Virus record (IMG/VR): IMGVR_UViG_2675903278_000002
Source of the DNA: a virus
Lineage: Duplodnaviria > Heunggongvirae > Uroviricota > Caudoviricetes
Reading direction: 5' to 3' (one strand)
Length of the DNA stretch: 64,000 bases
Shown here piece after piece: positions 1-64,000 of this stretch. Within the stretch, counting starts at the first letter, position 1, and each line of letters starts with the position of its first letter. The position numbers were made by a program, and so were the translations under genes. The notes below the pieces were generated by a model. It searched no databases and had not been told where the DNA came from. It saw nothing but the letters and a program-made list of their open reading frames with translations.

Positions 1-26
1 GGTGGTTCAAACTGGCTACGGTTACC

Positions 27-3000
27 ATGCCACAAGCGAGTTCCATCGTTTACATCGCATTGATTGGTGGCGCTGGTTACAACGTCGGTTCCCCACATCA
101 GGCAGGCATTTCAGAACTGGTTCTACGAGCAGGCAATGGAAACCCCAAAGGAATTACCGGGGCTTTGTGGAAGCGTACAGCCGTCGGATTAACGAATTTC
201 GCCTGGATCAACACATCCGGCGATACATATGATATTTACGTTGAGATTGGCAATTATGCGACGAGTGTAAATATCCATTGGGATTGTACTGCAAATGCGA
301 CAGTTTCTATTTATACATCGCCAACATATTCAGCGAGTAAGCCTTCCAGCGTTACCGATGGTGTTGTTTATACGATGTATAGCACACATCAGAAACCGAC
401 GCCGTTAGATATTGGAGCACTGCCAACAACCGGAGGAACAGTTTCAGGTCCGTTGTCTGTTACAGGTGGATTAACTGGTTCATTGAATGGTAATGCAAGT
501 ACAGCCACGAAATTGCAGACGGCAAGAACTATCGGCGGCGTGAGCTTTGATGGTACTGCGAATATTAATTTGCCAGGTGTTAATACGACTGGTAATCAGA
601 ATACAACGGGCAACGCTGCAACCGCTACAAAACTACAGACAGCGCGTACAATCAACGGTGTTAAGTTTGATGGTTCTGCGGACATAACGCTGACTCCTGC
701 GAACCTTGACGTATACAGCAAAAGCGAAATAGACAATAAAAAAGGGATGAGAAAATACACTTTTTCAGCGCCTGCAAATGCAGTAAGCGGTAAGTGGTAT
801 CCTATAGTCTTTCGCCGATCTGGAGGCAATACCGATGAATTAGCCTCACGAGTTGTGATAACTACTTATTCCTCAGCTGGCGGATACGCCATGAATAATT
901 GTGAATTTAATGGGTTTGTTATGCCTGGCGGTTGGTCTGATCGCGGTTCATATGCGGCTGGTTTTTTCTCAATATATTCTACTGCTGAGCGAGCTATACA
1001 CTCGATTATTTCAGGTGTGAAAGATGACGATTTGTGTAGTGTATTTTACGTTGAAGCCAGAGCATTCCCTATCAAGATATTTGCTGAGGAGGGCTTGAAC
1101 GTAATTGTTCCAACGGCTGATTATGCAGTTGGTCAAACCACTTATAAGTGGGGGGCAACTGATCCTTTATCAGAAAGTACGAATGCACAGATAATTTTGG
1201 ACTTTAAAAATGGACGAGGTTATTACTGTTCACATCCATTTATTTCAAGTCTTTCAGGAAATGCTGCTACAGCAACGAAATTGCAGACTGCAAGAACTAT
1301 CGGCGGCGTGGCCTTCGATGGATCTGCGAACATAAATTTGCCTGGTGTAAACACGGCAGGTAATCAGAATACAACGGGCAACGCGGCTACTGCTACGAAG
1401 TTGCAAACAGCGAGAAACATCAATGGTGTTAAGTTTGATGGCTCAGGCGATATCAACATTAATACACTGGTATCTCGTGGCCGAGTTACGGCGTTAAGCG
1501 GCTCTACTCAAGGCACTGCTGGCATTCAAATGTATGAGGCGTACAACAATAGCTACCCGACCATGTATGGCAACGTATTGCACATGAAAGGTGCGAGTGC
1601 TTCTGGTGAGGGCGAGATGCTTGTTGGCTGGAGCGGAACGGATGGTGCTCATGCACCGGTTTATGTTCGTTCACGCCGTGATACTTCGACAGCGAACTGG
1701 TCTGGCTGGGCGCAGATCTACACAACTGCTCATAAACCCACAGCGAAAGATGTTGGGGCCGCGCAAGCGTTTAGCGCGTCTTACAGCACAGGGGCTGGCA
1801 ATTGGACTACCGCTGAATTTATCGCATGGCTGAAGGAGCGTGGTGCTTTCGAAGTGCCGTACTGGATGATGAAGGGTTCCTGGTCATATGCCGACAATAA
1901 AATTATCACTGATACAGGTGTCGGCAATATCTGTCTTGCTGGTGCGGTTATCGAGGTTTTAGGTACCGAAGGCGCAATGACCATCCGAGTTACTACGCCT
2001 ACAACGACGACCGGTGGTGGGATTGCCTGTGCTCAGTTCACCTATATTAATCACGGTAGCGCGTATGCCCCTGCCTGGCGCAGAGATTACAACACGACTC
2101 TCAAACCCACTGCGGCTGATGTCGGTGCGTTGCCGAGCGGTGGCGGCACACTTTCCGGCGCACTCACATTATCTATGGCTGCGCCAAGTGTCCAGTTACG
2201 AGGGCAAGGTACGGACACCAGACAGTACATCATGGCTTACAGAACCGATGGCGCTACATCATGGTATGTGGGCAAGGCTAACAACGGCTCCGATAATGCG
2301 ATGTTCTGGAACTATACCGGCTCCAACGGAATTGAATTGGCTGCCGATGGCAATGTGCGTATTAATGCGAAGGGTAAACAGTTTACGTTCGCAAACAATG
2401 GGAACTTAGGTCTTGTTGCTTCGTTGGATCAGAGTTCAGTTCCACAGGGTACTTACCATCAAGTAGCTCTTAACACTGGCACTGTTGGTGGTAAATCGTA
2501 CCTTCGAAAATTCCGCGGCGGCAACACAGACACCATTTGGCATGAGACGGTTCAGGGCGGCTTCCTTCGTTGGGCAACCGGCAATGCTGATGAGCAAGAA
2601 GAACTGTCTATCAGTACTGGCTATGGTGTTCGAGCAAGAGGTGAAATCACTTCCCTTAGCGCCAATGGTCTAAGAGTGGCTTACGGGAATTACGGCTTCT
2701 TTATTCGCAATGATGGCGGAACAACTTACTTCTTGCTGACTGCTTCTGGCGACAAGTTCGGAAGCTGGAATGCTTTGCGTCCAATGTACATTAACAACGC
2801 TTCAGGCGCGGTTACGATGGGGAACGGGTTGTCGCTTGCCGGTGGCTTAAATGTCACGAGCGGAAATATCCGAATCCCGACGTCGAGTACATCTTGGATC
2901 GACATGAGAAACAATGCCGCTCTGTCTAACAGTTCTGCGGTTGCCACTTCCTCTGCATCGGCCATTATTCGTCAGGAGCACGCCGATCGTCATTATTTTG

Positions 3001-3437
3001 TTGGTGGTTTAGGCAACTCTCAGTTCGGGTTCTACATGATTAACAAGTCACGAACCGCGAACGGCACGGATGCGAACGCATACCTCCAGAATGACGGTAC
3101 TTGGGTTTGCGGCGGTAATGGCAGCTTTAATGACGTTTATATCCGTTCTGACCGCCGTAGTAAGCGCAATATTCGCAAGATTGACCGGGCGCTCGACAAG
3201 CTGGAGCAGATCGAAGGTGTTCTCTACGAGATTCAGGTCTGTGGCCGTTATGAGCAGTCTGGTGGCCTCATCGCTCAGGATGTCCAGAATGTTCAACCTG
3301 AACTGGTAACGGTCGACCATAACGATCAGTCAGGAGAGCCTCGTCTGCGTCTTAACTACAACGGCGTTATCGGCATGTTGGTTGAGGCTGTCAAAGAGTT
3401 GCGCGAGGAAGTGCGCGAACTGAAGGCAAAAATGTAA
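27..3437 (+). CDS. Phage tail fiber protein with fiber repeats and C-terminal intramolecular chaperone (peptidase S74-like) domain; reading frame is open upstream to the window edge, so probably 5' partial
   Basis: 1136 aa ORF; duplicated NAATATKLQTARTIGGV(S/A)FDG(T/S)ANINLPGVNT motif typical of phage tail fiber repeats; C-terminal SDRRSKRNI ... LVEAVKELREEVRELKAKM resembles the autoproteolytic chaperone domain of endosialidase and L-shaped tail fibers; no stop codon between position 3 and the ATG at 27. Confidence 0.8.
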   Translation: MPQASSIVYIALIGGAGYNVGSPHQAGISELVLRAGNGNPKGITGALWKRTAVGLTNFAWINTSGDTYDIYVEIGNYATSVNIHWDCTANATVSIYTSPTYSASKPSSVTDGVVYTMYSTHQKPTPLDIGALPTTGGTVSGPLSVTGGLTGSLNGNASTATKLQTARTIGGVSFDGTANINLPGVNTTGNQNTTGNAATATKLQTARTINGVKFDGSADITLTPANLDVYSKSEIDNKKGMRKYTFSAPANAVSGKWYPIVFRRSGGNTDELASRVVITTYSSAGGYAMNNCEFNGFVMPGGWSDRGSYAAGFFSIYSTAERAIHSIISGVKDDDLCSVFYVEARAFPIKIFAEEGLNVIVPTADYAVGQTTYKWGATDPLSESTNAQIILDFKNGRGYYCSHPFISSLSGNAATATKLQTARTIGGVAFDGSANINLPGVNTAGNQNTTGNAATATKLQTARNINGVKFDGSGDININTLVSRGRVTALSGSTQGTAGIQMYEAYNNSYPTMYGNVLHMKGASASGEGEMLVGWSGTDGAHAPVYVRSRRDTSTANWSGWAQIYTTAHKPTAKDVGAAQAFSASYSTGAGNWTTAEFIAWLKERGAFEVPYWMMKGSWSYADNKIITDTGVGNICLAGAVIEVLGTEGAMTIRVTTPTTTTGGGIACAQFTYINHGSAYAPAWRRDYNTTLKPTAADVGALPSGGGTLSGALTLSMAAPSVQLRGQGTDTRQYIMAYRTDGATSWYVGKANNGSDNAMFWNYTGSNGIELAADGNVRINAKGKQFTFANNGNLGLVASLDQSSVPQGTYHQVALNTGTVGGKSYLRKFRGGNTDTIWHETVQGGFLRWATGNADEQEELSISTGYGVRARGEITSLSANGLRVAYGNYGFFIRNDGGTTYFLLTASGDKFGSWNALRPMYINNASGAVTMGNGLSLAGGLNVTSGNIRIPTSSTSWIDMRNNAALSNSSAVATSSASAIIRQEHADRHYFVGGLGNSQFGFYMINKSRTANGTDANAYLQNDGTWVCGGNGSFNDVYIRSDRRSKRNIRKIDRALDKLEQIEGVLYEIQVCGRYEQSGGLIAQDVQNVQPELVTVDHNDQSGEPRLRLNYNGVIGMLVEAVKELREEVRELKAKM
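481..700 (+). repeat. Copy 1 of an approx 210 bp intragenic duplication in the tail fiber gene (second copy at 1260..1470)
   Basis: Near-identical nucleotide and peptide segments encoding GNA(S/A)TATKLQTARTIGGV.FDG.ANINLPGVNT.GNQNTTGNAATATKLQTAR.INGVKFDGS. Confidence 0.7.
1260..1470 (+). repeat. Copy 2 of the tail fiber intragenic duplication
   Basis: Direct comparison with 481..700 in the sequence. Confidence 0.7.
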
Positions 3438-3503
3438 TCAAGGTGAATGGTGAGGGGCCACCCTCACCAATTCAGGATATTCACATCAAAAAGGAGATTA
3501 GAT

Positions 3504-4286
3504 GTGCCAATTGTCGGTGTTCCCGGTTGGATTGGGTCTTCGGCTGTCAGTGTGACAGGCCAGAGATGGATGAGTGCGGCTCGAACGGCGGTGCAACTGC
3601 CAGCGGCTGGTTCAATGTCTCAAATGGCCGGGCGATCTAAAGAAGTTCAGTACAGCATCGGTGCGAATCATAACTACAACAAAGACACACTGATCAACTA
3701 TTTAAAATCCCAGGGGGCGACGCCAGTCGTTGTTACCATTACAGGGGATCTGGTGTCGTCCAGTAGCGGCGTGCCATGTTTAGATTTCCCGAGTTCACTT
3801 ACCAACTCTTATATCAGCCTTGTAATCAACGCAGGTGTGACTGTCTATGGACGCGGTGGCAATGGTGGTAGTAACGCTGCCGGTGCTGCTGGTGGTAACG
3901 CAATTAATAATGGCATCGGTACACGCTTGCGTATTACGAATAATGGTGCAATCGCTGGAGGTGGTGGCGGCGGTGGCGGTGGTAACAGGGGTAAACTAAT
4001 ATTTGGTGGTGGCGGTGGTCGCCCATTCGGTGCTGGTGGGTCTTCCTCTCATATGAGTTCCGGTGCAACTGCTGGTACTATTTCCGCTCCTGGTAAAGGA
4101 TCTGTTGGTGAGGGGTCTCTTAGTGCATATACAGGCGGTTCGGGTGGTAATGTCGGTGCTGCTGGAGGAAGATGTAATACTCAAGGTAACGGTACAGAAT
4201 ATAACGGCGGGGCAGCTGGTAAAGCCGTAACTGGCAACGCGCCTACATGGACTAAAGCTGGGGCAATTTACGGCGCTCATGTGTAA
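3504..4286 (+). CDS. Glycine-rich hypothetical protein, possibly tail-fiber associated; proposed GTG start
   Basis: ORF 3447..4286; AAGGAG at 3491..3496 sits 7 nt upstream of GTG 3504; long poly-Gly tracts (GGGGGGGGGN, GGGGG); lies between tail fiber and lysis genes. Confidence 0.45.
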   Translation: MPIVGVPGWIGSSAVSVTGQRWMSAARTAVQLPAAGSMSQMAGRSKEVQYSIGANHNYNKDTLINYLKSQGATPVVVTITGDLVSSSSGVPCLDFPSSLTNSYISLVINAGVTVYGRGGNGGSNAAGAAGGNAINNGIGTRLRITNNGAIAGGGGGGGGGNRGKLIFGGGGGRPFGAGGSSSHMSSGATAGTISAPGKGSVGEGSLSAYTGGSGGNVGAAGGRCNTQGNGTEYNGGAAGKAVTGNAPTWTKAGAIYGAHV

Positions 4287-4360
4287 GTACTTACCTACCA
4301 AGTGTGGGCGTTTTATGATATAAAACCGCCATCCCGATTTGACTTTTCATGGAGGAAAAC

Positions 4361-4684
4361 ATGTCGAACGAGATGGCGGGCGTTACAACAGAGCAAGTTG
4401 AGCGTATTGCCGCGATCGTTGCTCGGGAGGTTGTTGGCAAATTAGGTAAAGAGCTACGTGAAGAAATTGGCCAGGAGGTCAATGATCAGCTGAAAACCTA
4501 CTTTGGTGATATGACCCCGGCGCAACATAGTATTCAACACTCCAATCTGGACAAACTCCTTAACCGGTTAGATTCCATCTCAAGTGGGTTCTTTGGCGGC
4601 ATTGTTTCTAAAATAACGTCGTTCATTATTACCGCACTGCTTTTGGGGTTAGCCGCGTATGGCGTAAAAAGTGGACTGCAATAA
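4361..4684 (+). CDS. Small membrane protein, holin candidate
   Basis: GGAGG RBS before ATG 4361; hydrophobic C-terminal segment ITSFIITALLLGLAAYGV; immediately upstream of the putative endolysin. Confidence 0.4.
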   Translation: MSNEMAGVTTEQVERIAAIVAREVVGKLGKELREEIGQEVNDQLKTYFGDMTPAQHSIQHSNLDKLLNRLDSISSGFFGGIVSKITSFIITALLLGLAAYGVKSGLQ

Positions 4685-4697
4685 CAGGAGATCAAGG

Positions 4698-5390
4698 ATG
4701 AAAACTCCGAGAGGCATTCGTAATAACAACCCTGGCAACCTCGACAAAGGTTCGCCGTGGCAGGGGCTAATCGACAACCCTGCCGAACCGCGCTTTTGCA
4801 CGTTTAAAGACCCTGTTTGGGGGATTCGTGCGCTGGCGGTGACTCTAATTACCTACCACGACAAACGTCGCGCAAAAGACGGCTCAAGTATCGATACCAT
4901 TCGTGAAGTTATTGAACGTTGGGCACCGCCGAATGAAAACAATACTGACGCCTACATTAATGAGGTGTCTAAAGCCGTTGGTGTAACCGCAGACATGATT
5001 ATCGATCTGCATGATTACGACATTCTTCGACCTTTGGTTGAGGCAATCATTCGCCATGAGAATGGGCGAGGTCCGCTAAAAACGCTGAACACCTGGTATG
5101 CGGCAGAAGTTATTGAGGAAGGTCTGCGTCGAGCTGGCGTTGTTAAGCCGGCGAAAACCGTGAAGGCTGTTCCTGTAACTAAAGAAACCGCAGGCGCAAC
5201 TGTTACAGCAGGTATTGGTCTGGCGCAGCTGGCCGATGTTATGCCGCAGGTTTCCGCTGCTATGGATAAAGCACAAGGTCATATCTCTAGCGGGGATACA
5301 GTACGCATCATCTTCGGTATTGCCACTATTGTTGTGGCAGGATTCATTGCCTGGTCGCAGGTAAGAAAACACCAGAAAGGGATGGTCTAA
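4698..5390 (+). CDS. Putative endolysin or peptidoglycan hydrolase (family not assigned)
   Basis: AGGAG RBS before ATG 4698; N-terminal GIRNNNPGNL motif; gene order small membrane protein - this gene - i-spanin - o-spanin matches a canonical lysis cassette; C-terminal hydrophobic segment is atypical. Confidence 0.45.
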   Translation: MKTPRGIRNNNPGNLDKGSPWQGLIDNPAEPRFCTFKDPVWGIRALAVTLITYHDKRRAKDGSSIDTIREVIERWAPPNENNTDAYINEVSKAVGVTADMIIDLHDYDILRPLVEAIIRHENGRGPLKTLNTWYAAEVIEEGLRRAGVVKPAKTVKAVPVTKETAGATVTAGIGLAQLADVMPQVSAAMDKAQGHISSGDTVRIIFGIATIVVAGFIAWSQVRKHQKGMV

Positions 5391-5391
5391 T

Positions 5392-5643
5392 ATGCTAGGC
5401 AGCCTGATGACAAAGCTAAAAGTTGCTTTGATTACGCTGGCTGCCGTTCTTTTCGTTCTTGTCGGCGCTTACACGATGGGCGGGAATGCGGCGCGACGAG
5501 CAATGGAAGAGAAGGCAAAACAGGAAGACAGAAAACGACTTCAAAACACAGTGAAAGTGGTGAATGAGACGAGCAGTAAAATACGTCAGAAAGATGCTTC
5601 TGCCGTTCATCGTGAGTTGTATGATAAGTGGGTGCGTCATTAA
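5392..5643 (+). CDS. i-spanin (Rz-like inner membrane spanin subunit)
   Basis: N-terminal transmembrane helix LKVALITLAAVLFVLVGAY followed by a charged coiled-coil-like region; start overlaps the upstream stop; contains the o-spanin gene in another frame. Confidence 0.6.
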   Translation: MLGSLMTKLKVALITLAAVLFVLVGAYTMGGNAARRAMEEKAKQEDRKRLQNTVKVVNETSSKIRQKDASAVHRELYDKWVRH

Positions 5644-5779
5644 ACCACAAACAGCCAGCGTGTTGTTCTGCGATGGGGCTGAGCCTATCTATATCAGCAA
5701 TAATGATGTAATGACTGAAGAAACCGAACGCCAAATCCTTTTTCACAATACGATGGGAGAGAGGGTTTGTGGTTGGTGA
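5594..5779 (+). CDS. o-spanin (Rz1-like outer membrane lipoprotein), overlapping the 3' end of the i-spanin gene
   Basis: MLLPFIVSCMISGC signal peptide with lipobox cysteine; out-of-frame overlap with 5392..5643, the classic Rz/Rz1 arrangement. Confidence 0.55.
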   Translation: MLLPFIVSCMISGCVIKPQTASVLFCDGAEPIYISNNDVMTEETERQILFHNTMGERVCGW

Positions 5780-5811
5780 TGTCGAAGTTCCCCTCAAATG
5801 AGGGGAACACA

Positions 5812-6333
5812 TTATTCTTCGAACAATTTTTCGATAGATTTTGTAGGATAGAACAAAGAACGCTCGTTGTTACCAACCAGCTGGATAAAGCCTAAACTTT
5901 TATAAAACGCCTTGGCTTTGTCATTTAACGCCTCAACGAAAAGTCCATGAATGCCTACAGCAAGAGATGCATTGTACACAACGCGCATTGCATGTGTTAC
6001 AAGCATTGAGCCAAATCCTTGACCTTGAAGGGACTTGTCCAAAGCCAGCCTACCCAAAGTAACACTTGGAACATTCCGATAAGGAACCTTCTTTTGTTTG
6101 CTTCTTGAAGGTAAGGACTCCTTTTCAAAACAACTACCTGACAAAGTGTAATATCCTAACACTTTTGGCCTTTCTTCTTGAGTGCAAAGCACATAAGCAC
6201 GAAGAATTTTTCCCTCATGCTGCCTTTTTAAGTGGTTGGCTAAAAAGGCGTTTAGTGACTCTTCGCCGCAATCAAAACCGTTTAGATCATAATCTTTCTC
6301 TCCAGAGAAAATCTCTATCGTTGTATTGCTCAC
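5812..6333 (-). CDS. GNAT-family N-acetyltransferase toxin (TacT-like)
   Basis: 173 aa; acetyltransferase-like core (QGQGFGSMLV, FY motif); directly downstream of and co-oriented with a DUF1778-like antitoxin gene. Confidence 0.7.
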   Translation of the reverse strand: MSNTTIEIFSGEKDYDLNGFDCGEESLNAFLANHLKRQHEGKILRAYVLCTQEERPKVLGYYTLSGSCFEKESLPSRSKQKKVPYRNVPSVTLGRLALDKSLQGQGFGSMLVTHAMRVVYNASLAVGIHGLFVEALNDKAKAFYKSLGFIQLVGNNERSLFYPTKSIEKLFEE

Positions 6334-6340
6334 GAGTAAA

Positions 6341-6610
6341 CTACTCCATGCTTTTCAGACGATCAGCAGCTCGTTTCAGCTTGTCGTTCGGTGCCGGAGG
6401 ATTGCTTATAGCGTCCATAACCAGATTCCAGGATTCTTCATTCAGAACTAGTCTACGGTGTTGCTCTATAACTTTCACGGCACGTTCAGATGCACTGCTA
6501 ACCATAAACTGAGTAATGCTCTGGTTAGACATTGCGGCAGCTTCCTCGATGATGCTTTTATCGTCATCGGTTAATCTCAAATCGATGCGCTGCTTTTTTA
6601 GTGCTGACAT
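6341..6610 (-). CDS. DUF1778 (TacA-like) ribbon-helix-helix antitoxin
   Basis: MSALKKQRIDLRLTDDDKSIIEEAAA... matches DUF1778 antitoxins; GGAGG RBS before the ATG at 6610; 7 nt gap to the toxin gene. Confidence 0.7.
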   Translation of the reverse strand: MSALKKQRIDLRLTDDDKSIIEEAAAMSNQSITQFMVSSASERAVKVIEQHRRLVLNEESWNLVMDAISNPPAPNDKLKRAADRLKSME

Positions 6611-6928
6611 GTATTCCTCCTGATGGCCGTGATGTAGGAAGGCCATCAATCTCCTCTGTTCAAACTGAGTTTTCGACTCAAAAATTACTTTAAAAGGCTA
6701 TAGCCCATTACGTGTGCATTATCAAATTGTGTACGGCATATCACCGTACTTGTAATATAGAGGTCATTGTTACTTTTTTCAACAGACAAATACAAGCTAT
6801 GATTGCCAATTGTTAATCACAACCTACCATTTAACCTTTACACCGCAGCCGTAGGCATTTAGGCTATATCACATATAAGAAAACAAGTTGTTTCAGACGA
6901 TAATTATATACGCAAAGGGAACTCTCCA

Positions 6929-7597
6929 ATGACCAAGATCTTTGTGGTTGGCGGCACAAAGGGCGGGCCTGGCAAATCCACCGTTGCCCAGCAAATTGCC
7001 GTTTGCCTGAAAGTCAAAAAGAAGAAGAAGGTTTATATTACCGATATAGATATTCAGCGCACGACAACGAGCTGGTGTGAAGACCGTCGACAGAACGAAG
7101 ACCTTGAGCTGATTCCTTTTGCATACGTTCAGGATGACATCATTAAGCACCTAAAATCGCTTCAGGGTAGAGCTGAGTTTGTAGTGGTAGATGCTGGTGG
7201 CTTCGACTCCGAAATTCAGCGACAAGCGATGCTGATGGCTGACGTTATCATTATCCCGCTGCGTCCTAAGCGTCGTGATTTGAAATCTTTACGTGACATC
7301 GATCCTATTATCGACAATGTTCGCAATGTAAACGATAAAGTGAAGGTCCGCGCGGTCATGAACCAGTGCCCGGCTTTGCCATCACAAGTGTCTCGCATTC
7401 TGGCGGCTAAAGAGATTGTTGAGACGTTTGGAATCGAGTCTGCGCCAGTCAATCTATATAACCGCAACGTCTATGATGATGCGGAAGAGTCTGGTCGTTC
7501 TATCTTTGAAATGACCGGTAGCGAGCGCGACAAAAAGGCGGAAGCCGAGTTTGAAGAATTTGTAGATTATCTGTTGAGTCTGGAGGAAGAAGAATAA
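6929..7597 (+). CDS. parA: ParA-family partition ATPase (small type Ib)
   Basis: Deviant Walker A GGTKGGPGKST; 222 aa; followed by a small RHH protein gene. Confidence 0.85.
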   Translation: MTKIFVVGGTKGGPGKSTVAQQIAVCLKVKKKKKVYITDIDIQRTTTSWCEDRRQNEDLELIPFAYVQDDIIKHLKSLQGRAEFVVVDAGGFDSEIQRQAMLMADVIIIPLRPKRRDLKSLRDIDPIIDNVRNVNDKVKVRAVMNQCPALPSQVSRILAAKEIVETFGIESAPVNLYNRNVYDDAEESGRSIFEMTGSERDKKAEAEFEEFVDYLLSLEEEE

Positions 7598-7956
7598 TGT
7601 CCATGAAAATGGGTGACCTAGCAAAGCGCAAAGAGCCTGATGCACCGGCTAAGAACACAACTCCTTTGCGCCAACCAGTCAGACCACAGGGACGCCCGAC
7701 TCGTGGCAAAGAGAAAATTAAAAGCCGCACAATGTCACTGGAGGACGAATACTTCGAACTGCTGGAGATGATGAAGTTCATCCCTCGCTTCGAGAAGTTC
7801 ACTCGTTCTGACGTGATTCGAGCAGCCATTTTCCATCTGGCAGAGAAGTCACCGCAGGAAATCGAGGACATCGTGAAATTGAATGAGGCGATCACCGCTG
7901 CCGATGTCACGATGCGTACCGATGAAATTAAACGCGAGTTGATGAAGAAAGGGTGA
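7597..7956 (+). CDS. Partition centromere-binding protein (ParG/ParB-like, ribbon-helix-helix)
   Basis: Start overlaps parA stop; basic disordered N-terminus plus C-terminal RHH-like segment MSLEDEYFELLEMM...RSDVIRAAIFHLAE. Confidence 0.5.
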   Translation: MSMKMGDLAKRKEPDAPAKNTTPLRQPVRPQGRPTRGKEKIKSRTMSLEDEYFELLEMMKFIPRFEKFTRSDVIRAAIFHLAEKSPQEIEDIVKLNEAITAADVTMRTDEIKRELMKKG

Positions 7957-8007
7957 TTATATTGGGCGTTTGTTACGCCCAATATATGAGTTGAAGGATA
8001 GACACCA

Positions 8008-9714
8008 ATGGAATCGATAGAAGTATTTTTAAAAAATTTTTTGGACTCAGATCATCGGGTTGCTGTCATAAAAGGAAATTGGGGAGTAGGTAAAACGCAT
8101 TATTGGAATAGCTTTTATACTAAACATTCTAAAAAATTAGATTTTAATGCATATTCATATGTTTCTTTGTTTGGAATAAATTCTATTGGAGACATTAAAA
8201 AAGCTCTTTATCATTGTGCCACACCAATTAATGAAAAGAAATATAAAGAACTGATTTTATCTGAAACGGATCGAACTATGATTCGTTATAGAAATGGGTT
8301 TTGGGGATGGTTGAAATACAACTCCTTGTCAAAATTTTTAATACATTTTGGAAAGAACGATTTTTTTGGGTTCAAAACTGATAATCTGCTGTCATCTCTT
8401 GAGTATAAATTTGTTAATAATTATTTGGTTTGCATTGATGATATTGAACGAAAAGGTAGTGCGCTAGAAATTAAAGAGATTATGGGGGTAATTGATGAGT
8501 TGGCAAGAAGAAAAAATTGCAAGGTTGTTCTAATATTAAATGAAGATAACTTACATGAAGAAACTGCACAACAACAGTTTTTAGAGTATAGAGAAAAAAT
8601 AATTGATGTGGAAATAAAATACGATCCCACGCCTGAGAAAAACTTAAGAAAAGTTTTTTATGAGACTGACCCTGATTTTCTTTTGTTAAAAAACCTAGTA
8701 AATGATTTAAACATCAAAAACATTAGAATATTAAATAAAATAAAATCATCTCTAGTTATATTTAGAGATGTGCTAAAGTTAGCAGAGGATAAGGTTAGAG
8801 AAAGTTTTATTAATAGATTGGTCTTATTTTCAGTGGTTTACTATTTTGGTGTTCCTAGCGTTGATTATGCTTCATTTAAGGAGTCAATCAAAAATATACA
8901 TGCATTCGACTATATGTTAGATGATAAAGATGAAAAGGAAGAAGTTAACTCTGTATATTCATTTGTTAATAGCCTTGATGTTATTTATGAACGAGCAGAA
9001 AGTGCTTTCGATGATGATATAGATTTTTACCTTAAGAACGGTTATGTTTCTTCTGAAAGCAATATTCTAAATATAATAAAAGAAAAAAATGAACAATATA
9101 GAGATAATAGGGTTTTATGTGAGGTTTATAAAATTTGGGATGTTTTTAGAAACTCTTTTAAAGATAATGAATCAGAGTTTATTTTTCAAATTGAGCGCGT
9201 AATTAACGATAGTCTGTTGCGTATACCAATTGGACAGTTCGTAGGTTTAATAAATGTCCTAATTAAATTGGATAGAGATTGTAATAATATTATAGAGGCA
9301 TATGCAGATGCTTTTGTTAATAAAGACAATGCGTATGCTACATTTAATTCTTTGCGAGTAGAGATCTTCGGAAATGAAGAATTAGGTTTCAGAATTGAAA
9401 AAAAATTGAAAGATAGAAATCCAGATGACTATAACTTAGATAAAATTATAAAAAAAATAGCTGGTGGAAGATTTAACCATAGTGATGTGAATATTCTTAA
9501 CAGTTTTTCTAAAGATGATTACGTAAACTGGATATTATCCTGTGATCAGGATGCTTTGAATTTAGTAGAAGAGACTATGCTCAAGTTCAAGGGTATGCAA
9601 CACCCGACAGACGAACAGAAGAGCATCACTGATAAAGCAATAGAAGCTTTGGAGGAAGTTGCTTCAAAATCAACACTTAATAAGCTGCGTGTTAATAAAA
9701 TACTCAATCATTAA
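8008..9714 (+). CDS. KAP-family P-loop NTPase
   Basis: Walker A GNWGVGKTHYW near the N-terminus, diagnostic of KAP NTPases; 568 aa; coding sequence visibly far more AT-rich than neighbours. Confidence 0.75.
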   Translation: MESIEVFLKNFLDSDHRVAVIKGNWGVGKTHYWNSFYTKHSKKLDFNAYSYVSLFGINSIGDIKKALYHCATPINEKKYKELILSETDRTMIRYRNGFWGWLKYNSLSKFLIHFGKNDFFGFKTDNLLSSLEYKFVNNYLVCIDDIERKGSALEIKEIMGVIDELARRKNCKVVLILNEDNLHEETAQQQFLEYREKIIDVEIKYDPTPEKNLRKVFYETDPDFLLLKNLVNDLNIKNIRILNKIKSSLVIFRDVLKLAEDKVRESFINRLVLFSVVYYFGVPSVDYASFKESIKNIHAFDYMLDDKDEKEEVNSVYSFVNSLDVIYERAESAFDDDIDFYLKNGYVSSESNILNIIKEKNEQYRDNRVLCEVYKIWDVFRNSFKDNESEFIFQIERVINDSLLRIPIGQFVGLINVLIKLDRDCNNIIEAYADAFVNKDNAYATFNSLRVEIFGNEELGFRIEKKLKDRNPDDYNLDKIIKKIAGGRFNHSDVNILNSFSKDDYVNWILSCDQDALNLVEETMLKFKGMQHPTDEQKSITDKAIEALEEVASKSTLNKLRVNKILNH

Positions 9715-9722
9715 TAGATTAT

Positions 9723-9789
9723 GACCTGCTTCCGTATGTATTTAATAAGTTACTTATTATTTGTATATACAGAAGCAGGTCTTTTAAAG
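9723..9789. terminator. Large hairpin (10 bp stem GACCTGCTTC/GAAGCAGGTC, AT-rich 39 nt loop) followed by TTTTAAAG; putative terminator; same stem sequence recurs at 56751..56815
   Basis: Inverted repeat read directly in sequence downstream of the KAP NTPase stop. Confidence 0.4.
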
Positions 9790-9895
9790 ACACCCACCAG
9801 AACAAGTCCCTTCCGTTTCCACTTCCAAAAACTGCCACCAGTCGCTATCATCCGCTCATTGTGATAAGTAAGTAACTACCTACCAGGTGAGCCAC

Positions 9896-10636
9896 ATGAG
9901 CCAAATCTTTTTCGATACCATCGACAACGACCAGTACGACTTCATGACAGAGTGGAATACCGCTGTTATGGACAAGTGGGTTGCTGAAAACATTGGTTTG
10001 TCGCGCTGCAAAGACGAGGCTGAACTGTTTGAGACGAAGTGGTTTGATTACCGCGATATGCATCCTCTCATGGCCACCTGTCTGTTTACGGAGGCATACA
10101 AACGTCAGTACTCAAATATCATGCTGACGCACGGTCGTGAACACTTTGAAACAGCTCCGTTCACCACCGGGTTAAAACGCTTGCCTTATCAGGAGTTGTC
10201 GACTGCTAATAAAACGTCGCTATGGAAAGCACGCCAGTTTGCGGATCGCTATTGCTGCTCATACGACTACTTTATCTCCACTGTTCTTTCCGCAGCTGCA
10301 CGACGTCTGTGGGACAAGCTGCCTCGCCCACAGCATTTGTGGCAGCCAGAACTGATTGAGATATTTGAAGAGAAATTAGCCAGACGCGCAACAACCCGTC
10401 TGGATGACTCTCTGGTTAGCTTTAAGCATATGGGAGACATGCAGTTCAACCCGATTCAGGAAAGCTATTTTGAGTGGATTCTGGAGCGTTTGCGCACCAT
10501 CCCTCGCAGCAAGCGCATACGCGCAATTTTCTCCGCTATCTGGCTAATGGAAATCGTTCCAGAGCGCCTTATTTCCGACCACTTTCCAGAAGAACTGGAA
10601 GAAGCACGGCGGTTTATTGATCCCCTATCTAATTAA
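9896..10636 (+). CDS. Hypothetical protein
   Basis: ORF 9887..10636; AGGTGA RBS-like sequence 5 nt before ATG 9896. Confidence 0.5.
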   Translation: MSQIFFDTIDNDQYDFMTEWNTAVMDKWVAENIGLSRCKDEAELFETKWFDYRDMHPLMATCLFTEAYKRQYSNIMLTHGREHFETAPFTTGLKRLPYQELSTANKTSLWKARQFADRYCCSYDYFISTVLSAAARRLWDKLPRPQHLWQPELIEIFEEKLARRATTRLDDSLVSFKHMGDMQFNPIQESYFEWILERLRTIPRSKRIRAIFSAIWLMEIVPERLISDHFPEELEEARRFIDPLSN

Positions 10637-10679
10637 CTAATACTAGAAAACAATTTGTTTAAAAAACAAAGGAAAGCAC

Positions 10680-12020
10680 ATGACCGAACTTTGCCATACA
10701 GGACGCGGGCTGTCCGAAGAGTTTGATGAAGATTTCCAGAACAGACTGACGGCATATTTTTGTCGTGATCACGAGTTTCTTACTCGTGCGGGAGATCTGG
10801 TTGTGCCTAGCCAATTTGCCAATGCGGCCAATGCCATATTGGTTAATATGGTTTCGGGCTATTACCGTATGTACAAGAGCGCGCCCTCTTCATCTGCAAT
10901 TCTGGATATGCTTAAGCGTGCGAAACGCGATAAGACTATCCGTGAGGAACTATTCGCCGATGTTGTTGCTGCGTTTAAGCGCATCCTTGCAGAAAAATTG
11001 TCCGATACCTCGTACATGGTTGACCAGGTATCAACCTTCGCAAAAAGCGTAGCGTTTGATGATGCTCTGATTAAGGCTGCTGAACTGAAAGAGAAGGGCG
11101 ACTTTCAGGGGGCGATGGCAATCATGGCCAAGGTTCAGCAGATTGGATCGAACGAAGCGACCGGAATCTATGACTACTACACCTCCGCAAGTGAGCGATT
11201 GAAAGCGCGTGAATATGAGGCTTCAGAGGAGTATGTACCAAACAGTATTACAACTGGACTCCCTCTTCTCGATAGGTTGCTGTACCAAAAAGGCTGGGCA
11301 AAGCGCGAAATGGTGCTCTTCATGGGGTTCGCTAAATCCGGTAAATCGACCGCAATGGGTGAGTTTTCCATAAACGCAACGCTTGCTGGCTACAATGTTC
11401 TGTATCTCTCGCTGGAGGTTCACACCAACATTTTGTCCGACCGTTTTGATGCAAGATTGTCGGAGACGGAAATGTCCAAGTTGGTGGAACGGCGCGATGA
11501 AGTTCATCGTAAGTTGGCAGAGTTGGGAGCCTCTAAGGGGATTGGTAGTTTGTGGGTTGTTGAGCGTCCGTCAGGAAGTATGTCACCGGCAGATCTGGAC
11601 CGTATGCTTAACAGCATGAAAGCCAACGGCATGGTGCCTGATATGGTTGTTGTCGACTACGCAGATTTGATGCGTGCCAGTTATGACCTTCGTGATGATC
11701 GCGCCAACATTCGTAGTATCTACACCGATTTACGTGCTCTTTATGACAAACATAACGTTGCTGGAATCACGGCATCGCAGACAAACCGTGAAGGTGGCGC
11801 GTCAGAAGTTGCCACAATGATGCACGCCGCCGATAACATCGAAAAAGTACGTATTGCTGACCTGGTAATAACGATCAACAAAACCGAAGAAGAAGAAGCG
11901 AAAGGAGAGGCTCGTCTCTACTTTGCTGGTTCACGTAACCAGCAGGGTGGGATCAGCATTCGCGTTAAACAAAACCTCGAACAAATGCGTTTCATTGAGC
12001 GAATCTTAGACGTTACCTAA
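10680..12020 (+). CDS. DnaB-like replicative DNA helicase
   Basis: Walker A GFAKSGKST in a RecA-like C-terminal domain; 446 aa; adjacent to primase. Confidence 0.8.
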   Translation: MTELCHTGRGLSEEFDEDFQNRLTAYFCRDHEFLTRAGDLVVPSQFANAANAILVNMVSGYYRMYKSAPSSSAILDMLKRAKRDKTIREELFADVVAAFKRILAEKLSDTSYMVDQVSTFAKSVAFDDALIKAAELKEKGDFQGAMAIMAKVQQIGSNEATGIYDYYTSASERLKAREYEASEEYVPNSITTGLPLLDRLLYQKGWAKREMVLFMGFAKSGKSTAMGEFSINATLAGYNVLYLSLEVHTNILSDRFDARLSETEMSKLVERRDEVHRKLAELGASKGIGSLWVVERPSGSMSPADLDRMLNSMKANGMVPDMVVVDYADLMRASYDLRDDRANIRSIYTDLRALYDKHNVAGITASQTNREGGASEVATMMHAADNIEKVRIADLVITINKTEEEEAKGEARLYFAGSRNQQGGISIRVKQNLEQMRFIERILDVT

Positions 12021-12101
12021 AAAATAAGCGTGGAGAACACCTCCACGCTTGATTCATTTGTGAAACAACTTTTCTTTTGCCAAACCACAAAAGAAAAACA
12101 C

Positions 12102-13280
12102 ATGAGCCTTTATGTTATATCAACATTTAGGTTGGTCACAATATTGCCTGTTAAAAGTGGAATTATCGTGAGCGAACTGAAAGAGCTAATTACCGAATTA
12201 GATTTTGAACAATGGTTGGACACTGAAGGTATCGTTTATCGACGTGGAGGCGTGAGTGCTCGCGGTCGTGAAGTGAATATCAAGGAGTGTCCGGTATGCG
12301 GCAGCTCCAACTGGAAGGTATATTTCAATCTGACCAGTGGCGTAGGCAAATGCTTCGCTGGTGATCATCCCGAAGAGATTCAGTTCAATAAGCTGGTCTT
12401 CCTCAAGCACTACAGCGGCAAATCACGACGACAGTTCGAGGAATATGTGCAGAACGCTCTTCTTTCCCAGGGGTGGGCACCAAAGAAAGAAGAGATAGTG
12501 CTTGCAAGCACAGTCGAGTTAGAGGGACCACTTGCACTCCCTCGTCATTACGAACTTCCTATAGATGGTCGTCTTCCAGACTATCTGGTTGAACGAAACA
12601 TATCGCCTGAAATGGCAAAGTATTTTGACCTACGATACTGCGTCGAAGGCAAGCACGCTTATGTAGATCCGTATACAGATCAGGTTAAAGGACAGATATT
12701 CGATATGCGAATACTGATACCGGTTTACGATCTGGATGGGGTAATGAAGACATTTCAGGGGCGAGACATTACCGGTACAGCTGAACGTCGCTACCTCTTT
12801 CCTATGCAGCTTCCAGCTTCAGGTAAGTTTCTCTACAACGGCCATAATGCGGTCGGCAAACAGACTGTAGTTGTCTGTGAGGGGGCGTTCGATGTTATGG
12901 GGGTTAAACGAGCTATTTTTGATGAAGAAACATTACGTGATTACGTGGAACCGATAGGAACGTTCGGGATGCATCTATCTGGTAACACCACTCAGGATGC
13001 AGAAGATCAGTTAGGCGCGTTCCTGACGCTCAAGGCGCGTGGGTTACGTAATGTGATCATGATGTGGGATAGTGAAAAGCAAGCTATACGTAATACGATG
13101 GCCGCAGCCAGGCGACTGACCAGTATTGGTCTTAATGTCAAAGTGGCGTGTTTGGGCGAGGAAGGACTCGACCCGGGCGATGCAACGCCAGAGCAAATCA
13201 TCAAAGCCTATTATCGGGCAAAACCGTATACCAAGCAGTTGGAGTTACAAAGCAAGGTTTTGGGCATTAAGGCTCTATGA
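12102..13280 (+). CDS. DNA primase (zinc-binding domain plus TOPRIM)
   Basis: CPVCGSSNWKVYFNLTSGVGKCFAG zinc ribbon; TOPRIM-like VVVCEGAFDVMGV; ATG 12102 is preceded by the recurrent AAAAACACATG context; the longer GTG 12030 start lies inside a hairpin. Confidence 0.75.
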   Translation: MSLYVISTFRLVTILPVKSGIIVSELKELITELDFEQWLDTEGIVYRRGGVSARGREVNIKECPVCGSSNWKVYFNLTSGVGKCFAGDHPEEIQFNKLVFLKHYSGKSRRQFEEYVQNALLSQGWAPKKEEIVLASTVELEGPLALPRHYELPIDGRLPDYLVERNISPEMAKYFDLRYCVEGKHAYVDPYTDQVKGQIFDMRILIPVYDLDGVMKTFQGRDITGTAERRYLFPMQLPASGKFLYNGHNAVGKQTVVVCEGAFDVMGVKRAIFDEETLRDYVEPIGTFGMHLSGNTTQDAEDQLGAFLTLKARGLRNVIMMWDSEKQAIRNTMAAARRLTSIGLNVKVACLGEEGLDPGDATPEQIIKAYYRAKPYTKQLELQSKVLGIKAL

Positions 13281-13358
13281 TAACAATCACCTTTAAAATA
13301 AGTAGATGATTACTTATCTTTCTGTGAGAATACTTTCATCTGTTAGCTAGGAGTTGGT

Positions 13359-14135
13359 ATGAAAGACGAAATTCAGAAATTAGCCTGCGACATCATTGAT
13401 AAAACTGGTTTAGAAATCAGCGAGAGCAATCGGCTAGACATCATTGAAAAAGCCGTAAAAACAGCAATGGATCATATCGCCACTCGTTTGGTCGAGATCC
13501 CGCTACCAGGGCTACCTTATCTGAAAGTTGAGTTACACGTATGGGGTGAACCTTCTTGTTCACGGCGTTCTGCATTAGTTGTTTTTATTAGCAAAGAAAA
13601 CCCGCTCAGTCTTAAAGTGCAGGTTGGTGCATGGATGGATGGAAAAGTGATCTACACAAATACCGTTTTTTGTCTTTCAAACGACGAAACTATTGAAGCG
13701 GCCATTCAAGAAGCAGTTCTAGCAATGCGCAGCAGCGGTTTGATGAAGAATAACTACGAAGAGTACTTGCGTTCGATAAGTGGTGAAAAGACATTATCTC
13801 TGAAAGCAGATTTCGTTACCCCGAAAAATCTGTTGGAAGTCTTGCTTAATAAAGGGGCTAATGATGCCGTAAATGTAATCAGAGAGAGTGAGTATGCGTC
13901 TCTTTGCGACATGTGCAAAAGCCAGTTGGATCTGGTGCATATCGTTATTGATGCTGGGAAGGCATGTGATGGCGTAATGGCGGAATTTGCTTGGAAGGTG
14001 GTCAGGATTGCTAACGAATTACCGATGATAGAGCAAGAGGCCAAATCATACGCCACCAATCATGTCACAGAGCTTCTTGTCCCCTATCGCTTAGAAAGCA
14101 ATCAGCGCAAGATGGTTAGCTGGGGAAGTTGGTAA
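13359..14135 (+). CDS. Hypothetical protein
   Basis: 258 aa ORF with GGAG RBS upstream. Confidence 0.5.
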   Translation: MKDEIQKLACDIIDKTGLEISESNRLDIIEKAVKTAMDHIATRLVEIPLPGLPYLKVELHVWGEPSCSRRSALVVFISKENPLSLKVQVGAWMDGKVIYTNTVFCLSNDETIEAAIQEAVLAMRSSGLMKNNYEEYLRSISGEKTLSLKADFVTPKNLLEVLLNKGANDAVNVIRESEYASLCDMCKSQLDLVHIVIDAGKACDGVMAEFAWKVVRIANELPMIEQEAKSYATNHVTELLVPYRLESNQRKMVSWGSW

Positions 14136-14190
14136 TCTCTCCGCGCGTCGTTTTTTACGCAAATAACGATAGGTAAGTACAAGATTATTT

Positions 14191-14673
14191 ATGGCGGTAG
14201 TTGTGAAAGCTGATTTGTCAAAAATCCCTTCTATTTCAGGAAATAACGGTTATTCACTTCGTTGTGAGGAAGTAAAGATAAACGGTGAGTCGGCATATTG
14301 CAGCTATTCCGTTTGCCAGCACACCATTCTTGCCTTCAAAGAAAACCGTCTTCCTCGAACTTCTTTCCAGTCGTGCGCAACCGCTATTAAAGCAGGCAAA
14401 TGCAAGGCGTTAAAAATGATGGTTGAAGAGATTCGTAAAGGAGAATCTCTGTATTTCGAAGATATGACCGCGCTCATTAAGGAGGTTGAAGAACGGAATA
14501 AACAAGCCAGAACTATAAAACGAAAACGTGACAGTGTAACGATTAATAGCATGGTTAAGAAGAGCACCACATCACAAACAGCGATCACTGACGTGTATGC
14601 GGCGTTGCTTGAAGAAACAACAAAAGAAACACATGAGCAAATCGATCAACATATGGAGGCAAAACAACAATGA
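14191..14673 (+). CDS. Hypothetical protein
   Basis: 160 aa ORF; stop overlaps the ligase start. Confidence 0.5.
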   Translation: MAVVVKADLSKIPSISGNNGYSLRCEEVKINGESAYCSYSVCQHTILAFKENRLPRTSFQSCATAIKAGKCKALKMMVEEIRKGESLYFEDMTALIKEVEERNKQARTIKRKRDSVTINSMVKKSTTSQTAITDVYAALLEETTKETHEQIDQHMEAKQQ

Positions 14674-15992
14674 AAAAGTTGATCGCACTTAAGCATAAGC
14701 TGGACGAAATGAAAGCTATGGGAACCAATGCAAAAAAAGAGGCATTGGCCAACATGGATGACTTCGAGCAAAGCATGGTTTCATTGATGCTCAACCCTTT
14801 CATCCGTTTTGGGGTAAAGAAATACAAAGTGGCAGAGCCGCTTAGTGAGTCCGTCCCAAGTGACGAAAAAGCCATTGATATACTGAATAAGCTGGCCTCT
14901 CGCGAGCTGACGGGGAACGCAGCAATAGCTGCTGTTGAGTCTATCGTGGCGTCAATGTGCGCCGATGGGCAGGACGTGTTCCGTCGTTTCCTCTTAAAAG
15001 ATCCGAAAGCTGGCGTTGGGATTAGCCTATGCAACAAGGTTTTTGAAAATCCCATTCCGAAATTTGAGGTGCAGCTGGCGTCACCGTATAAAGAAAAAGG
15101 CGACAAATACCCCTTCAAGCCAAATCCTAAAGCCAAATGGCCGATGATTGGCAGCCTTAAGCTCGATGGTTTGCGAGTAATTTGTGAGGTTATTGTTGAC
15201 GAGGAAGAGGTGAACTTCCTTTCTCGTACTGGTAATCCAATCACGTCTCTCGATCACCTAAAGCCAGCCATGCTCGAATTAGGCAAACTTTCAGGCCACA
15301 AACACATCTTCTTCGATGGTGAAGGAACAGCCGGTTCATTTAACCAGTCCGTATCTGCATTGCGCAAAAAGAACGTGCAGGCAATTGGCGCTATTTATCA
15401 TGTTTTCGACTTCTTCCTACCGGAATGGCGGGCACAGGCTAAATCCAAAGAGTATGCAAAGACAGGTATGAAGCTGAAAGAGCGCCTGGCTATTCTCGTG
15501 GCGTTGTTCAAAAACGATCGCAGTGAAGACTACGCGCAAGACATTCACCTACATCCGTTCTACATCATCCATAGCCACGAAGACTTCATCGAACGCTTCA
15601 TGAAACGCCTGGACGATAACGAAGAAGGGGAGATGGGCAAAGATCCGAACTCTGTTTACGAGTTTAAACGTACCCGCAGCTGGTGGAAGTTAAAAGACGA
15701 AGATTCAGAAGATGGTGAAATTATCGACTTTGAGCCGGGCGACCCGGACTCTGGTTTTGCCAACACACTTGGAAAAATTGTTATTCGTCTTGAAAACGGC
15801 GTCATCGTTCGTGCGAGCGGCATTAAGCATAAATATCTGGACGAGATCTGGAACAACAAAGAGAAGTACCGTGGTCGTATTGTCGAGGTTCATTGTCACG
15901 AGAAAACACCGGACGGCAGCTTACGCCACCCACGACTGAAATGGCCGCGTTGCTTACGCGATACAGAAGATCGAATCGGAGATAAAGAATGA
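14670..15992 (+). CDS. ATP-dependent DNA ligase
   Basis: Adenylation motif KxDG in GSLKLDGLRV; 440 aa. Confidence 0.8.
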   Translation: MKKLIALKHKLDEMKAMGTNAKKEALANMDDFEQSMVSLMLNPFIRFGVKKYKVAEPLSESVPSDEKAIDILNKLASRELTGNAAIAAVESIVASMCADGQDVFRRFLLKDPKAGVGISLCNKVFENPIPKFEVQLASPYKEKGDKYPFKPNPKAKWPMIGSLKLDGLRVICEVIVDEEEVNFLSRTGNPITSLDHLKPAMLELGKLSGHKHIFFDGEGTAGSFNQSVSALRKKNVQAIGAIYHVFDFFLPEWRAQAKSKEYAKTGMKLKERLAILVALFKNDRSEDYAQDIHLHPFYIIHSHEDFIERFMKRLDDNEEGEMGKDPNSVYEFKRTRSWWKLKDEDSEDGEIIDFEPGDPDSGFANTLGKIVIRLENGVIVRASGIKHKYLDEIWNNKEKYRGRIVEVHCHEKTPDGSLRHPRLKWPRCLRDTEDRIGDKE

Positions 15993-16168
15993 TGCTCGGC
16001 TGGATGATTGCATTTTTAGCGGTTGGTTTTTTAATCGGTATTGTGGTGATGTCCAGTTGCATCAATGACTACATTAAAAGCGGTGTTATAGAACGACGCG
16101 GTCGTATTTATCGCATTGTAGAAATAACCCGCACAGTGAAGGAGATTAAGGATGATCGTATTAAGTAA
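15989..16168 (+). CDS. Small membrane protein (59 aa), translationally coupled; not in supplied ORF track (below 60 aa)
   Basis: ATGA overlap with ligase stop; hydrophobic N-terminus MMLGWMIAFLAVGFLIGIVVM then RRGRIYRIVEITRTVKEIK. Confidence 0.35.
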   Translation: MMLGWMIAFLAVGFLIGIVVMSSCINDYIKSGVIERRGRIYRIVEITRTVKEIKDDRIK

Positions 16169-16367
16169 GCGGGAGAAGGAAACGCTTCATGAAATCAGTA
16201 AGTGGCCGGAGTTCCCTGAGTACTGGAAGCCTAAAACGCGAGCTAAGTTAGAGCGTTTAGGGTTGGTTGCAAACGTTTCTGAAACGTGGTGCTCGGCCAA
16301 CTACCAGTTAACTGATAAAGGGAAAGTATTGCTACAGCAATTAGTAGAATCAGGAGTGTTAAAATGA
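16152..16367 (+). CDS. Hypothetical protein
   Basis: 71 aa ORF; overlaps neighbours at both ends. Confidence 0.4.
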   Translation: MIVLSKREKETLHEISKWPEFPEYWKPKTRAKLERLGLVANVSETWCSANYQLTDKGKVLLQQLVESGVLK

Positions 16368-16516
16368 TTCCATACATCTCATTAGCTTTTATGGGTGGCT
16401 TCCTTATCGGCTTCGGCATCTGTCGTGATTTAATTAAGCAGGAACTTAAAACCAAAACACTGTGCATCGGAAAGCGTGTGTATCGGGTAGTTCATGAAAC
16501 AAAGGTTAGAAAATGA
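16364..16516 (+). CDS. Small membrane protein (50 aa), apparent paralog of 15989..16168
   Basis: ATGA overlap at both ends; hydrophobic N-terminus then GKRVYRVVHETKVRK, resembling RRGRIYRIVEITRTVK of the upstream small protein. Confidence 0.3.
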   Translation: MIPYISLAFMGGFLIGFGICRDLIKQELKTKTLCIGKRVYRVVHETKVRK

Positions 16517-16803
16517 GCAATTTAACTTCTTGGGACTGGTGGTTGGCCACCTATTTCTTAGCGGCCGGAGTCGCATTCGCCTTTTACGTAGGTCAGTTAG
16601 TCGTAAAACTGCTGCTGATTAAATTTGCCAGTCATAAACGTATCGATGATGGTCTGTGGCGTCTTGGCACCCTGGTGGAAACTCGCTACGGGCAACTTAA
16701 GGAGAACGAAACCATTACTATCCAAGCGAAACGATTCACTGCCACCATCACAAGAACACCTAGTCGTAGAGTGGCCTTGATCAAAAAAGTTACAACCGAA
16801 TAA
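16513..16803 (+). CDS. Hypothetical small membrane protein
   Basis: 96 aa; N-terminal transmembrane segment WDWWLATYFLAAGVAFAFYVGQLVV. Confidence 0.4.
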   Translation: MSNLTSWDWWLATYFLAAGVAFAFYVGQLVVKLLLIKFASHKRIDDGLWRLGTLVETRYGQLKENETITIQAKRFTATITRTPSRRVALIKKVTTE

Positions 16804-17579
16804 AAATACAATGATAAGTATTTACTTACTTATCTTTTATGTATAAGATGACTTTGTTTTCGTTGAGACGCGACTGTTTGAACTTAAATACAAGTGCAAA
16901 CGAAGAAGTCTATCTGGCAGTAGCCTAATAAGCCAAACACCAGCGAGGTCAGTTTCCAGCCTCGTTACCGAAATGGGACACACTGAGCGAGTGTGATTGC
17001 AGAACGCAGGAGGGAACATGAGTGTTCCCTCCGATGAAGTAACAGAATGGGCGGTCGGTATATTTTCAACTCAATATGACTCCCGGATTCTTAGCCACTG
17101 ACCGCCCATCCTGTTACGTCATTTTGTTCAATTATGTCGTTTATACTGGGTTAAAAAGCGGCGGCGTAGCCCGGCTGGTATGGTTAGCCAGCACACAACG
17201 TTGAGGCCATTACATTTTTATCAATTCTAAGGTTCTATTCACAGAGATACCGGCGAGCGTTGATATGTAACATGTTGGGCAAACATTCAATCGGAGTAGT
17301 GGCCTCAACGTTGTGAAGACAGGATTGTTGTGTAGGTTTAACCACTGTTGCCATTGGTGCCTGTTTTCACAACAAATGATTCCATACATCACATTGTATA
17401 AATTACAAAGTAGGCGCTGTCCTCAAAAACATCATCTACTTAAAGATTTTGTCTTCTATTGAGCGAAGTCGAAAACGTCTGGCACTAACGAAAAGTGCAA
17501 GTAGCGGTGCGTTTCCTGGCAGAAACTAACACCGCCGCGATTGGCACTGTTGAGTAATAAATACTGTCAGTGCTGAATT

Positions 17580-17654
17580 GATGGTGTAGCTCAGCGGTAG
17601 AGCAGTTGGCTGTTAACCAACTGGTCGGTGGTTCGAATCCACCCACCATCGCCA
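17580..17654 (+). tRNA. tRNA-Asn (anticodon GTT)
   Basis: Manual fold: 7 bp acceptor stem GATGGTG/CACCATC, D-arm TAGCTCAGCGGTAGAGC, anticodon loop CTGTTAA, T-loop GGTGGTTCGAATCCACC, 3' GCCA. Confidence 0.75.
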
Positions 17655-17656
17655 AT

Positions 17657-17732
17657 GCCGGTTTAGCTCAGTTGGTAGAGCGCCTGCCTTGTAAGCAGGA
17701 TGTCAGCGGTTCGATCCCGTTAACCGGCACCA
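17657..17732 (+). tRNA. tRNA-Thr (anticodon TGT)
   Basis: Manual fold: acceptor GCCGGTT/AACCGGC, D-arm TAGCTCAGTTGGTAGAGC, anticodon stem CCTGC/GCAGG with loop CTTGTAA, T-loop GGTTCGATCC, 3' ACCA. Confidence 0.75.
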
Positions 17733-18052
17733 ACACAACAGGTAAGAGCATTGGGCGAATCGGCGATACTGACCCACAAGCCCGTAAATCGATAGAGTCA
17801 GACCAGTGCTCTTACCGTTGTGAGGAAGTGCAGCTCTTTGAAGCAACCAGAAGATAAGCATCTGGCTTCACAACACAACGATAAGATCATTACGGTTAAT
17901 CGTCGTTCATGTGCACAATGACTGGTCGAAAGGTAGTGATCTTACCGTTGTGATGAATGCACAGGCTGATGTGCCGCAACTACAGTAGTGCGCGCTTTGC
18001 GGGGCTTGCTACAACCCTGTGTCGGAGTTCAGCACCGACCATCACAATAGCT

Positions 18053-18139
18053 GGAGAGTAGGGAGCATGGTGCTCAAGCGGTCTTGAAATCCGTCCCATT
18101 GTGCAAACGATGATGGTTCGATTCCATTACTCTCCGCCA
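18053..18139 (+). tRNA. Class II tRNA with long variable arm, most likely tRNA-Ser (anticodon TGA); anticodon stem imperfect
   Basis: Acceptor GGAGAGT/ACTCTCC, T-loop GGTTCGATTCC, 3' GCCA, long variable region; anticodon loop CTTGAAA only with a mismatched closing pair. Confidence 0.55.
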
Positions 18140-18292
18140 GACACAGCGTTGAGCGGTTTGGCCTTTTAATCACCCAGATTAAGACTCCGCTAACATAAAC
18201 CAGACCGCTCAACGCTGTGATAGACAATTACGGCAGACGTTCTTAACCATAGCTTGCTAACATCCTAGCAACACTTTTTTCAGCGCAAAATT

Positions 18293-18318
18293 CAAAGGGG
18301 CTTCGGCCCCTTTTTTAC
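18293..18318 (+). terminator. Rho-independent terminator downstream of the tRNA island
   Basis: GGGGC-TTCG-GCCCC hairpin followed by TTTTTT. Confidence 0.7.
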
Positions 18319-18442
18319 TGGGTTGACTCCAGAATATTTCCAGGTATGGTTTTACCACTTTTGGTCTTCATTTAGCAACGGCAGCATTAGACTGCCTGCA
18401 TGTGGGTGACAGGATGTGGCAGAAAAACATGGAGATAAGCCA

Positions 18443-18997
18443 ATGAATAAGCGCAACCTCAATATTCTTGCCTCTCTGGTGATCATGCTCGCTCTGACGG
18501 GATGTAACGAATCGGAGATCGACAAAATTACCTTAATAGGTAGAGATAAAAGCGATCTTGCACAGAACTATAAAGCCCAGTTCCAAGAGCAAACACCCAG
18601 TATTGAGGTATTCGCTCTTCAAGATAAAAATGCACCGAATGAACAGGAACCACATACGTATGGAAATCTCATTGATGGAAAGGTTGAATCGTCTTTAACG
18701 ACAAATGTCGGTAAGTATACGTTCATGCAGATCGGTGAAATGCTGACAAGGGAGTACGGAAAACCGGTAGCAACGAAAGACAGAATTTTCGACCAAGAAG
18801 CTATCTCAGGTATGGACTGTATTGAGACAAAGACCTGTGGTGCAGGCAAGTATTATGAAGTCTATCGAGGGAAGGATCGTTTAGTAATGGTGATTAACGG
18901 TGCAGGCTTTGTGAACGAAAAAGAGGGTGTAACATTGCTTTCTATCACCGATAAGATGATTAAAGTTTCACGCTTGAAAGAAGACAAACGCAAATAG
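18443..18997 (+). CDS. Putative lipoprotein
   Basis: MNKRNLNILASLVIMLALTGC signal peptide with lipobox; GGAG RBS before ATG 18443. Confidence 0.55.
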   Translation: MNKRNLNILASLVIMLALTGCNESEIDKITLIGRDKSDLAQNYKAQFQEQTPSIEVFALQDKNAPNEQEPHTYGNLIDGKVESSLTTNVGKYTFMQIGEMLTREYGKPVATKDRIFDQEAISGMDCIETKTCGAGKYYEVYRGKDRLVMVINGAGFVNEKEGVTLLSITDKMIKVSRLKEDKRK

Positions 18998-29600: not shown

Positions 29601-30200
29601 ATGGGCAATCTCATCATTGACGCTGTTAAAGCATCACGTCCGTTCGAAATGAATCCTAAGCGTTCTGCCGAAATCAACGTACTCATGACACGTATGGCGG
29701 CTGAAATGGGCTTGGGTGAGGAGTTGATACGCCCGACTATTGGTATTAAACCCAAAATCATGATCATTCTGGACAATGCGAACGGCAATGACGCTCGTAC
29801 CGGCTACTTCATGGAGAACGGATACGACGACTTTAAGGCAAAACTACTGACAGTTGGAGATCTGCGCATGGGCGATCTTTATGTCACGGGTGTTTGTAAG
29901 AAGGTTAAAGACAAAGAGAAAGACTATACCAAAGACGAGATAGGCCAGTTCACAGACTTTATGCGGGAAGAAATTAATCTTGTACGACCAACCTACATTT
30001 TGACGTGTGGTAGTCGTTCAACCGCACTATTTAACAATAAGAGTAAACCATCAGATCTGATTGGTCGTAAGGAGTACTTCCCAGAGCTTGATGCAACCGT
30101 CTTCTACGGATTTAACCCGAATATCCTGTACTTCCGACCGGAAGAAGGAGAGCGACTGGAGGCCATTCTGGCTGATATCGCGGAGACAATAAATAAGTAA
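26682..30200 (+). CDS. dnaE: DNA polymerase III alpha subunit (DnaE-type) with N-terminal PHP domain
   Basis: 1172 aa; catalytic-core motif GRGSSAGSLVAWCIGITNVDP and FERFINPER characteristic of DnaE; ATG preceded by AAAAACACATG. Confidence 0.9.
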   Translation: MKALMVRTDFSLGESALKAENAVKIAREAGYTAVISADSMNIASVIPLQRAAGDDMAVICGVKLNIVDDPTYEHRAKLAKESMRCMESLERGRNYSFTALIKNEQGYRDICELMTAANTREQFYFVPRLSLEQLVSTYAKGNIILLTSDIGSVFQRNDFAKIISTLITAGGKDNFYSVVYPHPTPFYDQINVRAMKVASALKIEPVAFYPAYYESIDDADIKDIAHMVTNNIKIDQPHRLRIPHQRDNAVNGRRHLLEALKAFSVRMDVPVTAAMASTTQDTIIDSCTWRWHELPPALPKMADDEPATLMKLAVAGLRKRLTTKEFGYTPPASENRVYVERLKYEMDTLTRLGFCGYFLMVRDLMNHSRETGIPVGPGRGSSAGSLVAWCIGITNVDPIRHGLLFERFINPERLDLPDADLDFSQARRHEVIEYLNERYGEDYVAGIPNFTYLGAASALRDTARIYGVESADMAVSKELKNAEDDSLPLEELREQLASLDKYATKYPDAFNAACKLQSLMRGFGRHAAGMIVAGVPLTERTPVERRGDARCIAFDKRYCEAMGLIKLDVLGLATLDLLDSAKRYIKENTGEDINLDAISLEDRKVLDGFAAGYTQGVFQLESGPMRKLLKDLGGGIEPMSFKTVVATTALFRPGPIQSGMLDDYVSVAKGFMTPESLHPVLDELTAETNGVILYQEQTMNATRLLAGFTMAEADAVRSAIGKKNMEKMKSMGEKFIVQAQAGWIDVELEDGTTQRIHRAEHFKCEDGTLKTVEEALEHGAKLPINAVRVTASHPGLSEMKAKEIWTAFEKNGAYQFNKSHSVAYSLISYQSMWLKTHYPAEFFAAALTILGEDKHQGLVKDALTYGIRVLPPDVNVSSNRIEIRTLEDGSQALYAPFSAVKGCSENGCQAIMRAREKVGGKFESVAQFDEAVEKRACNSRVRESLHKVGAFASIEPGSLPATDPERLRDQAELMGNLIIDAVKASRPFEMNPKRSAEINVLMTRMAAEMGLGEELIRPTIGIKPKIMIILDNANGNDARTGYFMENGYDDFKAKLLTVGDLRMGDLYVTGVCKKVKDKEKDYTKDEIGQFTDFMREEINLVRPTYILTCGSRSTALFNNKSKPSDLIGRKEYFPELDATVFYGFNPNILYFRPEEGERLEAILADIAETINK

Positions 30201-30205
30201 TAAAG

Positions 30206-30232
30206 AAAACCCGCCTGTTGGCGGGTTTATAA
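30206..30232 (+). terminator. Terminator hairpin downstream of the polymerase gene
   Basis: AACCCGCC-TGTT-GGCGGGTT hairpin followed by T-rich tail. Confidence 0.6.
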
Positions 30233-30503
30233 AGAATTATGGCGCTTGTTGAGGAAGTCACTCCTCTTACGCACTTTGTTTTGCCATGCCGGCAGTTAGC
30301 TTCTGCCTTTGACTATTCATGCGGCAACCCCGCATTTCGCCACAATGGGCAATTCACTTTTATGGAATAAACTGGCCGTTGTGTCGATTTAATTAGCATG
30401 GCCTTACCATGCTAATTTATTCAACTTGTACAATCCTGCAAATCTATCCACTCAGGCTTACACCGTCTTCGTTATTGTAGAAATGAGGATCATCAGCGTT
30501 GAA

Positions 30504-30719
30504 TCAGCTTAGAGCAACGACATTTGCTGCTGCTGGGCCTTTAGCCCCATTCTCGATAGAGAATTCGACCTGCTGGCCTTCTTCCAAAGTGCGGAAATTA
30601 TTACTCTGAATTGCCGAAAAATGTACAAAAACATCTTTACTGCCATCAGCAGGAGAAATAAAGCCAAAGCCTTTATCAGAGTTAAACCATTTTACTAAAC
30701 CAGTCATTTTATTAGACAT
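30504..30719 (-). CDS. cspA: Cold-shock protein (CspA family)
   Basis: [21 protein letters not shown]... RNP1-like motif; 71 aa from the internal ATG at 30719. Confidence 0.85.
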
Positions 30720-31048
30720 AGATATTACCTTCTTAATTTTGTGAGCCACATAGTGCGGCGAGAATTTGATCTGTATAGATTGGGACTTACTTAGGCACTT
30801 AAGGAGGAGACTCACGAAGAAGGGAAATCAGAAGATAACACTGAACTGAGACTGCTTTACTAAAACTGCTTACATAAGGTCTGTCTTGCAAACCAACGAT
30901 GCTATTAACGCATACCCCTTCTTTTCATGCAACCTTTATTTTTCAAAGATAACTAATTTTTGTCACCATTGGTTTAGTAAACGTTAACGAACCAGACGAT
31001 GCCAGACACCTTTACAGAGAACAGATGCCCGCCAATTGGCGGGCATCA

Positions 31049-31612
31049 TTATGCGCATTTCGCAATATCTTTGCGGCGTTTAATCAGTTTCTCCGCAATT
31101 TGCTCTATTTCGTTGAAATCTTTCGAGACGCTGTTTCGAAGCGCCAGATTCCATTTACTCAAAGTTCGGGCATTTTGGACAATTTGATCGCCCTCTTTAA
31201 GTCGTCCGTTATTCATGAGCCATTCAGCCACATCAGCCCAATCCCAGAGAGGAGACTGGCCTTTTATGCGTTGTACAGGGCAAGGGAAGTCGCCGCTTCC
31301 GCGCTTACCGTCTTTGAGCAACGCCACTGCCTGGCGAGACAGGTCTGTCAGTTCCGCGATATCGCTTAAGCCCACAAGAGCCGAGTCGACGGATTCAACA
31401 ATTGCACCGATACCGGCTGATTCAATATTGTCGACCGCAGATGCGATAGCTGCATCAAGTGATTGTGCTTCGCGGTCAAATTCTACATAGACGGAGTTTC
31501 CATATGCGCAAATTAGCGCATCGTCACAGCCGTTTTGGTACAGCGCGTCTTCCAGTCCTTCCGTCTCATACGATACGCCTGAGAGCGTCAGAGTGAAGTT
31601 ATAAAGCGCCAT
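31049..31612 (-). CDS. Hypothetical protein; second gene of a minus-strand two-gene operon
   Basis: AAGGA RBS 5 nt before the ATG at 31612; no motif assigned with confidence. Confidence 0.45.
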   Translation of the reverse strand: MALYNFTLTLSGVSYETEGLEDALYQNGCDDALICAYGNSVYVEFDREAQSLDAAIASAVDNIESAGIGAIVESVDSALVGLSDIAELTDLSRQAVALLKDGKRGSGDFPCPVQRIKGQSPLWDWADVAEWLMNNGRLKEGDQIVQNARTLSKWNLALRNSVSKDFNEIEQIAEKLIKRRKDIAKCA

Positions 31613-31672
31613 AGTTTTCCTTTGAAGATAGTTGGACAGTTTCTGCAAAAGGCGGCTAATGCCGCCTTGAAA

Positions 31673-31897
31673 TCATTTACAACGATCAACCATTCGTTTG
31701 ATCTGTTTGGCATGGTTTTCGGGATTACCCGGAGTCGACCATACGCTCATTTGGTGAGTTTTGTGTTCACCTTCTGGATTACCGCATCGCAGTCTGCAAA
31801 AACAATGTGCAGCACCACCAGCTGCTACCCAGATCCAGCCTTTACTTAATGCATAGTCAATGGCTGCTTGAATATGCTTATTCGGATGTTGCTTCAT
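31673..31897 (-). CDS. Small protein (74 aa), weakly HicA-like; toxin candidate
   Basis: MKQ... start and segments KGWIWVAAGGAAH / SVWSTPGNP loosely resemble HicA; precedes a larger gene in the same operon. Confidence 0.35.
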   Translation of the reverse strand: MKQHPNKHIQAAIDYALSKGWIWVAAGGAAHCFCRLRCGNPEGEHKTHQMSVWSTPGNPENHAKQIKRMVDRCK

Positions 31898-32150
31898 TCG
31901 CCTCCGATAATAGTATTCTATTCACAGTGTTGACATCTGTCAACGGCGACTGAATTTCATCCGTTCATGCCACACCCCCATCCATCTCATGTATGTGACC
32001 TAAAGATGGTCAGCACAGCTTACCAAAATAAGACAACTAATTATCTTCGGTGATCTCAATATTTCCCCTGAACAAAGTTGACATGACGCCATAAACCCGT
32101 TCTCTGTTTGATATAATTGATACAGATTTTATAAGTAGGAACCTATTAGA

Positions 32151-32582
32151 GTGAACACTGATATTTTTTCTAAAATCATGGCCGATCTGGAGTTCGACCG
32201 CGACAACCTTGAGGAAGTATGGCGTAAACAGCCACGGCTTTTAATGGAGTATGGGTCAAAACTAGCGCAGGCAGATCGAGATGTCGCAGAGGCAAAACTT
32301 AACCTTGAAGCTGTTGAAGCAAAGCTATACGACACAGAGCGTAAGAACTTGAGTATGAACGGCATTAAGTTTAACGAGTCTGTACTGGACGCTAAGGTTA
32401 AAACAAACCCACAGTATCTGTCTAAACGGCAGAAGTTGGATGAAGCACGGCACATCGCAGACATATACAAACATGCTGTCGCCGCCTTTTCGCATCGCCG
32501 AGACATGATCGTTCAGGCGTCAAAGATGGCCATCGTTGAATTAGAGCGATTAGGCTCTGAACGCTTTATTACTCCCCGTTGA
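32151..32582 (+). CDS. Hypothetical coiled-coil protein (GTG start)
   Basis: 143 aa ORF; charged helical composition. Confidence 0.4.
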   Translation: MNTDIFSKIMADLEFDRDNLEEVWRKQPRLLMEYGSKLAQADRDVAEAKLNLEAVEAKLYDTERKNLSMNGIKFNESVLDAKVKTNPQYLSKRQKLDEARHIADIYKHAVAAFSHRRDMIVQASKMAIVELERLGSERFITPR

Positions 32583-32699
32583 TTTTTGATAGATAATAAG
32601 TAAGTACTGATCTATCATCTAACAGCTCGAAAGAGCCACGAATGAACGAAAGCCCAACGCGCATAGCGCCATCGGCCAAATCACAACAAGGAGAAACAC

Positions 32700-33728
32700 A
32701 TGTCTAAGACATTACTTGATTTGCTTAACAAAACTCGTGAAGACATTGCCGCCAAACGTGGCAACAACGTTGATCTGACTCGCTTAAAAGACGGCGTCAA
32801 CTATATCCGCATCTTCCCGAATAAAGACGACCCAAACGGTAAGTTCTTCCAGACTTTCGGTATGCACTACGTTAAGTATCAGAACGAGGAAGGTAAAGAA
32901 GCAACCAACGCTTATATTTGTGAGCAACATACTCACGGTCGCGCTTGTCAGCTATGCGAAATGGTTATGGAAGGTCGCGCTCGTCACAAGGGTAACAAAG
33001 CAATGGAAGAACGCATCGGTCAAATGCGTGCCACTCCTCGCTACCTGGTCAACGGCATTCTTTCTGCTCGTGAGGATTTCGCAGATGCTGAGAAATGCCA
33101 GTTAATCGAGCTGCCGTCTACTGTATTCGATGATATCTGCAAAGCAATCACCGAAGACATCGCTGATGATATCGGCAATCCACTGAGCAAAGAGGAAGGC
33201 TACGCATTCCTGATTAAACGTACTGGCTCTGGTCGCGATACCAAATATGACGTCTCGCCTAAGCGTAAAGTCTACAAAGGCGATATCGAAGATAAATTCT
33301 GGAACACCCAGCATGATCTGATCGCATACGCAAATCAGGCTGATGAAACTCGTCTTCTGTCGACAGTTCGCACTATGGGTCGTCTGATTGGCATCGCTGC
33401 ACCAACTGCCGCAGCATCTGCACCAGCAATTTCCTCAACCGCGAAAACATCGGCTGCGGCACTACCTGGATTTGGCTCTGTCACTGGTCATACGGAGGGT
33501 GCGACTGCTGTAGCAACCGCTCACACCCCAGCTTCTGAACCAACCAGTCTGGTTGATGAAGAAATCCTCCGTGCCGTTGAAACTGAATTTAAACCAGAAG
33601 CAAGTTCCGCTGCCGTTGCCGTATCAGTCAAAGAGTCTGAAGCAGTCGCAGCGACATCTGTAGCAGCCGCATCTGCGACGGAAGACGAAGGTCTGGATGA
33701 CCTACTGAGAGAGCTGGACTCTCTGTAA
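32700..33728 (+). CDS. Single-stranded DNA-binding protein, T4 gp32-like
   Basis: NYIRIFPNKDDPNGKFFQTFGMHYVK and His/Cys cluster CEQHTHGRACQLCE resemble the gp32 core and zinc site; Ala/Ser-rich acidic C-terminal tail. Confidence 0.65.
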   Translation: MSKTLLDLLNKTREDIAAKRGNNVDLTRLKDGVNYIRIFPNKDDPNGKFFQTFGMHYVKYQNEEGKEATNAYICEQHTHGRACQLCEMVMEGRARHKGNKAMEERIGQMRATPRYLVNGILSAREDFADAEKCQLIELPSTVFDDICKAITEDIADDIGNPLSKEEGYAFLIKRTGSGRDTKYDVSPKRKVYKGDIEDKFWNTQHDLIAYANQADETRLLSTVRTMGRLIGIAAPTAAASAPAISSTAKTSAAALPGFGSVTGHTEGATAVATAHTPASEPTSLVDEEILRAVETEFKPEASSAAVAVSVKESEAVAATSVAAASATEDEGLDDLLRELDSL

Positions 33729-33743
33729 TCCCATTACGTGACC

Positions 33744-33775
33744 AGTAAGGCGTCTACGGACGCCTTACTTTTTGG
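33744..33775 (+). terminator. Rho-independent terminator (GTAAGGCGTC-TACG-GACGCCTTAC + TTTTT)
   Basis: Read directly; member of a shared AGGCGTC...GACGCCT terminator family with 36079..36108 and 37217..37246. Confidence 0.7.
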
Positions 33776-33787
33776 AAGGAATGTACC

Positions 33788-34733
33788 GGTGAATTATCTC
33801 TTCGTAGATGGCAATAGCCTGGGTTATTACCACCAACAATCTGACAAATTGCACAACGGCGAAATGGAAGTACAGGCTGCTTTCGGCTTTGTTAAGAACG
33901 TCCGTCGTTATGCCTCCATCCTCCATGCCCGACCTATGATTCTTTGGGATGGATTTAGTGACAAGCGTCGCGACTTTTACCCGGACTACAAAGCAAATCG
34001 CGACGACGATCCTGATATGAAAAAGATGAAGGAAGGCTTTGCTATCCAGAAGCCATACATCCTCAAAATGATGACCGCGCTTGGAGTTACCCAACTCATT
34101 GCAAAAGATGCAGAAGCGGATGATCTGGCCGGGCTGCTGGTATCCCGCATGGCACCGCAGCCAACCGTTGAACACATCTATCTGTTAACAGGCGATAGCG
34201 ACTGGCTTCAGTTAGTTCGTGAAAACGTAAGCTGGGTAAGCCTGCGTGAAGACGCCAAAAACAAGCAGGTTAATTTTGAGCAATTTGCGGAGCTGACAGG
34301 ATTCGCCACGCCTCGCGCATTTTTGGAAGCAAAAGCATTACAAGGCGATAACTCGGACAACATTAGCGGTGTTGGTGGCATTGGTGCTGGCGGTGCGAAA
34401 GAGCTGCTGCATGAATGGGGAAGTGTCGCAACGATGGTACGCGGCATCAACGACGGCTCAATCGTGGTTAATAAAGGGCGTCATAAGACCGCCTTCAACA
34501 AACTAGCGAAGAATGCCTTCAACGAGAAAACAGGCTGTCGAATGCTCGAAGCGTTCAAGAGAAACATCACGCTAATGAACCTGATTGAGACGAAGTTTCC
34601 GCCTACCGAAATCGAAACAATCAAAGGCAATCGTGACGTGAAAGCATTCGAGCAACTGTGCTACGAGCTGAATTTCCGTTCGTTCCTTGAAGACCTTGAA
34701 GTGTTTGTTCTTCCATTCGAAAGGTATTGCTAA
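33788..34733 (+). CDS. 5'-3' exonuclease / flap endonuclease (FEN, T4 RNase H / T5 D15-like)
   Basis: PIN-like motifs DGNSLGYY, AEADDLAG, LTGDSDWLQL and H3TH-like GVGGIGAGGAKELL; GTG 33788 chosen because the annotated ATG 33738 lies upstream of and runs through the terminator hairpin. Confidence 0.7.
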
Positions 34734-34999
34734 TGCTTAAATCGATTATCAATGGCGCTACAACCACCCCTGCCCAACTGGCAAAAGAGATTGTCTTTTA
34801 TCACGGTGAGTACGCTGTCATCGCACTGCCGTCAATTCTAGGCGCTGCCGGAATGAAAGCGACAGATCGCGAGTTTGGATTAGTCAGCGAGCAGGTCGTA
34901 AAAATCCTCGCTCGTGTATCCAGACTCCTTAACCACGATGCGATTGTATTCGATGAATCCGCCGCTTTAAAACGAATCAACGAAACAAAAGGAGCCTGA
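34727..34999 (+). CDS. Hypothetical protein
   Basis: 90 aa ORF overlapping the FEN stop. Confidence 0.4.
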   Translation: MLMLKSIINGATTTPAQLAKEIVFYHGEYAVIALPSILGAAGMKATDREFGLVSEQVVKILARVSRLLNHDAIVFDESAALKRINETKGA

Positions 35000-35001
35000 T
35001 C

Positions 35002-36075
35002 ATGGCAAAAGGAAAATCCGCACTGGCACTTGCTCTGAAAAAGAAAATCGGTAGCAACGACGAAATTCAGAAAGTAACTCATTGGATTGATACAGGCTTT
35101 CCACCGTTAAACAAAGCTATTTCTGGTCGTTACGATGGCGGCTTCCCATGTGGTCGTATCGTCGAAGTATTCGGTCCTCCAAGTGCAGGGAAAACGTTCC
35201 TTGCAACAGCAGCGATGATCTCCGCTCAAAAACAAGATGGTCTGGCGGTATTCCTCGATCATGAAAACAGTTTTGACGTTGGCCTGGCTGTAGCCAATGG
35301 CCTGAACGCAGATGAGGATGACGGTCAGTGGGTATACAAGCAGCCAGATACCTTCGAAGACTCTGTAGAGTTGATCGGCACAATACTTAAATTGGTTCGT
35401 GATGAAGAGCTTATCCCCGAATCAGCACCTATCTGTATCGTGGCTGACTCTCTTGCGTCTATGGTTCCGAACTCCAAAGCCGAGAAGTTCGAAAAGATGG
35501 CTGAAGGCACTGCCAAAGACAAAGATCAGCTAAACATGAACGACAATACGGCACTGGCTCGTGCGACGAGTGCGAACTTCCCTACTCTGGCTTTGTGGGC
35601 ACGCAAATACAACGCCTGCATCATCTTCTTGAATCAGGTTCGCACAAAAATCGGTGTAATGTTTGGCGACCCTACTACGTCGCCAGGTGGAGATTCACCG
35701 AAGTTCTACGCTTCTGTACGTATCCGTCTTGGTGCATCGGTGATGAAGGATGGTAAAGAGAAGATCGGCCAGGACGTAGGCGCAGAATGCATCAAAAACA
35801 AAGTTGCACCACCGTATGGCAAATGCACCTGGAAATTCTACTTCGATCCTACTCGTGGCCTCGACGTTATCGAATCGCTCGTCGAGTACATGCTGGAAGA
35901 AGGATACCTGCCAAAGAACGCCAGCGGGCGAGTTGAAATTGGTGACAAGAAATACACCAAATCGCAGATCGTTGAGATGTATCGGGAGAAGCCACTGGCT
36001 GAAATCATTGCGGCTTTGCAGGCAATCGACGACCGAAGAGCAAAAGACAACCCCACCGAGTCAGTAGAAGAGTAA
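35002..36075 (+). CDS. RecA-family recombinase (RecA/UvsX-like)
   Basis: Walker A GPPSAGKTFLA and RecA-like core; 357 aa. Confidence 0.8.
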   Translation: MAKGKSALALALKKKIGSNDEIQKVTHWIDTGFPPLNKAISGRYDGGFPCGRIVEVFGPPSAGKTFLATAAMISAQKQDGLAVFLDHENSFDVGLAVANGLNADEDDGQWVYKQPDTFEDSVELIGTILKLVRDEELIPESAPICIVADSLASMVPNSKAEKFEKMAEGTAKDKDQLNMNDNTALARATSANFPTLALWARKYNACIIFLNQVRTKIGVMFGDPTTSPGGDSPKFYASVRIRLGASVMKDGKEKIGQDVGAECIKNKVAPPYGKCTWKFYFDPTRGLDVIESLVEYMLEEGYLPKNASGRVEIGDKKYTKSQIVEMYREKPLAEIIAALQAIDDRRAKDNPTESVEE

Positions 36076-36078
36076 ACA

Positions 36079-36108
36079 CAAGGCGTCCACAGGACGCCTT
36101 TTTTATCT
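36079..36108 (+). terminator. Rho-independent terminator
   Basis: AAGGCGTCC-ACAG-GACGCCTT + TTTTAT. Confidence 0.75.
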
Positions 36109-36167
36109 CTTGAAAATATATAAGTACTTACTTATTATTTTCGCATAACAACCACATAGGAAAACAC

Positions 36168-36368
36168 ATGATCAAAATCTATCTATTGGCAGTAACCACA
36201 GGCCTTTCAGTGGCTCTCATCTACGGTTTACTGGTTCCGTCGCTGATTTCTACCAAGAGTGATTTAGCCGTCATGTTTGGAGTTATCGTTGGTTTTGGTG
36301 CTCCTGTAATCGGTCTTATTGCTGGTCGTAAGTTTATCAACTCATTAATCAAAGCAAAGGGGAAATAA
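36168..36368 (+). CDS. Small two-helix membrane protein
   Basis: 66 aa hydrophobic ORF; ATG preceded by GGAAAACACATG. Confidence 0.45.
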   Translation: MIKIYLLAVTTGLSVALIYGLLVPSLISTKSDLAVMFGVIVGFGAPVIGLIAGRKFINSLIKAKGK

Positions 36369-36371
36369 GTA

Positions 36372-37202
36372 ATGAAGAAAGGTTTACTTGCAGTTGCTCT
36401 GGCGGCTATTTGCACAATGGGTCTTACTGGCTGCGATCGCGTGGAGCCTGGATACGTTGGCATCAAAGTAAACAAATTAGGTGAAGACAAAGGGATTGGT
36501 GAAGTGGTTGGCGTTGGTCGCCAATGGACAGGTCTTAACACCGAACTTTACGTATTCCCGACCTTCAAACAAATGAAGACCTACGACGAGCCGTTCACAT
36601 TCCAGATGAGTGACGGTACTGCTATTGGTCACAAAATTGGCGTTGCGTATCTGGTTAATCGTGACAAGGTAACGACGGTGTTCCAGACCTATCGCAAAGG
36701 CGTAGACGATATCACCGAATCAGATCTGCGTCAGAAAATTGCCGACTCTCTAAACCGTTTGGCCAGCCGTATGACCACTGACTCATTTATCGACGGTGGT
36801 AAGGCACAATTGCTGGACAACGCACTGAAAGATATTCAGAAAGAGATGTCTCCGGTTGGTATTGAGGTACTGAGCCTGTCATGGGTTGGAAAGCCTGATT
36901 ACCCAAAAACTGTCATTGAATCTATTAACGCCAAAGTAACGGCTAACCAGCGTACTCTGCAACGTCAGCAGGAAGTTGAACAACGTAAAGCTGAGGCGAA
37001 TATGCTACGTGAACAGGCTAATGGTGAAGCTGATGCTATCCGTGCTCGTGCGCAAGCAGAAGCAGACGCCATTCGTCTGCGCGGTGAAGCTCTGCGTCAA
37101 AACCCGAACGTTATGGAACTGGAAGCCATCAATAAATGGAATGGCCAGTTACCGCAGTACATGACTCAAGGGGCTAACACTCCTTTCATTACAGTGAAAT
37201 AA
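36372..37202 (+). CDS. SPFH/band-7 domain lipoprotein
   Basis: Signal peptide with lipobox LTGC; SPFH-like core and C-terminal coiled coil rich in EA/RA repeats. Confidence 0.6.
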   Translation: MKKGLLAVALAAICTMGLTGCDRVEPGYVGIKVNKLGEDKGIGEVVGVGRQWTGLNTELYVFPTFKQMKTYDEPFTFQMSDGTAIGHKIGVAYLVNRDKVTTVFQTYRKGVDDITESDLRQKIADSLNRLASRMTTDSFIDGGKAQLLDNALKDIQKEMSPVGIEVLSLSWVGKPDYPKTVIESINAKVTANQRTLQRQQEVEQRKAEANMLREQANGEADAIRARAQAEADAIRLRGEALRQNPNVMELEAINKWNGQLPQYMTQGANTPFITVK

Positions 37203-37216
37203 CTCCCCTAAAAAGT

Positions 37217-37246
37217 TCAGGCGTCCAGTTGGACGCCTTTTTTATC
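37217..37246 (+). terminator. Rho-independent terminator
   Basis: CAGGCGTCC-AGTT-GGACGCCT + TTTTTTAT. Confidence 0.75.
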
Positions 37247-37293
37247 GCAATTATCTTATTAAGAAAACAATTTGTTTAAAAGGATAAGAAAAC

Positions 37294-37719
37294 ATGACAG
37301 CTATTAAGAAACTCTACGATGCCGCAAACGTGGCTCTGGATGTTATTGATGATGAAGTAGCAAAAGGCTTTCCTGAACCTGATTGGGCGCATCAGCTACG
37401 AAACGCTATCGCAGAAATGACCCCACCAGATCCAACCCCCGACGAGACAGACTGGCAGCGATTCATCCGTATGTACGCTCAGGAAATAGGTCCAACGCCA
37501 ACGGCAGAGCAGGCAATGCTGCTGAAATACTTCAAAGAGGCGGGAGAGGATTTACCAATTGATGACTCAGCATATTGGTTCCACTGCGCATGGCGTAAGT
37601 ATGACGTGATATTCACACAAGGCATGGGAAGCAAAGATATGGTTGTGTGGCATCTACTCCATATAGACACAGCCGTTGACAGAGTTATTGAACAGTTTTT
37701 CCCTAAACAAGAAGATTGA
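37294..37719 (+). CDS. Hypothetical protein
   Basis: 141 aa ORF; upstream AAACAATTTGTTT palindrome and AAAACATG start context. Confidence 0.5.
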   Translation: MTAIKKLYDAANVALDVIDDEVAKGFPEPDWAHQLRNAIAEMTPPDPTPDETDWQRFIRMYAQEIGPTPTAEQAMLLKYFKEAGEDLPIDDSAYWFHCAWRKYDVIFTQGMGSKDMVVWHLLHIDTAVDRVIEQFFPKQED

Positions 37720-37774
37720 TCGCCTATTCATAACTAACAAAATAAGTAAACACTAACCACAAAAGGAAAAACAC

Positions 37775-38050
37775 ATGAGAGTTTTAGTTCGAATCGTTAC
37801 CAGCACTGTCTATGACGTGTTTCCGCTTTTTATGGTCAAAGCCGATGGCCTTAACGACGAAGAAACTGACGCGCTGATCCAGCGTATTCTCGTTGAATAT
37901 ACAGGTCATGACGCTGATTCAGTGATGGTTGATGATGATGGTGTTTGTTGGCATAACGGCAACTGTTGGTACGTAGAAGAGACTCAACAAATCAGTGATG
38001 AAGATGCCGAACATCTTGAGCGTATTTTAAGCATCAGCACTTTTGAGTGA
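37775..38050 (+). CDS. Hypothetical acidic protein
   Basis: 91 aa ORF with GGAAAAACACATG start context. Confidence 0.5.
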   Translation: MRVLVRIVTSTVYDVFPLFMVKADGLNDEETDALIQRILVEYTGHDADSVMVDDDGVCWHNGNCWYVEETQQISDEDAEHLERILSISTFE

Positions 38051-38265
38051 GTTTACAGTAAAATTTATATAAGTTAGTATCTACCTATCATGAAGATTTT
38101 TATTGAATACTTGTTACTCATCGTTTCAATAGCTTTTGTCATCGACTGCATTTTCACTGGTGTCATTCGTAAAGTCTTTTCCCCGGTGCACGACGTAGTC
38201 ATAAACGCTTTGGCTATCGTGCTCGTATTTAATTCAGCATTTGATGTAATCAAAGAGGTGGCAGC

Positions 38266-38601
38266 ATGAAGGCCATCCCATTCGCGCTGTTGTTCCTTTC
38301 TTCGATCGTTGTGGCCGACACCACTGTTTATCAGTGTGAAATGTCTGTAGCCGACGTTAAGAATGGCGCTCTTACCGACGTCATAAAAGCACCATATGGA
38401 GCGATGGTCGTAGACAGCGGCGACCAGTTCTATGTTGTGCGTGACGATCGAGTGTTGTCATCCCCATATCTCACAAATCGTAATGGCAAATTAACCGGCG
38501 TCGGAGAAGACCACTTCGTATACAACAAATACAAGGGCTTCTATGGCGTTCACGCTTCTCAGCAAAGCTACCTTTTCGATGACTGCAAGGAGGTTGGATA
38601 A
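38266..38601 (+). CDS. Hypothetical secreted protein
   Basis: N-terminal signal-peptide-like MKAIPFALLFLSSIVVA. Confidence 0.45.
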   Translation: MKAIPFALLFLSSIVVADTTVYQCEMSVADVKNGALTDVIKAPYGAMVVDSGDQFYVVRDDRVLSSPYLTNRNGKLTGVGEDHFVYNKYKGFYGVHASQQSYLFDDCKEVG

Positions 38602-38813
38602 TGGCATTAACACTGGCAGGTCTGGAAATCGAGAAAACAAGCGGCTACTGGCGTGCTAAGGGTTTCAAGCAGCCTGGCATTCTTGAGCGTCTGGAACGTG
38701 AAGATGGGTATATCGTCCACCAGCGGCGTGAATGGCGTATGTACGATCCAGAAACAGGAAAACTGACTACAAAAGCCGGAACACTTTGGGGTCTGTTGAA
38801 GAAAATACACTAA
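38601..38813 (+). CDS. Hypothetical protein
   Basis: 70 aa ORF with start overlapping the upstream stop. Confidence 0.35.
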   Translation: MALTLAGLEIEKTSGYWRAKGFKQPGILERLEREDGYIVHQRREWRMYDPETGKLTTKAGTLWGLLKKIH

Positions 38814-38821
38814 TAGCACCA

Positions 38822-39300
38822 ACCACTGCGGTGAGTAGTCTGCTCACCGCATTCGTATCCAGCTCATTATCCACTGTAGTCAGTAACAAAACCTTCCTAC
38901 ATATCTGCTAACCACTGTAGCGAGTAGACAGCCTTTCATTCGCATCAAACAACCACTATGGTGAGTATTGGAGTGAGATGTCCAGCGGGTATCCACTATG
39001 GTGAGTAAGCCTTTGCTGTTTTCAGTGGATATCCACTCGCCACAGTGGATACGCTCAAAGATGAGGGCGACAACAACCACTATAGACAGTAAATTTTCCA
39101 AGATACCCAGTGACCACTAACCTCGCAGCCCTTGTTTCATCAGTGTTAGTGATCACTAACATTTAATTCAGTATTTGCATTCTACTGCCTACAGTGGTTA
39201 TCAACAGATAACGATACTCACTATAGTGGATAGCGAATTACAGATATAAGTAAGGCTCACTACAGTGGATAGTGAGCCTTACTACTAACTACAGTGGTTG
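38822..39300. repeat. Iteron array downstream of the rep gene (copy-control, incA-like): roughly ten copies of CTATAGTGGAT / CCACTATAG-type repeats in both orientations
   Basis: Direct reading: CCACTGTAGTGAGTAG, CCACTATGGTGAGTA, ATCCACTATGGTGAGTAAG, CTCACTATAGTGGATAGCG, CTCACTACAGTGGATAGTGAG and others. Confidence 0.75.
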
Positions 39301-39302
39301 GG

Positions 39303-40358
39303 CTATTTGCGAGTCTTTGCCTTGCGCAACTCTTCGAGAAGCGCCAGTTCTTCTTTACTCAACATGACCATTTTGCCTTCTTTTTCGTCAGGCACAACGT
39401 CGATAATGTCATCTTGATTCTCATCTGGGAGGCTATATTCCGTCTCATCATTATCGATTTTTGTTGATATTTGTGCCTGGCGTAACTTTGGCCGCCTATA
39501 GTGGATGACGAAGTAGACCGAGTTTCCGCGCTTAACTTCCGTGTAATCGAGATATCCTATCTCTCGCAGCTGTTCCATAGCCTTTCTTACCGTCGCATTC
39601 TGAGTAATAGTGCGACTTGTCAGATTAAGTCTGGCGCGTAAACGGGCTAGTGATATTGGTGCCGGATCAGGCGGCAAACTTTCAATAAAAGTATAAAGCG
39701 CCTGAGCGGATTCTTTTCTTGAGAGTTCGTTTATAGCCCGGAGTTGCAGAAGAACCTTTTTGTCGAACTGGTAGAGTTCGAAAATCTTGGGATCTGCTTT
39801 CAGTTCGACCGTATCGTGCTTGACACTATATTTTGCCGTTTGCACAAGATGCGTTACGTAAAACTCATCAGAGCCTTTGCTACGGAACGAGATGGTATTT
39901 GTGGCAATACGGCTTAGCGAACTGTCCAGGCGTTTGCGTAACTTCGCTGATGACCTGGCGGTCGGAATGCCACACAGCCTTACAAACTCAACGAACGGCA
40001 ACGTGACAGTATCGCCAACGACCTTGTGTTTGGCAAACGCGTGGATTATTCCCACCCACGTTTTAAAGTCGTTATCCATATCAAGCCGAAGGCCAGAGAT
40101 CCTTATGTCTTCGTACCCTTCGGCTTTTGCCAGAGACAGCTGTTTGAGTTCAGCAGAGGCATCCATAGAGACCATTTGCCCCTTTCTTCCTCTGGATGTC
40201 GATTTCAGCGTCGGAACGAAGAGGCCCAGACGCATCAAAGCAACAGGCTGAACAGTGTTATTAGTGTTAGGAACCAACGTAACAACTTCGCCTGTCTTTT
40301 TATCTGTTTCTGAAAATGCTTCAACGATCGCTATGTTTTTATTGCCGTTTTCGCTCAT
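39303..40358 (-). CDS. repA: Iteron-binding plasmid replication initiator (RepA-like)
   Basis: 351 aa ORF flanked on both sides by iteron arrays, with DnaA boxes and an AT-rich stretch upstream. Confidence 0.75.
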
Positions 40359-40384
40359 TCCAAATGTCTCTTGTTATTCGACGG

Positions 40385-41000
40385 CTTTGGTGGCCTTTGC
40401 TGATTACAGTGGATAGTAGCACTCATCACAGCGGTTATCCTACCGTCTATAGTGGTTTTTCTCCTCTCTATAGTGGTTGCTTTGCTCCCTATAGTGGATT
40501 ATTCGCTCTCTATAGTGGATATCGATCATGTCTGAAGGCAGATGGCACAACGGTTTGAGGTGGGCGGGGATCTTATTGGGTCTTTATGGGTCTCTTTGGT
40601 TCTCTTTGTGATCTGAATTACTGGATCGGGCCTGTGGATAAAAATCAGAGGATTTCAAGAACAGGTAACTCTACTCTTCTGTGGATATTTAAGGACATAA
40701 GAATCATGACTAAGAGTAGAGTTTAAAATATATCTATGTATATCAGTATGTTAATGAAGAATTAAGTCATTAAGTTATCCATAAAAGACAATGTGCTCTA
40801 CTCTCTACAGTGGATATATACAGCTCTCCAGAGTGGTTGTTTTACTCTTCATAGCGGTTATTCAGCTCTCTACAGAGGTTTCTTTGCTCTCCATAGTGGA
40901 TGGCAACACCCTTTCAGACCAGTAACCGCAACGGCTAGAGGCGATCGGGGATCTCTTTGGATCTTCTATTTGATCTTACTTGGGATCTCTTATTTGGATC
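40385..41000. promoter_or_regulatory. Putative plasmid replication origin: two clusters of approx 21-22 bp iterons (40385..40525 and 40795..40920), DnaA box TGTGGATAA at 40633..40641, AT-rich segment 40690..40790 and GGATCTCTTT-type repeats
   Basis: Tandem CTCTATAGTGGAT(T/A) repeats at regular spacing; DnaA-box matches; position immediately upstream of repA. Confidence 0.7.
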
Positions 41001-41101
41001 TATCCAGTGGATAACTGGGATAAGTAAAACAGGCAAATGCAGATTAAGGTATGCCTAATGAGTTATCGTAGCATCGGCCAATAACTACTGAAAAAACGAT
41101 T

Positions 41102-41746
41102 ATGGATCTAAAACGCACGCGCTGGGTTCGTCGTCTTGAGGACGGCTCCTACACTATCGAATCAAATTCCAACCTGAATAAGCAGAAGTTACTTTGTGAT
41201 ATCTGCGGTATAGCGGCGAAGTGCCCGATCTACGAAACCAGAATTAAACTTGATAAGGCTGGTGTGAACTTTCATTTGAATAGTTGTATCAGGTACGTTC
41301 CATTGCTCGCATTTCGTAAACCGATCATCGGATTGGATGCGCCCTACTTCAACACACTCCGTTCAGGAGTAACGTGGCGAGATCGTTTATCACCAGACAA
41401 ACTGATTTGCCTTGTATCCGCAGATACAGGAAAAATCATTCGTTTTGGGAAAGTAGACAAGGTTTACTCAGGCCCAGTTGACGAGATGTTGCGGAAACAC
41501 AGCCGGTTTAATCACCTCTGCATGGGTGGTGAGAAAATCGAGAAGGTTGAAGAAGTGATCCGCAAATCCTACGGACACTTCCTGACCAAAGATAGCCTGC
41601 TCACTGCAATCTACATCAGACATGTAAAACGTGAGTTCGACCTTGAATACCATAGCGAAGAAGAACTGAACCTTGTCGATCCACGTCCTAAAGCTGGCGT
41701 CATAAGCATAAATGCAGCGCGTAAAAAGCCCACTGACGCGCTGTAA
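41102..41746 (+). CDS. Hypothetical protein
   Basis: 214 aa ORF; no motif recognised. Confidence 0.45.
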   Translation: MDLKRTRWVRRLEDGSYTIESNSNLNKQKLLCDICGIAAKCPIYETRIKLDKAGVNFHLNSCIRYVPLLAFRKPIIGLDAPYFNTLRSGVTWRDRLSPDKLICLVSADTGKIIRFGKVDKVYSGPVDEMLRKHSRFNHLCMGGEKIEKVEEVIRKSYGHFLTKDSLLTAIYIRHVKREFDLEYHSEEELNLVDPRPKAGVISINAARKKPTDAL

Positions 41747-42000
41747 CCCTCCAGATCGTATATTGGCGTAGATAGAATCTACGCCCCCTCAAAATAGCTC
41801 TCATAGCGTTCTACAGTGATCCAGTCTTATTTTTAGTCATACAGACAAGCAAAGTTGCGCCACGATAAATAGGTATATACTTACTTATAAATTTTGTATA
41901 TTAAGGCGCTCGTTTCATTCCTAACATACCGTTATGCATAGTTGTTTACCTCCTCATTGCTCTTAGAATTTGTATCAAAATAACCACAAAGGAAAAACAC

Positions 42001-43086
42001 ATGACTTTGCCATACGGCGTCATTTCTGACTGCCACTACCACAAATGGGATGCGTTCTCCACGACGAACGCTGAGGGGCTTAACTCCAGACTTGAAATAC
42101 AGTTGGAAGCAACGAAAGAAGCAGCCATCGCCATGAAGAAGGCCGGTTGTAAGTACATGTTGGTTGCCGGTGATACATTTCACGTCCGAGGAACTGTGTC
42201 CCCTTCTGTTTTGCATTACGTAACTGAAACGTACAAGTGGATTATCAACGAGCTTGATCTGACAGTAGTAATGCTGGCCGGTAATCACGATCTTGAAACC
42301 AACGATTCAGTATATAGCGCCAACGCAGCAGCATCGCTGAGTTCTATCGGCGTGGTAATCGTATGTGGCAAGCGCCCACACTCAATAAAAATTGGTGATG
42401 TGACTGTCCACCTGATTAGCTGGCGTAACAATCATGCGGAGCTTATCAGCGATCTGAAAGCATTACGTAAGAGCGTAGAAGGTGATAATCATGACGTTGT
42501 TATCCATACATCCATTAACAAAGCCATTCCAACAATGCCTGACGTCGGTATCGATGCGCAGGAGTTAAAGGATATCGGCTTTCGTCTCGTGCTTAGTGGG
42601 CATTACCACAACCACAAAGAGGTCATTCCTGGAGTTATCAGTGTCGGTGCACTGACTCATCAAAATTGGGGAGATGTTGGATCTCTGGCTGGCTACATGA
42701 TCGTAAACCCGGACGGCAGTTTCAGTCACTACGAAACCAGTGCGCCTAAATTCATTAACCTGGAAGATGATGTTGCTGATGACCAAATTCGCGGCAACTA
42801 CGTGCGTTTCCGCGCCGTAATTGAGAACGATGAAGAAGGCATTAAGTACCAGAACATCCTCAAAACAATGGGTGCAAAAGGTGTCGTGTGCAACTTCATC
42901 CGTAAGTCATCAATGATGGAAGGTACAGCCAGCACAACTGAAACCAGCAAAATCGATAGCCTGGGAGAGTCGGTATCTGCTTATTGCAAGATTGTCCACG
43001 ATACTGACGGCGGATTTGATCTGAGCAAATTGGATATTTTGTGTCAGGAAATCCTCACCGAAGCGGAGAGTTCGGAGGCTGTGTGA
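42001..43086 (+). CDS. sbcD: SbcD/Mre11-like nuclease (calcineurin-like phosphoesterase)
   Basis: Metallophosphatase motifs GVISDCHYH, LVAGDTFH, MLAGNHD; followed by the SbcC-like ATPase gene. Confidence 0.8.
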   Translation: MTLPYGVISDCHYHKWDAFSTTNAEGLNSRLEIQLEATKEAAIAMKKAGCKYMLVAGDTFHVRGTVSPSVLHYVTETYKWIINELDLTVVMLAGNHDLETNDSVYSANAAASLSSIGVVIVCGKRPHSIKIGDVTVHLISWRNNHAELISDLKALRKSVEGDNHDVVIHTSINKAIPTMPDVGIDAQELKDIGFRLVLSGHYHNHKEVIPGVISVGALTHQNWGDVGSLAGYMIVNPDGSFSHYETSAPKFINLEDDVADDQIRGNYVRFRAVIENDEEGIKYQNILKTMGAKGVVCNFIRKSSMMEGTASTTETSKIDSLGESVSAYCKIVHDTDGGFDLSKLDILCQEILTEAESSEAV

Positions 43087-43315
43087 AGCAAAGTCGTTAT
43101 GGGAGCTTTCGAGACTTTGCCATCACGATGAAAAGACTTGAACGAGGCCAGACGGTGATGTTTCACAAGCCCTACCCGCCACAAGGAAATCCCGTAGCGT
43201 TTTATCTTGGAAGGTTAACAAGAAAAGGCGTATTGAGGCGCAGATCCTTCCCGGCGCATACGGAGTTCAGATTGAAAGAAGGCCAAAAGCTAACACGCGG
43301 TATCAGAGGTGTTAT

Positions 43316-45232
43316 ATGAAGTTTTTAAAGCTCCAGGTTGAGAATTTTATGGCTATCGCCAGCGCGGAGGTCGAGTTAGATCAGCGTGGTTTAGTGCTTA
43401 TTCAGGGTGTTAATAGTGATGATAGTTCCGCATCAAGTAATGGCTCTGGAAAGTCAACTCTAATGAATAGCCTGATGTGGTGTCTTTATGGCGAAACAGC
43501 TCATGGTGTGAAGGGTGACGATGTGTTGTCTACCGACCATGAAAAGAACTGTCGTGTTGCAGTAACCATCGAGGATGAAGGCAAGAGATACGCAATCATT
43601 CGTCACCGTAAACACAAAGAGTTCAAAAATCGTCTTATCGTTCGTGGTGAAGATGGCGATATGACGAAAGGCAAAGATGCGCTGACGCAGGAGTTCGTCG
43701 AGCGTCTGATCGGTGCATCTAAAGAGGTTTTCATGGCTTCCATCTATGCGAGCCAAGAAGCTATGCCAGATTTACCTGGAATGTCCGACAAAAACCTCAA
43801 AACCATCGTAGAAGAAGCCGCTGGCGTTGACAGACTGACACGCGCCTACGCTATTGCTCGTGAGCGAGCTAATGCAGCTGCCGCACGTATGGATGTGGTT
43901 AAAACCAAATTGGAGTCGACAATCTCGACCATTGAGGCAACACAGTCAGAAATTGAGTCAGCGAAAGCCTCCTCTGAATCATGGGAGCAAGAGCGTTCTA
44001 AACGTTATGACGATGCCCTGGCTGGGCTGGCCAGTGCCGAAGTTGAGTTAACGGAAGTTGAACTTGAGATCCGCACTCTTCCCGAACAGATACGTGATAC
44101 CGAGAAGGCAATCGAAAGTGAGCGCAAAAAGTTAGCCTCAAAAGAAGAACATGACGCCAAGTTGCTCAAAGTTCGTGGTGCGATAACTGATATTCGGGCA
44201 AGCATCAAAGCTACAGAAAATAGTCAGGCTGATGCAATGAACCGCGCGCGTAATTTTAAGACCAAAGCAGAAGAGGTTGGTACTAAAGTGGGATCACCAT
44301 GCCCTACTTGTGGCAAAGCCTACTGCGAAGAAGATCTATCAACGGTGAAGGAGAGTTTCATTGAACAAGCACGTCAGGAAATTGGTCAGGCGAAGACACT
44401 TGCAGAGGCAATGGCTAAACACAAAACGAATCTTGAGAAAGCGTTAAGCATTGAGTCTGCCCTTGTTAAAACGACACCTGATGTAACGGCTATCATTGCC
44501 CGGATTGAAGAGCTTACGAAACAACTCTCATCTTTGCGTCATCGTGAGAAGGAGGTTGTTGCTATTGAGTCTCTTGTGACTCGTGCTCGTACTGAGGTCG
44601 ATCGTATATCAAAAGAGATTAATCCGTTTATTGCTCTTATCGCCAGACACGAAGATAACTTGGTATCCAGTAAGTCTACCTTCAAGTCCTTAAAAGATGA
44701 GTCGAAGGCTATTCAGGAACAAACGTTGCTATTGGAAAAAGCTCGTCAGGTCTACTCTCCTGCCGGGGTGCGTTCTCATATTTTGACGTCTGTTACGCCT
44801 TTCCTGAATACACGCACTGCCGAGTATCTCAATACGTTGTCTGACGGGAATATTACTGCTGAGTGGTCGACGATGGATGTCACTAAAAAAGGTGAGTATC
44901 GCGACAAATTCAACATTAGTGTGCAGAAGAAAGGTTCAAGTAAGTCGTTCCAGACCCTCTCTGGTGGTGAGAAGCGGAAGGTTCGCATTGCGTGTTCTTT
45001 GGCATTGCAGGATCTGGTTAGTAACCGGGCGAGTAAAAACATCGATTTGTTTATCGGCGACGAAATTGACGATGCACTCGATACAGCCGGTCTTGAACGC
45101 CTCATGGGTATTCTGGAGTCCAAAGCTCGCGAGCGAGGTACTGTGCTGATTATCTCCCATAAAGAGATGAAGTCATGGTTCCGGGAAACTATTACGCTGG
45201 AAGTTAAAGAGGGGCGCAGCTATGTCGTTTAA
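43316..45232 (+). CDS. sbcC: SbcC/Rad50-like ATPase
   Basis: N-terminal Walker A GSGKSTLMNS, central coiled coil with CPTC zinc hook, C-terminal signature LSGGEKRKV and D-loop. Confidence 0.85.
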   Translation: MKFLKLQVENFMAIASAEVELDQRGLVLIQGVNSDDSSASSNGSGKSTLMNSLMWCLYGETAHGVKGDDVLSTDHEKNCRVAVTIEDEGKRYAIIRHRKHKEFKNRLIVRGEDGDMTKGKDALTQEFVERLIGASKEVFMASIYASQEAMPDLPGMSDKNLKTIVEEAAGVDRLTRAYAIARERANAAAARMDVVKTKLESTISTIEATQSEIESAKASSESWEQERSKRYDDALAGLASAEVELTEVELEIRTLPEQIRDTEKAIESERKKLASKEEHDAKLLKVRGAITDIRASIKATENSQADAMNRARNFKTKAEEVGTKVGSPCPTCGKAYCEEDLSTVKESFIEQARQEIGQAKTLAEAMAKHKTNLEKALSIESALVKTTPDVTAIIARIEELTKQLSSLRHREKEVVAIESLVTRARTEVDRISKEINPFIALIARHEDNLVSSKSTFKSLKDESKAIQEQTLLLEKARQVYSPAGVRSHILTSVTPFLNTRTAEYLNTLSDGNITAEWSTMDVTKKGEYRDKFNISVQKKGSSKSFQTLSGGEKRKVRIACSLALQDLVSNRASKNIDLFIGDEIDDALDTAGLERLMGILESKARERGTVLIISHKEMKSWFRETITLEVKEGRSYVV

Positions 45233-45965
45233 ATTAAGCCGCTCGCAGTTTTTGCAGGTATTTGCAGTGATGCAGTCGATAAAACTGATCAATGGGCATA
45301 CTTCCAATGGTGCGGCTCCACGTATTCTGTGGGGCAGCAACAATATTGACGGAGTACAATTCGCCGCGTTGCTTGGTCTAATATCCGAGACGCCATTGAT
45401 GCAAAGTTTGAAATCACTACCACCTGGATGTATTGCGCCGATCCTGATTAATCCTTTTGTTGAGGGGGGATATCTTCCCAACGTCGGGCCTGGGTTTATT
45501 GCATCCCATGAAACTGAAGATCTTAACATTAATAGCGAAGGGTTCTTTGGGGGAATGGGTGCGCATCACTGTATGGCTTTCACGAACCTTATTCGACTTG
45601 CCAATAAGCGGGTGGATAGTTTGGCATCGCCAGGTGATGCTTTTACTGGTTTCCTTATCCAAAGGAGGGATAAAAAGTACAGTGCGGACAAACTACAGTT
45701 TGTTGGTAAGTATGGAGAAATGGTAGAAATCGAACTTCAGCTCCCTCATGTTTTAGCAAACGATAGTGCAGACAGTCGGAGGCTATTGGGCATCATGCGT
45801 CATTTCATAGCAAGTGGTGTTAAACATGCCGCAGATAAACGTGTCACGCAGGAAAATGAGTATTCAGACTTTGCAAACTATCCCCAACCAACGTTGCAAA
45901 CGGCAATAGTAGCCAATTCGTTGGAGGCGAGATTATTGGAAAACCCTATATGGGGAACATGGTAA
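45222..45965 (+). CDS. Hypothetical protein
   Basis: 247 aa ORF overlapping the sbcC stop. Confidence 0.45.
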   Translation: MSFKLSRSQFLQVFAVMQSIKLINGHTSNGAAPRILWGSNNIDGVQFAALLGLISETPLMQSLKSLPPGCIAPILINPFVEGGYLPNVGPGFIASHETEDLNINSEGFFGGMGAHHCMAFTNLIRLANKRVDSLASPGDAFTGFLIQRRDKKYSADKLQFVGKYGEMVEIELQLPHVLANDSADSRRLLGIMRHFIASGVKHAADKRVTQENEYSDFANYPQPTLQTAIVANSLEARLLENPIWGTW

Positions 45966-45974
45966 GGAGACTAT

Positions 45975-46544
45975 ATGAGTAAAAAAATCAGCGTAGTTGG
46001 TGTTGATCCCTCAATGAGCAACTTTGGGCTTGCTGTGGGCACTTTAGACCTTGAGACGGACGAACTTGAGATTCACGGCCTTACTCTTGTTGAGACTAAA
46101 GCGGGGAGTAACAAAAAGACCGTTCGTGTGAACAGTGACGATCTGCGCCGCGCCAGTGAAATATGGCGTGTTGCGAAGCCAATCATTGATAAGGCAAATA
46201 TGGTTTTTTGTGAGCTACCGGTTGGGAGCCAAAACTCTCGTTCGCAGACGTCTTACGGTATTTGTATCGGTGTACTTGCGTGTGTGGATAAGCCATTGAT
46301 CCAGGTTACTCCAAACGAAATCAAGCATTTTGTCGGCAATAAACTTACTACATCGAAAGAAGAGATTATCCAGTGGGCTACGAAAAAACACCCTAAAGCA
46401 CCGTGGCTGCGTCGTAAGCAATCTGGACAGGATGTTCTCGTGAACAAAAACGAACATTTGGCTGATGCGGTGGCTGCCATCCATACCGGTATGCAAACAG
46501 ATCAGTTCCGCCAGGTGCGCGATGTTCTTAAGTCTCTCATTTGA
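45975..46544 (+). CDS. RuvC-like Holliday junction resolvase
   Basis: N-terminal VVGVDPSMSNFGLAV and C-terminal HLADAVAAIHTG resemble the RuvC catalytic motifs. Confidence 0.55.
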   Translation: MSKKISVVGVDPSMSNFGLAVGTLDLETDELEIHGLTLVETKAGSNKKTVRVNSDDLRRASEIWRVAKPIIDKANMVFCELPVGSQNSRSQTSYGICIGVLACVDKPLIQVTPNEIKHFVGNKLTTSKEEIIQWATKKHPKAPWLRRKQSGQDVLVNKNEHLADAVAAIHTGMQTDQFRQVRDVLKSLI

Positions 46545-46577
46545 TTTCATTGATAGGTAAGTGCTTATCTATTAACA

Positions 46578-46610
46578 TGGGCCACTATATTTAGTGGCCC
46601 TCTTTATTTG
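46578..46610 (+). terminator. Terminator-like hairpin between the RuvC-like gene and nrdA
   Basis: GGGCCACT-ATATTT-AGTGGCCC followed by TCTTTATTT. Confidence 0.55.
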
Positions 46611-46617
46611 GTGATAC

Positions 46618-48933
46618 ATGATAAGCATCGTAAAACGTAACGGCCAAACAGAGCCGTTATCCGAAGAAAAATACAACCGCGTCGTAATGTATGGCGTAGA
46701 AGGCATTCGTGGTGTAAGCGCATCCGCTGTAGCAATGGGAGCTGCGGCCAGCATTTTTGATGGGATTACCACCAGCCAGTTGCATGAGGCTTTGGTTAAA
46801 TCTGCCGCTGATTTGATCTCACCAGAAGCACCAAATTACTCACAGGTGGCTGCCCGCCTGAACATTTTTAAAATCCGCAAAGATGCCTTCGGTCGTTACG
46901 ACTATCCGAACTTCTACCAACACATTGTCAAGAACGTTAACAAGGGCGTTTATGACAAGGATTTGCTGACACATTATTCGTTTGAAGAGATCGAAGAACT
47001 CGGCAATTACATTAAGCCGAAACGTGACGATCTTTTTGGCTATGCAGCTACGGTGCAGTTGCAAAGCAAATACCTCGTTCAAAACCGTGTTACTGGTGAG
47101 ATTCATGAGGGGCCGCAACATATCTATATGCTGGTAGGCATGTGTCTGTTCCAGAATTGGGAAGACGACTGCGCTGGCAAAACACGTATGGAGATGGTCA
47201 AAGGTTTCTATGACGTTACAAGTACGTTCAAACTGTCTCTGCCCACACCAATCATGGCCGGCGTCCGTACTCCAACCCGTCAGTTCTCCAGTTGTGTGCT
47301 GATTGAGTCTGGCGATAGTCTGAAAGGGATTAGTGCAGCTTCAGCCGCAATTATCGACTACGTTTCACGTCGTGCTGGAATTGGTATTGGTTTTGGCCGT
47401 ATCCGTGCGCTGGGCAGCGAGATCCGCAATGGTGAAGCCACCCATACCGGAGTTATTCCATTCCTGAAGCATTTCCAGACGGCTGTTAAATCTTGTTCGC
47501 AAGGTGGTGTTCGTGGTGGCGCAGCAACAGCGTTTTACCCGATCTGGCATCTTGAAGTTGAAAGTCTGCTGGTGGTGAAAAATAACCGTGGTATTGATGA
47601 AAACCGCGTTCGCCATCTTGATTACGGCGTCATGAGTAACCGTCTAATGTACCGTCGACTCGTCAGAAGCGAGAACATCACTCTGTTCAGCCCGCATGAT
47701 GTGCCTGATATGTACGAAGCCTTCTTCACAGACCAGGAGCTGTTTGAAAAGCTGTACCATAAATACGAAGCCGATGATTCAATTCGCAAGAAGTCAGTAC
47801 CTGCCATTGAGCTGTTCTCATCTCTGATGCAGGAACGAGCGTCCACGGGCCGAATTTATATTGCGAACGTCGATCATATTAACGAGCATGGCGCTTTCAT
47901 TCCTGCTCTTGCACCTGTTCGCCAGTCAAACCTGTGCATGGAGATCACTCTACCCACTCGTCCACTGGCATTTACCGACGACCCGAACGGTGAGATCGCG
48001 CTATGCACTTTATCCGCTTTTAACCTCGGAGCCATCCGTTCACTGGAGTCTCTTAAAGAGGTGGCGTTCTATGCCGTTGCTGCACTGGATTCGTTACTGG
48101 ATTATCAAGACTATCCGATGGAGGCAGCCGAAGTGCCTGCCAAAGCTCGTCGTAGCTTGGGAATTGGTGTAACCAACTTTGCTTATTACCTGGCAAAGAA
48201 TGGCGTTCGTTATTCTGATACCGCTGGCAATAAACTGGTGCATGAAACGTTCGAAGCTATCCAGTATTACCTTCTTGATGCCAGCTGCCGACTTGCTGAA
48301 GCAAAAGGTGAGTGTGACTGGTTTGAGCAGACCAAGTACGCAATTGGTCAGTTGCCGATCGACCATTACCGTTCTTCATTAGACGAAAGTGGCGAAACCA
48401 ACTTTGAGTTAAAGATGCCGTGGGAAGAACTGCGTGAACGTATTGCAAAATACGGCCTTCGCAACTCCACACTGACGGCACAAATGCCATGCGAGACTTC
48501 CAGCCAGATCACTAATTCCACCAACGGCATCGAACCGCCTCGTGGACCGGTGTCGGTGAAATCTTCTAAGGACGGCATCGTTAAGATGGTCGTGCCTGAG
48601 TTTGAAAAACTGAAGGAACAGTATGAATACCTGTGGGATATGCCGGACAACCGCGGCTATCTGACAAAGGTGGCGATCATCCAGAAGTTCTTTGACCAGG
48701 CTATTTCAGCCAATACCAACTATGACCCTTCTCGCTTTGAAGGCGATAAAGTCCCAATGATGACGCTACTGTCAGATTTGCTTCTCGCCTACAAGATGGG
48801 AGTTAAAACGCTTTACTACCACAACACCAGAGATGGGGCAGGAAAGCGTGATGACGACGAACCGCAGAATCCACTGACGCAAGCTGTAGCCGTCGAGCCA
48901 GAAGATGAGTGCGACGGAGCCTGCAAAATCTGA
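46618..48933 (+). CDS. nrdA: Ribonucleotide reductase class Ia alpha subunit (NrdA) with N-terminal ATP cone
   Basis: 771 aa; ATP-cone start MISIVKRNGQTEPLSEEKYNRV; catalytic-core motifs including NLCMEI and C-terminal Cys pair. Confidence 0.9.
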   Translation: MISIVKRNGQTEPLSEEKYNRVVMYGVEGIRGVSASAVAMGAAASIFDGITTSQLHEALVKSAADLISPEAPNYSQVAARLNIFKIRKDAFGRYDYPNFYQHIVKNVNKGVYDKDLLTHYSFEEIEELGNYIKPKRDDLFGYAATVQLQSKYLVQNRVTGEIHEGPQHIYMLVGMCLFQNWEDDCAGKTRMEMVKGFYDVTSTFKLSLPTPIMAGVRTPTRQFSSCVLIESGDSLKGISAASAAIIDYVSRRAGIGIGFGRIRALGSEIRNGEATHTGVIPFLKHFQTAVKSCSQGGVRGGAATAFYPIWHLEVESLLVVKNNRGIDENRVRHLDYGVMSNRLMYRRLVRSENITLFSPHDVPDMYEAFFTDQELFEKLYHKYEADDSIRKKSVPAIELFSSLMQERASTGRIYIANVDHINEHGAFIPALAPVRQSNLCMEITLPTRPLAFTDDPNGEIALCTLSAFNLGAIRSLESLKEVAFYAVAALDSLLDYQDYPMEAAEVPAKARRSLGIGVTNFAYYLAKNGVRYSDTAGNKLVHETFEAIQYYLLDASCRLAEAKGECDWFEQTKYAIGQLPIDHYRSSLDESGETNFELKMPWEELRERIAKYGLRNSTLTAQMPCETSSQITNSTNGIEPPRGPVSVKSSKDGIVKMVVPEFEKLKEQYEYLWDMPDNRGYLTKVAIIQKFFDQAISANTNYDPSRFEGDKVPMMTLLSDLLLAYKMGVKTLYYHNTRDGAGKRDDDEPQNPLTQAVAVEPEDECDGACKI

Positions 48934-48938
48934 CATAT

Positions 48939-48973
48939 GGTGGGGGATATCCCCACCTTCTCTTTGATTTGTA
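48939..48973 (+). terminator. Terminator-like hairpin downstream of nrdA
   Basis: GGTGGGG-ATAT-CCCCACC followed by T-rich tail. Confidence 0.55.
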
Positions 48974-49039
48974 AGCCTTGTTTAAACACATAAGATAACA
49001 ACTTGTTTAAACGCACCAAAAAAGAAAAAGGAAAAACAC

Positions 49040-50182
49040 ATGTCATATTCAACGTTCCGTTTGGGTGCTAATGATGCAACCAAAGAGCCTATGTTCCTCG
49101 GACAATCTGTCAACGTGGCACGTTACGATCAGCAAAAATACCGTGATTTTGAAAAGTTGATTGAACGTCAATTGTCTTTCTTCTGGCGGCCGGAAGAAGT
49201 TGATATTTCGAGCGATCGTATCGACTTCAACACGAAGCTGCGGGACCACGAACGTCACATTTTTCTGAGCAATCTCCGTTATCAAACGTTACTCGATTCA
49301 GTTCAGGGACGTAGTCCAAATGCAACGCTGCTGCCGCTTATCTCTATTCCTGAACTGGAAACGTGGGTTGAAACGTGGTCTTTCTCTGAGACTATCCATA
49401 GCCGCAGCTACACCCACATTATTCGTGGCATGGTGGACGATCCGAGCATTGTTTTTGACGGTATTGTTACGGATGAAGAAATCATCAACCGAGCGATCAG
49501 TATCTCTGCTGAATATGACAGGCTTTATGGGATGACCTGCGAGCGCCAGTCGTTAGGTGAGAAGGAATTTGAGCGTCTGTACGTAAATGAATATGGCTGG
49601 GAGCCATACCCTTTGCACCGTCAGCTTTTCCGCACGTTGGTGTCCATTAATGCGCTTGAGGCGATCCGTTTCTATGTAAGTTTTGCATGTACGTTTGCCT
49701 TTGGCGAACGGAAGTTGCTTGAGGGTAACACCAAAATTATGCGCTTTATTGCCCGTGATGAAGCTCTGCATTGCGAAGGAACTGAACGCATGATCCGCTT
49801 CATGCGTACCGGTCGCGAAGGTTTATTGTGGAAAGAGATTGCTGCTGATGAAGAAAACGTCATTTACGACACCATGAAATCAGTCGCCGAACAAGAAATG
49901 AACTGGGCAGACTATCTCTTCAAAGACGGTTCGATGATTGGTTTAAACGCGGATATTCTCAAAACCTATGTAAAATACCGCACCAATCTGGCTATGAATC
50001 GTCTTGGCCTGAAGGCTTTATTTCCAGAGGTTACCACCGATCCGCTGGTCTGGATGAACAAGTGGTTGTTAACCGACACACTGCAAATTGCACCACAAGA
50101 GGCAGAGCAAAGCACATATCTGGTAGGTCAGATCGATTCTACCGTGGATAAGGCTTCTCTAAGCCAGTTTGCAGACCTGTAA
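49040..50182 (+). CDS. nrdB: Ribonucleotide reductase beta subunit (NrdB)
   Basis: 380 aa; di-iron ferritin-like motifs ([20 protein letters not shown]); adjacent to nrdA. Confidence 0.9.
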
Positions 50183-50259
50183 ACCGATACAAAGCATTAT
50201 GTGGCCTGGCAACGCTGGGCCACAATGGATCACAAGAATTAAGAAGGAACAAAACTAGC

Positions 50260-51129
50260 ATGAACTTTACCAAACTGACTGACCACCTGAAACTTGCCAC
50301 CGATCGACTCATTGGATTTAAGCCAGAACCATATGAGTTGCATGAAGGCCATGGTGTAGCCACTGAAAGTATTTACAAGATGGTCGATCAGTTTCATGAA
50401 CTCTTCCAGCATCCGAGACGCGTTATGCCGACACCAGAGCTGCTTCGTCTCCGTGCAAGCCTGATTCATGAAGAAGCTGTAGTGGAAGGTATTCCAGCCG
50501 CAATGAATGGGGATATTGAGCAACTGCTGGATGCAATGGCCGACTTTTTATACGTTGGTGTTGGTACGATGGTCGCCATCAAAGGTGGTATTTCTACCGG
50601 CATGACCTATTACACGCAGGAACAGAGCATTGATCGCTTTATGCAGACAATTTTTGTGCCCGGTAACACTGTTTTCGATGATATGGCAATGCCATTTCAG
50701 GAAGCTCGTGAGGCGTCATGTATGCTCGAAGAGCTGGCAGATAAACTTGAGAACAAGACTGTTAAGGATTCTGAGCTGATTCAGGAACTGCGCCGTGTCA
50801 TGAACAAAATCTATGTGGCGTGCATGATGACCTATCGACTGGCTGATTTCCTCGGTATCAATGTAGTCGAGCTGGTTGGCGAAATTCATCGGTCTAACAT
50901 GACAAAATTATGGCCTGCTGATGTTGAGGAACGTCGCCAGGCTGTGGCCAACTGCAAATACGACTCTTCAGATCTGGGATTCCGCCATGCTGATGGCACC
51001 GATAAGATGATCGGTTTTCGAATTTCCGATGGAAAGATTCTGAAGTCTCCAACCTATAGTGATGTCGATTTATCCTCCTTTGTTGAGCAAGCTAAAGCCT
51101 CAGCAATGTACGGAATGATCAAAAAATAA
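50260..51129 (+). CDS. Hypothetical protein, possibly MazG-like nucleotide pyrophosphohydrolase
   Basis: Helical EE/D-rich segments (LIHEEAVVEG, LEELADKLE) reminiscent of all-alpha NTP pyrophosphatases; weak. Confidence 0.35.
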   Translation: MNFTKLTDHLKLATDRLIGFKPEPYELHEGHGVATESIYKMVDQFHELFQHPRRVMPTPELLRLRASLIHEEAVVEGIPAAMNGDIEQLLDAMADFLYVGVGTMVAIKGGISTGMTYYTQEQSIDRFMQTIFVPGNTVFDDMAMPFQEAREASCMLEELADKLENKTVKDSELIQELRRVMNKIYVACMMTYRLADFLGINVVELVGEIHRSNMTKLWPADVEERRQAVANCKYDSSDLGFRHADGTDKMIGFRISDGKILKSPTYSDVDLSSFVEQAKASAMYGMIKK

Positions 51130-51198
51130 TTGTAGGTAGTTATCTATCTGTGTATATTGCGTTGGCGCGTTAAATTTCTGAAACAACTATTCGTTTTT

Positions 51199-51224
51199 GG
51201 TGGCCTATGGCCACCATTTTTTTA
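51199..51224 (+). terminator. Rho-independent terminator
   Basis: GGTGGCC-TAT-GGCCACC followed by ATTTTTTTA. Confidence 0.7.
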
Positions 51225-51300
51225 TCTGTCTGGTCTTGTTCTCTCAATAAATGTAAACTCACGCAATGAATAAGTGGTTACTTATCTTTGTGAGGTTTTT

Positions 51301-52404
51301 GTGTCACTCCTTTTGAATCGTGAGCATACGAACGGTCAGGTAACAAACGCATCGTATGCAAAAGTTATTGAGACGGTGCTTAAAAGCGGCGTGCAGGCTG
51401 ATGATCGCACAGGCACTGGTACTTTAAGCACCTGCTACGTTCCCTCTTACTACATGCTTACTGGTGGGACTGTGCCGCTTATTTCTGGAAAGGCGGTAAA
51501 TCTTAAGCCACTGCTTGTCGAACTTGAGTGGTATCTGAAAGGCACGGGCAACATCCAATTTCTCAAGGATAACGGCGTTAAGATTTGGGATGCATGGGCC
51601 GATGAGAATGGCGATTTGGGGCCGGTTTACGGTAAGCAGTGGCGTCGATGGGAAGATACCCGCATCGTGAGCCATAGTGAATATCTGAGCAAGATCGCTA
51701 CTTTCCGTGAACGCGGGTACAAAGTCGAGGGATACCTGGGTATCAGTGAAGATCGCGTAGTGCTGTCCCGTGAAATCGATCAGCTACAGCGTATTGTCGA
51801 TACACTGCGCACGAACCCTACCGATCGTCGCATCATGCTTAACGCATGGAACGTAGGCGAGCTTGAGGATATGAAACTGCCACCTTGCCACTTTGTCTTC
51901 TCTTTGTGGAGTCGTGAGCTGGATTTTGAAACCCGTTTAACGATGGCAACTGACATTGGTCTTCAACACAGTCGCCTCGGTTATGAGTCTATCTACACCA
52001 AGATGCTATACGATCTGGAGATGGACGGCAGTGTTACTGAAACTGAACTGGATGAACTTGGAATCCCCAAACGCATCCTCAACTCCTGCCTCGTACAGCG
52101 TAGCGTAGACACTTTTGTTGGTATGCCATTCAATATTGCTGGCTATGGCATTCTCACTCATTTTCTCGCGAAGATTACGGGTCACATGGCCGGTGCATTT
52201 GTGCATTTTGGCTTTGACGTGCATTTATACAATAACCACATGGAAAGTGTGTGTGAGCTAATGAAACGACAGGCTCCAGAGCATTCAGATCCGGTCGTTA
52301 TTTTCCCTCATGAATGGTCTGAGCTGGATGATTTCAAATGGGACGATATTCTGATTCTTGGCTATGACCCTCTACCGTGGATCAAGGTTCCAGTGGCGGT
52401 GTGA
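51301..52404 (+). CDS. thyA: Thymidylate synthase family enzyme (ThyA-like, with insertions; dCMP/dUMP hydroxymethylase not excluded)
   Basis: Motifs DRTGTGT, GPVYGKQWR, catalytic PPCH, QRSVDTFVGMPFNIAGY; start set at GTG 51301. Confidence 0.75.
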   Translation: MSLLLNREHTNGQVTNASYAKVIETVLKSGVQADDRTGTGTLSTCYVPSYYMLTGGTVPLISGKAVNLKPLLVELEWYLKGTGNIQFLKDNGVKIWDAWADENGDLGPVYGKQWRRWEDTRIVSHSEYLSKIATFRERGYKVEGYLGISEDRVVLSREIDQLQRIVDTLRTNPTDRRIMLNAWNVGELEDMKLPPCHFVFSLWSRELDFETRLTMATDIGLQHSRLGYESIYTKMLYDLEMDGSVTETELDELGIPKRILNSCLVQRSVDTFVGMPFNIAGYGILTHFLAKITGHMAGAFVHFGFDVHLYNNHMESVCELMKRQAPEHSDPVVIFPHEWSELDDFKWDDILILGYDPLPWIKVPVAV

Positions 52405-52405
52405 T

Positions 52406-52819
52406 ATGGCAAGAGGTATGTATGTCTTATGCGAAATTGAAGGTGTGCTGGCAAATGCCAGCCATCGTAAATCAGTATCTGACGCGGATGCAGGCCAGCT
52501 CATTGCCGGTGATGAACTCATTTTCCCCACCAGCCGTATGTTGCGTGGTTTTGCTCGCTCAGGGGCTGAAGTGGTGCTTATCAGTAGCCGCTCTGAAACT
52601 CTTGAAGCGCCAACTAAACGATGGCTGAAAGATTTTGGCGTTGATTATGACTGGCTTCATCTCGTACCGAATGGCACCAGTTATGAGAAGCATATTAAGC
52701 GCACATTAGCGGAGCATAAAGGCGATCTGCTTATCGCTGCGCTGGTGCACGATCCTCGACTCCGTGCCGCTTTAGCCGACTCTCACCATCGACCGGTCAT
52801 CTATGAGGTGAGCAAATGA
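52406..52819 (+). CDS. Hypothetical protein
   Basis: ATG 52406 just after the thyA stop; stop overlaps the DHFR start. Confidence 0.4.
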   Translation: MARGMYVLCEIEGVLANASHRKSVSDADAGQLIAGDELIFPTSRMLRGFARSGAEVVLISSRSETLEAPTKRWLKDFGVDYDWLHLVPNGTSYEKHIKRTLAEHKGDLLIAALVHDPRLRAALADSHHRPVIYEVSK

Positions 52820-53292
52820 AGATGATCGCTGCTGTTGGCCGTAACTATGAGATCGGCATAGCGAATGAACTCCCCTGGCGTTGTTCTACCGATCTGAAGC
52901 TATTTAAGAGACTCACCAAAAACGCCACTGTCGTTATGGGGCGTAAAACGATGGAAAGTCTCAAACGCCCTCTTCCAGAGCGTCATAACCTCGTTTTGAC
53001 GCGCTCTCATGGCTTTGTACCAAATGGATTCTACCCTGCTGGTGTGGATGATGTGTTGCGATTACCAGAGCCTGTGTGGGTGATTGGCGGGGAACAAATT
53101 TACTCGCTATTCATGCCGCATGTTGAAGAGATTTGGCTCTCCCACATCGGCGTTGATGTGCCAAACGCCGATGCATTCTTCCCGGCAAGCATGATGCGTA
53201 ATTTAGGCTTTGTGCCTGTTGAAACAGCTTATACCCAACGAGCCAGCGAGGAAGAGCCTGGCTTTTCGCAGATCGTATACAGAAGGTCGTAA
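52816..53292 (+). CDS. folA: Dihydrofolate reductase
   Basis: MKMIAAVGRNYEIGIANELPW, VVMGRKT, VWVIGGEQIY motifs; 158 aa. Confidence 0.85.
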   Translation: MKMIAAVGRNYEIGIANELPWRCSTDLKLFKRLTKNATVVMGRKTMESLKRPLPERHNLVLTRSHGFVPNGFYPAGVDDVLRLPEPVWVIGGEQIYSLFMPHVEEIWLSHIGVDVPNADAFFPASMMRNLGFVPVETAYTQRASEEEPGFSQIVYRRS

Positions 53293-53936
53293 TGGATTAC
53301 CGGATTGGGATCACTGGTGCTCAGGGCAGTGGGAAAACAACCCTGGCTAAATATATCGACAAACATTACGGAATCCCTTACGTGGATGCTGGTGTCGGAA
53401 GTTTGATGAGCCGCCTCGGTGTTCGAGTAGGTGATTCTATGCCTCTATATGAGCGGCTTCAGATTCAAATGGAAATAGCAAAGCATATAGAGCTACTTAC
53501 GCGTGGTGTTGAAGGCTTTGTTATCGATCGCACACCTGCTGATGTTATGGCCTACACGTTGGATTTGGTCGGCCATACAAATGAAGATCGGTGTATTGAG
53601 TTAGCCCTCGATATCGAAAAGTTTTGCCACAAAACTGCTATTTCAAACTTTAACGCCATTGCTGGCTTACGCCCGGGAGTCGCTCTCTCAGAGCGAGATT
53701 ACTTGCGATCACAACGAGCATCATTAGACCGTCTGTATGTCGCTCGTATTGATGCGTTGATGTGCGGGGAACTGACAAAAATTCACCTGCATCCGCAAAG
53801 GGGAGATCTGCAAACCTTCGTCGTTTCCAACCGATATCGCACGGTTGAAGCAAGAGCCAGATCAGTGATGAGAATGCTAGATAACGCTGTAGAAAAGATA
53901 GAAAACCGGTTCTGTGGCCGAGTGACCGTTCATTAG
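53292..53936 (+). CDS. P-loop nucleotide/nucleoside kinase (dNMP kinase-like)
   Basis: Walker A ITGAQGSGKTT at the N-terminus; 214 aa; within the nucleotide metabolism block. Confidence 0.5.
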   Translation: MDYRIGITGAQGSGKTTLAKYIDKHYGIPYVDAGVGSLMSRLGVRVGDSMPLYERLQIQMEIAKHIELLTRGVEGFVIDRTPADVMAYTLDLVGHTNEDRCIELALDIEKFCHKTAISNFNAIAGLRPGVALSERDYLRSQRASLDRLYVARIDALMCGELTKIHLHPQRGDLQTFVVSNRYRTVEARARSVMRMLDNAVEKIENRFCGRVTVH

Positions 53937-53997
53937 AAATTGTTCGCCTCTTCGACATTGCGACAATAAAACTCTCAAAATGGGTTAAGGATAAAAA

Positions 53998-54417
53998 ATG
54001 TTTAGTGAAATGTTGCTTGAAGATGAACTGGATCGGAAAACAACAGAGGCTTTGATTCGTGTAGCGGACGAACATTCCCGGTCGCTTATGAGCGATCGAG
54101 AGGCTCGTCTGGCTATTCGTGCCATATTCGAAACTGCGCAGGGGCTTGTTGGTACACAAGTGGGTGAAGCCATTAACATCGCCATGTCTCAGTTCAGTGA
54201 AGGCAGTAAAAAGCCTCTGTTTCCTATGCATTTGATGCTGGCTGGTGGCTCGGTGCTTTATATCTCTGTTTGTCTGGATAGCAACCAAATCAATATTCTC
54301 AACACTGTGTCAGGTAAGTGGAAAGATCCGATTGTCTGTGAAACCAGTGAAGAAACTTTGAAAAAAGCGGCTCAATTTGTACGTAGCGCACTACTTAAGG
54401 GCGCTAAGAAGTTGTAA
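53998..54417 (+). CDS. Hypothetical protein
   Basis: 139 aa ORF. Confidence 0.45.
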   Translation: MFSEMLLEDELDRKTTEALIRVADEHSRSLMSDREARLAIRAIFETAQGLVGTQVGEAINIAMSQFSEGSKKPLFPMHLMLAGGSVLYISVCLDSNQINILNTVSGKWKDPIVCETSEETLKKAAQFVRSALLKGAKKL

Positions 54418-54426
54418 GGAGTTCTG

Positions 54427-54984
54427 ATGACAACGATTGTTGCAGGCATCGATATCGAGTCTACGGGACTGGATTTCCTTGCTGGTCATAAAATTATTGA
54501 AATCGCAATTACCCGCTATGAACTGGAGACACAGAGACATATTGATAGTCTGGAGATGCGTTTTAACCCTCGCAGAAACATAGATCCGAAAGCTCAAGCC
54601 GTTCATGGCATTTCATTGGAACAGCTCGCAGCTGAACCTTTGTTGTCAAATCATGCCAGCGAAATTGGCGCTTATATGGGGGCATGTAGTGTGTGGGTTG
54701 CTCATAACGGCGAAGCATTTGATATACCATTTATTCGACACGAGTTTTCAGGGTATGGAGTAAGACTGCCAGAAGTTCCTGTTATAGATACTATGTTATC
54801 GGGATTGTGGGCCACAGAAGACGGTAAACGTCCCCGCCTTGAAGAGTTGGCCTTCTCTCTTGGCTTTATATACGATCATGCCAAAGCACATAGTGCCTTA
54901 TATGACACAAACTTAATGATGCAATGCTTCTTTAAGGCACGTAATAAGTACGGATTTTTTAAATTACCCTCTGAAATTGTGTAA
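54427..54984 (+). CDS. DnaQ-like 3'-5' exonuclease (DEDDh family)
   Basis: Exo motifs GIDIESTGL, WVAHNGEAFDIPF, HSALYDT. Confidence 0.75.
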   Translation: MTTIVAGIDIESTGLDFLAGHKIIEIAITRYELETQRHIDSLEMRFNPRRNIDPKAQAVHGISLEQLAAEPLLSNHASEIGAYMGACSVWVAHNGEAFDIPFIRHEFSGYGVRLPEVPVIDTMLSGLWATEDGKRPRLEELAFSLGFIYDHAKAHSALYDTNLMMQCFFKARNKYGFFKLPSEIV

Positions 54985-54988
54985 AACA

Positions 54989-55027
54989 AAAGCCTACTTT
55001 AAAAAGTTTAAAGTAGGCTTTCTTTTA
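54989..55027 (+). terminator. Rho-independent terminator
   Basis: AAGCCTACTTTAAA-AAG-TTTAAAGTAGGCTT followed by TCTTTT. Confidence 0.7.
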
Positions 55028-55142
55028 AAGAACAGTCGCCTTTCAATCATTTCCTGCCTGTATTTAATACTTTTCCGCCTGATAGGTTTAGTCAAAATGT
55101 AGCCATCGAAACGCAAATGTAACCAAACAGAAGGAGACTTAC

Positions 55143-55952
55143 ATGAGTTCGGTTGAAAATGTAATGACAAATGATGATCTGGACGAGCTGACAGCCATGT
55201 TGCAATCACTTGATGAACCAGTAAAAAAAGCTGCACAGGTTGAAAATACTGATGATATTGACGATCTGCTGCTCGGCCTAGATGCTGGCGTAGCCATGAG
55301 TTCTGATGATGTTGCCGAAGAACTGTTCAATGAAGAAAAAGCAGGTGATTTCAGCTCTGCTTTAAATGAGTTGGAGTTAGCGCATGAGCCTATAAACGTA
55401 ATTAACGCTGAAAGTGTTGAAGCTGCCGAAAACGAGCCAGAACAATTGGGATTTATTGAGGTTGAAGAGTGTGTTGAGGTTAATGATGAATTAAAAGTTC
55501 AACAGTCAAATGATAGCAATACAAATAAAAAAGCTCGTGCTGCAAGAGGTCCTCGTTTTACTTTAAGTGATAAAGATGATTCGTTTTTCAATAAAGCGGG
55601 CTTAGAAAAAGATATTTTCTTAGACGCTTACGATAACGCGCCTGTCAAAGCAAAGGATAAGATATTAAACCTTCTTAATTGGTTTAGCGGAGGTCCAGAT
55701 ATTAGTGTTTACACGGTAATTTCCATGAGACACCTTCTCACAGAAAAGAAGGCTACAAGTAATAGTATTAAGATTGCTTTAATGAGCAATCCAGAAAAAC
55801 CGTATCCGCTTAACACTGCGTCAACTCAGGCTGGGCAAATGATGGCTGTATTTCCAGCGACAGGAATTGCCGTTAGAGGCGGTGGAAATCTAACATTGAA
55901 CGAAGAATCACCGATCGTTAAGAAGTTTGTCGCGGAGTACACTATTGGATGA
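55143..55952 (+). CDS. Highly acidic hypothetical protein
   Basis: 269 aa, N-terminal half dominated by Asp/Glu. Confidence 0.45.
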   Translation: MSSVENVMTNDDLDELTAMLQSLDEPVKKAAQVENTDDIDDLLLGLDAGVAMSSDDVAEELFNEEKAGDFSSALNELELAHEPINVINAESVEAAENEPEQLGFIEVEECVEVNDELKVQQSNDSNTNKKARAARGPRFTLSDKDDSFFNKAGLEKDIFLDAYDNAPVKAKDKILNLLNWFSGGPDISVYTVISMRHLLTEKKATSNSIKIALMSNPEKPYPLNTASTQAGQMMAVFPATGIAVRGGGNLTLNEESPIVKKFVAEYTIG

Positions 55953-56135
55953 CGTTCCCCTACTGAAAATAAAGCCCATAGAGAGCTTTATAGTGCTGGG
56001 TAAGCCAATCACATACCCAGCACCACAAAAACGCGCCAGAGAGCTTCTCGTTTGCATTTCTGGCGCGTTTTATTTGATTGCCAGACATAAAATCAAATGC
56101 AAAAATAGGTATTTACTTACCTATCGAGAAAGAAG

Positions 56136-56729
56136 ATGATTGCAGCCGAAAAAATCAAACAGCGAAAGCGCGACAACTCTCTTCGTGACCTCTGGAGAAC
56201 ACCTGACTGGCTGTTTTCTGCCATTCAACGTTATCTTGGAGTGACATTTGATGTTGACGTTGCCTGCAACAAGGACAATGCAAAGCTGCCTAATTTCATA
56301 GGCGTTGAGCGTGATGCTTTGAAATCTGAATGGGGACAGCCAGGTACAATTGCCTTCCTCAATCCACCCTACTCCAAAATCTCCCCCTGGATTGATGCGG
56401 CTATACGTGAGCAGGCTCGCGGAGTTACAACAGTGATGCTAATTCCTCAATCCCTAGATACAAAGTGGTATGAGCGTGCAACAGAGTGTGCGAATGAGAC
56501 GATTATTCTGTCTGGTGGCCGCGTAGCGTTTGTCGAGCCTGACGTCAATCTGGGTCAGGTAGAAGTAAACATCAACCCAGGTGGCAGTATGCTCGTTGTT
56601 TTTCGAGGATTCTGTCAGGACGCTGGGCACTCTATAAGCAAGATCCCTTTGGACGTCATGAAAAGTCTGGGAGGGTATGATCCTGCGAATGTGATCAGGA
56701 AAAAAAGACCATCAAAGAAGGCTGCTTAG
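56136..56729 (+). CDS. Phage-type DNA N6-adenine methyltransferase (orphan, Dam-like)
   Basis: WRTPDWLF N-terminal motif and catalytic NPPYS; 197 aa. Confidence 0.7.
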   Translation: MIAAEKIKQRKRDNSLRDLWRTPDWLFSAIQRYLGVTFDVDVACNKDNAKLPNFIGVERDALKSEWGQPGTIAFLNPPYSKISPWIDAAIREQARGVTTVMLIPQSLDTKWYERATECANETIILSGGRVAFVEPDVNLGQVEVNINPGGSMLVVFRGFCQDAGHSISKIPLDVMKSLGGYDPANVIRKKRPSKKAA

Positions 56730-56750
56730 TTTGTTCTGGCGTCTGTAATT

Positions 56751-56815
56751 AGCCTGCTTCTGTATATATAAATAACTACATATTAATTATTAATATACGG
56801 AAGCAGGCTGTTTTG
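56751..56815. terminator. Long hairpin (approx 17 bp stem AGCCTGCTTCTGTATAT / ATATACGGAAGCAGGCT, AT-rich loop) followed by GTTTTG; second copy of the element at 9723..9789
   Basis: Read directly downstream of the methyltransferase stop. Confidence 0.45.
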
Positions 56816-56890
56816 TATCAGAGACTCCAGACCTGAACATCACTACAGAATCCACTAGAACCCCTTCCCAGACGCTTTAAAATCGATTTT

Positions 56891-57145
56891 ATGAATCACT
56901 TTAAGGAAACTAACATGTCATACCCGACTAATGTCGTTGCGCTCGTAGAGAGCGATTTTCTGGCCCAGGCCCGTGAAATGATGAAAGATCGCGAGCAGGC
57001 TTTCAACTTGTACGAATGGGCAATTAAGTGCTTGCATCTTGGGGAGCATCGCGAACTTGTTGAACAGCTTTTAGGTGAGTTGATTAACGAGGTGTTTGCC
57101 TTGAATGTTCAACTACATGGTCGAGAAAATAATCAATCGAAATGA
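56891..57145 (+). CDS. Hypothetical protein
   Basis: 84 aa ORF. Confidence 0.4.
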   Translation: MNHFKETNMSYPTNVVALVESDFLAQAREMMKDREQAFNLYEWAIKCLHLGEHRELVEQLLGELINEVFALNVQLHGRENNQSK

Positions 57146-57179
57146 TAGATAAGTACAAACTATTCATAAAGTGAATTGT

Positions 57180-57700
57180 AAGTGCTAAGATCTGATAGTT
57201 TCCAGTCGTAGACTGGAGACTCGACCTGATGGGTGGGGGTAAGCGTCACTGGCGTCAGGTTTAAAAAAGCTCACTACCAGCGTAGAACCGGTGCCGTTTA
57301 GGTGTCGGGGAAGGGGGAACCAAAGTGAGCGGAGACAAGGGTCACTTTATGATTGTCGAGTCTGGGGTGTTTCGAGAGGTTGAATCCAGTACTCCCCTTC
57401 ATAAAGTGTGGGAAGATCTCGGTTCTGGGGTGCTGTCATCCATAACTTCCCAAGTCTAAGCTGGCAGTAGACTTAGGCCATAACTTTTCAGGTTATGAAA
57501 CGACCAGGTTGGTGAGGGATTTTTATACTCACCTCCCTGGGAGAGTATTACCTGAAAAGACAACCTCTCACTTCGTTCGAGGTGAACTTCACTCACTTCG
57601 TTCGTTCAGTTCAGGTTTATAAAAACCTGTTCTGGGAAGTAATTTGTTTATTTTAATAATTATTAACACGCACGCGTGTGCGCACGCGCGAGGAAAAAAA
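57180..57700 (+). ncRNA. Structured non-coding region (candidate ncRNA or secondary/lytic origin); strand unassigned
   Basis: About 500 bp without a credible ORF; nested inverted repeats (CTTTTCAGGTTA...TACCTGAAAAG; GGTGAG...CTCACC), direct repeats TCACTCACTTCGTTCG x2, alternating purine-pyrimidine tract CACGCACGCGTGTGCGCACGCGCG. Confidence 0.25.
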
Positions 57701-57729
57701 TCGGCGCGGCGCTTGATTCAGGAGTTTAT

Positions 57730-58323
57730 ATGACGACGAAGACACCAGCCCGATCGCAAGAAAAAACTCGCAAAAAAGCCAAAAACAAAAATTCTCCCCG
57801 CACCAATTCCACAACGCCTGTCGTAGAGTTCAATCCCCAGCTTAAAACCGTGAAAATCTTCAGTGATGGCTCTTGCCTTAAAAATCCGGGTGGCCCGGGC
57901 GGTTACGGTATAGTTCTCCAGTATCGTGGTGAGGAACGCGAGTTCTCAGATGGTTTTCATAGCACCACCAATAACCGCATGGAGATGATGGGGGCACTTA
58001 TCGGGCTGGAGCGTTTGAAATATCCATGCAACGTTATTTTGCACTCTGATAGCCAGTATCTGAAAAACGGCATGACACAGTGGATGAAATGGTGGAAACG
58101 CAATGGATGGGTGACTTCTGACAAAAAACCGGTAAAGAATGTTGATCTGTGGAAGCGTCTGGATGAGGCTGCAAGTCGACATAATGTTCGCTGGAAGTGG
58201 GTTAAAGGTCACGCCGGGCATCGTGAAAATGAAATATGTGATCGACTCGCGAAGATCGCAGCTTTTTCCGCAGCAGATATGCCTCACAAGAAAGATATTG
58301 GTTTTGTTTACAACAAGCAGTAA
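57730..58323 (+). CDS. rnhA: Ribonuclease HI
   Basis: RNase H motifs [43 protein letters not shown]; AGGAG RBS before ATG 57730; basic N-terminal extension. Confidence 0.85.
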
Positions 58324-58468
58324 GTAAGTGTTTACCTATCATTTTAAATCATGTATCTTATCAGCGTCAGGATGACAATGTGTCGGTAAGACACAGTTCC
58401 AGGATGGAACGAGAAAGGCGGCTGGCAATCGCCAGCCGCAACTCTTTCTGACACTGGATGGAGTCCAC

Positions 58469-58963
58469 ATGGCACGTCAAACCTATTTCACTTCTGCAAC
58501 TAAACGTCCTCGTTCACTACGTCAAATTTTGGCCGAATTATTTAGCGGTCGTGTTCTGTCACGTCTTGATGAACTAGAGACTGCCGTTCGGTTGCTGAAT
58601 GAACGTTTAGATAAGCAAGCGTCAGTTGTTGCGAACGTGGGGGCGATTGTTACCTCTGGTTCTTCACGCGAAGCGAAAAGTACACGGCCTTTAGTGAAGG
58701 AGAAAAACAACAAGGACAGTTCGAATGGAAAATTTTCAAAGAAAGAGGCTGAAACCAATGGCCTACGTTCTCATTATAGTTTCACTGGCGACGATAGCCG
58801 TTCCAGCCGGCCAGAGCCTTTTGATGCCGGGTTCATCCATCACCACACCTCCGTCGACGACAATTACCACCACTCCAGTAGAGCGTCCTGTCACTCTGGA
58901 TGGGATGACGGTGGATGCGATACCTCAAGTTCATCCAGTTACTCAGGATCATGCTGTGACTAA
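58469..58963 (+). CDS. Hypothetical protein (C-terminal half low-complexity; true extent uncertain)
   Basis: 164 aa ORF; overlaps an alternative frame encoding a signal-peptide protein (58758..58976). Confidence 0.25.
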   Translation: MARQTYFTSATKRPRSLRQILAELFSGRVLSRLDELETAVRLLNERLDKQASVVANVGAIVTSGSSREAKSTRPLVKEKNNKDSSNGKFSKKEAETNGLRSHYSFTGDDSRSSRPEPFDAGFIHHHTSVDDNYHHSSRASCHSGWDDGGCDTSSSSSYSGSCCD

Positions 58964-58972
58964 GGCGGTTGT

Positions 58973-59161
58973 ATGAACTGGTTTTCAAATCACTTTGGAA
59001 AAATTTGGCTGGCAATTCTTGCCCTCATGGCCGCCGGTTGGGTATCGAACATTATAAAACTTGTTTGCTCTGGCGATCTCCAGTTTCAGGCTGGTATGAC
59101 CTTGGCTCGTGTTGTTGGGATTTTTGTTTTTCCAGTTGGTTCGGTACTTGGTTATTTCTGA
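58973..59161 (+). CDS. Small membrane protein
   Basis: 62 aa with two hydrophobic segments; ATGA start/stop overlap. Confidence 0.3.
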   Translation: MNWFSNHFGKIWLAILALMAAGWVSNIIKLVCSGDLQFQAGMTLARVVGIFVFPVGSVLGYF

Positions 59162-59254
59162 CGGCTGTTAGTGCATATGCATTGACCATCTCTGCGTAAG
59201 CAATTTATGTAATTAGAAAACAACTTGTTTTGACAAATAATAAAAGGAAAACAC

Positions 59255-59680
59255 ATGTTAGGTTTCTTCAAAAAGAAAACTCGTAAAGCTGTTATCGAAG
59301 TCAAAAAAATGGAGAACCGTGATGCGGTTGAGGCCACCGTGTGGGGCGCGTACATGATCTCCTATGCCGACGGCACATGTGACGCAAAAGAAATTGCCAT
59401 TCTTGAGAAGACAATTGCAGCTCTGCCTGCGTTTTCTCCGTTTGCTGGTGAAATTGCCCAAATGAGCGCCAATATCCGTGCTCGTTACGAAGCGTCCCCT
59501 CGTTCTGCTAATGCACAGGCTATTCGTGAGCTGTCTGATATTGCGGGTACTCCAGAGGCGGTCGATGTTCTGTGTCTGTGCCTTGATATTGCCGACCAAG
59601 ACGGTATTGGCGAACAAGAAGAGCTGGCCCTGAAAAAGATCGCACAGGCGCTTCAGTTGTCACTGGATGCTTATCTCTAA
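59255..59680 (+). CDS. Hypothetical protein, possibly TerB-like
   Basis: 141 aa; segment VDVLCLCLDIADQDGIGEQEELALKKIAQALQL resembles TerB-type helical domains; GGAAAACACATG start context and upstream AAACAACTTGTTT palindrome. Confidence 0.4.
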   Translation: MLGFFKKKTRKAVIEVKKMENRDAVEATVWGAYMISYADGTCDAKEIAILEKTIAALPAFSPFAGEIAQMSANIRARYEASPRSANAQAIRELSDIAGTPEAVDVLCLCLDIADQDGIGEQEELALKKIAQALQLSLDAYL

Positions 59681-59838
59681 TGCTTGAGAGATTCCGGCTT
59701 GTGACCGTCATTGCTCTTCTGGTGATGGCGGTGTTGGTGGATTTTACGGGAAAGATGATGTCTGTCATTTCTGATGGCGTCCTCATTGGTCTGGCGATCT
59801 ACTTCGCTTATCCGCTAGTCCGTAAAGCAACGTGTTAA
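59680..59838 (+). CDS. Small membrane protein (52 aa), not in ORF track
   Basis: ATG overlapping the upstream stop; two hydrophobic segments; followed by a terminator. Confidence 0.3.
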   Translation: MLERFRLVTVIALLVMAVLVDFTGKMMSVISDGVLIGLAIYFAYPLVRKATC

Positions 59839-59841
59839 TGA

Positions 59842-59870
59842 CAAGGGCCAAATGGCCCTTGTGTTTCGTT
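59842..59870 (+). terminator. Rho-independent terminator
   Basis: CAAGGGCC-AAAT-GGCCCTTG followed by TGTTTCGTT. Confidence 0.65.
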
Positions 59871-59977
59871 GACCGAAATAGAGAGTTTGCACCTTTACGT
59901 TTAGCTTGCTCCCCTTTTATGCCACATCACAATAAAGCCAATAAGAAAACAACTTGTTTAAGCATTAGGAAAAACAC

Positions 59978-60547
59978 ATGTGCAAGAAATGCAAAGCGAT
60001 AGCTGATGAACAAAACGCCTTATTCGAAGAAATGGATGCTAATGAACTGGTCAAAATGTTAGCCATTCTTCGAGGAATAGAAGACGTTTCCATATTTGAG
60101 AGAGTGGTTACAGCACTTAATTTTGAGTCCACCTTTGAAGAGCCAACTCAGGTTGTAGCTTTAGCACATCATTTCGGTGTTCATTATCTTGCTGAAAAAG
60201 AGCGCGCTGATAAGTTGCAGGCGACTTTGGATATGGTGAGCGAGACTCAACGAACTGATGACACTAACAAGAGTGAGGCGATTATTGCCAGCAAAGATCG
60301 TGAAATTGCTGGGCTTAAATCCTCTCTAACGATGTTGATGTCTGCGTTCAATCTTATGTCTTCTCAGGCGGGTTATAAAATGCCATCACTAAACAGCGAT
60401 GATCCGATGGCCGTTCGTCAGCTTTTGGGAGCAATGGCCGACCAACTCGACGACACAAAGAGTCGGCTTGAAGACATGATGCGTGAGTTAAGCCATCGAC
60501 ATAACCTCGCAACACAGCCACACAAAGCCTTTCAAAGCTCTAATTGA
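59978..60547 (+). CDS. Hypothetical protein
   Basis: 189 aa ORF with GGAAAAACACATG start context. Confidence 0.5.
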   Translation: MCKKCKAIADEQNALFEEMDANELVKMLAILRGIEDVSIFERVVTALNFESTFEEPTQVVALAHHFGVHYLAEKERADKLQATLDMVSETQRTDDTNKSEAIIASKDREIAGLKSSLTMLMSAFNLMSSQAGYKMPSLNSDDPMAVRQLLGAMADQLDDTKSRLEDMMRELSHRHNLATQPHKAFQSSN

Positions 60548-60602
60548 TCTGATATGGCCGCATGATCGGCCATATTGTGTTGATAAAAAACAAGGATGAA
60601 AA

Positions 60603-60884
60603 ATGGCATACGGTACAGGGATTTACAACAATAAAGGAATTAACGTTACTGGCTTCCTTACTCCTATTTTTTTTCTTGATCGATTTACTGCGTCATCAGG
60701 CTCTAAGACGTACTCCAATCCGCCACCGGGTAAATCGCTACATGCCGTGTGGTCATTGATGCCTCTTAACAACGACAACTACATTAATTTACCTGTTCCA
60801 ACAGTTACTATTAATGGAAATACGGTTAGTTGGTCAAATTTATATACGGGGCTTGGTTCTTACATATACACATACTGGGGATAA
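60603..60884 (+). CDS. Hypothetical protein
   Basis: 93 aa ORF in an AT-rich segment. Confidence 0.35.
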   Translation: MAYGTGIYNNKGINVTGFLTPIFFLDRFTASSGSKTYSNPPPGKSLHAVWSLMPLNNDNYINLPVPTVTINGNTVSWSNLYTGLGSYIYTYWG

Positions 60885-60886
60885 TT

Positions 60887-61501
60887 ATGTTCGGGATGTC
60901 AATTACTCAATCAGATGGAAGTTTGTGGATGAGTCCAGAATTTACTCCGCAAAATCTGATTAATAAAGGGACAATGTCTACATCTAAAGGTTCTGTTTTT
61001 CAAACATCAATCCCATCAAACAAATCATGCTTTTTCTTCATAAAAAGCAGTAATAAGGCGAACATGATGTTTATTCATGAGCATAGTAACGGATACAATG
61101 CTCTCAGATTGCATCAGGTAAATGGTAGCCCCGGAACAATAACAGTTTATGCTTTTTCTGATATGGTGTTACCACATTCTGGCTATGGCATTGCCATGTA
61201 TAACAGCGCAGGCGCAATGGTGTATCACGGTGAGATGATGCCCCTTGATGCGAAACTTATCACTATTTCTGACCCTCAATTTACAATAGATATGGGGTAT
61301 CCATGTGCGGTAATGCCTGCTATGGTTGGGGTATATAACTATAGACGAACCGATTACGACAGACCTGTCTATGTAACAATGACAGGTGCAACTGGAAACC
61401 AAGTATATAACGGTCAATGGTATTCCGGTAATGTCACATGGGATATTAAGAAGATTTATACAAACAAAATTCTGGTGATAAATACCTCCAAGTATGATTA
61501 G
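60887..61501 (+). CDS. Hypothetical protein (possibly secreted or membrane)
   Basis: ORF 60830..61501; ATG 60887 follows a GGGGA RBS and the upstream stop; AT-rich. Confidence 0.4.
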   Translation: MFGMSITQSDGSLWMSPEFTPQNLINKGTMSTSKGSVFQTSIPSNKSCFFFIKSSNKANMMFIHEHSNGYNALRLHQVNGSPGTITVYAFSDMVLPHSGYGIAMYNSAGAMVYHGEMMPLDAKLITISDPQFTIDMGYPCAVMPAMVGVYNYRRTDYDRPVYVTMTGATGNQVYNGQWYSGNVTWDIKKIYTNKILVINTSKYD

Positions 61502-61604
61502 CCAATGCCTTTATTTGAAGGATTGCCTGTTTATTTCTATTTAGTACCTTTTCATTTTTGAAATAATTGCACCATTAAACAAATCACTTCTTAATGGTGC
61601 AATT

Positions 61605-63290
61605 ATGAATACAGCCCTTTCCATCATCGACGATGCCAACTCAAACACTGCTATCGACTATCGGCAGGAAATGAACGTCATCCACGAAATTGTGGCCGAG
61701 TGCGAGAAAGAGATCGCCTTCATGTATCAGGTACACGACTTCGTTTATGGCGACGAACGCCACAACATGATTAATCGCCTGCTGAGACTAAACCATCGAC
61801 CAGATGAAGATCGCTCGCGTTTAAATCGAGGTTGGTTGGATAAAGTCGATCTGGAATGGGTGAAACAGAATATTTGGGCCGAGTACTGGAGGAAGGTCAC
61901 GGACATGACTAACGTTTTGCTGATCATGCCAGCTTCCCGTCGAGATGAGTGGCGCGAGCAGTTTATAGAGGGCAAACAGGAAGTCATCAAAACTGACAGA
62001 ACCGGCTACCAGATGAAGGTTAAAGAGTTCGTTGGTGTACCGGAGTTCAAAGCAGAAACGGTCATACCCACGATGCTTAATTTGCTGAATGACAGGCACA
62101 AATATCTCTCTGAGCGCGTGTATGGCTTGTTTAAGGCGCTGAGTCCTGCGCACAAGACAAATAAGACAAACGGTTTCAGCGAACGTCTGATAATCGCTGA
62201 CTGCATTTCTGATTTCTGGCGGGACAGCGTTAGTGTGAACTATCGCAAAGAGGACTATATCGACGATCTGCGTGTCTTGCTTCATTTCTTCGCGCACAAA
62301 GAATTTATTACCATCAACCGCACTGCTGAGGTGCTATCAGCTGCGTATCGGGCAAACGACTGCCAGACCGGTGACTGGATGAACGTCGATGGAAATCTAA
62401 TGCGCGTGAAGATGTTCAAGAACGGCAACGTTCACTTTGAAATACATCCTGACGTGGCCTGGAAGTTGAATGAGGTGCTGGCTTACAGTATGCCTGCTGC
62501 AATCCCCGCGCCATGTCGCACCGCGCCAAAAACACGGGCACCAAAGCAGTTCGGGTTAATCCAGAAGACGATCTCCGTGCCGGTTCGCACTGCGCTTCGT
62601 GACGGGCGATTAAGCAAAGACAAAGGCGTATGGTACTTCTCTGATTCAGCTCTCCAGAAGTCGCAGGTGGAAGAGCTTGAGCGCACACTGAGCTTCATTG
62701 GCGGCGTGCAGGAGAAAAAGCACTGGCAGTTCCCGTATGAGATCGGCCATACGCTAAATACGATTGTGGCTACCGGATTAATACCGGATACAAAATCACA
62801 CCAGTTCTACCCTACCCCACGCTTGATTGCTGAGTACGTTGCCAGAGCCACTGAATTGAAGTCTGGTGAGAAGCTGCTGGAGCCTCAAGCCGGACGTGGG
62901 GATCTTCTGGCCTATATCAACGCCGATCTGGAAGATGTTACCTGCATAGAAATCGCACCTCTCTTCGCTGATATCCTGCGCGGAAAAGGGTATACGAACA
63001 CGATTTGCTGCGACTTCATAAAGTGGTCTGAGGACAACGTAGGTTATCAGTTCGACAAAATCGTTATGAACCCGCCGTACTCGCTTGGTCGTCATAGAGA
63101 GCACACGCTGGCTGCGCTGGGGCATCTGAAAGTCGGCGGGCGTCTTGTAGCAGTATTGCCGGGCACTGCGCCAATACTGGACTGGATGACGATGGATAAT
63201 TACGTTTATGCCAGAGGGAAGTCGTTTACCAACGAGTTTGAAGACACAGGGATCACAGTCAGCGTATACGTTTTCAAACGCGTTAAATGA
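61605..63290 (+). CDS. Large protein with C-terminal DNA methyltransferase domain (N6-adenine or N4-cytosine class) and an uncharacterised N-terminal domain of about 400 aa
   Basis: C-terminal SAM-binding-like LEPQAGRGDL and catalytic NPPYS. Confidence 0.55.
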   Translation: MNTALSIIDDANSNTAIDYRQEMNVIHEIVAECEKEIAFMYQVHDFVYGDERHNMINRLLRLNHRPDEDRSRLNRGWLDKVDLEWVKQNIWAEYWRKVTDMTNVLLIMPASRRDEWREQFIEGKQEVIKTDRTGYQMKVKEFVGVPEFKAETVIPTMLNLLNDRHKYLSERVYGLFKALSPAHKTNKTNGFSERLIIADCISDFWRDSVSVNYRKEDYIDDLRVLLHFFAHKEFITINRTAEVLSAAYRANDCQTGDWMNVDGNLMRVKMFKNGNVHFEIHPDVAWKLNEVLAYSMPAAIPAPCRTAPKTRAPKQFGLIQKTISVPVRTALRDGRLSKDKGVWYFSDSALQKSQVEELERTLSFIGGVQEKKHWQFPYEIGHTLNTIVATGLIPDTKSHQFYPTPRLIAEYVARATELKSGEKLLEPQAGRGDLLAYINADLEDVTCIEIAPLFADILRGKGYTNTICCDFIKWSEDNVGYQFDKIVMNPPYSLGRHREHTLAALGHLKVGGRLVAVLPGTAPILDWMTMDNYVYARGKSFTNEFEDTGITVSVYVFKRVK

Positions 63291-63351
63291 TAGGTAAATA
63301 CTTACCTAATTTGTGTAAGAATGTAGTTACTAAACGATAAGAGAAAAACAC

Positions 63352-64000
63352 ATGAACAACCTCCAGTTAGAGCATTTTAACGTCACAGGCCATTCTGATT
63401 TTCCTTTCAAGTTTACATTGAAAGGTTATGCAGAGGATGCGGTAGGCCAGATCATTATTGATAAAGGCATCGTTAAGTTTGAGGGGGATTTTGATGAATC
63501 CGCGAAAACATTCATAGACTTCGTTGCCAAACGTTGGAGCGAGCAATGGAAAAACCTGGAAAAGCGCGCCAATGAGTTTGATCGGTTCATGGATGCAATG
63601 GATACAGCAAAAGAGGCTCTTGATGCCGGGACTCCGTTAGATCTGGAGTCACTTTTCAACGGCGAAGTGGCCTCTGCGATGTTCGCCACCATGTTCGCGG
63701 GTGAGTTCGTCCGCAGCGGTGCCAAAAACTACCTTGAGCTGGATTACAACGTCCCTGCAATTGGCGATTTCGTCGTTACCATCCAACGCAAAGAAGGTAA
63801 GACGCCAGGTGAACGCGTCGCAGAACTTGAGGCTGTTGTGGATCAGCGTAACGGAGAGTGTGACCGTTTGATCAACGAGCTTCATGCACTTCGGGAAGAA
63901 AGAATATGCGCGGGTAGCAATACACGTAATGCAGCGGATATCTACTTCCAGTTAGTTGAGGAATGCCAGATTCCACCAGGCGGCTCTCTTGTCGATTACG
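63352..64000 (+). CDS. Hypothetical protein, 3' partial (runs off the window)
   Basis: Open frame from ATG 63352 to the window end with GAAAAACACATG start context; absent from the ORF track, presumably because no stop lies in the window. Confidence 0.45.
   Translation, partial: MNNLQLEHFNVTGHSDFPFKFTLKGYAEDAVGQIIIDKGIVKFEGDFDESAKTFIDFVAKRWSEQWKNLEKRANEFDRFMDAMDTAKEALDAGTPLDLESLFNGEVASAMFATMFAGEFVRSGAKNYLELDYNVPAIGDFVVTIQRKEGKTPGERVAELEAVVDQRNGECDRLINELHALREERICAGSNTRNAADIYFQLVEECQIPPGGSLVDY

What the first reader, a model, noticed from the sequence alone, without database searches (positions are those of the whole stretch)
5812..6610. GNAT toxin / DUF1778 antitoxin (TacAT-like) module next to the partition locus
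Co-oriented gene pair with antitoxin first and toxin second, a 7 nt intergenic gap, sizes 89 and 173 aa, and motifs of DUF1778 RHH antitoxins and GNAT acetyltransferase toxins. Likely an addiction module stabilising the plasmid state; such modules can also act in phage defence.
Basis: partly seen in the sequence, partly recalled or inferred. Interest (0 to 1): 0.55.

Follow-up and report, generated by a model that had tools for sequence, protein, structure and literature searches.

The report
AtaRT/KacAT-type toxin-antitoxin on a phage-plasmid
This is an ordinary, already annotated two-gene toxin-antitoxin module (a tRNA-acetylating GNAT toxin and its DUF1778 antitoxin) on an SSU5-like E. coli phage-plasmid, most likely helping the plasmid prophage to be kept by its host.

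Summary
On the minus strand, an 89-aa antitoxin (6341-6610) lies 7 nt upstream of a 173-aa toxin (5812-6333), and both are divergent from parA (6929-7597).

- **Family support:** The antitoxin hits Pfam TacA1/DUF1778 at E=6e-26. The toxin hits GNAT models. Solved structures place the pair in the AtaRT/KacAT clade: the toxin is 70% identical to AtaT, and the antitoxin is 80% and 76% identical to KacA and AtaR.
- **Functional residues:** Catalytic Y144 and AcCoA-site G108 are kept, as are the antitoxin's DNA-reading R8, D10 and R12.
- **New detail:** I located the promoter and a GTACGG-N7-CCGTAC operator at 6731-6749. It has the same arms as the crystallised KacAT operator and is invariant across seven homologous loci compared besides the window, five of them divergent.
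- **Prior knowledge:** The DNA is 100% identical to phage-plasmid Cyrano (pLF82 of E. coli LF82). There the genes are already annotated as KacT toxin and antitoxin, and they were shown to be transcribed in lysogeny.
- **Distribution:** 152 of 5,426 complete E. coli genomes carry the module, always on plasmids.

Toxicity, tRNA acetylation and an addiction role are inferred, not tested. A phage-defence role has no support. Verdict: already known, low interest.

The parts
6754..6782 (-). Predicted sigma-70 promoter of the antitoxin-toxin operon: -35 TTGAAA (6777-6782), 17-nt spacer, -10 TATATT (6754-6759)
   Evidence: Consensus scan, 10 of 12 matches. The TTGA of the -35 box and the TAT..T pattern of the -10 box are conserved in the five-locus alignment of divergent homologues, while the flanking sequence is not. 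No transcription start was mapped here.
6731..6749 (.). Operator palindrome GTACGG-N7-CCGTAC, the predicted binding site of the antitoxin RHH dimers, immediately downstream of the -10 box
   Evidence: It is the only match in the 64 kb window, with 0.04 expected by chance. The arms equal those of the crystallised KacAT operator TGTACGGTTATTAACCGTACA (PMC6698736) and of the chromosomal ataRT upstream region. The arms are invariant and the spacer variable in all loci compared. Binding was not tested.
6616..6621 (-). Shine-Dalgarno AGGAGG of the antitoxin gene, 5 nt before the ATG
   Evidence: Read directly from the sequence.
6341..6610 (-). Antitoxin gene (89 aa): DUF1778/TacA family, N-terminal ribbon-helix-helix and C-terminal toxin-binding region; homologue of AtaR and KacA
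   Evidence: Pfam PF08681 E=5.7e-26. PDB: KacA E=6.6e-42 (80% identity), AtaR E=1.3e-40 (76%). R8, D10 and R12 (operator contacts in KacA) and M65, I68 are kept; positions 70 and 77 are N and K, as in AtaR. dN/dS is 0.04 or lower. Identical to RefSeq WP_001351987.1.
5812..6333 (-). Toxin gene (173 aa, GTG start): GNAT acetyltransferase of the AtaT/KacT clade, predicted aminoacyl-tRNA N-acetyltransferase
   Evidence: Pfam GNAT models above their cut-offs. PDB: AtaT E=1.4e-79, gapless, 70% identity; KacT E=3.9e-75. G108, Y144, Y85, R95, F30, L27, K79, K81 and K82 are kept; R40E, N41G, R71K, K77R and A26S differ. dN/dS is 0.05-0.18. Identical to RefSeq WP_000072677.1. PHROG 1758 acetyltransferase, E=2.3e-52.
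5787..5808 (.). GC-rich hairpin (9-bp stem, 4-nt loop) between the converging ends of the lysis cassette (Rz1 ends at 5779) and the toxin gene; probable two-way terminator
   Evidence: The terminator scan finds it on the + strand. RNA fold is -18.6 and -18.3 kcal/mol on the two strands, z = -4.3 and -3.8. The T-run is weak on the minus strand, so termination of the TA transcript there is inferred.

Best explanation
This is a functional type II toxin-antitoxin operon of the AtaRT/KacAT clade of the GNAT/DUF1778 family. It is carried as accessory cargo between the lysis cassette and parA of an SSU5-like E. coli phage-plasmid.

Proposed mechanism, by homology:
1. The operon is transcribed in lysogeny from the promoter at 6754-6782.
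2. The antitoxin dimerises through its N-terminal RHH. Its C-terminal region wraps the toxin and blocks the acetyl-CoA and substrate site.
3. A toxin-antitoxin4-toxin heterohexamer sits on the GTACGG-N7-CCGTAC operator over the transcription start and represses the operon. An excess of toxin derepresses it (conditional cooperativity).
4. If the antitoxin is not replenished, for example in a daughter cell that lost the plasmid prophage, host protease (Lon, by analogy with GmvAT) removes it.
5. The freed toxin dimer then uses acetyl-CoA to acetylate the alpha-amino group of charged tRNAs and halts translation. The likely targets are Gly-tRNA plus hydrophobic or aromatic aminoacyl-tRNAs and initiator Met-tRNA, as for AtaT and KacT.
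6. The net effect is that cured cells stop growing, which stabilises the roughly 110-kb low-copy element alongside ParA.

Shown here: gene structure, family and clade membership, conservation of catalytic and DNA-reading residues, the operator, purifying selection, and exclusive plasmid location. Shown by others on identical DNA: transcription in lysogeny. Inferred: toxicity, tRNA targets, Lon dependence and post-segregational killing.

My confidence that it is an active AtaRT/KacAT-type TA is about 0.9. My confidence that plasmid-prophage maintenance is its main role is about 0.6.
For: - Pfam TacA1/DUF1778 and GNAT hits.
- E=1e-79 and 4e-75 to AtaT and KacT, and 7e-42 and 1e-40 to KacA and AtaR, full length.
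- 70%, 80% and 76% identity to AtaT, KacA and AtaR. Y144, G108, Y85, R95 and K79/81/82 are kept in the toxin, and R8/D10/R12 in the antitoxin. The roles of these residues come from PMC7595197 and PMC6698736.
- Operator unique in the window, matching the KacAT crystal operator and the ataRT upstream region, and invariant in arms across divergent loci.
- dN/dS of 0.04-0.18 in both genes.
- 100% identity to Cyrano/pLF82, where CYRAN_26 and CYRAN_27 are transcribed 35-fold and 60-fold above the local prophage background in lysogeny, and where the copy number is about 5.5.
- 152 of 5,426 complete E. coli genomes carry the module, all on plasmids, against 239 genomes with the same lysis cassette.
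- Clade A toxins (AtaT, KacT) acetylate Gly-tRNA and hydrophobic aminoacyl-tRNAs (PMC9177977).
- A GNAT/RHH pair (GmvAT) stabilises pINV in a Lon-dependent way (PMC6519299).
Against: - No experiment on this allele was found. Toxicity, neutralisation, tRNA acetylation and plasmid stabilisation are all untested.
- Five tRNA-contacting or pocket residues differ from AtaT (R40E, N41G, R71K, K77R, A26S), so the tRNA range could differ.
- About a third of E. coli elements with the same lysis cassette lack the module, and SSU5 itself has other genes in this slot. The module is therefore dispensable for maintenance.
- The element also has ParA and, according to the Cyrano paper, a HicAB pair.
- Thirty per cent of E. 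coli chromosomes carry ataRT with the same operator arms. That could blunt post-segregational killing if the antitoxins cross-neutralise.
Confidence: 0.8

Rival explanations
1. Main role is abortive infection or defence. Infection by a competing phage shuts off host or plasmid transcription, or triggers antitoxin loss. The freed toxin then stops translation and blocks the invader, protecting the phage-plasmid's host population.
For: The module sits among variable accessory genes. The next slot, after parA and its partner gene, holds a low-GC KAP NTPase that matches the candidate defence family PDC-S49. Several other type II TA systems and tRNA-targeting toxins are known defence effectors (established knowledge; abstracts listed).
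Against: Neither protein hits any of the 5,027 PADLOC models. No paper showing defence by a GNAT/DUF1778 pair appeared among the top-ranked results of the library search. The SSU5 phage-plasmid survey that screened with DefenseFinder does not mention this module in the passages read.
Confidence: 0.1
2. Main role is stress response or antibiotic tolerance for the host (a lysogenic-conversion trait). Transient toxin activation produces growth-arrested, drug-tolerant cells, as reported for KacT in Klebsiella.
For: KacT halts growth and induces antibiotic tolerance according to PMC9431474 and PMC6698736. The identical module is expressed in lysogens of the pathogen LF82, which persists in macrophages.
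Against: There are no data for this allele. A persistence role for type II TAs is contested in general (established knowledge). Exclusive plasmid location fits selfish maintenance better.
Confidence: 0.07
3. Interaction module with the chromosomal ataRT. The plasmid antitoxin and the chromosomal AtaR share an operator and may cross-repress or cross-neutralise. The pair would then act in anti-addiction or in competition between elements rather than as a stand-alone addiction system.
For: Chromosomal ataRT is present on 1,626 E. coli chromosomes. 1,925 places fall in 1,854 genomes with at most two places each, so 71 genomes hold two copies. The operator arms and the antitoxin residues R8, D10 and R12 are identical. 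A plasmid-borne GNAT-family antitoxin alleviating a chromosomal toxin was observed in Klebsiella.
Against: The antitoxin is only 76% and the toxin 70% identical to AtaR and AtaT. Three Salmonella TacAT paralogues do not cross-react. Nothing was tested here.
Confidence: 0.05
4. The GNAT protein is not a growth-arresting toxin in its native setting but a protein or small-molecule acetyltransferase, or the pair is decaying.
For: AtaT has been reported to acetylate a protein, EspB Lys206 (abstract of PMC7957018, listed). GNAT folds are functionally versatile (established knowledge).
Against: Full-length, gapless 70% identity to a proven toxin with all catalytic residues and most tRNA-binding residues kept. 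Tight pairing with a conserved antitoxin and operator. Strong purifying selection on both genes.
Confidence: 0.03

Closest known systems
AtaR-AtaT of enterohaemorrhagic E. coli O157:H7 (PDB 6AJM, 6GTS; chromosomal, between livJ and panM)
   Same: - Same two-gene order and 7-nt gap, and near-identical sizes (AtaR 88 aa, AtaT 175 aa).
- Toxin 70% and antitoxin 76% identical, aligned without gaps.
- G108, Y144, Y85, R95 and the lysines of helix alpha3 are kept.
- Same operator arms, GTACGG-N7-CCGTAC.
   Different: - Chromosomal rather than phage-plasmid borne.
- The operator lies about 55 nt from the ATG in ataRT, against 139 nt here.
- Five tRNA-contact or pocket residues differ (R40E, N41G, R71K, K77R, A26S), so target range may differ.
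- Only about 66% nucleotide identity.
KacA-KacT of Klebsiella pneumoniae HS11286 (PDB 5ZGN, 5XUN)
   Same: - The antitoxin is closest to KacA (80% identity, E=6.6e-42), and the toxin matches KacT at E=3.9e-75.
- R8, D10 and R12, which read the operator, are kept.
- The crystallised 27-bp operator has the same arms and 7-nt spacer length, and also lies over the transcription start.
   Different: - KacAT is chromosomal, in another genus.
- The spacer sequence differs (TTATTAA against TGATATG).
- KacA Q70 and R77 are N70 and K77 here, as in AtaR.
- Conditional cooperativity was shown for KacAT only.
TacA-TacT (Salmonella) and GmvA-GmvT (Shigella pINV): the wider GNAT/DUF1778 family
   Same: Same Pfam families and operon layout. 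GmvAT is the experimental precedent for a GNAT/RHH pair stabilising a large low-copy plasmid through Lon.
   Different: These are much more distant. Outside the AtaT/KacT group, the other solved GNAT-toxin chains match only at E=1e-21 to 5e-4. Published phylogeny places TacT, TacT2 and GmvT in clade D, with near-exclusive Gly-tRNA specificity, whereas AtaT and KacT are in clade A with relaxed specificity.
Phd-Doc of phage-plasmid P1 (functional analogue)
   Same: A type II addiction operon on a plasmid prophage, antitoxin first, autoregulated by conditional cooperativity (mentioned in PMC6698736; otherwise established knowledge).
   Different: The proteins and chemistry are unrelated: Doc is a Fic-family kinase of EF-Tu (established knowledge), not a GNAT acetylating aminoacyl-tRNA.

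Membership tests
GNAT/DUF1778 (TacAT-AtaRT-KacAT) type II toxin-antitoxin family | Toxin has the GNAT acetyltransferase domain with an acetyl-CoA-binding motif | tested here: met
   PF13508, PF00583 and PF13673 all score above their gathering cut-offs. Q/RxxGxG-type motif QGQGFG at residues 103-108, with G108 kept.
GNAT/DUF1778 (TacAT-AtaRT-KacAT) type II toxin-antitoxin family | Antitoxin is a DUF1778/TacA protein (N-terminal RHH, C-terminal toxin-binding region) | tested here: met
   PF08681, E=5.7e-26, profile positions 1-79 of 80. Full-length alignment to KacA and AtaR.
GNAT/DUF1778 (TacAT-AtaRT-KacAT) type II toxin-antitoxin family | Bicistronic operon, antitoxin upstream, short gap | tested here: met
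   6341-6610, then a 7-nt gap, then 5812-6333, on the same strand. Co-transcription was not measured here. Both genes are transcribed in Cyrano lysogens.
GNAT/DUF1778 (TacAT-AtaRT-KacAT) type II toxin-antitoxin family | Catalytic tyrosine (AtaT Y144, KacT Y145) | tested here: met
   Y144 is present in a gapless alignment to AtaT. Its role is taken from PMC7595197.
GNAT/DUF1778 (TacAT-AtaRT-KacAT) type II toxin-antitoxin family | Autoregulation through a palindromic operator bound by the RHH | tested here: inconclusive
   The sequence evidence is strong: a unique GTACGG-N7-CCGTAC next to the -10 box, with arms invariant across loci and equal to the KacAT and ataRT sites, and R8/D10/R12 kept. 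Binding and repression cannot be tested with these tools.
GNAT/DUF1778 (TacAT-AtaRT-KacAT) type II toxin-antitoxin family | Toxin arrests growth and the cognate antitoxin neutralises it | not testable with these tools
   This needs expression assays. No paper testing this allele was found.
GNAT/DUF1778 (TacAT-AtaRT-KacAT) type II toxin-antitoxin family | [quoted passage not shown] | not testable with these tools
   Inferred from 70% identity to AtaT and from conserved tRNA-contact residues. LC/MS would be required.
AtaRT/KacAT clade (clade A of PMC9177977) | Closest relatives are AtaT and KacT rather than TacT, ItaT or AtaT2 | tested here: met
   AtaT and KacT match at E=1e-79 to 1e-74. All other solved GNAT-toxin chains match at E=1e-21 or weaker. 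No formal tree was built.
Plasmid addiction (post-segregational killing) module | Located on a low-copy extrachromosomal replicon and expressed in the carrier state | tested here: met
   All 152 E. coli occurrences are on plasmids. The module lies next to parA. Cyrano has a copy number of about 5.5, and the identical genes are transcribed in lysogeny.
Plasmid addiction (post-segregational killing) module | Labile antitoxin and stable toxin; loss of the replicon arrests growth; the module raises plasmid stability | not testable with these tools
   The only support is an analogy: GmvAT stabilises pINV and a test vector in a Lon-dependent way.
Known or candidate anti-phage defence systems (PADLOC-DB v2) | Protein matches a defence-system model | tested here: not met
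   Zero hits for the toxin and zero for the antitoxin at E<=0.01. This shows only that the pair is not catalogued, not that it cannot defend.

The most novel reading that the evidence does not exclude
The phage-plasmid copy may be tuned to interact with the host's chromosomal ataRT or with rival SSU5-like elements. Three observations leave this open:
- It shares the exact operator arms and DNA-reading residues with chromosomal ataRT, which is present in about 30% of E. coli.
- Its toxin diverges faster than its antitoxin. The same slot in a Citrobacter phage-plasmid keeps an 88%-identical antitoxin with only a 62%-identical toxin.
- It faces the late lysis operon head-on across a single hairpin.

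The module could therefore act in cross-regulation, anti-addiction or exclusion between elements. It could also be switched by convergent late transcription during induction, rather than being a simple stand-alone addiction cassette.
Probability: 0.1. Interest if true: 0.45.

Novelty: already known. Interest (0 to 1): 0.12.

Why it matters
It matters little as a discovery. Both proteins are in RefSeq (WP_000072677.1 and WP_001351987.1). The identical locus is annotated as a KacT-type toxin with antitoxin in the published phage-plasmid Cyrano/pLF82. The family's structure, chemistry and regulation are well worked out.

There are three modest points of value:
- The annotation can be sharpened from "GNAT / DUF1778" to "AtaRT/KacAT clade", with a defined promoter and operator.
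- The module is a common but dispensable cargo of E. coli SSU5-like phage-plasmids, found in about 64% of complete genomes that carry the same lysis cassette. These elements are clinically relevant carriers of accessory genes.
- Many hosts carry a chromosomal paralogue with the same operator, which makes cross-talk between a phage-plasmid TA and a host TA directly testable.

Tried and rejected
- **Longer antitoxin start (ATG 6646, 101 aa, as in the ENA Cyrano record).** Rejected. AtaR and KacA start at the position of ATG 6610, RefSeq uses that start, it has the stronger AGGAGG Shine-Dalgarno, and the upstream ATG is absent in distant homologues.
- **Structured leader RNA in the roughly 135-nt 5' UTR.** The fold is no better than shuffles (z = 0.05). 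There is no Rfam family at gathering score in this region, and the sequence is not conserved outside the promoter and operator.
- **Defence-system assignment.** No PADLOC hit.
- **Direct repeats (iterons or centromere) between the antitoxin gene and parA.** None were found, only short palindromes.
- **NCBIfam.** It gave only sub-threshold hits for both proteins, so it was not used for assignment.
- **Deliberately not run.** I did not use the large protein-database searches, structure prediction or fold search. Identity of 70-80% to solved structures and identical RefSeq proteins made them unnecessary.
- **Exact source record of the window.** I did not pin it down. The best plasmid match over 1-12000 is NZ_CP020118.1, at 96% coverage and 95.8% identity. 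The TA region itself is 100% identical in several records.
Full report
**1. What is in the sequence.**
Both genes lie on the minus strand.

| Feature | Coordinates | Notes |
|---|---|---|
| Antitoxin gene | 6341-6610 | 89 aa; ATG at 6610; stop TAG at 6341-6343 |
| Shine-Dalgarno | 6616-6621 | AGGAGG, 5 nt before the ATG |
| Gap | 6334-6340 | 7 nt |
| Toxin gene | 5812-6333 | 173 aa; GTG start; stop TAA at 5812-5814 |
| Hairpin | 5787-5808 | 9-bp GC-rich stem |

The hairpin sits between the toxin's stop and the end of the converging Rz1 spanin gene at 5779. It folds at about -18 kcal/mol on either strand, z about -4. Upstream, 318 nt separate the antitoxin start from the divergently transcribed parA-type ATPase gene at 6929-7597.

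**2. Family and clade.**
- The antitoxin matches Pfam TacA1 (DUF1778, PF08681) at E=5.7e-26 over essentially the whole model.
- The toxin matches three GNAT models above their gathering scores.
- Against sequences of solved structures, the toxin aligns without gaps over 172 residues to E. coli O157:H7 AtaT (E=1.4e-79) and to K. pneumoniae KacT (E=3.9e-75). All other solved GNAT-toxin chains match at 1e-21 or weaker.
- The antitoxin aligns full length to KacA (E=6.6e-42) and AtaR (E=1.3e-40).
- Identities are 70% to AtaT, 80% to KacA and 76% to AtaR.

So "TacAT-like" is right at family level. More precisely, the pair belongs to the AtaRT/KacAT clade, which is clade A of PMC9177977. Tested members of that clade acetylate Gly-tRNA and tRNAs charged with hydrophobic amino acids.

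**3. Functional residues.**
I used the residue roles reported for AtaT (PMC7595197) and KacA (PMC6698736).
- Kept in the toxin: G108 (acetyl-CoA site), Y144 (catalytic), Y85, R95, F30, L27, L136, H34, R37, S76, S78, K79, K81, K82, P84 and K165.
- Changed in the toxin: R40E, N41G, R71K, K77R and A26S. Activity is therefore expected, but the exact tRNA range cannot be read from the sequence.
- Kept in the antitoxin: R8, D10 and R12 (operator reading) and M65 and I68 (toxin contact).
- Positions 70 and 77 of the antitoxin are N and K, as in AtaR.

**4. Promoter and operator (a detail added here).**
A sigma-70-like promoter lies on the minus strand: TTGAAA at 6777-6782, a 17-nt spacer, and TATATT at 6754-6759. 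Immediately downstream is GTACGG-TGATATG-CCGTAC at 6731-6749. This pattern occurs once in the 64-kb window, against 0.04 expected by chance.

The 27-bp operator crystallised with KacAT is AAATGTACGGTTATTAACCGTACATGA. It has the same arms and spacer length, and it is described as spanning the transcription start. The chromosomal ataRT of O157:H7 has GTACGG-TGACATA-CCGTAC upstream of ataR.

I compared seven other loci whose toxins are 62-100% identical to this one. All have the same arms next to a -10-like box. In the five-sequence alignment (the window plus four divergent loci), the arms, the TTGA of the -35 box and the TAT..T pattern of the -10 box are the only conserved blocks in an otherwise 51%-identical upstream region. 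This phylogenetic footprint supports autoregulation of the KacAT/AtaRT kind. Binding itself is inferred.

The resulting leader of about 135 nt shows no significant fold (z = 0.05) and no Rfam match at gathering score in this region.

**5. Selection.**
Against two natural alleles (91.6% and 96.5% nucleotide identity), dN/dS is 0.05-0.18 for the toxin and 0.04 or lower for the antitoxin. Both genes are therefore maintained as coding genes.

The toxin diverges faster than the antitoxin in every comparison. In p09EL50 the toxin has dS 0.164 against 0.018 for the antitoxin, which suggests recombination inside the operon.

**6. Genomic setting.**
The surrounding genes are a tail fibre, a receptor-recognising protein, holin, endolysin, Rz and Rz1, then parA and its partner gene, a DnaB-like helicase and a primase.

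- Window 5400-7000 is 100% identical to Escherichia phage Cyrano (OV696614), which is plasmid pLF82 of the adherent-invasive E. coli LF82 (NC_011917).
- Window 1-12000 matches about 106-113-kb, mostly non-mobilisable E. coli plasmids at 95-97%. The element is therefore an SSU5-like phage-plasmid.
- SSU5 itself carries two genes of unknown function in the slot between Rz1 and parA.
- A Citrobacter phage-plasmid has, in the same slot, an 88%-identical antitoxin with only a 62%-identical GNAT toxin.
- The module has about 41-43% GC against about 49% in the flanking lysis genes.

It is thus accessory cargo in a variable slot.

**7. Distribution.**
| Search | Result |
|---|---|
| Module at >=90% nucleotide identity | 152 of 5,426 complete E. 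coli genomes, every copy on a plasmid |
| Same endolysin/Rz cassette | 239 genomes (so about 64% carry the module) |
| Relatives at about 68-70% in PLSDB | several hundred plasmids of Enterobacteriaceae; 285 of the 574 matching records are conjugative |
| Chromosomal ataRT at about 66% | 1,626 E. coli chromosomes |

From,925 places fall in 1,854 genomes with at most two places each, so 71 genomes hold two copies.

**8. What was already known.**
- RefSeq annotates the identical proteins as "GNAT family N-acetyltransferase" (WP_000072677.1) and "DUF1778 domain-containing protein" or "type II toxin-antitoxin system TacA family antitoxin" (WP_001351987.1).
- The Cyrano record calls them "KacT Acetyltransferase-type toxin" (CYRAN_26) and "putative antitoxin" (CYRAN_27).
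- PMC9928086 lists them among genes transcribed in lysogeny, at 35-fold and 60-fold above the local prophage background. The same paper reports about 5.5 plasmid copies per cell and ciprofloxacin-inducible virion production.
- PHROGs holds both families.

I found no experiment on the toxicity or stabilising effect of this allele.

**9. Mechanism.**
By homology, the antitoxin and toxin form a T-A4-T heterohexamer that blocks the toxin's active site and represses the promoter through the operator. When the antitoxin is not replenished and is degraded, the toxin dimer acetylates charged tRNAs and stops translation.

Several points favour post-segregational stabilisation as the main role:
- The replicon is a low-copy plasmid prophage.
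- The module sits next to the partition genes.
- The identical locus is transcribed in lysogeny.
- GmvAT of pINV is a Lon-dependent GNAT/RHH stabiliser.
- Phd-Doc of P1 is a functional analogue on another phage-plasmid.

Two points count against an essential role. A third of related elements lack the module. Chromosomal ataRT with the same operator could interfere.

**10. Rivals.**
- Phage defence has no support from PADLOC or from the top-ranked results of the literature search. The neighbouring low-GC KAP NTPase does match a candidate defence family.
- Roles in tolerance or persistence, cross-talk with ataRT, or a non-toxic acetyltransferase function remain possible at low probability.

**11. 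Verdict.**
The feature is already known and annotated, so interest is low.

Noticed in passing
window 8008-9714 (+): A 568-aa KAP-family P-loop NTPase with 28-30% GC, against about 49% in the backbone. It matches the PADLOC candidate defence family PDC-S49 (E=1.5e-21) and phrog_4740. The slot after parA and its partner gene holds different genes in relatives: an 804-nt hypothetical gene in Cyrano, a GIY-YIG LEM-3-like gene in pBL12EC-1, and DUF2971 in SSU5 and a Citrobacter element. It looks like a second variable, possibly defence, hotspot.
   Followed up: partly
window 7597-7956 (+): This 119-aa gene starts at the last base of parA's stop codon. The Cyrano record annotates it as 'RelE/ParE putative toxin', but it has no Pfam hit and only phrog_5111 (unknown function). 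By position it is more likely the centromere-binding partner of ParA, so the published toxin label is doubtful.
   Followed up: partly
window 6800-6819: A 20-bp imperfect palindrome, TGATTGCCAATTGTTAATCA, overlaps the -35 box of a predicted parA promoter. It lies back-to-back with the TA promoter and may be the par operator or centromere-like site.
   Followed up: no
window 17580-18139 (+): Three tRNA genes on the phage-plasmid: Asn-GTT, Thr-TGT and Ser-TGA. This is curious on an element that also carries an aminoacyl-tRNA-acetylating toxin. AtaT was reported to acetylate some Asn-tRNA in vivo. I did not examine any link.
   Followed up: no
window 30479-30897 (-): A full-length match to the cspA thermoregulator 5' UTR (Rfam RF01766, 185.7 bits). 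This implies a cold-shock-protein gene with its RNA thermosensor on the phage-plasmid.
   Followed up: no
window 6611-6646 (-): An in-frame upstream ATG at 6646 has its own GGAG and would add 12 residues (MAFLHHGHQEEY). An 8-bp perfect inverted repeat (6621-6628 and 6641-6648) lies just before the main Shine-Dalgarno. Both are conserved only in close alleles.
   Followed up: partly
L009 1377-1450; E. coli chromosomes generally: Chromosomal ataRT (between livJ and panM) is present on 1,626 E. coli chromosomes. It has the same operator arms, GTACGG-N7-CCGTAC, as the phage-plasmid module. 1,925 places fall in 1,854 genomes with at most two places each, so 71 genomes hold two copies. Cross-repression or cross-neutralisation is possible.
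   Followed up: partly
L006 2472-3269 (Citrobacter phage-plasmid) and L005 (p09EL50): In this clade the toxin diverges faster than the antitoxin: 62% against 88% amino-acid identity in the same slot of a Citrobacter element. In p09EL50, dS is 0.164 in the toxin against 0.018 in the antitoxin, which suggests recombination breakpoints inside the operon.
   Followed up: partly

Follow-up and report, generated by a model that had tools for sequence, protein, structure and literature searches.

An AAACAA-N-TTGTTT element recurring in promoters of SSU5/pHCM2-like phage-plasmids as a candidate operator of a global regulator

The window analysed here, a stretch of 64,000 nucleotides, is from an E. coli SSU5/pHCM2-like phage-plasmid and carries the same 13-bp palindrome, AAACAA-N-TTGTTT, in front of several genes, which raises the question of what the palindrome does there and which factor recognizes it. 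Phage-plasmids of this family are widespread, with pHCM2, SSU5 and Yersinia pMT1 relatives among them. Exact matches to AAACAANTTGTTT were found five times in the window (6881, 10648, 37265, 59218 and 59947) where 0.04 were expected, and none of 100 shuffles of the window gave five. When one mismatch was allowed there were seven against 0.45 expected, the additional copies being located at 23030 (AAATAATTTGTTT, before a cobT-like gene) and 48996 (TAACAACTTGTTT, before nrdB), and at two mismatches the count (11 against 6.3 expected) merges with the background. The recurrence reported in the original prediction is thus real, lies far above the frequency in shuffled sequence and was understated there. 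Three of the coordinates given were off by one (48997, 59217 and 59946 for 48996, 59218 and 59947), the copy at 23030 was missed, and the extra half-site TTGTTTAAAC exists, starting one position after the 48977 assigned to it. No paper describing the AAACAA-N-TTGTTT motif was found in the literature.

All seven sites are intergenic and share the orientation of the downstream gene (Table 1), with 35, 19, 19, 16, 31, 24 and 18 nt between the end of the palindrome and the ATG. The asymmetric 17-mer WAGWWAAYAANTTGTTT matches all seven with zero mismatches, and AGA precedes the palindrome, with AGT in its place at the cobT-like site (23027). The dyad-symmetric core recognized earlier stands, but the invariant AGA on one flank only, an asymmetry that had gone unnoticed, means that the element is no pure dyad. 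The full element is the asymmetric 16-mer AGA-AAACAA-N-TTGTTT, and its minimal core is AAACA-N3-TGTTT.

Table 1. Sites and associated features of the window, in window coordinates
Feature	Position	Strand	Remark
Proximal-type site AGA-AAACAAGTTGTTT before parA (ATG 6929)	6878..6893	+	exact match
Proximal-type site AGA-AAACAATTTGTTT before DnaB-like helicase gene (ATG 10680)	10645..10660	+	exact match, phylogenetic footprint
Proximal-type site AGT-AAATAATTTGTTT before cobT-like gene (ATG 23062)	23027..23042	+	one mismatch
Proximal-type site AGA-AAACAATTTGTTT before DUF7238 gene (ATG 37294)	37262..37277	+	exact match
Proximal-type site AGA-TAACAACTTGTTT before nrdB (ATG 49040)	48993..49008	+	one mismatch
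TTGTTTAAAC half-site copy	48978..48987	+	same decamer again 25 bp on, inside the nrdB site (49003-49012)
Terminator-like hairpin GGTGGGGgatatCCCCACC then TTCTCTTT, directly past the nrdA stop	48939..48965	+	read from sequence
Proximal-type site AGA-AAACAACTTGTTT before TerB-like gene (ATG 59255)	59215..59230	+	exact match
Proximal-type site AGA-AAACAACTTGTTT before ORF 59978	59944..59959	+	exact match
XRE-type regulator, binder proposed in the original prediction	22113..22499	-	tested, rejected as binder
Perfect GGTAAGTGCTTACC palindrome in the promoter region of the XRE gene	22531..22544	+	second, distinct recurrent motif

Relative to predicted sigma-70 promoters, many of which have an extended -10 (TGnGATAAT), the sites occupy two fixed positions. 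In the proximal type the palindrome starts 13 nt past the -10 hexamer and covers about +8 to +20 from the predicted start (centre about +14), just 5' of the Shine-Dalgarno sequence. In the distal type, which lies directly past the terminator of the upstream gene and 5' of the predicted start in flipped orientation, the palindrome occupies about -44 to -32 (centre about -38), with its end 19 nt short of the hexamer. The AGA flank faces the -10 in both types, and some promoters carry a proximal and distal pair 51 bp apart. In 13 cases the distance from the end of an extended -10 to the palindrome following it is exactly 13 nt (18 cases at 11-14 nt), and in 10 cases the palindrome is followed by an extended -10 after exactly 19 nt; about 0.06 would be expected by chance at any single distance. 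The distinct proximal sites are sense-oriented in 41 of 41 cases and have AGA in 38, with a Shine-Dalgarno sequence within a few nucleotides at most of them. Judged against these predicted promoters, the sites of both types are promoter-embedded with base-pair precision. Since the sites show no preference for RNA hairpin folding (z from -1.0 to +1.4) and no compensatory changes were seen between the palindrome arms, the conservation points to sequence recognition rather than RNA structure.

In the window, a -10-like hexamer CACAAT (59928-59933) ends exactly 13 nt 5' of the ORF 59978 site, and an extended -10-like TGcTACATT (about 23009-23017) lies 5' of the cobT-like site. No convincing -10 was found at the canonical 13-nt distance from the helicase, parA and TerB-like sites, and a simple sigma-70 scan gave nothing at the helicase and parA sites; a GATAAT hexamer lies 5 nt 3' of the parA palindrome. 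About 25 nt 5' of the DUF7238 site an intrinsic-terminator-like hairpin GGCGTCCagttGGACGCC is followed by a T-run (about 37220-37243). As nrdA is followed by a terminator-like hairpin, nrdB would need its own promoter at the site.

The sites are also conserved beyond the window. Four complete relatives carry 11-14 exact core sites each, among them SSU5 (14), Cyrano (11) and pJN2-26 (14), for which shuffling gave an expectation of 0.04-0.14. Within 40 kb of a diverged Klebsiella element there are 11 exact sites, or 14 with up to one mismatch. The parA site is kept in SSU5, pJN2-26 and 80 IMG/VR loci, the nrdB site in Cyrano, SSU5 and pJN2-26, and the cobT-like site is perfect in SSU5 (42729) and pJN2-26 (91040). 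Across the helicase and parA upstream regions (80 loci), the flanks are scrambled and the central base differs, yet TAGAAAACAA-N-TTGTTTAA never changes, so the sites persist in related genomes as a phylogenetic footprint. The motif remains the same in lineages whose proteins fall to 35-80% identity, and its sites stand in front of transcription units for partition, replication and nucleotide metabolism as well as early and late (terminase) ones.

In published lysogen RNA-seq data (PMC9928086 S1 Table; median of the data 9.8), the motif-preceded genes are at background, with values of 5.7-25. The exception is parA, expressed (log2 up to 10) in spite of its perfect site. Promoters with a distal site only are likewise silent. 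Because of the enrichment, the conservation, the promoter-fixed positions and the silence of downstream genes in the lysogen, parA excepted, the sequence evidence supports the regulon-wide reading of the sites as the operator of a global regulator.

The best DNA-binding candidate, on circumstantial grounds, is a predicted MarR-like winged-helix protein of 88 aa (CYRAN_123 / SSU5_130 family), encoded outside the window immediately 5' of the late (terminase) promoter, which has two tandem AAACAA-N-TTGTTT sites. No small protein of the family is more conserved (78-89% identity where a FljA-like protein, discussed below, has 34%), and the recognition helix of the candidate is invariant. No Pfam match was found for it, and its model is a winged helix (pLDDT 81.6) with MarR, MepR, MftR and small archaeal wHTH dimers as the nearest solved folds (TM 0.68-0.76). 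Its gene is at background in the lysogen (7.8; PMC9928086 S1 Table), so it cannot alone explain why strong extended -10 early promoters are quiet there. The earlier proposal of a repressor holding the genes off in the plasmid state is conjectural, as the best candidate is unexpressed in the lysogen and parA is expressed from behind a perfect site. As no AAACAA site was found at the promoter of the ParB-to-wHTH operon, the usual clue of autoregulation is absent too.

The XRE-type regulator had been named as a possible dimeric repressor acting on AAACAA-N-TTGTTT in the plasmid state. This HTH protein, whose lysogen expression is about 10-fold above background, was annotated as the putative repressor by the Cyrano authors and starts about 530 bp from the site at 23030. 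This reading is largely refuted by the distribution of the protein and appears highly implausible: SSU5 has no homolog (tblastn E > 5) yet 14 exact sites, and the motif is unchanged where the homologs are only 56% (Klebsiella pJN2-26) and 48% identical (partial, diverged Klebsiella element). The divergent XRE promoter lacks an AAACAA site and carries a perfect GGTAAGTGCTTACC with half-sites, which is likely, from sequence, to be the XRE operator. This second palindrome (GGTAAGTnCTTACC) is distinct from the AAACAA motif, recurs 8-17 times per genome, and is found at the XRE and ParB-to-wHTH operon promoters and at gene ends inside long operons. Another binder could be a FljA-like protein with tandem Sm/Hfq folds (CYRAN_114 / SSU5_121), encoded outside the window, which would bind the proximal sites as RNA in the 5' leader, block the adjacent Shine-Dalgarno sequence and trigger mRNA decay, as Salmonella FljA does with the fliC transcript, thereby silencing lytic genes post-transcriptionally in the plasmid state. 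Salmonella FljA is reported to bind the operator region of the fliC mRNA and to block its translation (PMC4122451, PMC2652032). The phage protein is likewise of PF03614 (full-length match, E = 1e-80), its AF2 model has two helix-plus-five-strand Sm domains whose top PDB matches are all Hfq, and its gene is a core gene encoded by 831 plasmids, including 341 of Klebsiella and 62 of Yersinia pestis. Since these hosts lack flagella or motility, its target in them must be something other than fliC. It and XRE, the latter absent from SSU5, are the only lysogen-expressed genes with a homolog in the diverged Klebsiella element. The proximal sites lie, like the fliC operator, between predicted start and Shine-Dalgarno, uniformly in sense, and two promoters retain only the A-rich arm beside the latter. 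The inner 9-mer matches FljA-target fliC leaders (TCAAGTTGT, 1/2000 shuffles; Atlantibacter 25/2000), with no match in the fljB leader or other leader types, in a test picked after the data were seen. However, neither comparison of the full site nor alignment with fliC leaders reaches significance (120/2000, 231/2000; z = 0.4), about 20 targets would replace one, and many hosts have no flagella. Besides, protein and site do not co-vary, the motif being identical where the protein is 34-35% identical; the flipped distal sites, outside the leader, are as well conserved as the proximal ones, and promoters with a distal site only are silent too; and duplex DNA recognition would be the more usual setting for a perfect dyad whose central base is free. 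We consider RNA binding by this protein rather unlikely.

A host factor conserved across Enterobacterales might instead bind the site, adopted by the phage-plasmids as a common control element, given that most phage proteins diverge among elements from Escherichia, Salmonella, Klebsiella, Enterobacter, Yersinia and Nissabacter-type hosts but the motif does not. The core is in part similar to the IHF site, which we take to be WATCAANNNNTTR, apart from two mismatches that fall at informative positions; IHF sites lack both palindromic symmetry and this uniformity, and we know of no host regulator with a matching consensus. The 88-aa phage protein has an invariant recognition helix of its own, and a host factor seems improbable. 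It is very unlikely that no trans-acting factor is involved and that the block acts in cis within a duplicated promoter cassette kept by descent and promoter function, for instance as an initial-transcribed or -35/UP-like sequence, a translational enhancer or a terminator tail. The fixed -10 spacing and the conserved stretch between -10 and palindrome (consensus tAaTtA.aCcaAtaAGA) do resemble paralogous cassettes, and the distal right arm, which comes after terminator hairpins, has TTG at its start close to the -35 position. Yet the cassette flanks diverge between orthologs while the 16-mer does not, the same dyad is found, in opposite orientation, at two promoter positions unrelated to each other, such functions have no use for perfect symmetry, and RNA hairpins at the sites are not stable.

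The proposed operator resembles that of phage P1 C1, the comparison drawn originally, in that a phage-plasmid carries one operator in many scattered copies before replication, partition-related and lytic genes, oriented to the controlled promoters. The asymmetric 17-mers that serve P1 C1 as operators are unrelated in sequence, and the lysogeny repressor itself, of monomer type, binds them, whereas the element here has a 13-bp dyad core with one-sided AGA, two quantised promoter positions and a putative binder, with no sequence or protein homology. The stoperators of mycobacteriophage L5 gp71 are likewise tens of 13-bp sites in short intergenic regions with near-uniform orientation and genome-wide silencing. 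They block elongation within operons and work at a distance from promoters, whereas the AAACAA sites are embedded in promoters at about -38 and +14; the second palindrome, present where genes end within long operons, seems closer to a stoperator. MarR-family repressors, which bind palindromes overlapping -35/-10 or +1, share the fold of the 88-aa candidate, which would also bind a short dyad overlapping the polymerase footprint. The candidate differs in having no long dimerisation helices, in matching no Pfam family and in the absence of a site from its own promoter, and its targets would be about 20 promoters instead of a single divergent operon.

We tentatively favour, as quite possible, that the sites are an operator in lytic-cycle promoters with the 88-aa protein as candidate binder under an XRE cascade. 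We infer that a dimeric sequence-specific protein binds the sites and gates RNA polymerase, which could be by occlusion at +14 and -38, with paired sites possibly cooperating; the putative target as duplex DNA would be AGAAAACAAGTTGTTT. Against dimer binding, the arms lie close together, with only about 7-8 bp from centre to centre, which leaves little room for two recognition helices in successive major grooves, and a symmetric dimer would not be expected to go with an AGA that is invariant on one side. A copy of the second palindrome (AGTAAGTnCTTAT) right after the -10 of the winged-helix operon, along with the perfect copy at the XRE promoter, suggests a cascade in which XRE would repress this operon, and the winged-helix protein would then act on roughly 20 AAACAA-N-TTGTTT promoters in lytic development. 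It could shut off early/middle promoters or co-ordinate these with late expression. The motif would thus mark an undescribed regulatory circuit in the promoters of nearly all lytic-cycle genes of this phage-plasmid family.

The palindromic core AAACAANTTGTTT occurred in five exact copies in the window (6881, 10648, 37265, 59218 and 59947) against 0.04 expected from dinucleotide shuffles, and in seven copies when one mismatch was allowed (0.45 expected), which added the sites at 23030 ahead of a cobT-like gene and at 48996 ahead of nrdB. At two mismatches there was no excess over expectation in the window, and a search for weaker members with an over-fitted position weight matrix (PWM) and with 2-3 mismatches yielded no convincing extra sites. 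All seven sites were intergenic and lay 16-35 nt 5' of an ATG with a Shine-Dalgarno (SD) sequence in between. They also had a one-sided 5' flank in common, as WAGWWAAYAANTTGTTT fitted every one of them without mismatch in the gene-sense orientation. This makes the element an asymmetric 16-mer, AGA-AAACAA-N-TTGTTT (AGAAAACAAGTTGTTT), and not a pure dyad. The original prediction of a palindrome recurring upstream of genes was borne out, but the purely symmetric reading gave way to the one-sided flank shared by all seven window sites, and three of the palindrome coordinates were one base off. The half-site TTGTTTAAAC that it had placed before nrdB exists, but at 48978-48987, and a second copy of this decamer lies 25 bp further on (49003-49012).

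The window shares 96-99% identity with SSU5/pHCM2-type phage-plasmids of E. coli (e.g. Escherichia phage Cyrano (pLF82), CMS-2020a and plasmids such as NZ_CP020118), ~80% with Salmonella phage SSU5 and ~77% with Klebsiella phage-plasmids. Exact copies of the minimal core AAACA-N3-TGTTT numbered 11 in the complete genome of Cyrano, 14 in SSU5 and 14 in the Klebsiella element pJN2-26 (0.04-0.14 expected), and one-mismatch copies reached ~20 per genome against 3-4 expected. The further sites in these relatives included a cluster ahead of small early genes and a tandem pair, 25 bp apart, just 5' of the small-terminase gene with which the late operon begins. For the helicase-upstream and parA-upstream sites, compared across 80 IMG/VR loci, TAGAAAACAA-N-TTGTTTAA was invariant with flanks scrambled between lineages and the central base free. 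Variants such as AAACAACATGTTT narrow the essential core down to two 5-bp arms with 3 bp between them; single-arm variants were never compensated in the opposite arm. Motif and architecture were kept in the most diverged relatives found, namely Nissabacter-type and Enterobacter elements and a K. pneumoniae plasmid, 40 kb of which held 11 exact sites and 14 at <=1 mismatch; Y. pestis pMT1 kept the late-promoter pair and one other site. A search for co-variation between protein and motif in the diverged elements was negative, since the motif is the same in all of them. Apart from these, a conserved promoter-like region with the -10 TTATAT or TTATAA precedes a tandem pair of sites spaced by 25 bp and has no obvious ORF downstream; a small RNA or a micro-peptide may be encoded there and be controlled in the same way.

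In the early regions nearly all sites flank an extended -10 promoter (TGnGATAAT, TGnGAAAAT or TGnTATTAT). When coding-strand extended -10 elements were counted around the exact sites of seven sequences, the hexamer ended 11-14 nt 5' of the palindrome in 18 cases, 13 of them at exactly 13 nt, and started exactly 19 nt 3' of it in 10 cases; the background of about one extended -10 per kb gives ~0.06 expected at any given distance. If transcription is assumed to start ~7 nt after the hexamer, proximal sites, where the palindrome follows the -10, fall at predicted positions ~+8 to +20 with AGA toward the promoter and the SD next, mostly within a few nt. Distal sites, where it precedes the -10, fall at predicted positions ~-44 to -32, directly 3' of the terminator hairpin of the upstream gene. 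All 41 distinct proximal sites were co-oriented with the downstream gene (5' AGA in 38 of them), and the distal sites are flipped (palindrome then TCT), so that AGA again points toward the -10. Some promoters carry both a proximal and a distal site, 51 bp apart, and others a single one; distal-only promoters predominate in the diverged Klebsiella lineage.

This promoter association emerged only through the relatives with extended -10 elements. In the window, scanning 1-20000 for canonical sigma-70 promoters gave no -35/-10 pair at either the parA or the helicase site, and the helicase, parA and TerB-like sites were without a convincing -10 at the 13-nt distance, the parA site having a GATAAT hexamer just 3' of its palindrome. 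The terminator-like hairpin after nrdA places the nrdB site in a separate promoter. Early promoters of the GATAATAACACC type (e.g. Cyrano 95775-95800) read TGtTATTAT on the reverse strand, an overlapping divergent extended -10 which was found 12 nt from the palindrome in five cases and may initiate antisense transcripts that run into the upstream gene. In SSU5, an early extended -10 promoter upstream of the site at 93713 has TTATCCACA in its spacer (~93685-93693), which we take to be a perfect DnaA box; in Cyrano it carries one mismatch. The late-promoter sites are separated from the start of the small-terminase gene by a GC hairpin AGAGCGCatggacGCGCTCT and then GTGTGTTTT, an arrangement which looks like a leader terminator and suggests that late expression also needs antitermination.

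Coordinates of motif sites and associated features in the window and in related phage-plasmids
Feature	Sequence	Position	Remark
nrdB site	window	48996	preceded by terminator-like hairpin after nrdA, 48939-48965
37265 site	window	37265	also preceded by a terminator
cobT site	window	23030	TGcTACATT 12 nt upstream
59947 site	window	59947	CACAAT exactly 13 nt upstream
Second palindrome GGTAAGTnCTTACC	window	4282, 18343, 19284, 22531, 32838, 46556, 56108, 58323, 63293	
Late-operon leader hairpin AGAGCGCatggacGCGCTCT	Cyrano; pJN2-26	95-135; 38641-38680	
Tandem-site region, no obvious ORF downstream	SSU5; Cyrano; pJN2-26; locus L094	90740; 94605; 25869; 18891-18928	conserved
FljA-like gene	Cyrano; SSU5; pJN2-26	100780-101301 (L004:780-1301), minus strand; SSU5_121; pJN226_0046	outside the window

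Expression was read from the published Cyrano lysogen transcriptome (S1 Table, median 9.8; PMC9928086). The genes preceded by the motif were low (terS 7.1, helicase 21.1, cobT 7.8, CYRAN_58 5.7, nrdB 12.9, CYRAN_85 7.0 and CYRAN_87 7.1), with the early genes among them spanning 5.7-25.5, and higher values were recorded for the XRE regulator (96), repA (133) and the toxin-antitoxin genes (140-590) (PMC9928086). The exception was parA, which stood at 50 in stationary LB and reached as much as log2 10 under other conditions (PMC9928086). The motif thus stands before units that are switched off in the plasmid state, parA excepted, and both repression and a missing activator fit this pattern. The small gene adjoining XRE (CYRAN_46) rises to log2 10.8 inside macrophages, and the cobT-like gene stays at 5.9 in the same comparison (PMC9928086), a ~30-fold drop in expression across the gap that contains the site. 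In the window (22751-23062) the cobT-like start lies 98 nt past CYRAN_46, beyond a hairpin and the 23030 site.

The XRE regulator (22113-22499, minus strand), which had been put forward as the binder, is effectively excluded, as SSU5, with its 14 exact sites, lacks a homolog of it (tblastn E > 5). Where homologs do exist, identity is only 56% (pJN2-26) or 48% over part of the protein (CP068974, a diverged K. pneumoniae element), and the motif is unchanged. Autoregulation through the main motif was likewise rejected, as 22500-22750 is without AAACAA-N-TTGTTT and holds a perfect GGTAAGTGCTTACC and two half-sites instead; the XRE promoter of pJN2-26 also lacks the main motif and has a perfect GGTAAGTACTTACC at the corresponding place. 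This second palindrome, GGTAAGTnCTTACC (extended form ATAGGTAAGTnCTTACCTAT), occurred at nine window sites at <=2 mismatches against 1.3 expected, and each related genome had 7-17 matches to its 12-nt core GTAAGTnCTTAC at <=1 mismatch against ~0.9 expected. The sites often stand right after stop codons or gene ends, including in the interior of the late operon, and in relatives a copy follows directly after the -10 of the operon running from ParB to a winged-helix (wHTH) gene. From its placement the second palindrome is likely the operator of XRE and possibly stoperator-like; the annotated 'repressor' would then read another motif than AAACAA-N-TTGTTT.

The wHTH gene of this operon (CYRAN_123 in Cyrano, SSU5_130 in SSU5) lies outside the window, immediately 5' of the late promoter, and encodes an 88-aa protein that is better conserved than any other small protein of the family (78-89% identity). 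Its AF2 model is a winged helix (pLDDT 81.6), for which Foldseek gave APE_0880a, AF1382, MepR, MarR, NadR and MftR-DNA as top matches, the nearest solved folds being MarR, MepR, MftR and small archaeal wHTH dimers. It thus has a predicted fold in common with MarR-like dimers that bind palindromes, and its recognition helix is invariant, in parallel with the invariance of the DNA motif. In the Cyrano lysogen the gene stands at 7.8, i.e. not expressed (PMC9928086). A search of the promoters of the wHTH and FljA-like genes for autoregulatory copies of the main motif was negative. Other small conserved proteins (CYRAN_117, 112, 37, 62, 46 and 116) gave no informative Pfam, NCBIfam or PHROG match; CYRAN_117 additionally had no PDB match and no detectable homolog in one motif-bearing genome. 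The second palindrome directly after the -10 of the wHTH operon suggests that XRE may repress that operon, and upon breakdown of lysogeny the winged-helix protein would act on the AAACAA-N-TTGTTT promoters. The arrangement thereby suggests a cascade from XRE through the wHTH operon to these promoters.

On balance we favour the view that the element is read as duplex DNA, because it takes two quantised positions within the polymerase footprint, occurs in both orientations and has a perfect dyad with a free centre. Under duplex reading the winged-helix protein is the best, albeit unproven, candidate binder. A host factor could conceivably bind the sites instead, although we know of no host transcription-factor consensus that fits the motif, and a purely cis explanation of the conserved block is also conceivable. 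The serious rival, which we hold to be rather unlikely, is that the proximal sites are read as RNA in the mRNA leader by the FljA-like protein (CYRAN_114/SSU5_121). This protein, annotated as 'repressor of phase-1 flagellin', matches PF03614 over its full length (E = 1e-80 in Cyrano), is ~40% identical to true flagellar FljA proteins and is predicted to have two tandem Sm (Hfq-like) domains and no HTH, its top PDB matches all being Hfq. Its gene belongs to the core of these elements and occurs in 831 plasmids, among them plasmids of Klebsiella and Y. pestis, which are non-flagellated or non-motile hosts, and it is expressed in the lysogen; together with the Hfq fold this makes RNA-level reading attractive. 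Among lysogen-expressed genes only FljA-like and XRE have a homolog in the diverged Klebsiella element, and XRE is absent from SSU5. According to published work, FljA binds the leader of the fliC mRNA and blocks translation (PMC4122451, PMC2652032). If placed by the predicted -10 elements, the proximal sites would lie between the transcription start and the SD.

The distal sites, however, fall outside the leader, and the motif is unchanged where the FljA-like protein is only 34-35% identical. A resemblance to fliC leaders, first spotted by eye, failed the local-alignment test (z = 0.4), and full-site likeness was not significant with a 13-mer PWM either (120/2000 shuffles). An inner 9-mer PWM scored better against fliC leaders (1/2000 and 25/2000 shuffles), a post hoc and suggestive result, with fljB and other leader types negative. 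Folding of the seven window leaders was no better than that of shuffles, and the palindrome hairpin was rarely in the minimum-energy structure; nor did the sites match any Rfam family, so RNA structure does not explain the element. The only Rfam matches in the window were a full-length cspA thermoregulator (186 bits; 30479-30897, minus strand) 5' of a cold-shock protein gene, annotated cspG in one relative, and two tRNA genes (17580-17729; 73-76 bits). The tRNA region is annotated with tRNA-Asn, tRNA-Thr and sometimes tRNA-Ser in relatives, and has ~86% identity to those of phages P7 and D6. Duplex DNA stays the preferred reading, and we give a small chance to the proximal sites being RNA operators, or being read as both DNA and RNA, with an FljA-family protein of Hfq fold as a genome-wide post-transcriptional silencer of lytic genes. 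To our knowledge, the FljA family is so far known only as a single-target repressor of flagellin phase, and RNA-leader reading would be the more remarkable outcome. Lysogeny would then be held largely at the level of the mRNA leader, and the FljA-like protein could work beside a winged-helix DNA regulator reading the duplex form at -38 and +14.

Dispersed phage operator regulons are a known kind, as in P1 C1 and the L5 stoperators, and it is the dual-position architecture on extended -10 promoters that is unusual. As with C1-type operators, many copies (seven in the window, 11-14 per genome) stand before lytic, replication and partition genes and overlap promoters, but the P1 C1 operator is a 17-mer of different sequence. 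For a C1-type lysogeny repressor the picture is mixed: the targets are silent in the lysogen, but the best DNA-binding candidate is unexpressed there and parA escapes. The 41 proximal sites resemble L5 stoperators in being asymmetric, in one orientation to transcription and in short intergenic gaps; stoperators, however, act away from promoters inside operons, whereas here the distances to the -10 are fixed and sites follow terminators. No paper containing the motif sequence was found in the searchable literature, and the SSU5/pHCM2 papers found say nothing about promoters or operators in such elements.

Phage-plasmids of this type occur commonly in clinical Escherichia, Klebsiella, Salmonella and Enterobacter, and part of their backbone is present in Yersinia pestis pMT1. 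They also carry resistance genes (PMC9600943), and nothing on the control of lysis versus plasmid maintenance in them is described in searchable papers. The analysis yields two candidate regulators and a proposed cascade, and the 16-mer with its fixed promoter positions is a signature by which these elements and their promoters can be spotted in assemblies. The element defines, promoter by promoter, which transcription units make up the family-wide lytic regulon.

What the first reader, a model, noticed from the sequence alone, without database searches (positions are those of the whole stretch)
8008..9789. AT-rich KAP-family P-loop NTPase island between partition and replication modules: candidate defence or abortive-infection cargo
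The 568 aa protein carries the KAP Walker A (GNWGVGKT). Its coding sequence is conspicuously AT-rich (runs of AAA/TTT and Asn/Lys/Ile codons) against a roughly 50% GC backbone, suggesting recent horizontal acquisition. It is a single-gene unit capped by a 10 bp-stem hairpin. KAP NTPases are repeatedly found in defence islands yet remain mechanistically poorly characterised, and no partner effector is visible here.
Basis: partly seen in the sequence, partly recalled or inferred. Interest (0 to 1): 0.8.

Follow-up and report, generated by a model that had tools for sequence, protein, structure and literature searches.

The report
KAP NTPase cargo in phage-plasmid hotspot
This is a real, intact single gene for a soluble KAP-type NTPase, sitting in a swap-in/swap-out slot of an SSU5-type phage-plasmid where relatives carry known anti-phage genes; it is very probably an untested anti-phage gene of a kind already described, not a new kind of system.

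Summary
ORF 8008-9714 (+) encodes 568 aa with Walker A GNWGVGKT and Walker B IDDIER. It passes the Pfam KAP_NTPase cut-off and is the most AT-rich stretch of the window (29% vs 46% GC).

Two inferences fail. The downstream hairpin is a backbone terminator present in every relative, including one with an empty slot. Low GC is a family trait in every host checked, so it does not show recent arrival.

The window is an E. coli SSU5-type phage-plasmid. Cargo inserts between the ParB-like stop codon (7956) and that terminator (9723). Of 264 complete E. coli genomes with this backbone, 28 carry a KAP gene there. Others carry PD-T4-3, DUF2971/PDC-S31, unknown genes or nothing.

Klebsiella and Salmonella relatives hold 39-43% identical KAPs in the same slot, while neighbouring genes are 82-93% identical. 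Distant homologs sit in the P2 gpA-gpQ defence hotspot (once beside PD-T4-10) and next to prophage repressors, always without a partner.

The model shows an AAA+/STAND-like NTPase plus a fast-diverging alpha-solenoid, with no membrane helix and no effector domain. The closest validated relative is Reve, a 586-aa, 30% GC KAP gene from P4 satellites that blocks Drexlerviridae.

Verdict: probable single-gene defence, a new member of a known kind.

The parts
6929..7597 (+). ParA partition ATPase (backbone; left neighbour; probable source of transcription into the slot)
   Evidence: NCBIfam ParA_partition E=1.9e-33. 82-91% aa identity to the Klebsiella and Salmonella phage-plasmid orthologs. The only + strand promoter-like sites upstream of the KAP gene lie at 6776-6830.
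7597..7956 (+). Small ParB-like / centromere-binding protein (119 aa, backbone); its stop codon is the left border of the cargo slot
   Evidence: phrog_5111 E=4.5e-80. Homology to relatives lacking KAP ends at 7952-7957. 92% aa identity across genera.
7958..9720 (+). Exchangeable cargo cassette (hairpin + RBS + KAP gene)
   Evidence: Absent from Cyrano, PhiR41_1, SSU5, pSLy3 and others, which carry different genes or nothing here. GC 0.297.
7958..7986 (+). Cassette-borne perfect 12-bp hairpin (TATATTGGGCGT ttgtt ACGCCCAATATA) directly after the ParB-like stop; likely attenuator or terminator of parAB read-through
   Evidence: dG -20.4 kcal/mol, z -4.6. The Klebsiella and Salmonella KAP cassettes and the GIY-YIG cassette each have a different GC-rich hairpin at the same place; the Klebsiella and Salmonella versions are followed by T-runs.
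8008..9714 (+). KAP-family P-loop NTPase gene, 568 aa, soluble
   Evidence: dN/dS 0.23 against allele B, so it is under purifying selection. No transmembrane segment.
8008..8778 (+). NTPase + lid module (aa 1-257), including Walker A (nt 8074-8097), Walker B (nt 8425-8451) and a low-confidence aromatic-rich insert (aa 98-125)
8779..9711 (+). C-terminal all-helical alpha-solenoid domain (aa 258-568); candidate specificity or sensor domain
9723..9785 (+).
   Evidence: Present in all 15 SSU5-type loci examined, including the empty slot L014. The right arm ACRGAAGCAGGTC followed by TTT(T) is invariant. Left-arm changes are mostly C-to-T, which gives G.U wobble only on the + strand RNA.
9887..10636 (+). 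Conserved 249-aa backbone gene (right neighbour), followed by DnaB-like helicase at 10680-12020
   Evidence: phrog_2500 E=7.4e-113. 85-89% aa identity across genera; DnaB 93%.

Best explanation
The gene is accessory anti-phage (or anti-mobile-element) cargo of an SSU5-type phage-plasmid, expressed while the element is maintained as a plasmid.

Shown: it sits in a cassette-exchange slot between the ParB-like stop codon and the parAB terminator. Related elements carry alternative defence genes there, or nothing.

Inferred expression: transcription comes from the parA promoter and reads through the cassette's own hairpin, which attenuates it. This would give low constitutive expression in the lysogen.

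Inferred mechanism: the protein is a soluble NTP-driven switch. The fast-diverging C-terminal alpha-solenoid binds a phage-encoded protein or complex. Binding triggers nucleotide-dependent oligomerisation of the AAA+/STAND-like KAP module, which has candidate sensor-1 N178, Arg-finger R195 and sensor-2 R240. NTP turnover, sequestration or remodelling of the bound phage complex then arrests phage development.

No nuclease, pore or other effector domain is present in cis. The block therefore rests either on the NTPase itself or on a host factor. Allelic replacement of the whole gene, and especially of its C-terminal half, changes which phages are recognised.
For: Slot variability: 264 of 5426 complete E. 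coli genomes carry the backbone, always on plasmids, and only 28 have KAP in the slot. Alternative occupants are PD-T4-3 (E=1.3e-23), DUF2971/PDC-S31 (E=3e-41 and 2e-33) and three unknown genes; one relative has an empty slot.

Same-slot divergence: KAP is 39-43% identical across genera while ParA, ParB, p249 and DnaB are 82-93% identical. Between two E. coli alleles the flanks are 97-100% identical but the gene shows dS 0.57 and dN/dS 0.23, and the C-terminal half is more diverged.

Independent defence contexts of homologs: the P2 gpA-gpQ hotspot, once directly beside a complete PD-T4-10 system (hotspot documented in PMC9122126). Also next to the S24 repressor of Pseudomonas prophages, and next to a serine recombinase (compare PMC12632615).

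The gene is always single, and family members are a uniform 540-600 aa.

Family links: PADLOC candidate PDC-S49 matches at E=1.5e-21, and 49 of 49 aligned homologs match it. The validated single-gene system Reve is a distant homolog with the same layout (hhalign probability 96.9%, E=1.7e-10 over NTPase+lid). It lowers plating of Drexlerviridae by 10^2 to 10^6.

Precedents: KAP defence proteins need Walker B (PMC12632615). Variable regions of the related NTPase Tmn act as sensors for a phage protein (10.64898/2026.03.01.708804).

Structure: NTPase plus solenoid with no transmembrane helix and no enzyme fold.
Against: This protein, and this clade, have never been tested experimentally. The PDC-S49 match is partial (51% of the profile), and PDC-S49 is itself only a candidate. 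Homology to Reve covers only the NTPase module.

DefenseFinder-based surveys of SSU5 phage-plasmids do not report the gene. No effector is recognisable, so the killing or blocking step is conjecture.

No promoter was found for the gene, so read-through expression is inferred. Hotspots can also hold anti-defence or other accessory genes. Three other occupants of this slot have no defence match.
Confidence: 0.7

Rival explanations
1. The gene serves the phage-plasmid itself and not host immunity. It could be a counter-defence factor, or a competition or exclusion factor aimed at related phage-plasmids and plasmids, such as an ATPase that binds and disables a host defence complex or a rival's replication or partition machinery.
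For: Hotspots of mobile elements mix defence and anti-defence genes, and SSU5 phage-plasmids carry anti-defence genes such as Rad. A solenoid plus NTPase suits binding or remodelling of protein complexes. The gene sits between the partition and replication modules.
Against: Homologs occur as lone chromosomal genes outside any mobile element, for example in Pragia. They also sit beside prophage repressors, where lysogen-expressed exclusion genes are typical. The nearest validated relative, Reve, is a defence gene. The other identifiable occupants of the slot are defence genes or defence candidates.
Confidence: 0.12
2. The gene is a replication or partition accessory ATPase of the plasmid state: an initiator, loader or target-selector-like AAA+ protein that works with the adjacent DnaB and primase module.
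For: The best structural matches are Cdc6/ORC, TnsC, MuB and DnaA-type AAA+ modules. The gene lies immediately upstream of the replication genes.
Against: About 89% of E. coli backbones lack it and replicate normally; the slot can be empty or hold a nuclease gene on the opposite strand. No winged-helix or DNA-binding domain is present; the C-terminus is a solenoid. Homologs occur in P2-like and lambdoid-type prophages and in chromosomes with unrelated replication systems. Reve shows the same ORC-like Foldseek hits and is a defence gene.
Confidence: 0.05
3. The gene is silent or decaying foreign DNA: an AT-rich hitch-hiker repressed by H-NS, with no current function in this element.
For: The extreme AT-richness is typical of H-NS targets in enterobacteria (established knowledge). 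No dedicated promoter was found. A strong hairpin stands between parB and the gene.
Against: The ORF is intact in hundreds of contigs, with dN/dS 0.23 and all catalytic residues invariant across 49 diverse homologs. The ribosome-binding site is well placed. The family has 1656 clusters at 50% identity with a uniform full-length architecture.
Confidence: 0.05

Closest known systems
Reve (single-gene system from P4-satellite hotspots; preprint 10.64898/2026.02.27.708500)
   Same: Single gene on an E. coli mobile-element hotspot. 586 aa against 568 aa, 29.7% against 29.4% GC. Walker A (GEWGVGKT against GNWGVGKT) at the extreme N-terminus, and Walker B DDLER against DDIER. Shared motifs YxSxxGxNSLxDxK, EKVxxxEI and NIRxxN. 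Foldseek best hits to the ORC ATPase module and an HHpred/Pfam KAP assignment. A long C-terminal region of about 330 aa with no annotated domain; Reve's C-terminus was not modelled here. hhalign probability 96.9%, E=1.7e-10 over the NTPase+lid. Both match PDC-S49 partially.
   Different: Only about 25% identity, confined to aa 17-244. The C-terminal halves do not align, so target specificity cannot be transferred. Reve is carried by P4 satellites and this gene by an SSU5 phage-plasmid. Reve has been shown to block Drexlerviridae; this gene is untested.
PDC-S49 (PADLOC phage-defence candidate, single gene)
   Same: It is the only PADLOC family matched, by the window protein (E=1.5e-21) and by all 49 aligned homologs plus 10 spread representatives. 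Similar length (profiles 619-629 positions) and a single-gene KAP architecture.
   Different: The match covers only profile positions 8-323 of 624 and never gets stronger than about 1e-29 anywhere in the family. This makes it a sister clade and not PDC-S49 proper. PDC-S49 is a computational candidate, and no paper in the library names it.
PifA (F plasmid, T7 exclusion), the founding bacterial KAP protein
   Same: A plasmid-borne single KAP NTPase that excludes a phage. It is reported to lack transmembrane helices.
   Different: The window protein has no PifA HMM match; one of 49 homologs matches weakly at E=2.4e-4. PifA is reported to cause membrane damage and abortive infection, and nothing here indicates a membrane association.
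EF_KAP and metagenomic KAP-effector fusions (RADS preprint, PMC12632615)
   Same: A KAP NTPase followed by about 320 aa with no known domain. Single-gene protection that depends on Walker B. One homolog here also neighbours a serine recombinase.
   Different: EF_KAP has two N-terminal transmembrane helices and comes from Firmicutes. This protein is soluble and begins directly with the P-loop strand.
[quoted passage not shown]
   Same: A single-gene NTPase defence with a solenoid-like architecture. Its variable regions sense a phage protein (RIIB) and ATP turnover is part of the response.
   Different: Tmn has two transmembrane helices inside the P-loop domain, forms a membrane decamer and exports Mg2+. 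There is no tmn HMM match and no transmembrane segment here.
STAND/Avs and AAA+ initiator-clade ATPases (Cdc6/ORC, TnsC, RdrA)
   Different: There is no N-terminal effector domain as in Avs, no winged-helix domain as in Cdc6/ORC, and no partner such as RdrB. The Pfam nSTAND3 match is below its cut-off at 19.6 against 27.2 bits.

Membership tests
KAP family P-loop NTPase (Pfam PF07693) | Match to the family HMM above the curated gathering score | tested here: met
   25.8 bits against a cut-off of 20, E=7.7e-6, aa 18-258. PF07693 is precomputed for nearly all of the 120 listed homologs.
KAP family P-loop NTPase (Pfam PF07693) | Walker A GxxGxGK[TS] and Walker B hhhhDD(L/I)(D/E)R | tested here: met
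   GNWGVGKT at aa 23-30 and LVCIDDIER at aa 140-148. G23 G26 G28 K29 T30 D144 D145 E147 R148 are invariant in 49 homologs.
KAP family P-loop NTPase (Pfam PF07693) | Transmembrane helices associated with the NTPase domain (typical of many members, though PifA is reported to lack them) | tested here: not met
   The highest 19-residue Kyte-Doolittle mean is 1.6, at aa 403-421, which lies in modelled helical segments (H388-405, H408-420) of the C-terminal domain. No homolog in A1 exceeds 1.6. Where an insert might sit, aa 98-125 form a low-confidence aromatic-rich loop. This feature is not universal in the family, so its absence does not exclude membership.
KAP family P-loop NTPase (Pfam PF07693) | Alpha-helical or superhelical extension C-terminal to the NTPase | tested here: met
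PDC-S49 (PADLOC candidate) | Full-length match to a PDC-S49 HMM | tested here: inconclusive
   E=1.5e-21, but only profile positions 8-323 of 624 and protein aa 3-324 of 568 are covered. The same moderate, partial pattern holds across the whole family. PADLOC's own coverage rules could not be applied.
Reve | Sequence homology over the full length to the validated protein | tested here: not met
   Homology covers only the NTPase+lid (window aa 17-244 to Reve aa 20-226, 25% identity, hhalign E=1.7e-10). The C-terminal halves do not align. It is a related clade with the same design, not the same family.
Tmn / PifA / QatA (KAP-like proteins of named defence systems) | Match to the system's HMM in PADLOC-DB | tested here: not met
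   No such hit at E<=1 for the window protein. One weak PifA hit (2.4e-4) among 49 homologs.
STAND NTPases (Avs-like) | STAND NTPase HMM above threshold, with an effector-NTPase-sensor tripartite architecture | tested here: not met
   nSTAND3 scores 19.6 bits, below its cut-off of 27.2. There is no N-terminal effector, since Walker A starts at residue 23. Only the NTPase-plus-repeat-sensor logic is shared.
Mobile-element defence-hotspot cargo | A variable locus bounded by conserved core genes, holding validated defence systems in some relatives | tested here: met
   Sharp borders at 7957 and 9718-9724. Occupants include PD-T4-3, PDC-S31/DUF2971, unknown genes, or nothing. 28 of 264 backbones carry KAP. 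Homologs sit in the P2 gpA-gpQ hotspot beside PD-T4-10.
Anti-phage defence system (functional definition) | Reduces phage plating or propagation when expressed | not testable with these tools
   This needs cloning and phage challenge. Only the distant relative Reve has such data.

The most novel reading that the evidence does not exclude
The protein could be a self-contained, effector-less immune factor. On this reading, a soluble KAP NTPase with an ORC/TnsC-like core uses its alpha-solenoid, and possibly the aromatic/basic insert at aa 76-125, to load onto a phage replication or packaging complex or onto phage DNA. It then polymerises in an NTP-dependent way and blocks the phage by sequestration, without killing the cell. 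The exchangeable C-terminal half would work as a plug-in specificity module swapped between phage-plasmids. That would be a restriction-factor-like mode of immunity not yet described for bacterial KAP or STAND-type NTPases.
Probability: 0.15. Interest if true: 0.7.

Novelty: new member of a known kind. Interest (0 to 1): 0.45.

Why it matters
If confirmed, this adds a large and uniformly built family to the anti-phage repertoire: 1,656 clusters at 50% identity, covered by PHROG 4740 and missed by NCBIfam and by the published DefenseFinder screens. It would also define a previously undescribed defence hotspot in SSU5-type phage-plasmids, located between the ParB-like stop codon and the parAB terminator.

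These elements are common in E. coli, Klebsiella, Salmonella and Shigella sonnei, including lineages of clinical concern. A published survey found 'no defence systems' in some of those groups. A resident KAP gene could therefore affect phage-therapy host range and competition between mobile elements.

The two natural E. coli alleles have a 90% identical NTPase and a 66% identical C-terminus on near-identical backbones. That is a ready-made experiment for mapping the specificity determinants of KAP-type sensors.

Tried and rejected
- Insertion scars: I looked for direct or inverted repeats, att sites or an integrase flanking the cassette. Only chance-level short repeats turned up. Exchange is therefore most likely by homologous recombination in the conserved flanks.
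- Rfam scan of 6500-10800: only sub-threshold noise.
- Promoter scan: no + strand promoter between parA and the KAP start.
- PDB sequence search with the family profile: no hits.
- NCBIfam: no family.
- Replication-initiator reading, suggested by the Cdc6/ORC hits: rejected because the gene is dispensable and patchily distributed.
- 'Recent acquisition' from low GC: rejected.
- Literature: 'PDC-S49' is named in no paper, and the original KAP family paper is not held.
- Link between allele B and the S. sonnei pWPMR2 phage-plasmid: could not be verified because no accession was available.
- hmmsearch of the family profile against Reve with default filters: found nothing because of the bias filter. 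It succeeded with the filters off.
Full report
**1. The observation**

The window has an ATG-initiated ORF at 8008..9714 (+) of 568 aa. An AAGGA ribosome-binding site lies 9 nt upstream. Residues 23-30 read GNWGVGKT and residues 140-148 read LVCIDDIER.

Pfam KAP_NTPase is matched above its gathering score: 25.8 against 20 bits, aa 18-258. The gene is 29.4% GC (GC3 23.6%), while both flanks are 48% (GC3 50%). It is the lowest 1707-bp window in the 64 kb, about five standard deviations below the mean.

A long hairpin follows at 9723-9781, with a 10-bp perfect outer stem, dG -28.3 kcal/mol and z -7.6. The factual observation is therefore confirmed.

**2. What the element is**

Megablast identifies the window as an E. 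coli SSU5-type phage-plasmid. It is 98.6% identical to phage Cyrano in the shared parts and 82% identical to Salmonella phage SSU5.

The local gene order is lysis genes, a GNAT toxin-antitoxin pair, ParA, a small ParB-like gene, the KAP gene, a conserved 249-aa gene, a DnaB-like helicase and a primase.

**3. Borders of the unit**

Homology to relatives that lack the gene (Cyrano, PhiR41_1, SSU5) stops at 7952-7957, one base after the ParB-like stop codon. It resumes at 9718-9724, the first base of the downstream hairpin.

That hairpin is present in all 15 SSU5-type loci examined, including a relative whose slot is empty (L014, 28 nt between the stop codon and the hairpin). Its right arm ACRGAAGCAGGTC is invariant and followed by a T-tract. 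Most left-arm differences are C-to-T changes, which keep G.U pairing only in the + strand RNA.

It is therefore the intrinsic terminator of the parAB transcript and a backbone feature. It is not a cap of the KAP unit.

The cassette proper is 7958..~9720. It carries its own perfect 12-bp hairpin at 7958-7986 (dG -20.4 kcal/mol). The Klebsiella and Salmonella KAP cassettes and the GIY-YIG cassette each carry a different GC-rich hairpin at the same position, and the Klebsiella and Salmonella versions are followed by T-runs.

No + strand promoter-like site lies between the parA promoter region (6776-6830) and the KAP start. I therefore infer attenuated read-through from parAB. This step is not shown.

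**4. The slot is a hotspot**

The backbone segment 7000-10700 occurs in 264 of 5426 complete E. coli genomes, always on plasmids. Only 28 of them (10.6%) cover the KAP part.

Other occupants of the slot are:
- a 255-aa LEM-3-like GIY-YIG protein that matches PD-T4-3 (E=1.3e-23);
- DUF2971 proteins that match candidate PDC-S31 (E=3e-41 in Cyrano, 2e-33 in SSU5);
- three unrelated proteins with no match;
- IS1, or nothing at all.

The published DefenseFinder survey of SSU5 phage-plasmids also reports PD-T4-3 in E. coli and Shigella elements. It does not mention the KAP gene.

**5. Not a recent arrival**

KAP homologs at 39% (Klebsiella) and 43% (Salmonella) identity occupy exactly the same slot. 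The neighbouring ParA, ParB-like, 249-aa and DnaB proteins are 82-93% identical.

In E. coli and Shigella a second allele (564 aa, 77% identical) is more common than the window's allele. PLSDB holds 19 records of the second allele against 4 of the first, and one allele-B protein (P0007) alone is recorded on 928 contigs.

Between the two alleles the flanks are 97-100% identical. The gene itself has dS 0.57, dN 0.13 and dN/dS 0.23. One fully identical patch (aa 61-120) points to intragenic recombination.

Every family member examined has lower GC than its surroundings:

| Host | KAP gene | Surroundings |
|---|---|---|
| Klebsiella | 0.31 | 0.52 |
| Salmonella | 0.30 | 0.52 |
| Pragia | 0.27 | 0.44 |
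| Oleispira | 0.35 | 0.40 |
| Pseudomonas | 0.41 | 0.54 |

Low GC is thus a property of the family. The pattern is long-term residence with allelic exchange under purifying selection.

**6. Contexts elsewhere**

The family is large: 1656 clusters at 50% identity with E<=1e-30, nearly all 540-600 aa. PHROG 4740 (unknown function) covers the protein end to end.

The gene is always single. Contexts found:
- a lone insertion among housekeeping genes in Pragia, and beside IS66 in Oleispira;
- directly adjacent to the S24 cI-like repressor in five Pseudomonas-type prophages;
- beside a serine recombinase in L037;
- between gpA and the portal gene gpQ in two P2-like phages.

The gpA-gpQ position is the old/tin locus, shown to be an anti-phage hotspot (PMC9122126). 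In L031 the KAP gene there lies immediately after a complete PD-T4-10 system (A 4e-74, B 1.7e-168).

**7. The protein**

The AlphaFold2 model is confident (pLDDT 85.3). It shows an N-terminal alpha/beta NTPase with a helical lid (aa 1-257) and an all-helical C-terminal domain (aa 258-568; separate model pLDDT 89).

Invariant residues across 49 homologs are concentrated in the NTPase: Walker A, Walker B, R195-E196-K197 and N238/R240. N178 is nearly invariant (at least 90%). The C-terminal half is the more variable, at 66% against 90% identity between E. coli alleles and 32-37% against 47-49% across genera.

This is the layout of an NTP-driven switch with a variable protein-binding sensor and no cis effector.

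**8. Comparison with what is known**

PADLOC returns only the candidate family PDC-S49. The match is partial (E=1.5e-21, 51% of the profile) for this protein and for every homolog tested, so PDC-S49 is a sister clade. No PifA, Tmn or QatA model matches the window protein.

KAP-type defence has several precedents:
- PifA;
- Tmn, a YobI-family membrane decamer that senses T2 RIIB and exports Mg2+ (10.64898/2026.03.01.708804);
- EF_KAP and three metagenomic KAP fusions that need Walker B (PMC12632615).

The closest validated analogue is Reve, a single-gene system from P4-satellite hotspots (10.64898/2026.02.27.708500). From the deposited sequence, Reve is 586 aa and 29.7% GC, with GEWGVGKT at aa 26-33 and IIDDLER as Walker B.

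Reve aligns to the family profile over the whole NTPase+lid: hhalign probability 96.9%, E=1.7e-10, 193 columns, 25% identity, with shared family motifs. It also hits PDC-S49 partially. Its C-terminal half does not align.

Reve lowers plating of all seven Drexlerviridae tested by 10^2 to 10^6 and has no effect on other phage families. I inferred that pFD425 is Reve from the order of constructs in the supplement.

**9. Verdict**

The gene is most likely a single-gene anti-phage or anti-mobile-element cargo gene (confidence about 0.7). The mechanistic details are inferred.

It is a new member of a known kind, namely soluble KAP-type single-gene defence (Reve, PDC-S49). What is new here is:
- the definition of the SSU5 hotspot and its borders;
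- the reassignment of the hairpin to the backbone;
- the finding that low GC is a family trait;
- the natural allele pair that isolates the C-terminal domain as the probable specificity module.

The rival readings are an element-serving counter-defence or competition factor, a replication accessory, or silent DNA. They are less likely for the reasons given under each.

Noticed in passing
window 5812-6649 (- strand): A GNAT-type toxin (173 aa) and a TacA/RHH-type antitoxin (102 aa) occupy a second variable slot between the lysis genes and parA. Cyrano annotates the toxin as KacT, and homologous genes carry Pfam Acetyltransf/TacA1 hits. SSU5, PhiR41_1 and the Klebsiella and Salmonella relatives carry two unrelated genes there instead, with no PADLOC match. 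parAB is therefore flanked by two cargo slots.
   Followed up: partly
window 9723-9785 and all SSU5-type loci (L001-L007, L012-L015, L022, L025, L029, L040): The long palindrome with an AT-rich inner stem is conserved across genera, and its arm differences are G.U wobbles specific to the + strand. I read it as the parAB terminator. A second role, such as a centromere or a recombination site for cassette exchange, was not excluded.
   Followed up: partly
window 7597-7956: The 119-aa gene after parA is annotated as a 'RelE/ParE putative toxin' in phage Cyrano. By position it behaves as the partition adaptor, it is 92% conserved across genera, and it gives only a weak RHH-type (aCcr1) hit. The toxin annotation is probably wrong.
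   Followed up: partly
window 8188-8367 (KAP aa 61-120): This patch is 100% identical in protein (dS 0.13) between alleles A and B, inside a gene that otherwise has dS 0.3-1.7. It suggests a recent intragenic recombination tract.
   Followed up: no
L031 4042-7617: In a P2-like prophage the gpA-gpQ hotspot holds PD-T4-10_A, PD-T4-10_B and the KAP homolog in tandem on one strand. In L032 the same hotspot holds the KAP homolog alone.
   Followed up: yes
Allele B protein P0007 (L040-L042) and Shigella sonnei contigs: The 564-aa allele B is indexed in 1142 blocks of the assembly collection and is named from Shigella sonnei records. A survey reports that the pWPMR2-like phage-plasmids of XDR S. sonnei carry 'no detected defence systems'. 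If those elements carry allele B, a probable defence gene is being overlooked. I could not verify the link.
   Followed up: partly
window 8299-8382 (KAP aa 98-125): A low-confidence, aromatic-rich loop (FWGWLKYNSLSKFLIHFGKNDFFGFKTD) lies between Walker A and Walker B, roughly where membrane-bound relatives carry transmembrane inserts. It could be a vestigial or amphipathic membrane-contact element, or an ISM-like insertion.
   Followed up: no
window 19001-19500, 30501-31000, 55001-56000, 60501-61500: These are other, milder GC dips (0.386-0.40) in the window. They may mark further accessory genes and were not examined.
   Followed up: no
L013 1218-2291 (-), L015 1196-1873 (-), L002 4329-5373 (+): Three further occupants of the same slot are 357 aa, 225 aa, and the SSU5_035/036 pair. 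None matches Pfam or PADLOC. By position they are additional candidate defence or anti-defence genes.
   Followed up: partly

Follow-up and report, generated by a model that had tools for sequence, protein, structure and literature searches.

The window analysed here, a 64,000-nt stretch of DNA, is an SSU5/Cyrano-like E. coli phage-plasmid in which two copies of one long hairpin lie behind a KAP NTPase gene and a Dam methyltransferase gene. Their resemblance raises the question of whether they constitute a dedicated family of transcription terminators or, as an earlier note on this DNA had alternatively proposed, were left behind by a mobile cassette or miniature inverted-repeat element that delivered both genes.

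Anatomy of the two hairpins

The two hairpins were confirmed to have a nearly identical stem and the common arms CCTGCTTCYGTAT/ATACRGAAGCAGG (Table 1). The 13-mer CCTGCTTCYGTAT matches the window four times, exactly at the four arms, against 0.10 matches expected, and four matches were reached in 0 of 100 shuffles. The predicted RNA fold amounts to -28.3 kcal/mol (z -7.4) for hairpin 1 and -28.8 kcal/mol (z -6.1) for hairpin 2, with the minus strands folding about as well as the coding strands and the corresponding DNA folds reaching z of about -8.5. Each 55-59-nt hairpin holds a stem of ~25 bp and forms a near-perfect ~55-bp palindrome with an AT-rich centre. Hairpin 1 starts 9 nt past the KAP NTPase stop codon and hairpin 2 starts 22 nt past that of dam, and at both sites the stem-loop is stable, has a GC-rich base and runs directly into a U-rich tract (UCUUUU at site 1, CUGUUUU at site 2).

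Table 1. Coordinates of the two hairpins and of their neighbouring features in the window
Feature	Position	Strand	Details
parA	6929-7597	+	ORF; Cyrano homologue annotated ParA
parB-like small gene	7597-7956	+	ORF; Cyrano homologue annotated (mis-named) RelE/ParE
KAP-family P-loop NTPase	8008..9714	+	PF07693 E 7.7e-6; PADLOC PDC-S49 E 1.5e-21
Hairpin copy 1 (site 1), palindromic	9723..9781	+	Arms CCTGCTTCCGTATGTA / TATATACAGAAGCAGG; interior inverted relative to the family consensus
T-run directly 3' of hairpin 1	9782..9785	+	TTTT; tail is TCTTTT counting from the last stem bases
C-rich, G-poor rut-like non-coding tract past hairpin 1	9786..9859	+	40% C, 11% G
Operator-like palindrome copy, recurrent	9863..9885	+	GATAAGTAAGTAACTACCTACC; strongly conserved in the site-1 alignment
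dam, N6-adenine methyltransferase	56136..56729	+	PF05869 E 2.5e-38
Hairpin copy 2 (site 2), palindromic	56751..56809	+	Arms CCTGCTTCTGTATATATA / TAATATACGGAAGCAGG; family-standard orientation
Tail of hairpin 2	56810..56814	+	GTTTT
C-rich, G-poor tract past hairpin 2	56815..56884	+	33% C, 13% G; contains CTCCAGACC and CCCAGACG

The copies are alike, as previously described, but their mutual orientation is not the same: an inverted pairwise alignment (48/62 identical) surpasses the direct one (45/61), and the C/T difference at stem position 9, like the loop, is exchanged between hairpin 1 and hairpin 2. The flip concerns the interior of copy 1 (scored 27 vs 18) and is found only in the lineage of the window, with an identical hairpin in L048/L300 and L118/L309; CP054387 carries an 85%-identical KAP homologue, yet its hairpin is in the standard orientation. 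Hairpin 2 is identical in Cyrano, and the same sequence occupies site 2 in 16 loci reached via Dam.

Both hairpins are followed by C-rich, G-poor sequence. The tract past hairpin 1 shows the maximal excess of C over G in the 64-kb window (peak at 9790, quantile 0.9999; GC skew -0.58), and its core CCCTTCCGTTTCCACTTCCAAAAA is near-invariant in relatives, while the tract past hairpin 2 lies at quantile 0.995 of the window and contains CCAGAC motifs that are conserved in the site-2 alignment. As untranslated C-rich, G-poor tracts of ~70-80 nt, the two would qualify by composition as candidate rut sites.

Distribution of the element and the cargo slot

The element occupies three fixed sites: past parAB and the cargo (site 1), past dam (site 2) and, outside the window, upstream of terS (site 3). 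All three are intergenic boundaries of functional modules: site 1 separates the par operon and cargo from the replication and early genes, site 2 lies between dam and the following early block, and site 3 sets the early region apart from terS/terL. The element was identified in 220 of the 221 relatives reached via neighbouring genes, including five with an empty cargo slot, and its more than 200 homologous copies there dispose of the possibility that the likeness of the two hairpins is confined to a short chance stem absent elsewhere. Site 3 is present in all 74 usable loci reached via TerS, 130 nt upstream of terS. A scan of 185,579 species genomes (one per species) yielded ten matches, of which nine fall at these sites in SSU5-like contigs and one is an unrelated GC-rich hairpin. 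Flanks are conserved on both sides of sites 2 and 3, and the upstream neighbour of site 1 is variable.

The same three positions are occupied, with compensated stems, from E. coli to Xenorhabdus and Moellerella. Across 72 distinct variants, 97% of stem cells are paired, and double-sided changes occur at three stem pairs, a count seen in 5 of 500 shuffles; Xenorhabdus-type and L291-type copies have different, fully compensated stems. Coding-strand departures comprise 49 unique variants of the G.U type vs 15 of the A.C type, an excess in variants, which need not be independent events, and one that a C-to-T mutation bias could underlie. Seven of the 13 stem pairs are invariant and position 6 varies uncompensated (G.A, A.A, T.C), a pattern that speaks for constraint on the sequence more than on the structure.

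The tails are likewise recurrent, reading TCTTTT in about 72 of 79 site-1 loci and following the CTGTTTT, CTTTTT or CTTTTC type in about 62 of 68 site-2 loci. Several distant site-2 copies do without a T-run, and none was seen at site 3 in the close family (74 usable loci via TerS), where the downstream tract is weakly C-rich. One distant lineage has lost the left arm at site 2 and carries a canonical GC hairpin with TTTTT there instead, which suggests functional replacement; at site 3 of Xenorhabdus the left arm is degraded.

Copies within a genome also resemble one another. One genome has the same sequence at sites 1 and 2, E. coli-type genomes have the same sequence at sites 1 and 3, and genome 2880329822 carries a lineage-specific loop common to all three sites, a clear case of concerted evolution in which gene conversion is visible. 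Xenorhabdus presents TATGGGAGCAAGG at its sites 2 and 3, followed downstream by CACTGCGG, and E. coli and Salmonella present GGAAGCAGG arms with CCCAGAC downstream. The flanking motif (CYCCCAGAC vs CACTGCGG) is lineage-specific, yet common to different sites of one genome; lineage-specific arms shared in this way would be expected under gene conversion as well as under a cognate factor.

The earlier identification of the two genes preceding the hairpins as a KAP NTPase and a Dam methyltransferase holds on Pfam evidence, and its description of both as cargo-like applies to the first only. The parA and parB-like genes form an operon (6929..7956) that has hairpin 1 at its 3' end; the parB-like product, which gave no match in a Pfam search, is putatively of the RHH type on our own reading. 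Between parB and hairpin 1, relatives harbor at least seven unrelated cargo families or none. The KAP NTPase, with a GC content of 29.4% vs 45.6% for the window, is true foreign cargo in this defence hotspot, and homology of the window to Cyrano, CP053388 and PhiR41_1 begins only at 9718-9720. Hairpin 1 belongs to the backbone side of the cargo junction and borders a slot into and out of which anti-phage defence genes are exchanged. In the five loci where the slot is empty the hairpin is retained, 32-33 nt past parB, and two-gene cargos present no internal copy of the hairpin, with one match per locus. On its other side, the replication module opens with a gene at 9896-10636, just behind the operator-like palindrome. 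By contrast with the KAP gene, dam is a core backbone gene: its GC content (48%) is backbone-like, and 88 viral contigs carry Dam homologues of 61-100% identity in this same gene context.

A proposed composite transcription stop and its alternatives

Together, these observations lead us to favor, at somewhat better than even confidence, an interpretation of the element as a backbone cis-element acting as a composite transcription stop with an insulating role, its copies being kept alike via gene conversion. On the coding strand, the ~25-bp RNA hairpin would, in combination with the U-tract at sites 1 and 2, constitute an intrinsic terminator, and the C-rich, G-poor tract would then load Rho on read-through RNA, providing a back-up terminator. 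In the lysogenic (plasmid) state, the par operon and the cargo behind it would be transcribed constitutively, and hairpin 1 would halt this transcription before the repressed replication and lytic genes, so that a gene located between parB and the hairpin could be expressed in the lysogen without disturbing the phage programme. Harmless expression of inserts in lysogens would explain why single-gene defence systems, among them the KAP NTPase, came to occupy this position. Gene conversion would maintain the likeness of the three copies.

Several lines of evidence support this assignment, and make a dedicated terminator family the best supported of the readings put forward in the earlier note, whose interpretation as a whole is partly supported. 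All copies lie on the coding strand, 9-60 nt past a stop codon and with a single polarity relative to transcription; at sites 1 and 2 a T-run follows in ~90% of relatives, and the rut-like tract follows in turn. Expression data are available for Cyrano, a near-identical phage-plasmid that matches the window at 96-98% identity in the flanks. In published gene-level RNA-seq of Cyrano lysogens, ParA (49.8 FPKM), the parB-like gene (89.1) and the cargo gene (54.6) are well above the gene past hairpin 1, whose 6.2 FPKM does not exceed the background median (9.8), and log2 values recorded in other conditions go down across the hairpin 1 gap from 8.6-10.4 to 2.6-4.2, a drop that is resolved at the level of genes, concerns site 1 in a relative's genome and does not separate termination from processing or decay. 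No second hairpin was seen in the 193-nt Cyrano gap that holds hairpin 1. Site 3 lacks a T-run and has a weakly C-rich tract, and intrinsic termination is therefore not the common function of all three copies. The element also falls outside the usual terminator dimensions (stem of about 5-14 bp, loop of 3-8 nt): the ordinary terminators of the window are short GC hairpins, and a consensus scan (loops up to 8 nt) listed those and not the element. A cognate binding protein, moreover, would likewise give rise to a lineage-specific arm and flanking motif common to several sites.

Recognition at the DNA level, with the palindrome and its flanking motifs bound by a co-evolving phage-plasmid protein and termination being secondary, is a rather unlikely alternative; the bound site could serve partition (as a dispersed centromere like that of N15), packaging, replication initiation or recombination. 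It would account for arms that are conserved as sequence, with their invariant pairs and uncompensated position 6, and for arms and a downstream motif that are lineage-specific and common to different sites of one genome, although gene conversion is directly evidenced and accounts for common sequence without a protein. The hairpin of the Salmonella and Klebsiella types lies within an inverted pair, GTCTGGGAG...CTCCCAGAC, and more CCAGA copies occur ~21 bp apart; CCAGAC, however, is not enriched in the window (19 occurrences vs 13.4 expected) and can be read as part of the C-rich tract. The DNA strands themselves fold, and the location of the empty-slot element 12 nt past the parB stop is suggestive of a classic centromere position. 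RHH-type ParB proteins (type Ib systems) are expected to bind short tandem repeats, yet no short tandem-repeat motif was found in the parA promoter region. A packaging function is brought to mind by site 3, which lies directly upstream of terS and inside which the SSU5 GenBank record both begins and ends. Three cos sites, however, would fragment the genome; a 17-nt overhang where the SSU5 record ends would be self-complementary, and assemblers often break at palindromes. The start of the Cyrano record was probably copied from SSU5, since the match ends at the same palindrome point and the paper gives only a re-annotation, and the records of other relatives begin at arbitrary ATG codons. Binding at the DNA level is also at odds with the conserved T-runs at sites 1 and 2 and with the ordinary terminator that replaces the site-2 palindrome in one lineage.

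We consider it unlikely, too, that the element acts primarily in RNA processing or stability, as an RNase III substrate at which polycistronic RNA is cut into module-sized mRNAs, with or without termination. RNase III needs about two helical turns of double-stranded RNA (at least about 20 bp), and the length and near-perfect pairing of the hairpins would suit the enzyme, making them candidate substrates. Several homologous intergenic hairpins in one orientation agree with this, as do the outer pairing that extends the hairpin to ~45 bp in some lineages and the extended SSU5 folds at sites 2 and 3 (-45.6 and -57.5 kcal/mol, z about -8); window site 1, however, has little outer pairing, and uncompensated mismatches are tolerated. 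Processing would cover site 3, where there is no U-tract, and the Cyrano drop is equally compatible with cleavage and subsequent decay of the downstream RNA, but the conserved T-run and rut-like tract would be unnecessary for it.

A largely functionless palindromic repeat, maintaining itself via gene conversion and cruciform-stimulated recombination and resembling a terminator by coincidence, is improbable. The concerted evolution of the copies, the interior flip in the window lineage and the left arms degraded (site 3 of Xenorhabdus) or lost (site 2 of another lineage) would agree with such a repeat, but not the persistence of the same three positions with compensated stems across genera and in nearly all close relatives, nor the conservation of the adjoining T-runs and C-rich tracts. 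Finally, delivery of the KAP NTPase and dam genes by a miniature mobile element or attC-like cassette recombination site is refuted by the distribution of the element: hairpin 1 does sit exactly at the homology breakpoint beside a foreign low-GC gene, with upstream neighbours from at least seven families, but the hairpin stays at the empty slot and remains single even with two-gene cargo, which excludes an integron attC; the element keeps to three fixed backbone sites, is present in 220/221 relatives, and 9/10 scan matches fall in SSU5-like contigs, which excludes a dispersed MITE or REP repeat; and dam is core, with both flanks conserved at sites 2 and 3. The arms CCTGCTTC/GAAGCAGG contain no GTTRRRY core, and no target-site duplication was visible in the sequences read.

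Relation to known hairpin families

The element shares with intrinsic terminators that have a Rho-dependent tandem back-up a GC-based stem-loop followed by a T-run, a location past stop codons, a drop in gene-level expression across it (seen in Cyrano) and a C-rich tract. It departs from them in its stem of ~25 bp, against the usual 5-14 bp, in its AT-rich centre and in the reuse of its sequence at three sites, conserved across genera, one of which is without a T-run. In phage T7, a family of related intergenic RNase III sites has a characteristic internal bubble. The element similarly comprises sequence-related, long intergenic hairpins with small internal loops, arranged along the direction of transcription, but it has a T-run and C-rich tract that are absent from the T7 sites.

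PeSL are repeated intergenic stem-loops followed by an early promoter that border variable genes and provide short homologies for gene shuffling. The acronym stands for the promoter-early stem-loop cassettes of T4-type phages, reportedly the subject of work by Arbiol et al. in 2010. Hairpin 1, too, is followed by an operator- or promoter-like motif (9863-9885) and borders a cargo slot, but the element has only three copies at fixed positions, with cargo exchange at one of them and on its upstream side only, and it is much longer and palindromic throughout. With REP/BIME, MITE and attC sequences it has in common an imperfect palindrome at gene 3' ends, but not dispersal, presence/absence polymorphism, target duplications, attC cores or an integrase context.

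In the N15 phage-plasmid, the type Ia SopB protein binds short inverted-repeat centromere sites at several genome positions. The genome studied here is also a phage-plasmid with few, scattered palindrome copies, one of them beside partition genes, but it encodes a small, seemingly RHH-type ParB-like protein instead of a type Ia SopB, and the T-runs and the transcript data point to a role at the RNA level.

Three fixed sites of a palindromic hairpin family

The window belongs to the SSU5/pHCM2 type of phage-plasmid; its nearest records are Escherichia phage Cyrano (the pLF82 plasmid), CMS-2020a and PhiR41_1 (96-99% identity), with SSU5 and the Klebsiella relatives at ~77% identity. Phage-plasmids of this type occur widely in clinical Enterobacteriaceae; to our knowledge almost nothing is known of their cis-regulatory architecture; the literature searched contained no mention of hairpins, palindromes or terminators in SSU5-like elements.

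The four occurrences of the 13-mer CCTGCTTCYGTAT in the window (0.1 expected) coincide exactly with the four arms of two hairpins, one following a KAP-family NTPase gene (site 1) and the other following dam (site 2). Both fold as RNA to about -28 kcal/mol (z -6 to -7.4 on either strand) and as DNA with z of about -8.5, thereby confirming the earlier observation of two hairpins of one family at these places. Pairwise alignment, proposed in the earlier note, bore out the similarity, with a correction as to orientation: the elements align better inverted (48/62) than directly (45/61), and the loop and the C/T asymmetry at stem position 9 are exchanged between them, so that they lie mutually inverted in the window. 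An Rfam gathering scan of the window returned nothing at the hairpins and only a cspA thermoregulator and tRNAs elsewhere. A simple terminator scan left both elements unlisted because of its loop limit of 8 nt, and is uninformative either way.

Features of the window, with positions in relatives where noted
Feature	Position	Strand	Details
197-nt direct repeat	489-685, 1257-1453		82% identity, 768 nt apart; inside 1136-aa ORF 27-3437
Toxin-antitoxin pair	5432-6649	minus	Cyrano annotation: KacT-type acetyltransferase toxin and antitoxin
Cargo slot	7957-9722		relatives L294-L373
Small GC hairpin	7960-7985		ATTGGGCG-tttgtta-CGCCCAAT; between parB stop and KAP NTPase start
KAP-family NTPase gene	8008-9714		PF07693
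Hairpin 1	9723-9781		then TTTT; starts 9 nt past KAP-family NTPase stop codon
tRNA genes Asn-GTT, Thr-TGT, Ser-TGA	17580-17654, 17657-17732, 18053-18139
cspA thermoregulator	30479-30897	minus	Rfam full-length match, 185.7 bits, E 2.4e-49
Iteron arrays (two)	40426-40518, 40828-40899		21-bp period, CTATAGTGG core; adjoin repA-like ORF 39303-40358 (minus)
dam	56136-56729		PF05869
Hairpin 2	56751-56809		then GTTTT; starts 22 nt past dam stop codon
ATAAGTA-type palindrome	4284, 9865, 13299, 16815, 19282, 25189, 32132, 36121, 38070, 41870, 51271, 56106, 58321, 63291
AAACAAnTTGTTT palindrome	6881, 10648, 23030, 37265, 48996, 59218, 59947		relatives: before terS (e.g. L014:6990-7010)

An exact-pattern scan of viral contigs revealed at least 120 palindrome loci, all in SSU5-like contexts, and clustering of their flanks resolved three palindrome sites per genome. 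Site 1 has a conserved downstream flank and at least eight unrelated classes of upstream flank; site 2, behind dam, and site 3, which is outside the window, past the last early gene and ahead of the genes for the small and large terminase, have conserved flanks on either side. Upstream of site 3, two proteins with ParB_N domains are encoded. A degenerate-pattern scan of one genome per species (185,579 species) gave only 10 matches, nine of them on SSU5-like contigs (Kluyvera, Buttiauxella, Yersinia pestis pMT1 and a MAG) at the same three sites and one an unrelated GC-rich hairpin. When relatives were gathered through neighbouring proteins (TerS, Dam and the product of 9896-10636), avoiding selection on the pattern itself, the hairpin was present in 220 of 221 usable loci. 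The element, whose occurrence in related phage-plasmids the earlier note proposed to check, is thus a fixed backbone feature, not a dispersed repeat. Within the deeply diverged Xenorhabdus-type and L291-type genomes, the two-arm pattern gave only the known site-2 copies, and none of the at least 120 chance matches listed by a 14-mer single-arm scan was palindromic; the plasmid collection contained no relatives of these contigs, and more copies were reached via TerS homologues and the contigs encoding them.

The coding-strand consensus common to all three sites, CCTGCTTC[T/C]GTATATATAAATAaTAAGTnACTTATTAAATATATACGGAAGCAGG, is a near-complete 55-bp palindrome. Across the 72 distinct variants, pairing is kept in 97% of stem cells and 7 of 13 stem pairs are invariant; double-sided changes occur at three pairs, a count matched in 5 of 500 shuffles. 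Stem position 9 takes the states C-G, U.G, U-A and C.A, and position 6 is variable and uncompensated. Deeper lineages, such as Xenorhabdus (GCCTTGCTCCCATA/TATGGGAGCAAGGC) and the L291 type, have an altered stem sequence with pairing retained. A strand-specific wobble test counted 49 G.U to 15 A.C departures; as the variants do not represent independent events, this excess is no more than suggestive. The fold is extended to -46 to -58 kcal/mol by an outer inverted pair, GTCTGGGAG...CTCCCAGAC, in the Salmonella and Klebsiella types.

Both the arms and a motif downstream of them (CYCCCAGAC in E. coli, Salmonella and Klebsiella types, CACTGCGG in Xenorhabdus and Moellerella) depend on lineage, yet agree between the sites of one genome. 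Site 1 equals site 3 in sequence in E. coli-type genomes, site 1 equals site 2 in genome 2600255169, a private loop is common to all three sites in genome 2880329822, and in Xenorhabdus szentirmaii the right arm of site 3 is identical to both arms of site 2. Judged by these sequence identities, the copies within a genome evolve in concert, and with three copies 20-50 kb apart they offer a compact and clear case of short palindromes undergoing gene conversion within a phage genome. The only clearly flipped copy, with its interior inverted relative to the family's standard orientation, is the window's hairpin 1. In CP054387, a KAP homologue 85% identical to that of the window adjoins a hairpin in standard orientation, so inversion of the interior took place in situ, in the KAP-bearing lineage, presumably when the two arms underwent exchange. 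CYCCCAGAC is not significantly enriched in the window (19 hits versus 13.4 expected), and we read this motif as part of a C-rich tract rather than as an iteron.

A probable transcription stop and competing readings

Several independent lines point to transcription stop as the most likely function at sites 1 and 2. About 72 of the 79 loci at site 1, and about 62 of the 68 at site 2, have a T-run directly 3' of the stem. The 70 nt past hairpin 1 (40% C, 11% G), strongly conserved in sequence, are the window's most extreme C-over-G stretch, and the stretch past hairpin 2 stands at quantile 0.995 of the window; a C-rich, G-poor composition of this kind characterises Rho-loading (rut) sites. One distant lineage has lost the left arm at site 2, where an ordinary GC hairpin followed by TTTTT is found instead. 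In RNA-seq of LF82 lysogens, ParA, the parB-like gene and the cargo gene CYRAN_30 are expressed at 49.8, 89.1 and 54.6 FPKM, and CYRAN_31, the homologue of 9896-10636, at 6.2 FPKM, not above the background median of 9.8 (PMC9928086 S1 Table); in other conditions, log2 values drop at the same gene boundary from 8.6-10.4 to 2.6-4.2 (PMC9928086 S1 Table). No other hairpin was seen in the 193-nt gap between CYRAN_30 and CYRAN_31.

We lean towards reading the element as a composite insulator in which a long hairpin is followed by a U-tract and backed up by a rut-like tract. Transcripts of the plasmid-maintenance operon and of the cargo behind parB would be halted there, the rut-like tract serving as back-up behind the hairpin and U-tract, and the repressed replication and lytic genes would thereby be shielded. 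Such insulation would also account for the slot before hairpin 1 being favoured by lysogen-expressed genes and, if hairpin 1 does separate the constitutive par operon from silent lytic and replication genes, it would form part of the dual plasmid-phage lifestyle. In its proposed mode of working the element resembles an intrinsic terminator with Rho back-up, from which it departs in size, reuse at three sites and sequence conservation; it is a real, well-defined feature, ordinary in kind (terminator-like) yet an unusual variant. The dedicated terminator family suggested in the earlier note is the best-supported reading for sites 1 and 2, given the T-runs, C-rich tracts and Cyrano expression drop, and fits poorly with site 3, where the close family never has a T-run though the palindrome is retained equally faithfully. 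RNA-seq is uninformative at site 3 because the genes upstream are expressed near background.

A binding site at the DNA level, serving as centromere, packaging or replication site, is rather improbable. Conservation is largely of sequence, and the lineage-specific arms and motif, alike within a genome, are what a cognate protein could produce; the same agreement is also explicable by gene conversion. The dispersed centromere set of N15 is the nearest analogue as scattered palindromes in a phage-plasmid. We likewise regard as unlikely that the palindrome and its lineage-specific flanking motifs constitute the DNA or RNA target of a co-evolving factor encoded by the phage-plasmid, from which arms that are the same within a genome and different among E. 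coli/Salmonella, Klebsiella, Xenorhabdus and Moellerella would follow. Such a factor could, for example, be the small ParB-like protein with a dispersed centromere, or could act on a switchable terminator/antiterminator site coupling plasmid and lytic transcription at the three module boundaries; the chance of the element being a factor-specific site is modest. Equally doubtful is a site for RNase III processing and stability; RNase III sites in T7, with the PeSL cassettes of T4-type phages, are the nearest analogues as repeated regulatory stem-loops.

A cos site at site 3 is unlikely. The linear GenBank records of SSU5 (JQ965645; L123:2965-3000 and L124:1-20 in our locus set) and Cyrano (OV696614) begin and end within the site-3 palindrome, at a junction between GACTTATTA and AATATATACGG, the SSU5 record ending 8-9 nt off its centre. 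These ends could reflect a true terminus, but it is more likely that assembly broke at the palindrome and that the break was carried into the Cyrano record. We do not count them as cos evidence because the Cyrano record probably follows SSU5, the palindrome is present in three copies per genome, the implied overhang would be self-complementary and assembly breaks are presumably common at palindromes. The vB_KpnS_p4727 record starts at an ATG, and the Cyrano paper reports no end determination.

A defence-gene slot bordered by hairpin 1

Hairpin 1 begins 32-33 nt past the parB stop codon in five loci, where the slot is empty, and 0.83-2.04 kb past it in the others; the space between them is a one- to two-gene hotspot. 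Its inserts, some of them encoded on the opposite strand, belong to at least seven unrelated protein families, and include a GIY-YIG protein (PADLOC PD-T4-3), PD-T7-5 (E 4e-139), a DUF2971 protein (PDC-S31) and the window's KAP NTPase (PDC-S49, E 1.5e-21); three cargo families had no match in Pfam or PADLOC. The KAP gene has 29% GC, against 46% in the window and 47-50% in its neighbours, and homology to Cyrano starts exactly at the left foot of hairpin 1. Hairpin 1 is thus the right border of a defence-gene slot and belongs to the backbone. The earlier description of each hairpin as following a cargo-like gene fits the KAP NTPase, with its low GC and variable slot, and fails for dam, which has backbone-like GC and the same context across all relatives (61-100% identity).

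Since the hairpin did not arrive with the genes, being kept at fixed sites and beside empty slots, the suggestion that a mobile cassette or MITE had delivered both genes is refuted. The element fails the tests for both MITE/REP elements, ruled out by the 185,579-species scan and flank clustering, and integron attC-like cassette sites, ruled out by the hairpins beside empty slots and the single hairpin per locus. The slot, a by-product of this study together with the clean case of concerted evolution, is a convenient place for mining new defence genes, with hairpin 1 as a precise landmark to locate it. The small GC hairpin ahead of the KAP NTPase gene could mark where the inserted cargo starts on its 5' side, or could act as an internal attenuator.

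Other dispersed motifs and features

The palindromic motif (G)ATAAGTA / TAGGTA - N4-8 - TACTTAT(C) / TACCTA has about 14 copies in the window, nearly all intergenic and often with a TGTGAGAAT-like extended -10 sequence after them. By analogy with the dispersed C1 operators of P1, these look like early promoters overlapped by repressor operators. Most hairpin loop centres (TAAGTnACTTA) correspond to a half-site of this motif. A second palindrome, AAACAAnTTGTTT, occurs seven times in the window (0.45 expected), every copy preceding a start codon by about 35-45 nt, among them the start codons of parA and, in relatives, terS; this second dispersed regulatory motif could be a promoter element or the operator/centromere of the small ParB-like protein encoded at 7597-7956. 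In relatives (e.g. L014:7003-7035, L124:100-135), a conserved GC hairpin with T-run (GAGCGCAAGGAYGCGCTC TGTGTGTTTT) directly precedes the terS RBS, downstream of a AAACAAGTTGTTT motif. This promoter-leader-terminator layout is similar to lambda pR'/tR' and, by that analogy, hints at antitermination control of late genes.

The iteron arrays are presumably the plasmid replication origin, and the ORF containing the 197-nt repeat probably encodes a tail-fibre-like protein with repeated domains. The cspA thermoregulator match indicates that the phage-plasmid carries a cold-shock-protein gene together with its regulatory 5' UTR, in the opposite orientation to almost every other gene of the window. 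The three tRNA genes sit in a long stretch without large ORFs. The toxin-antitoxin pair, divergent from parA, is by far the top-expressed locus of Cyrano in lysogens (344-592 FPKM).
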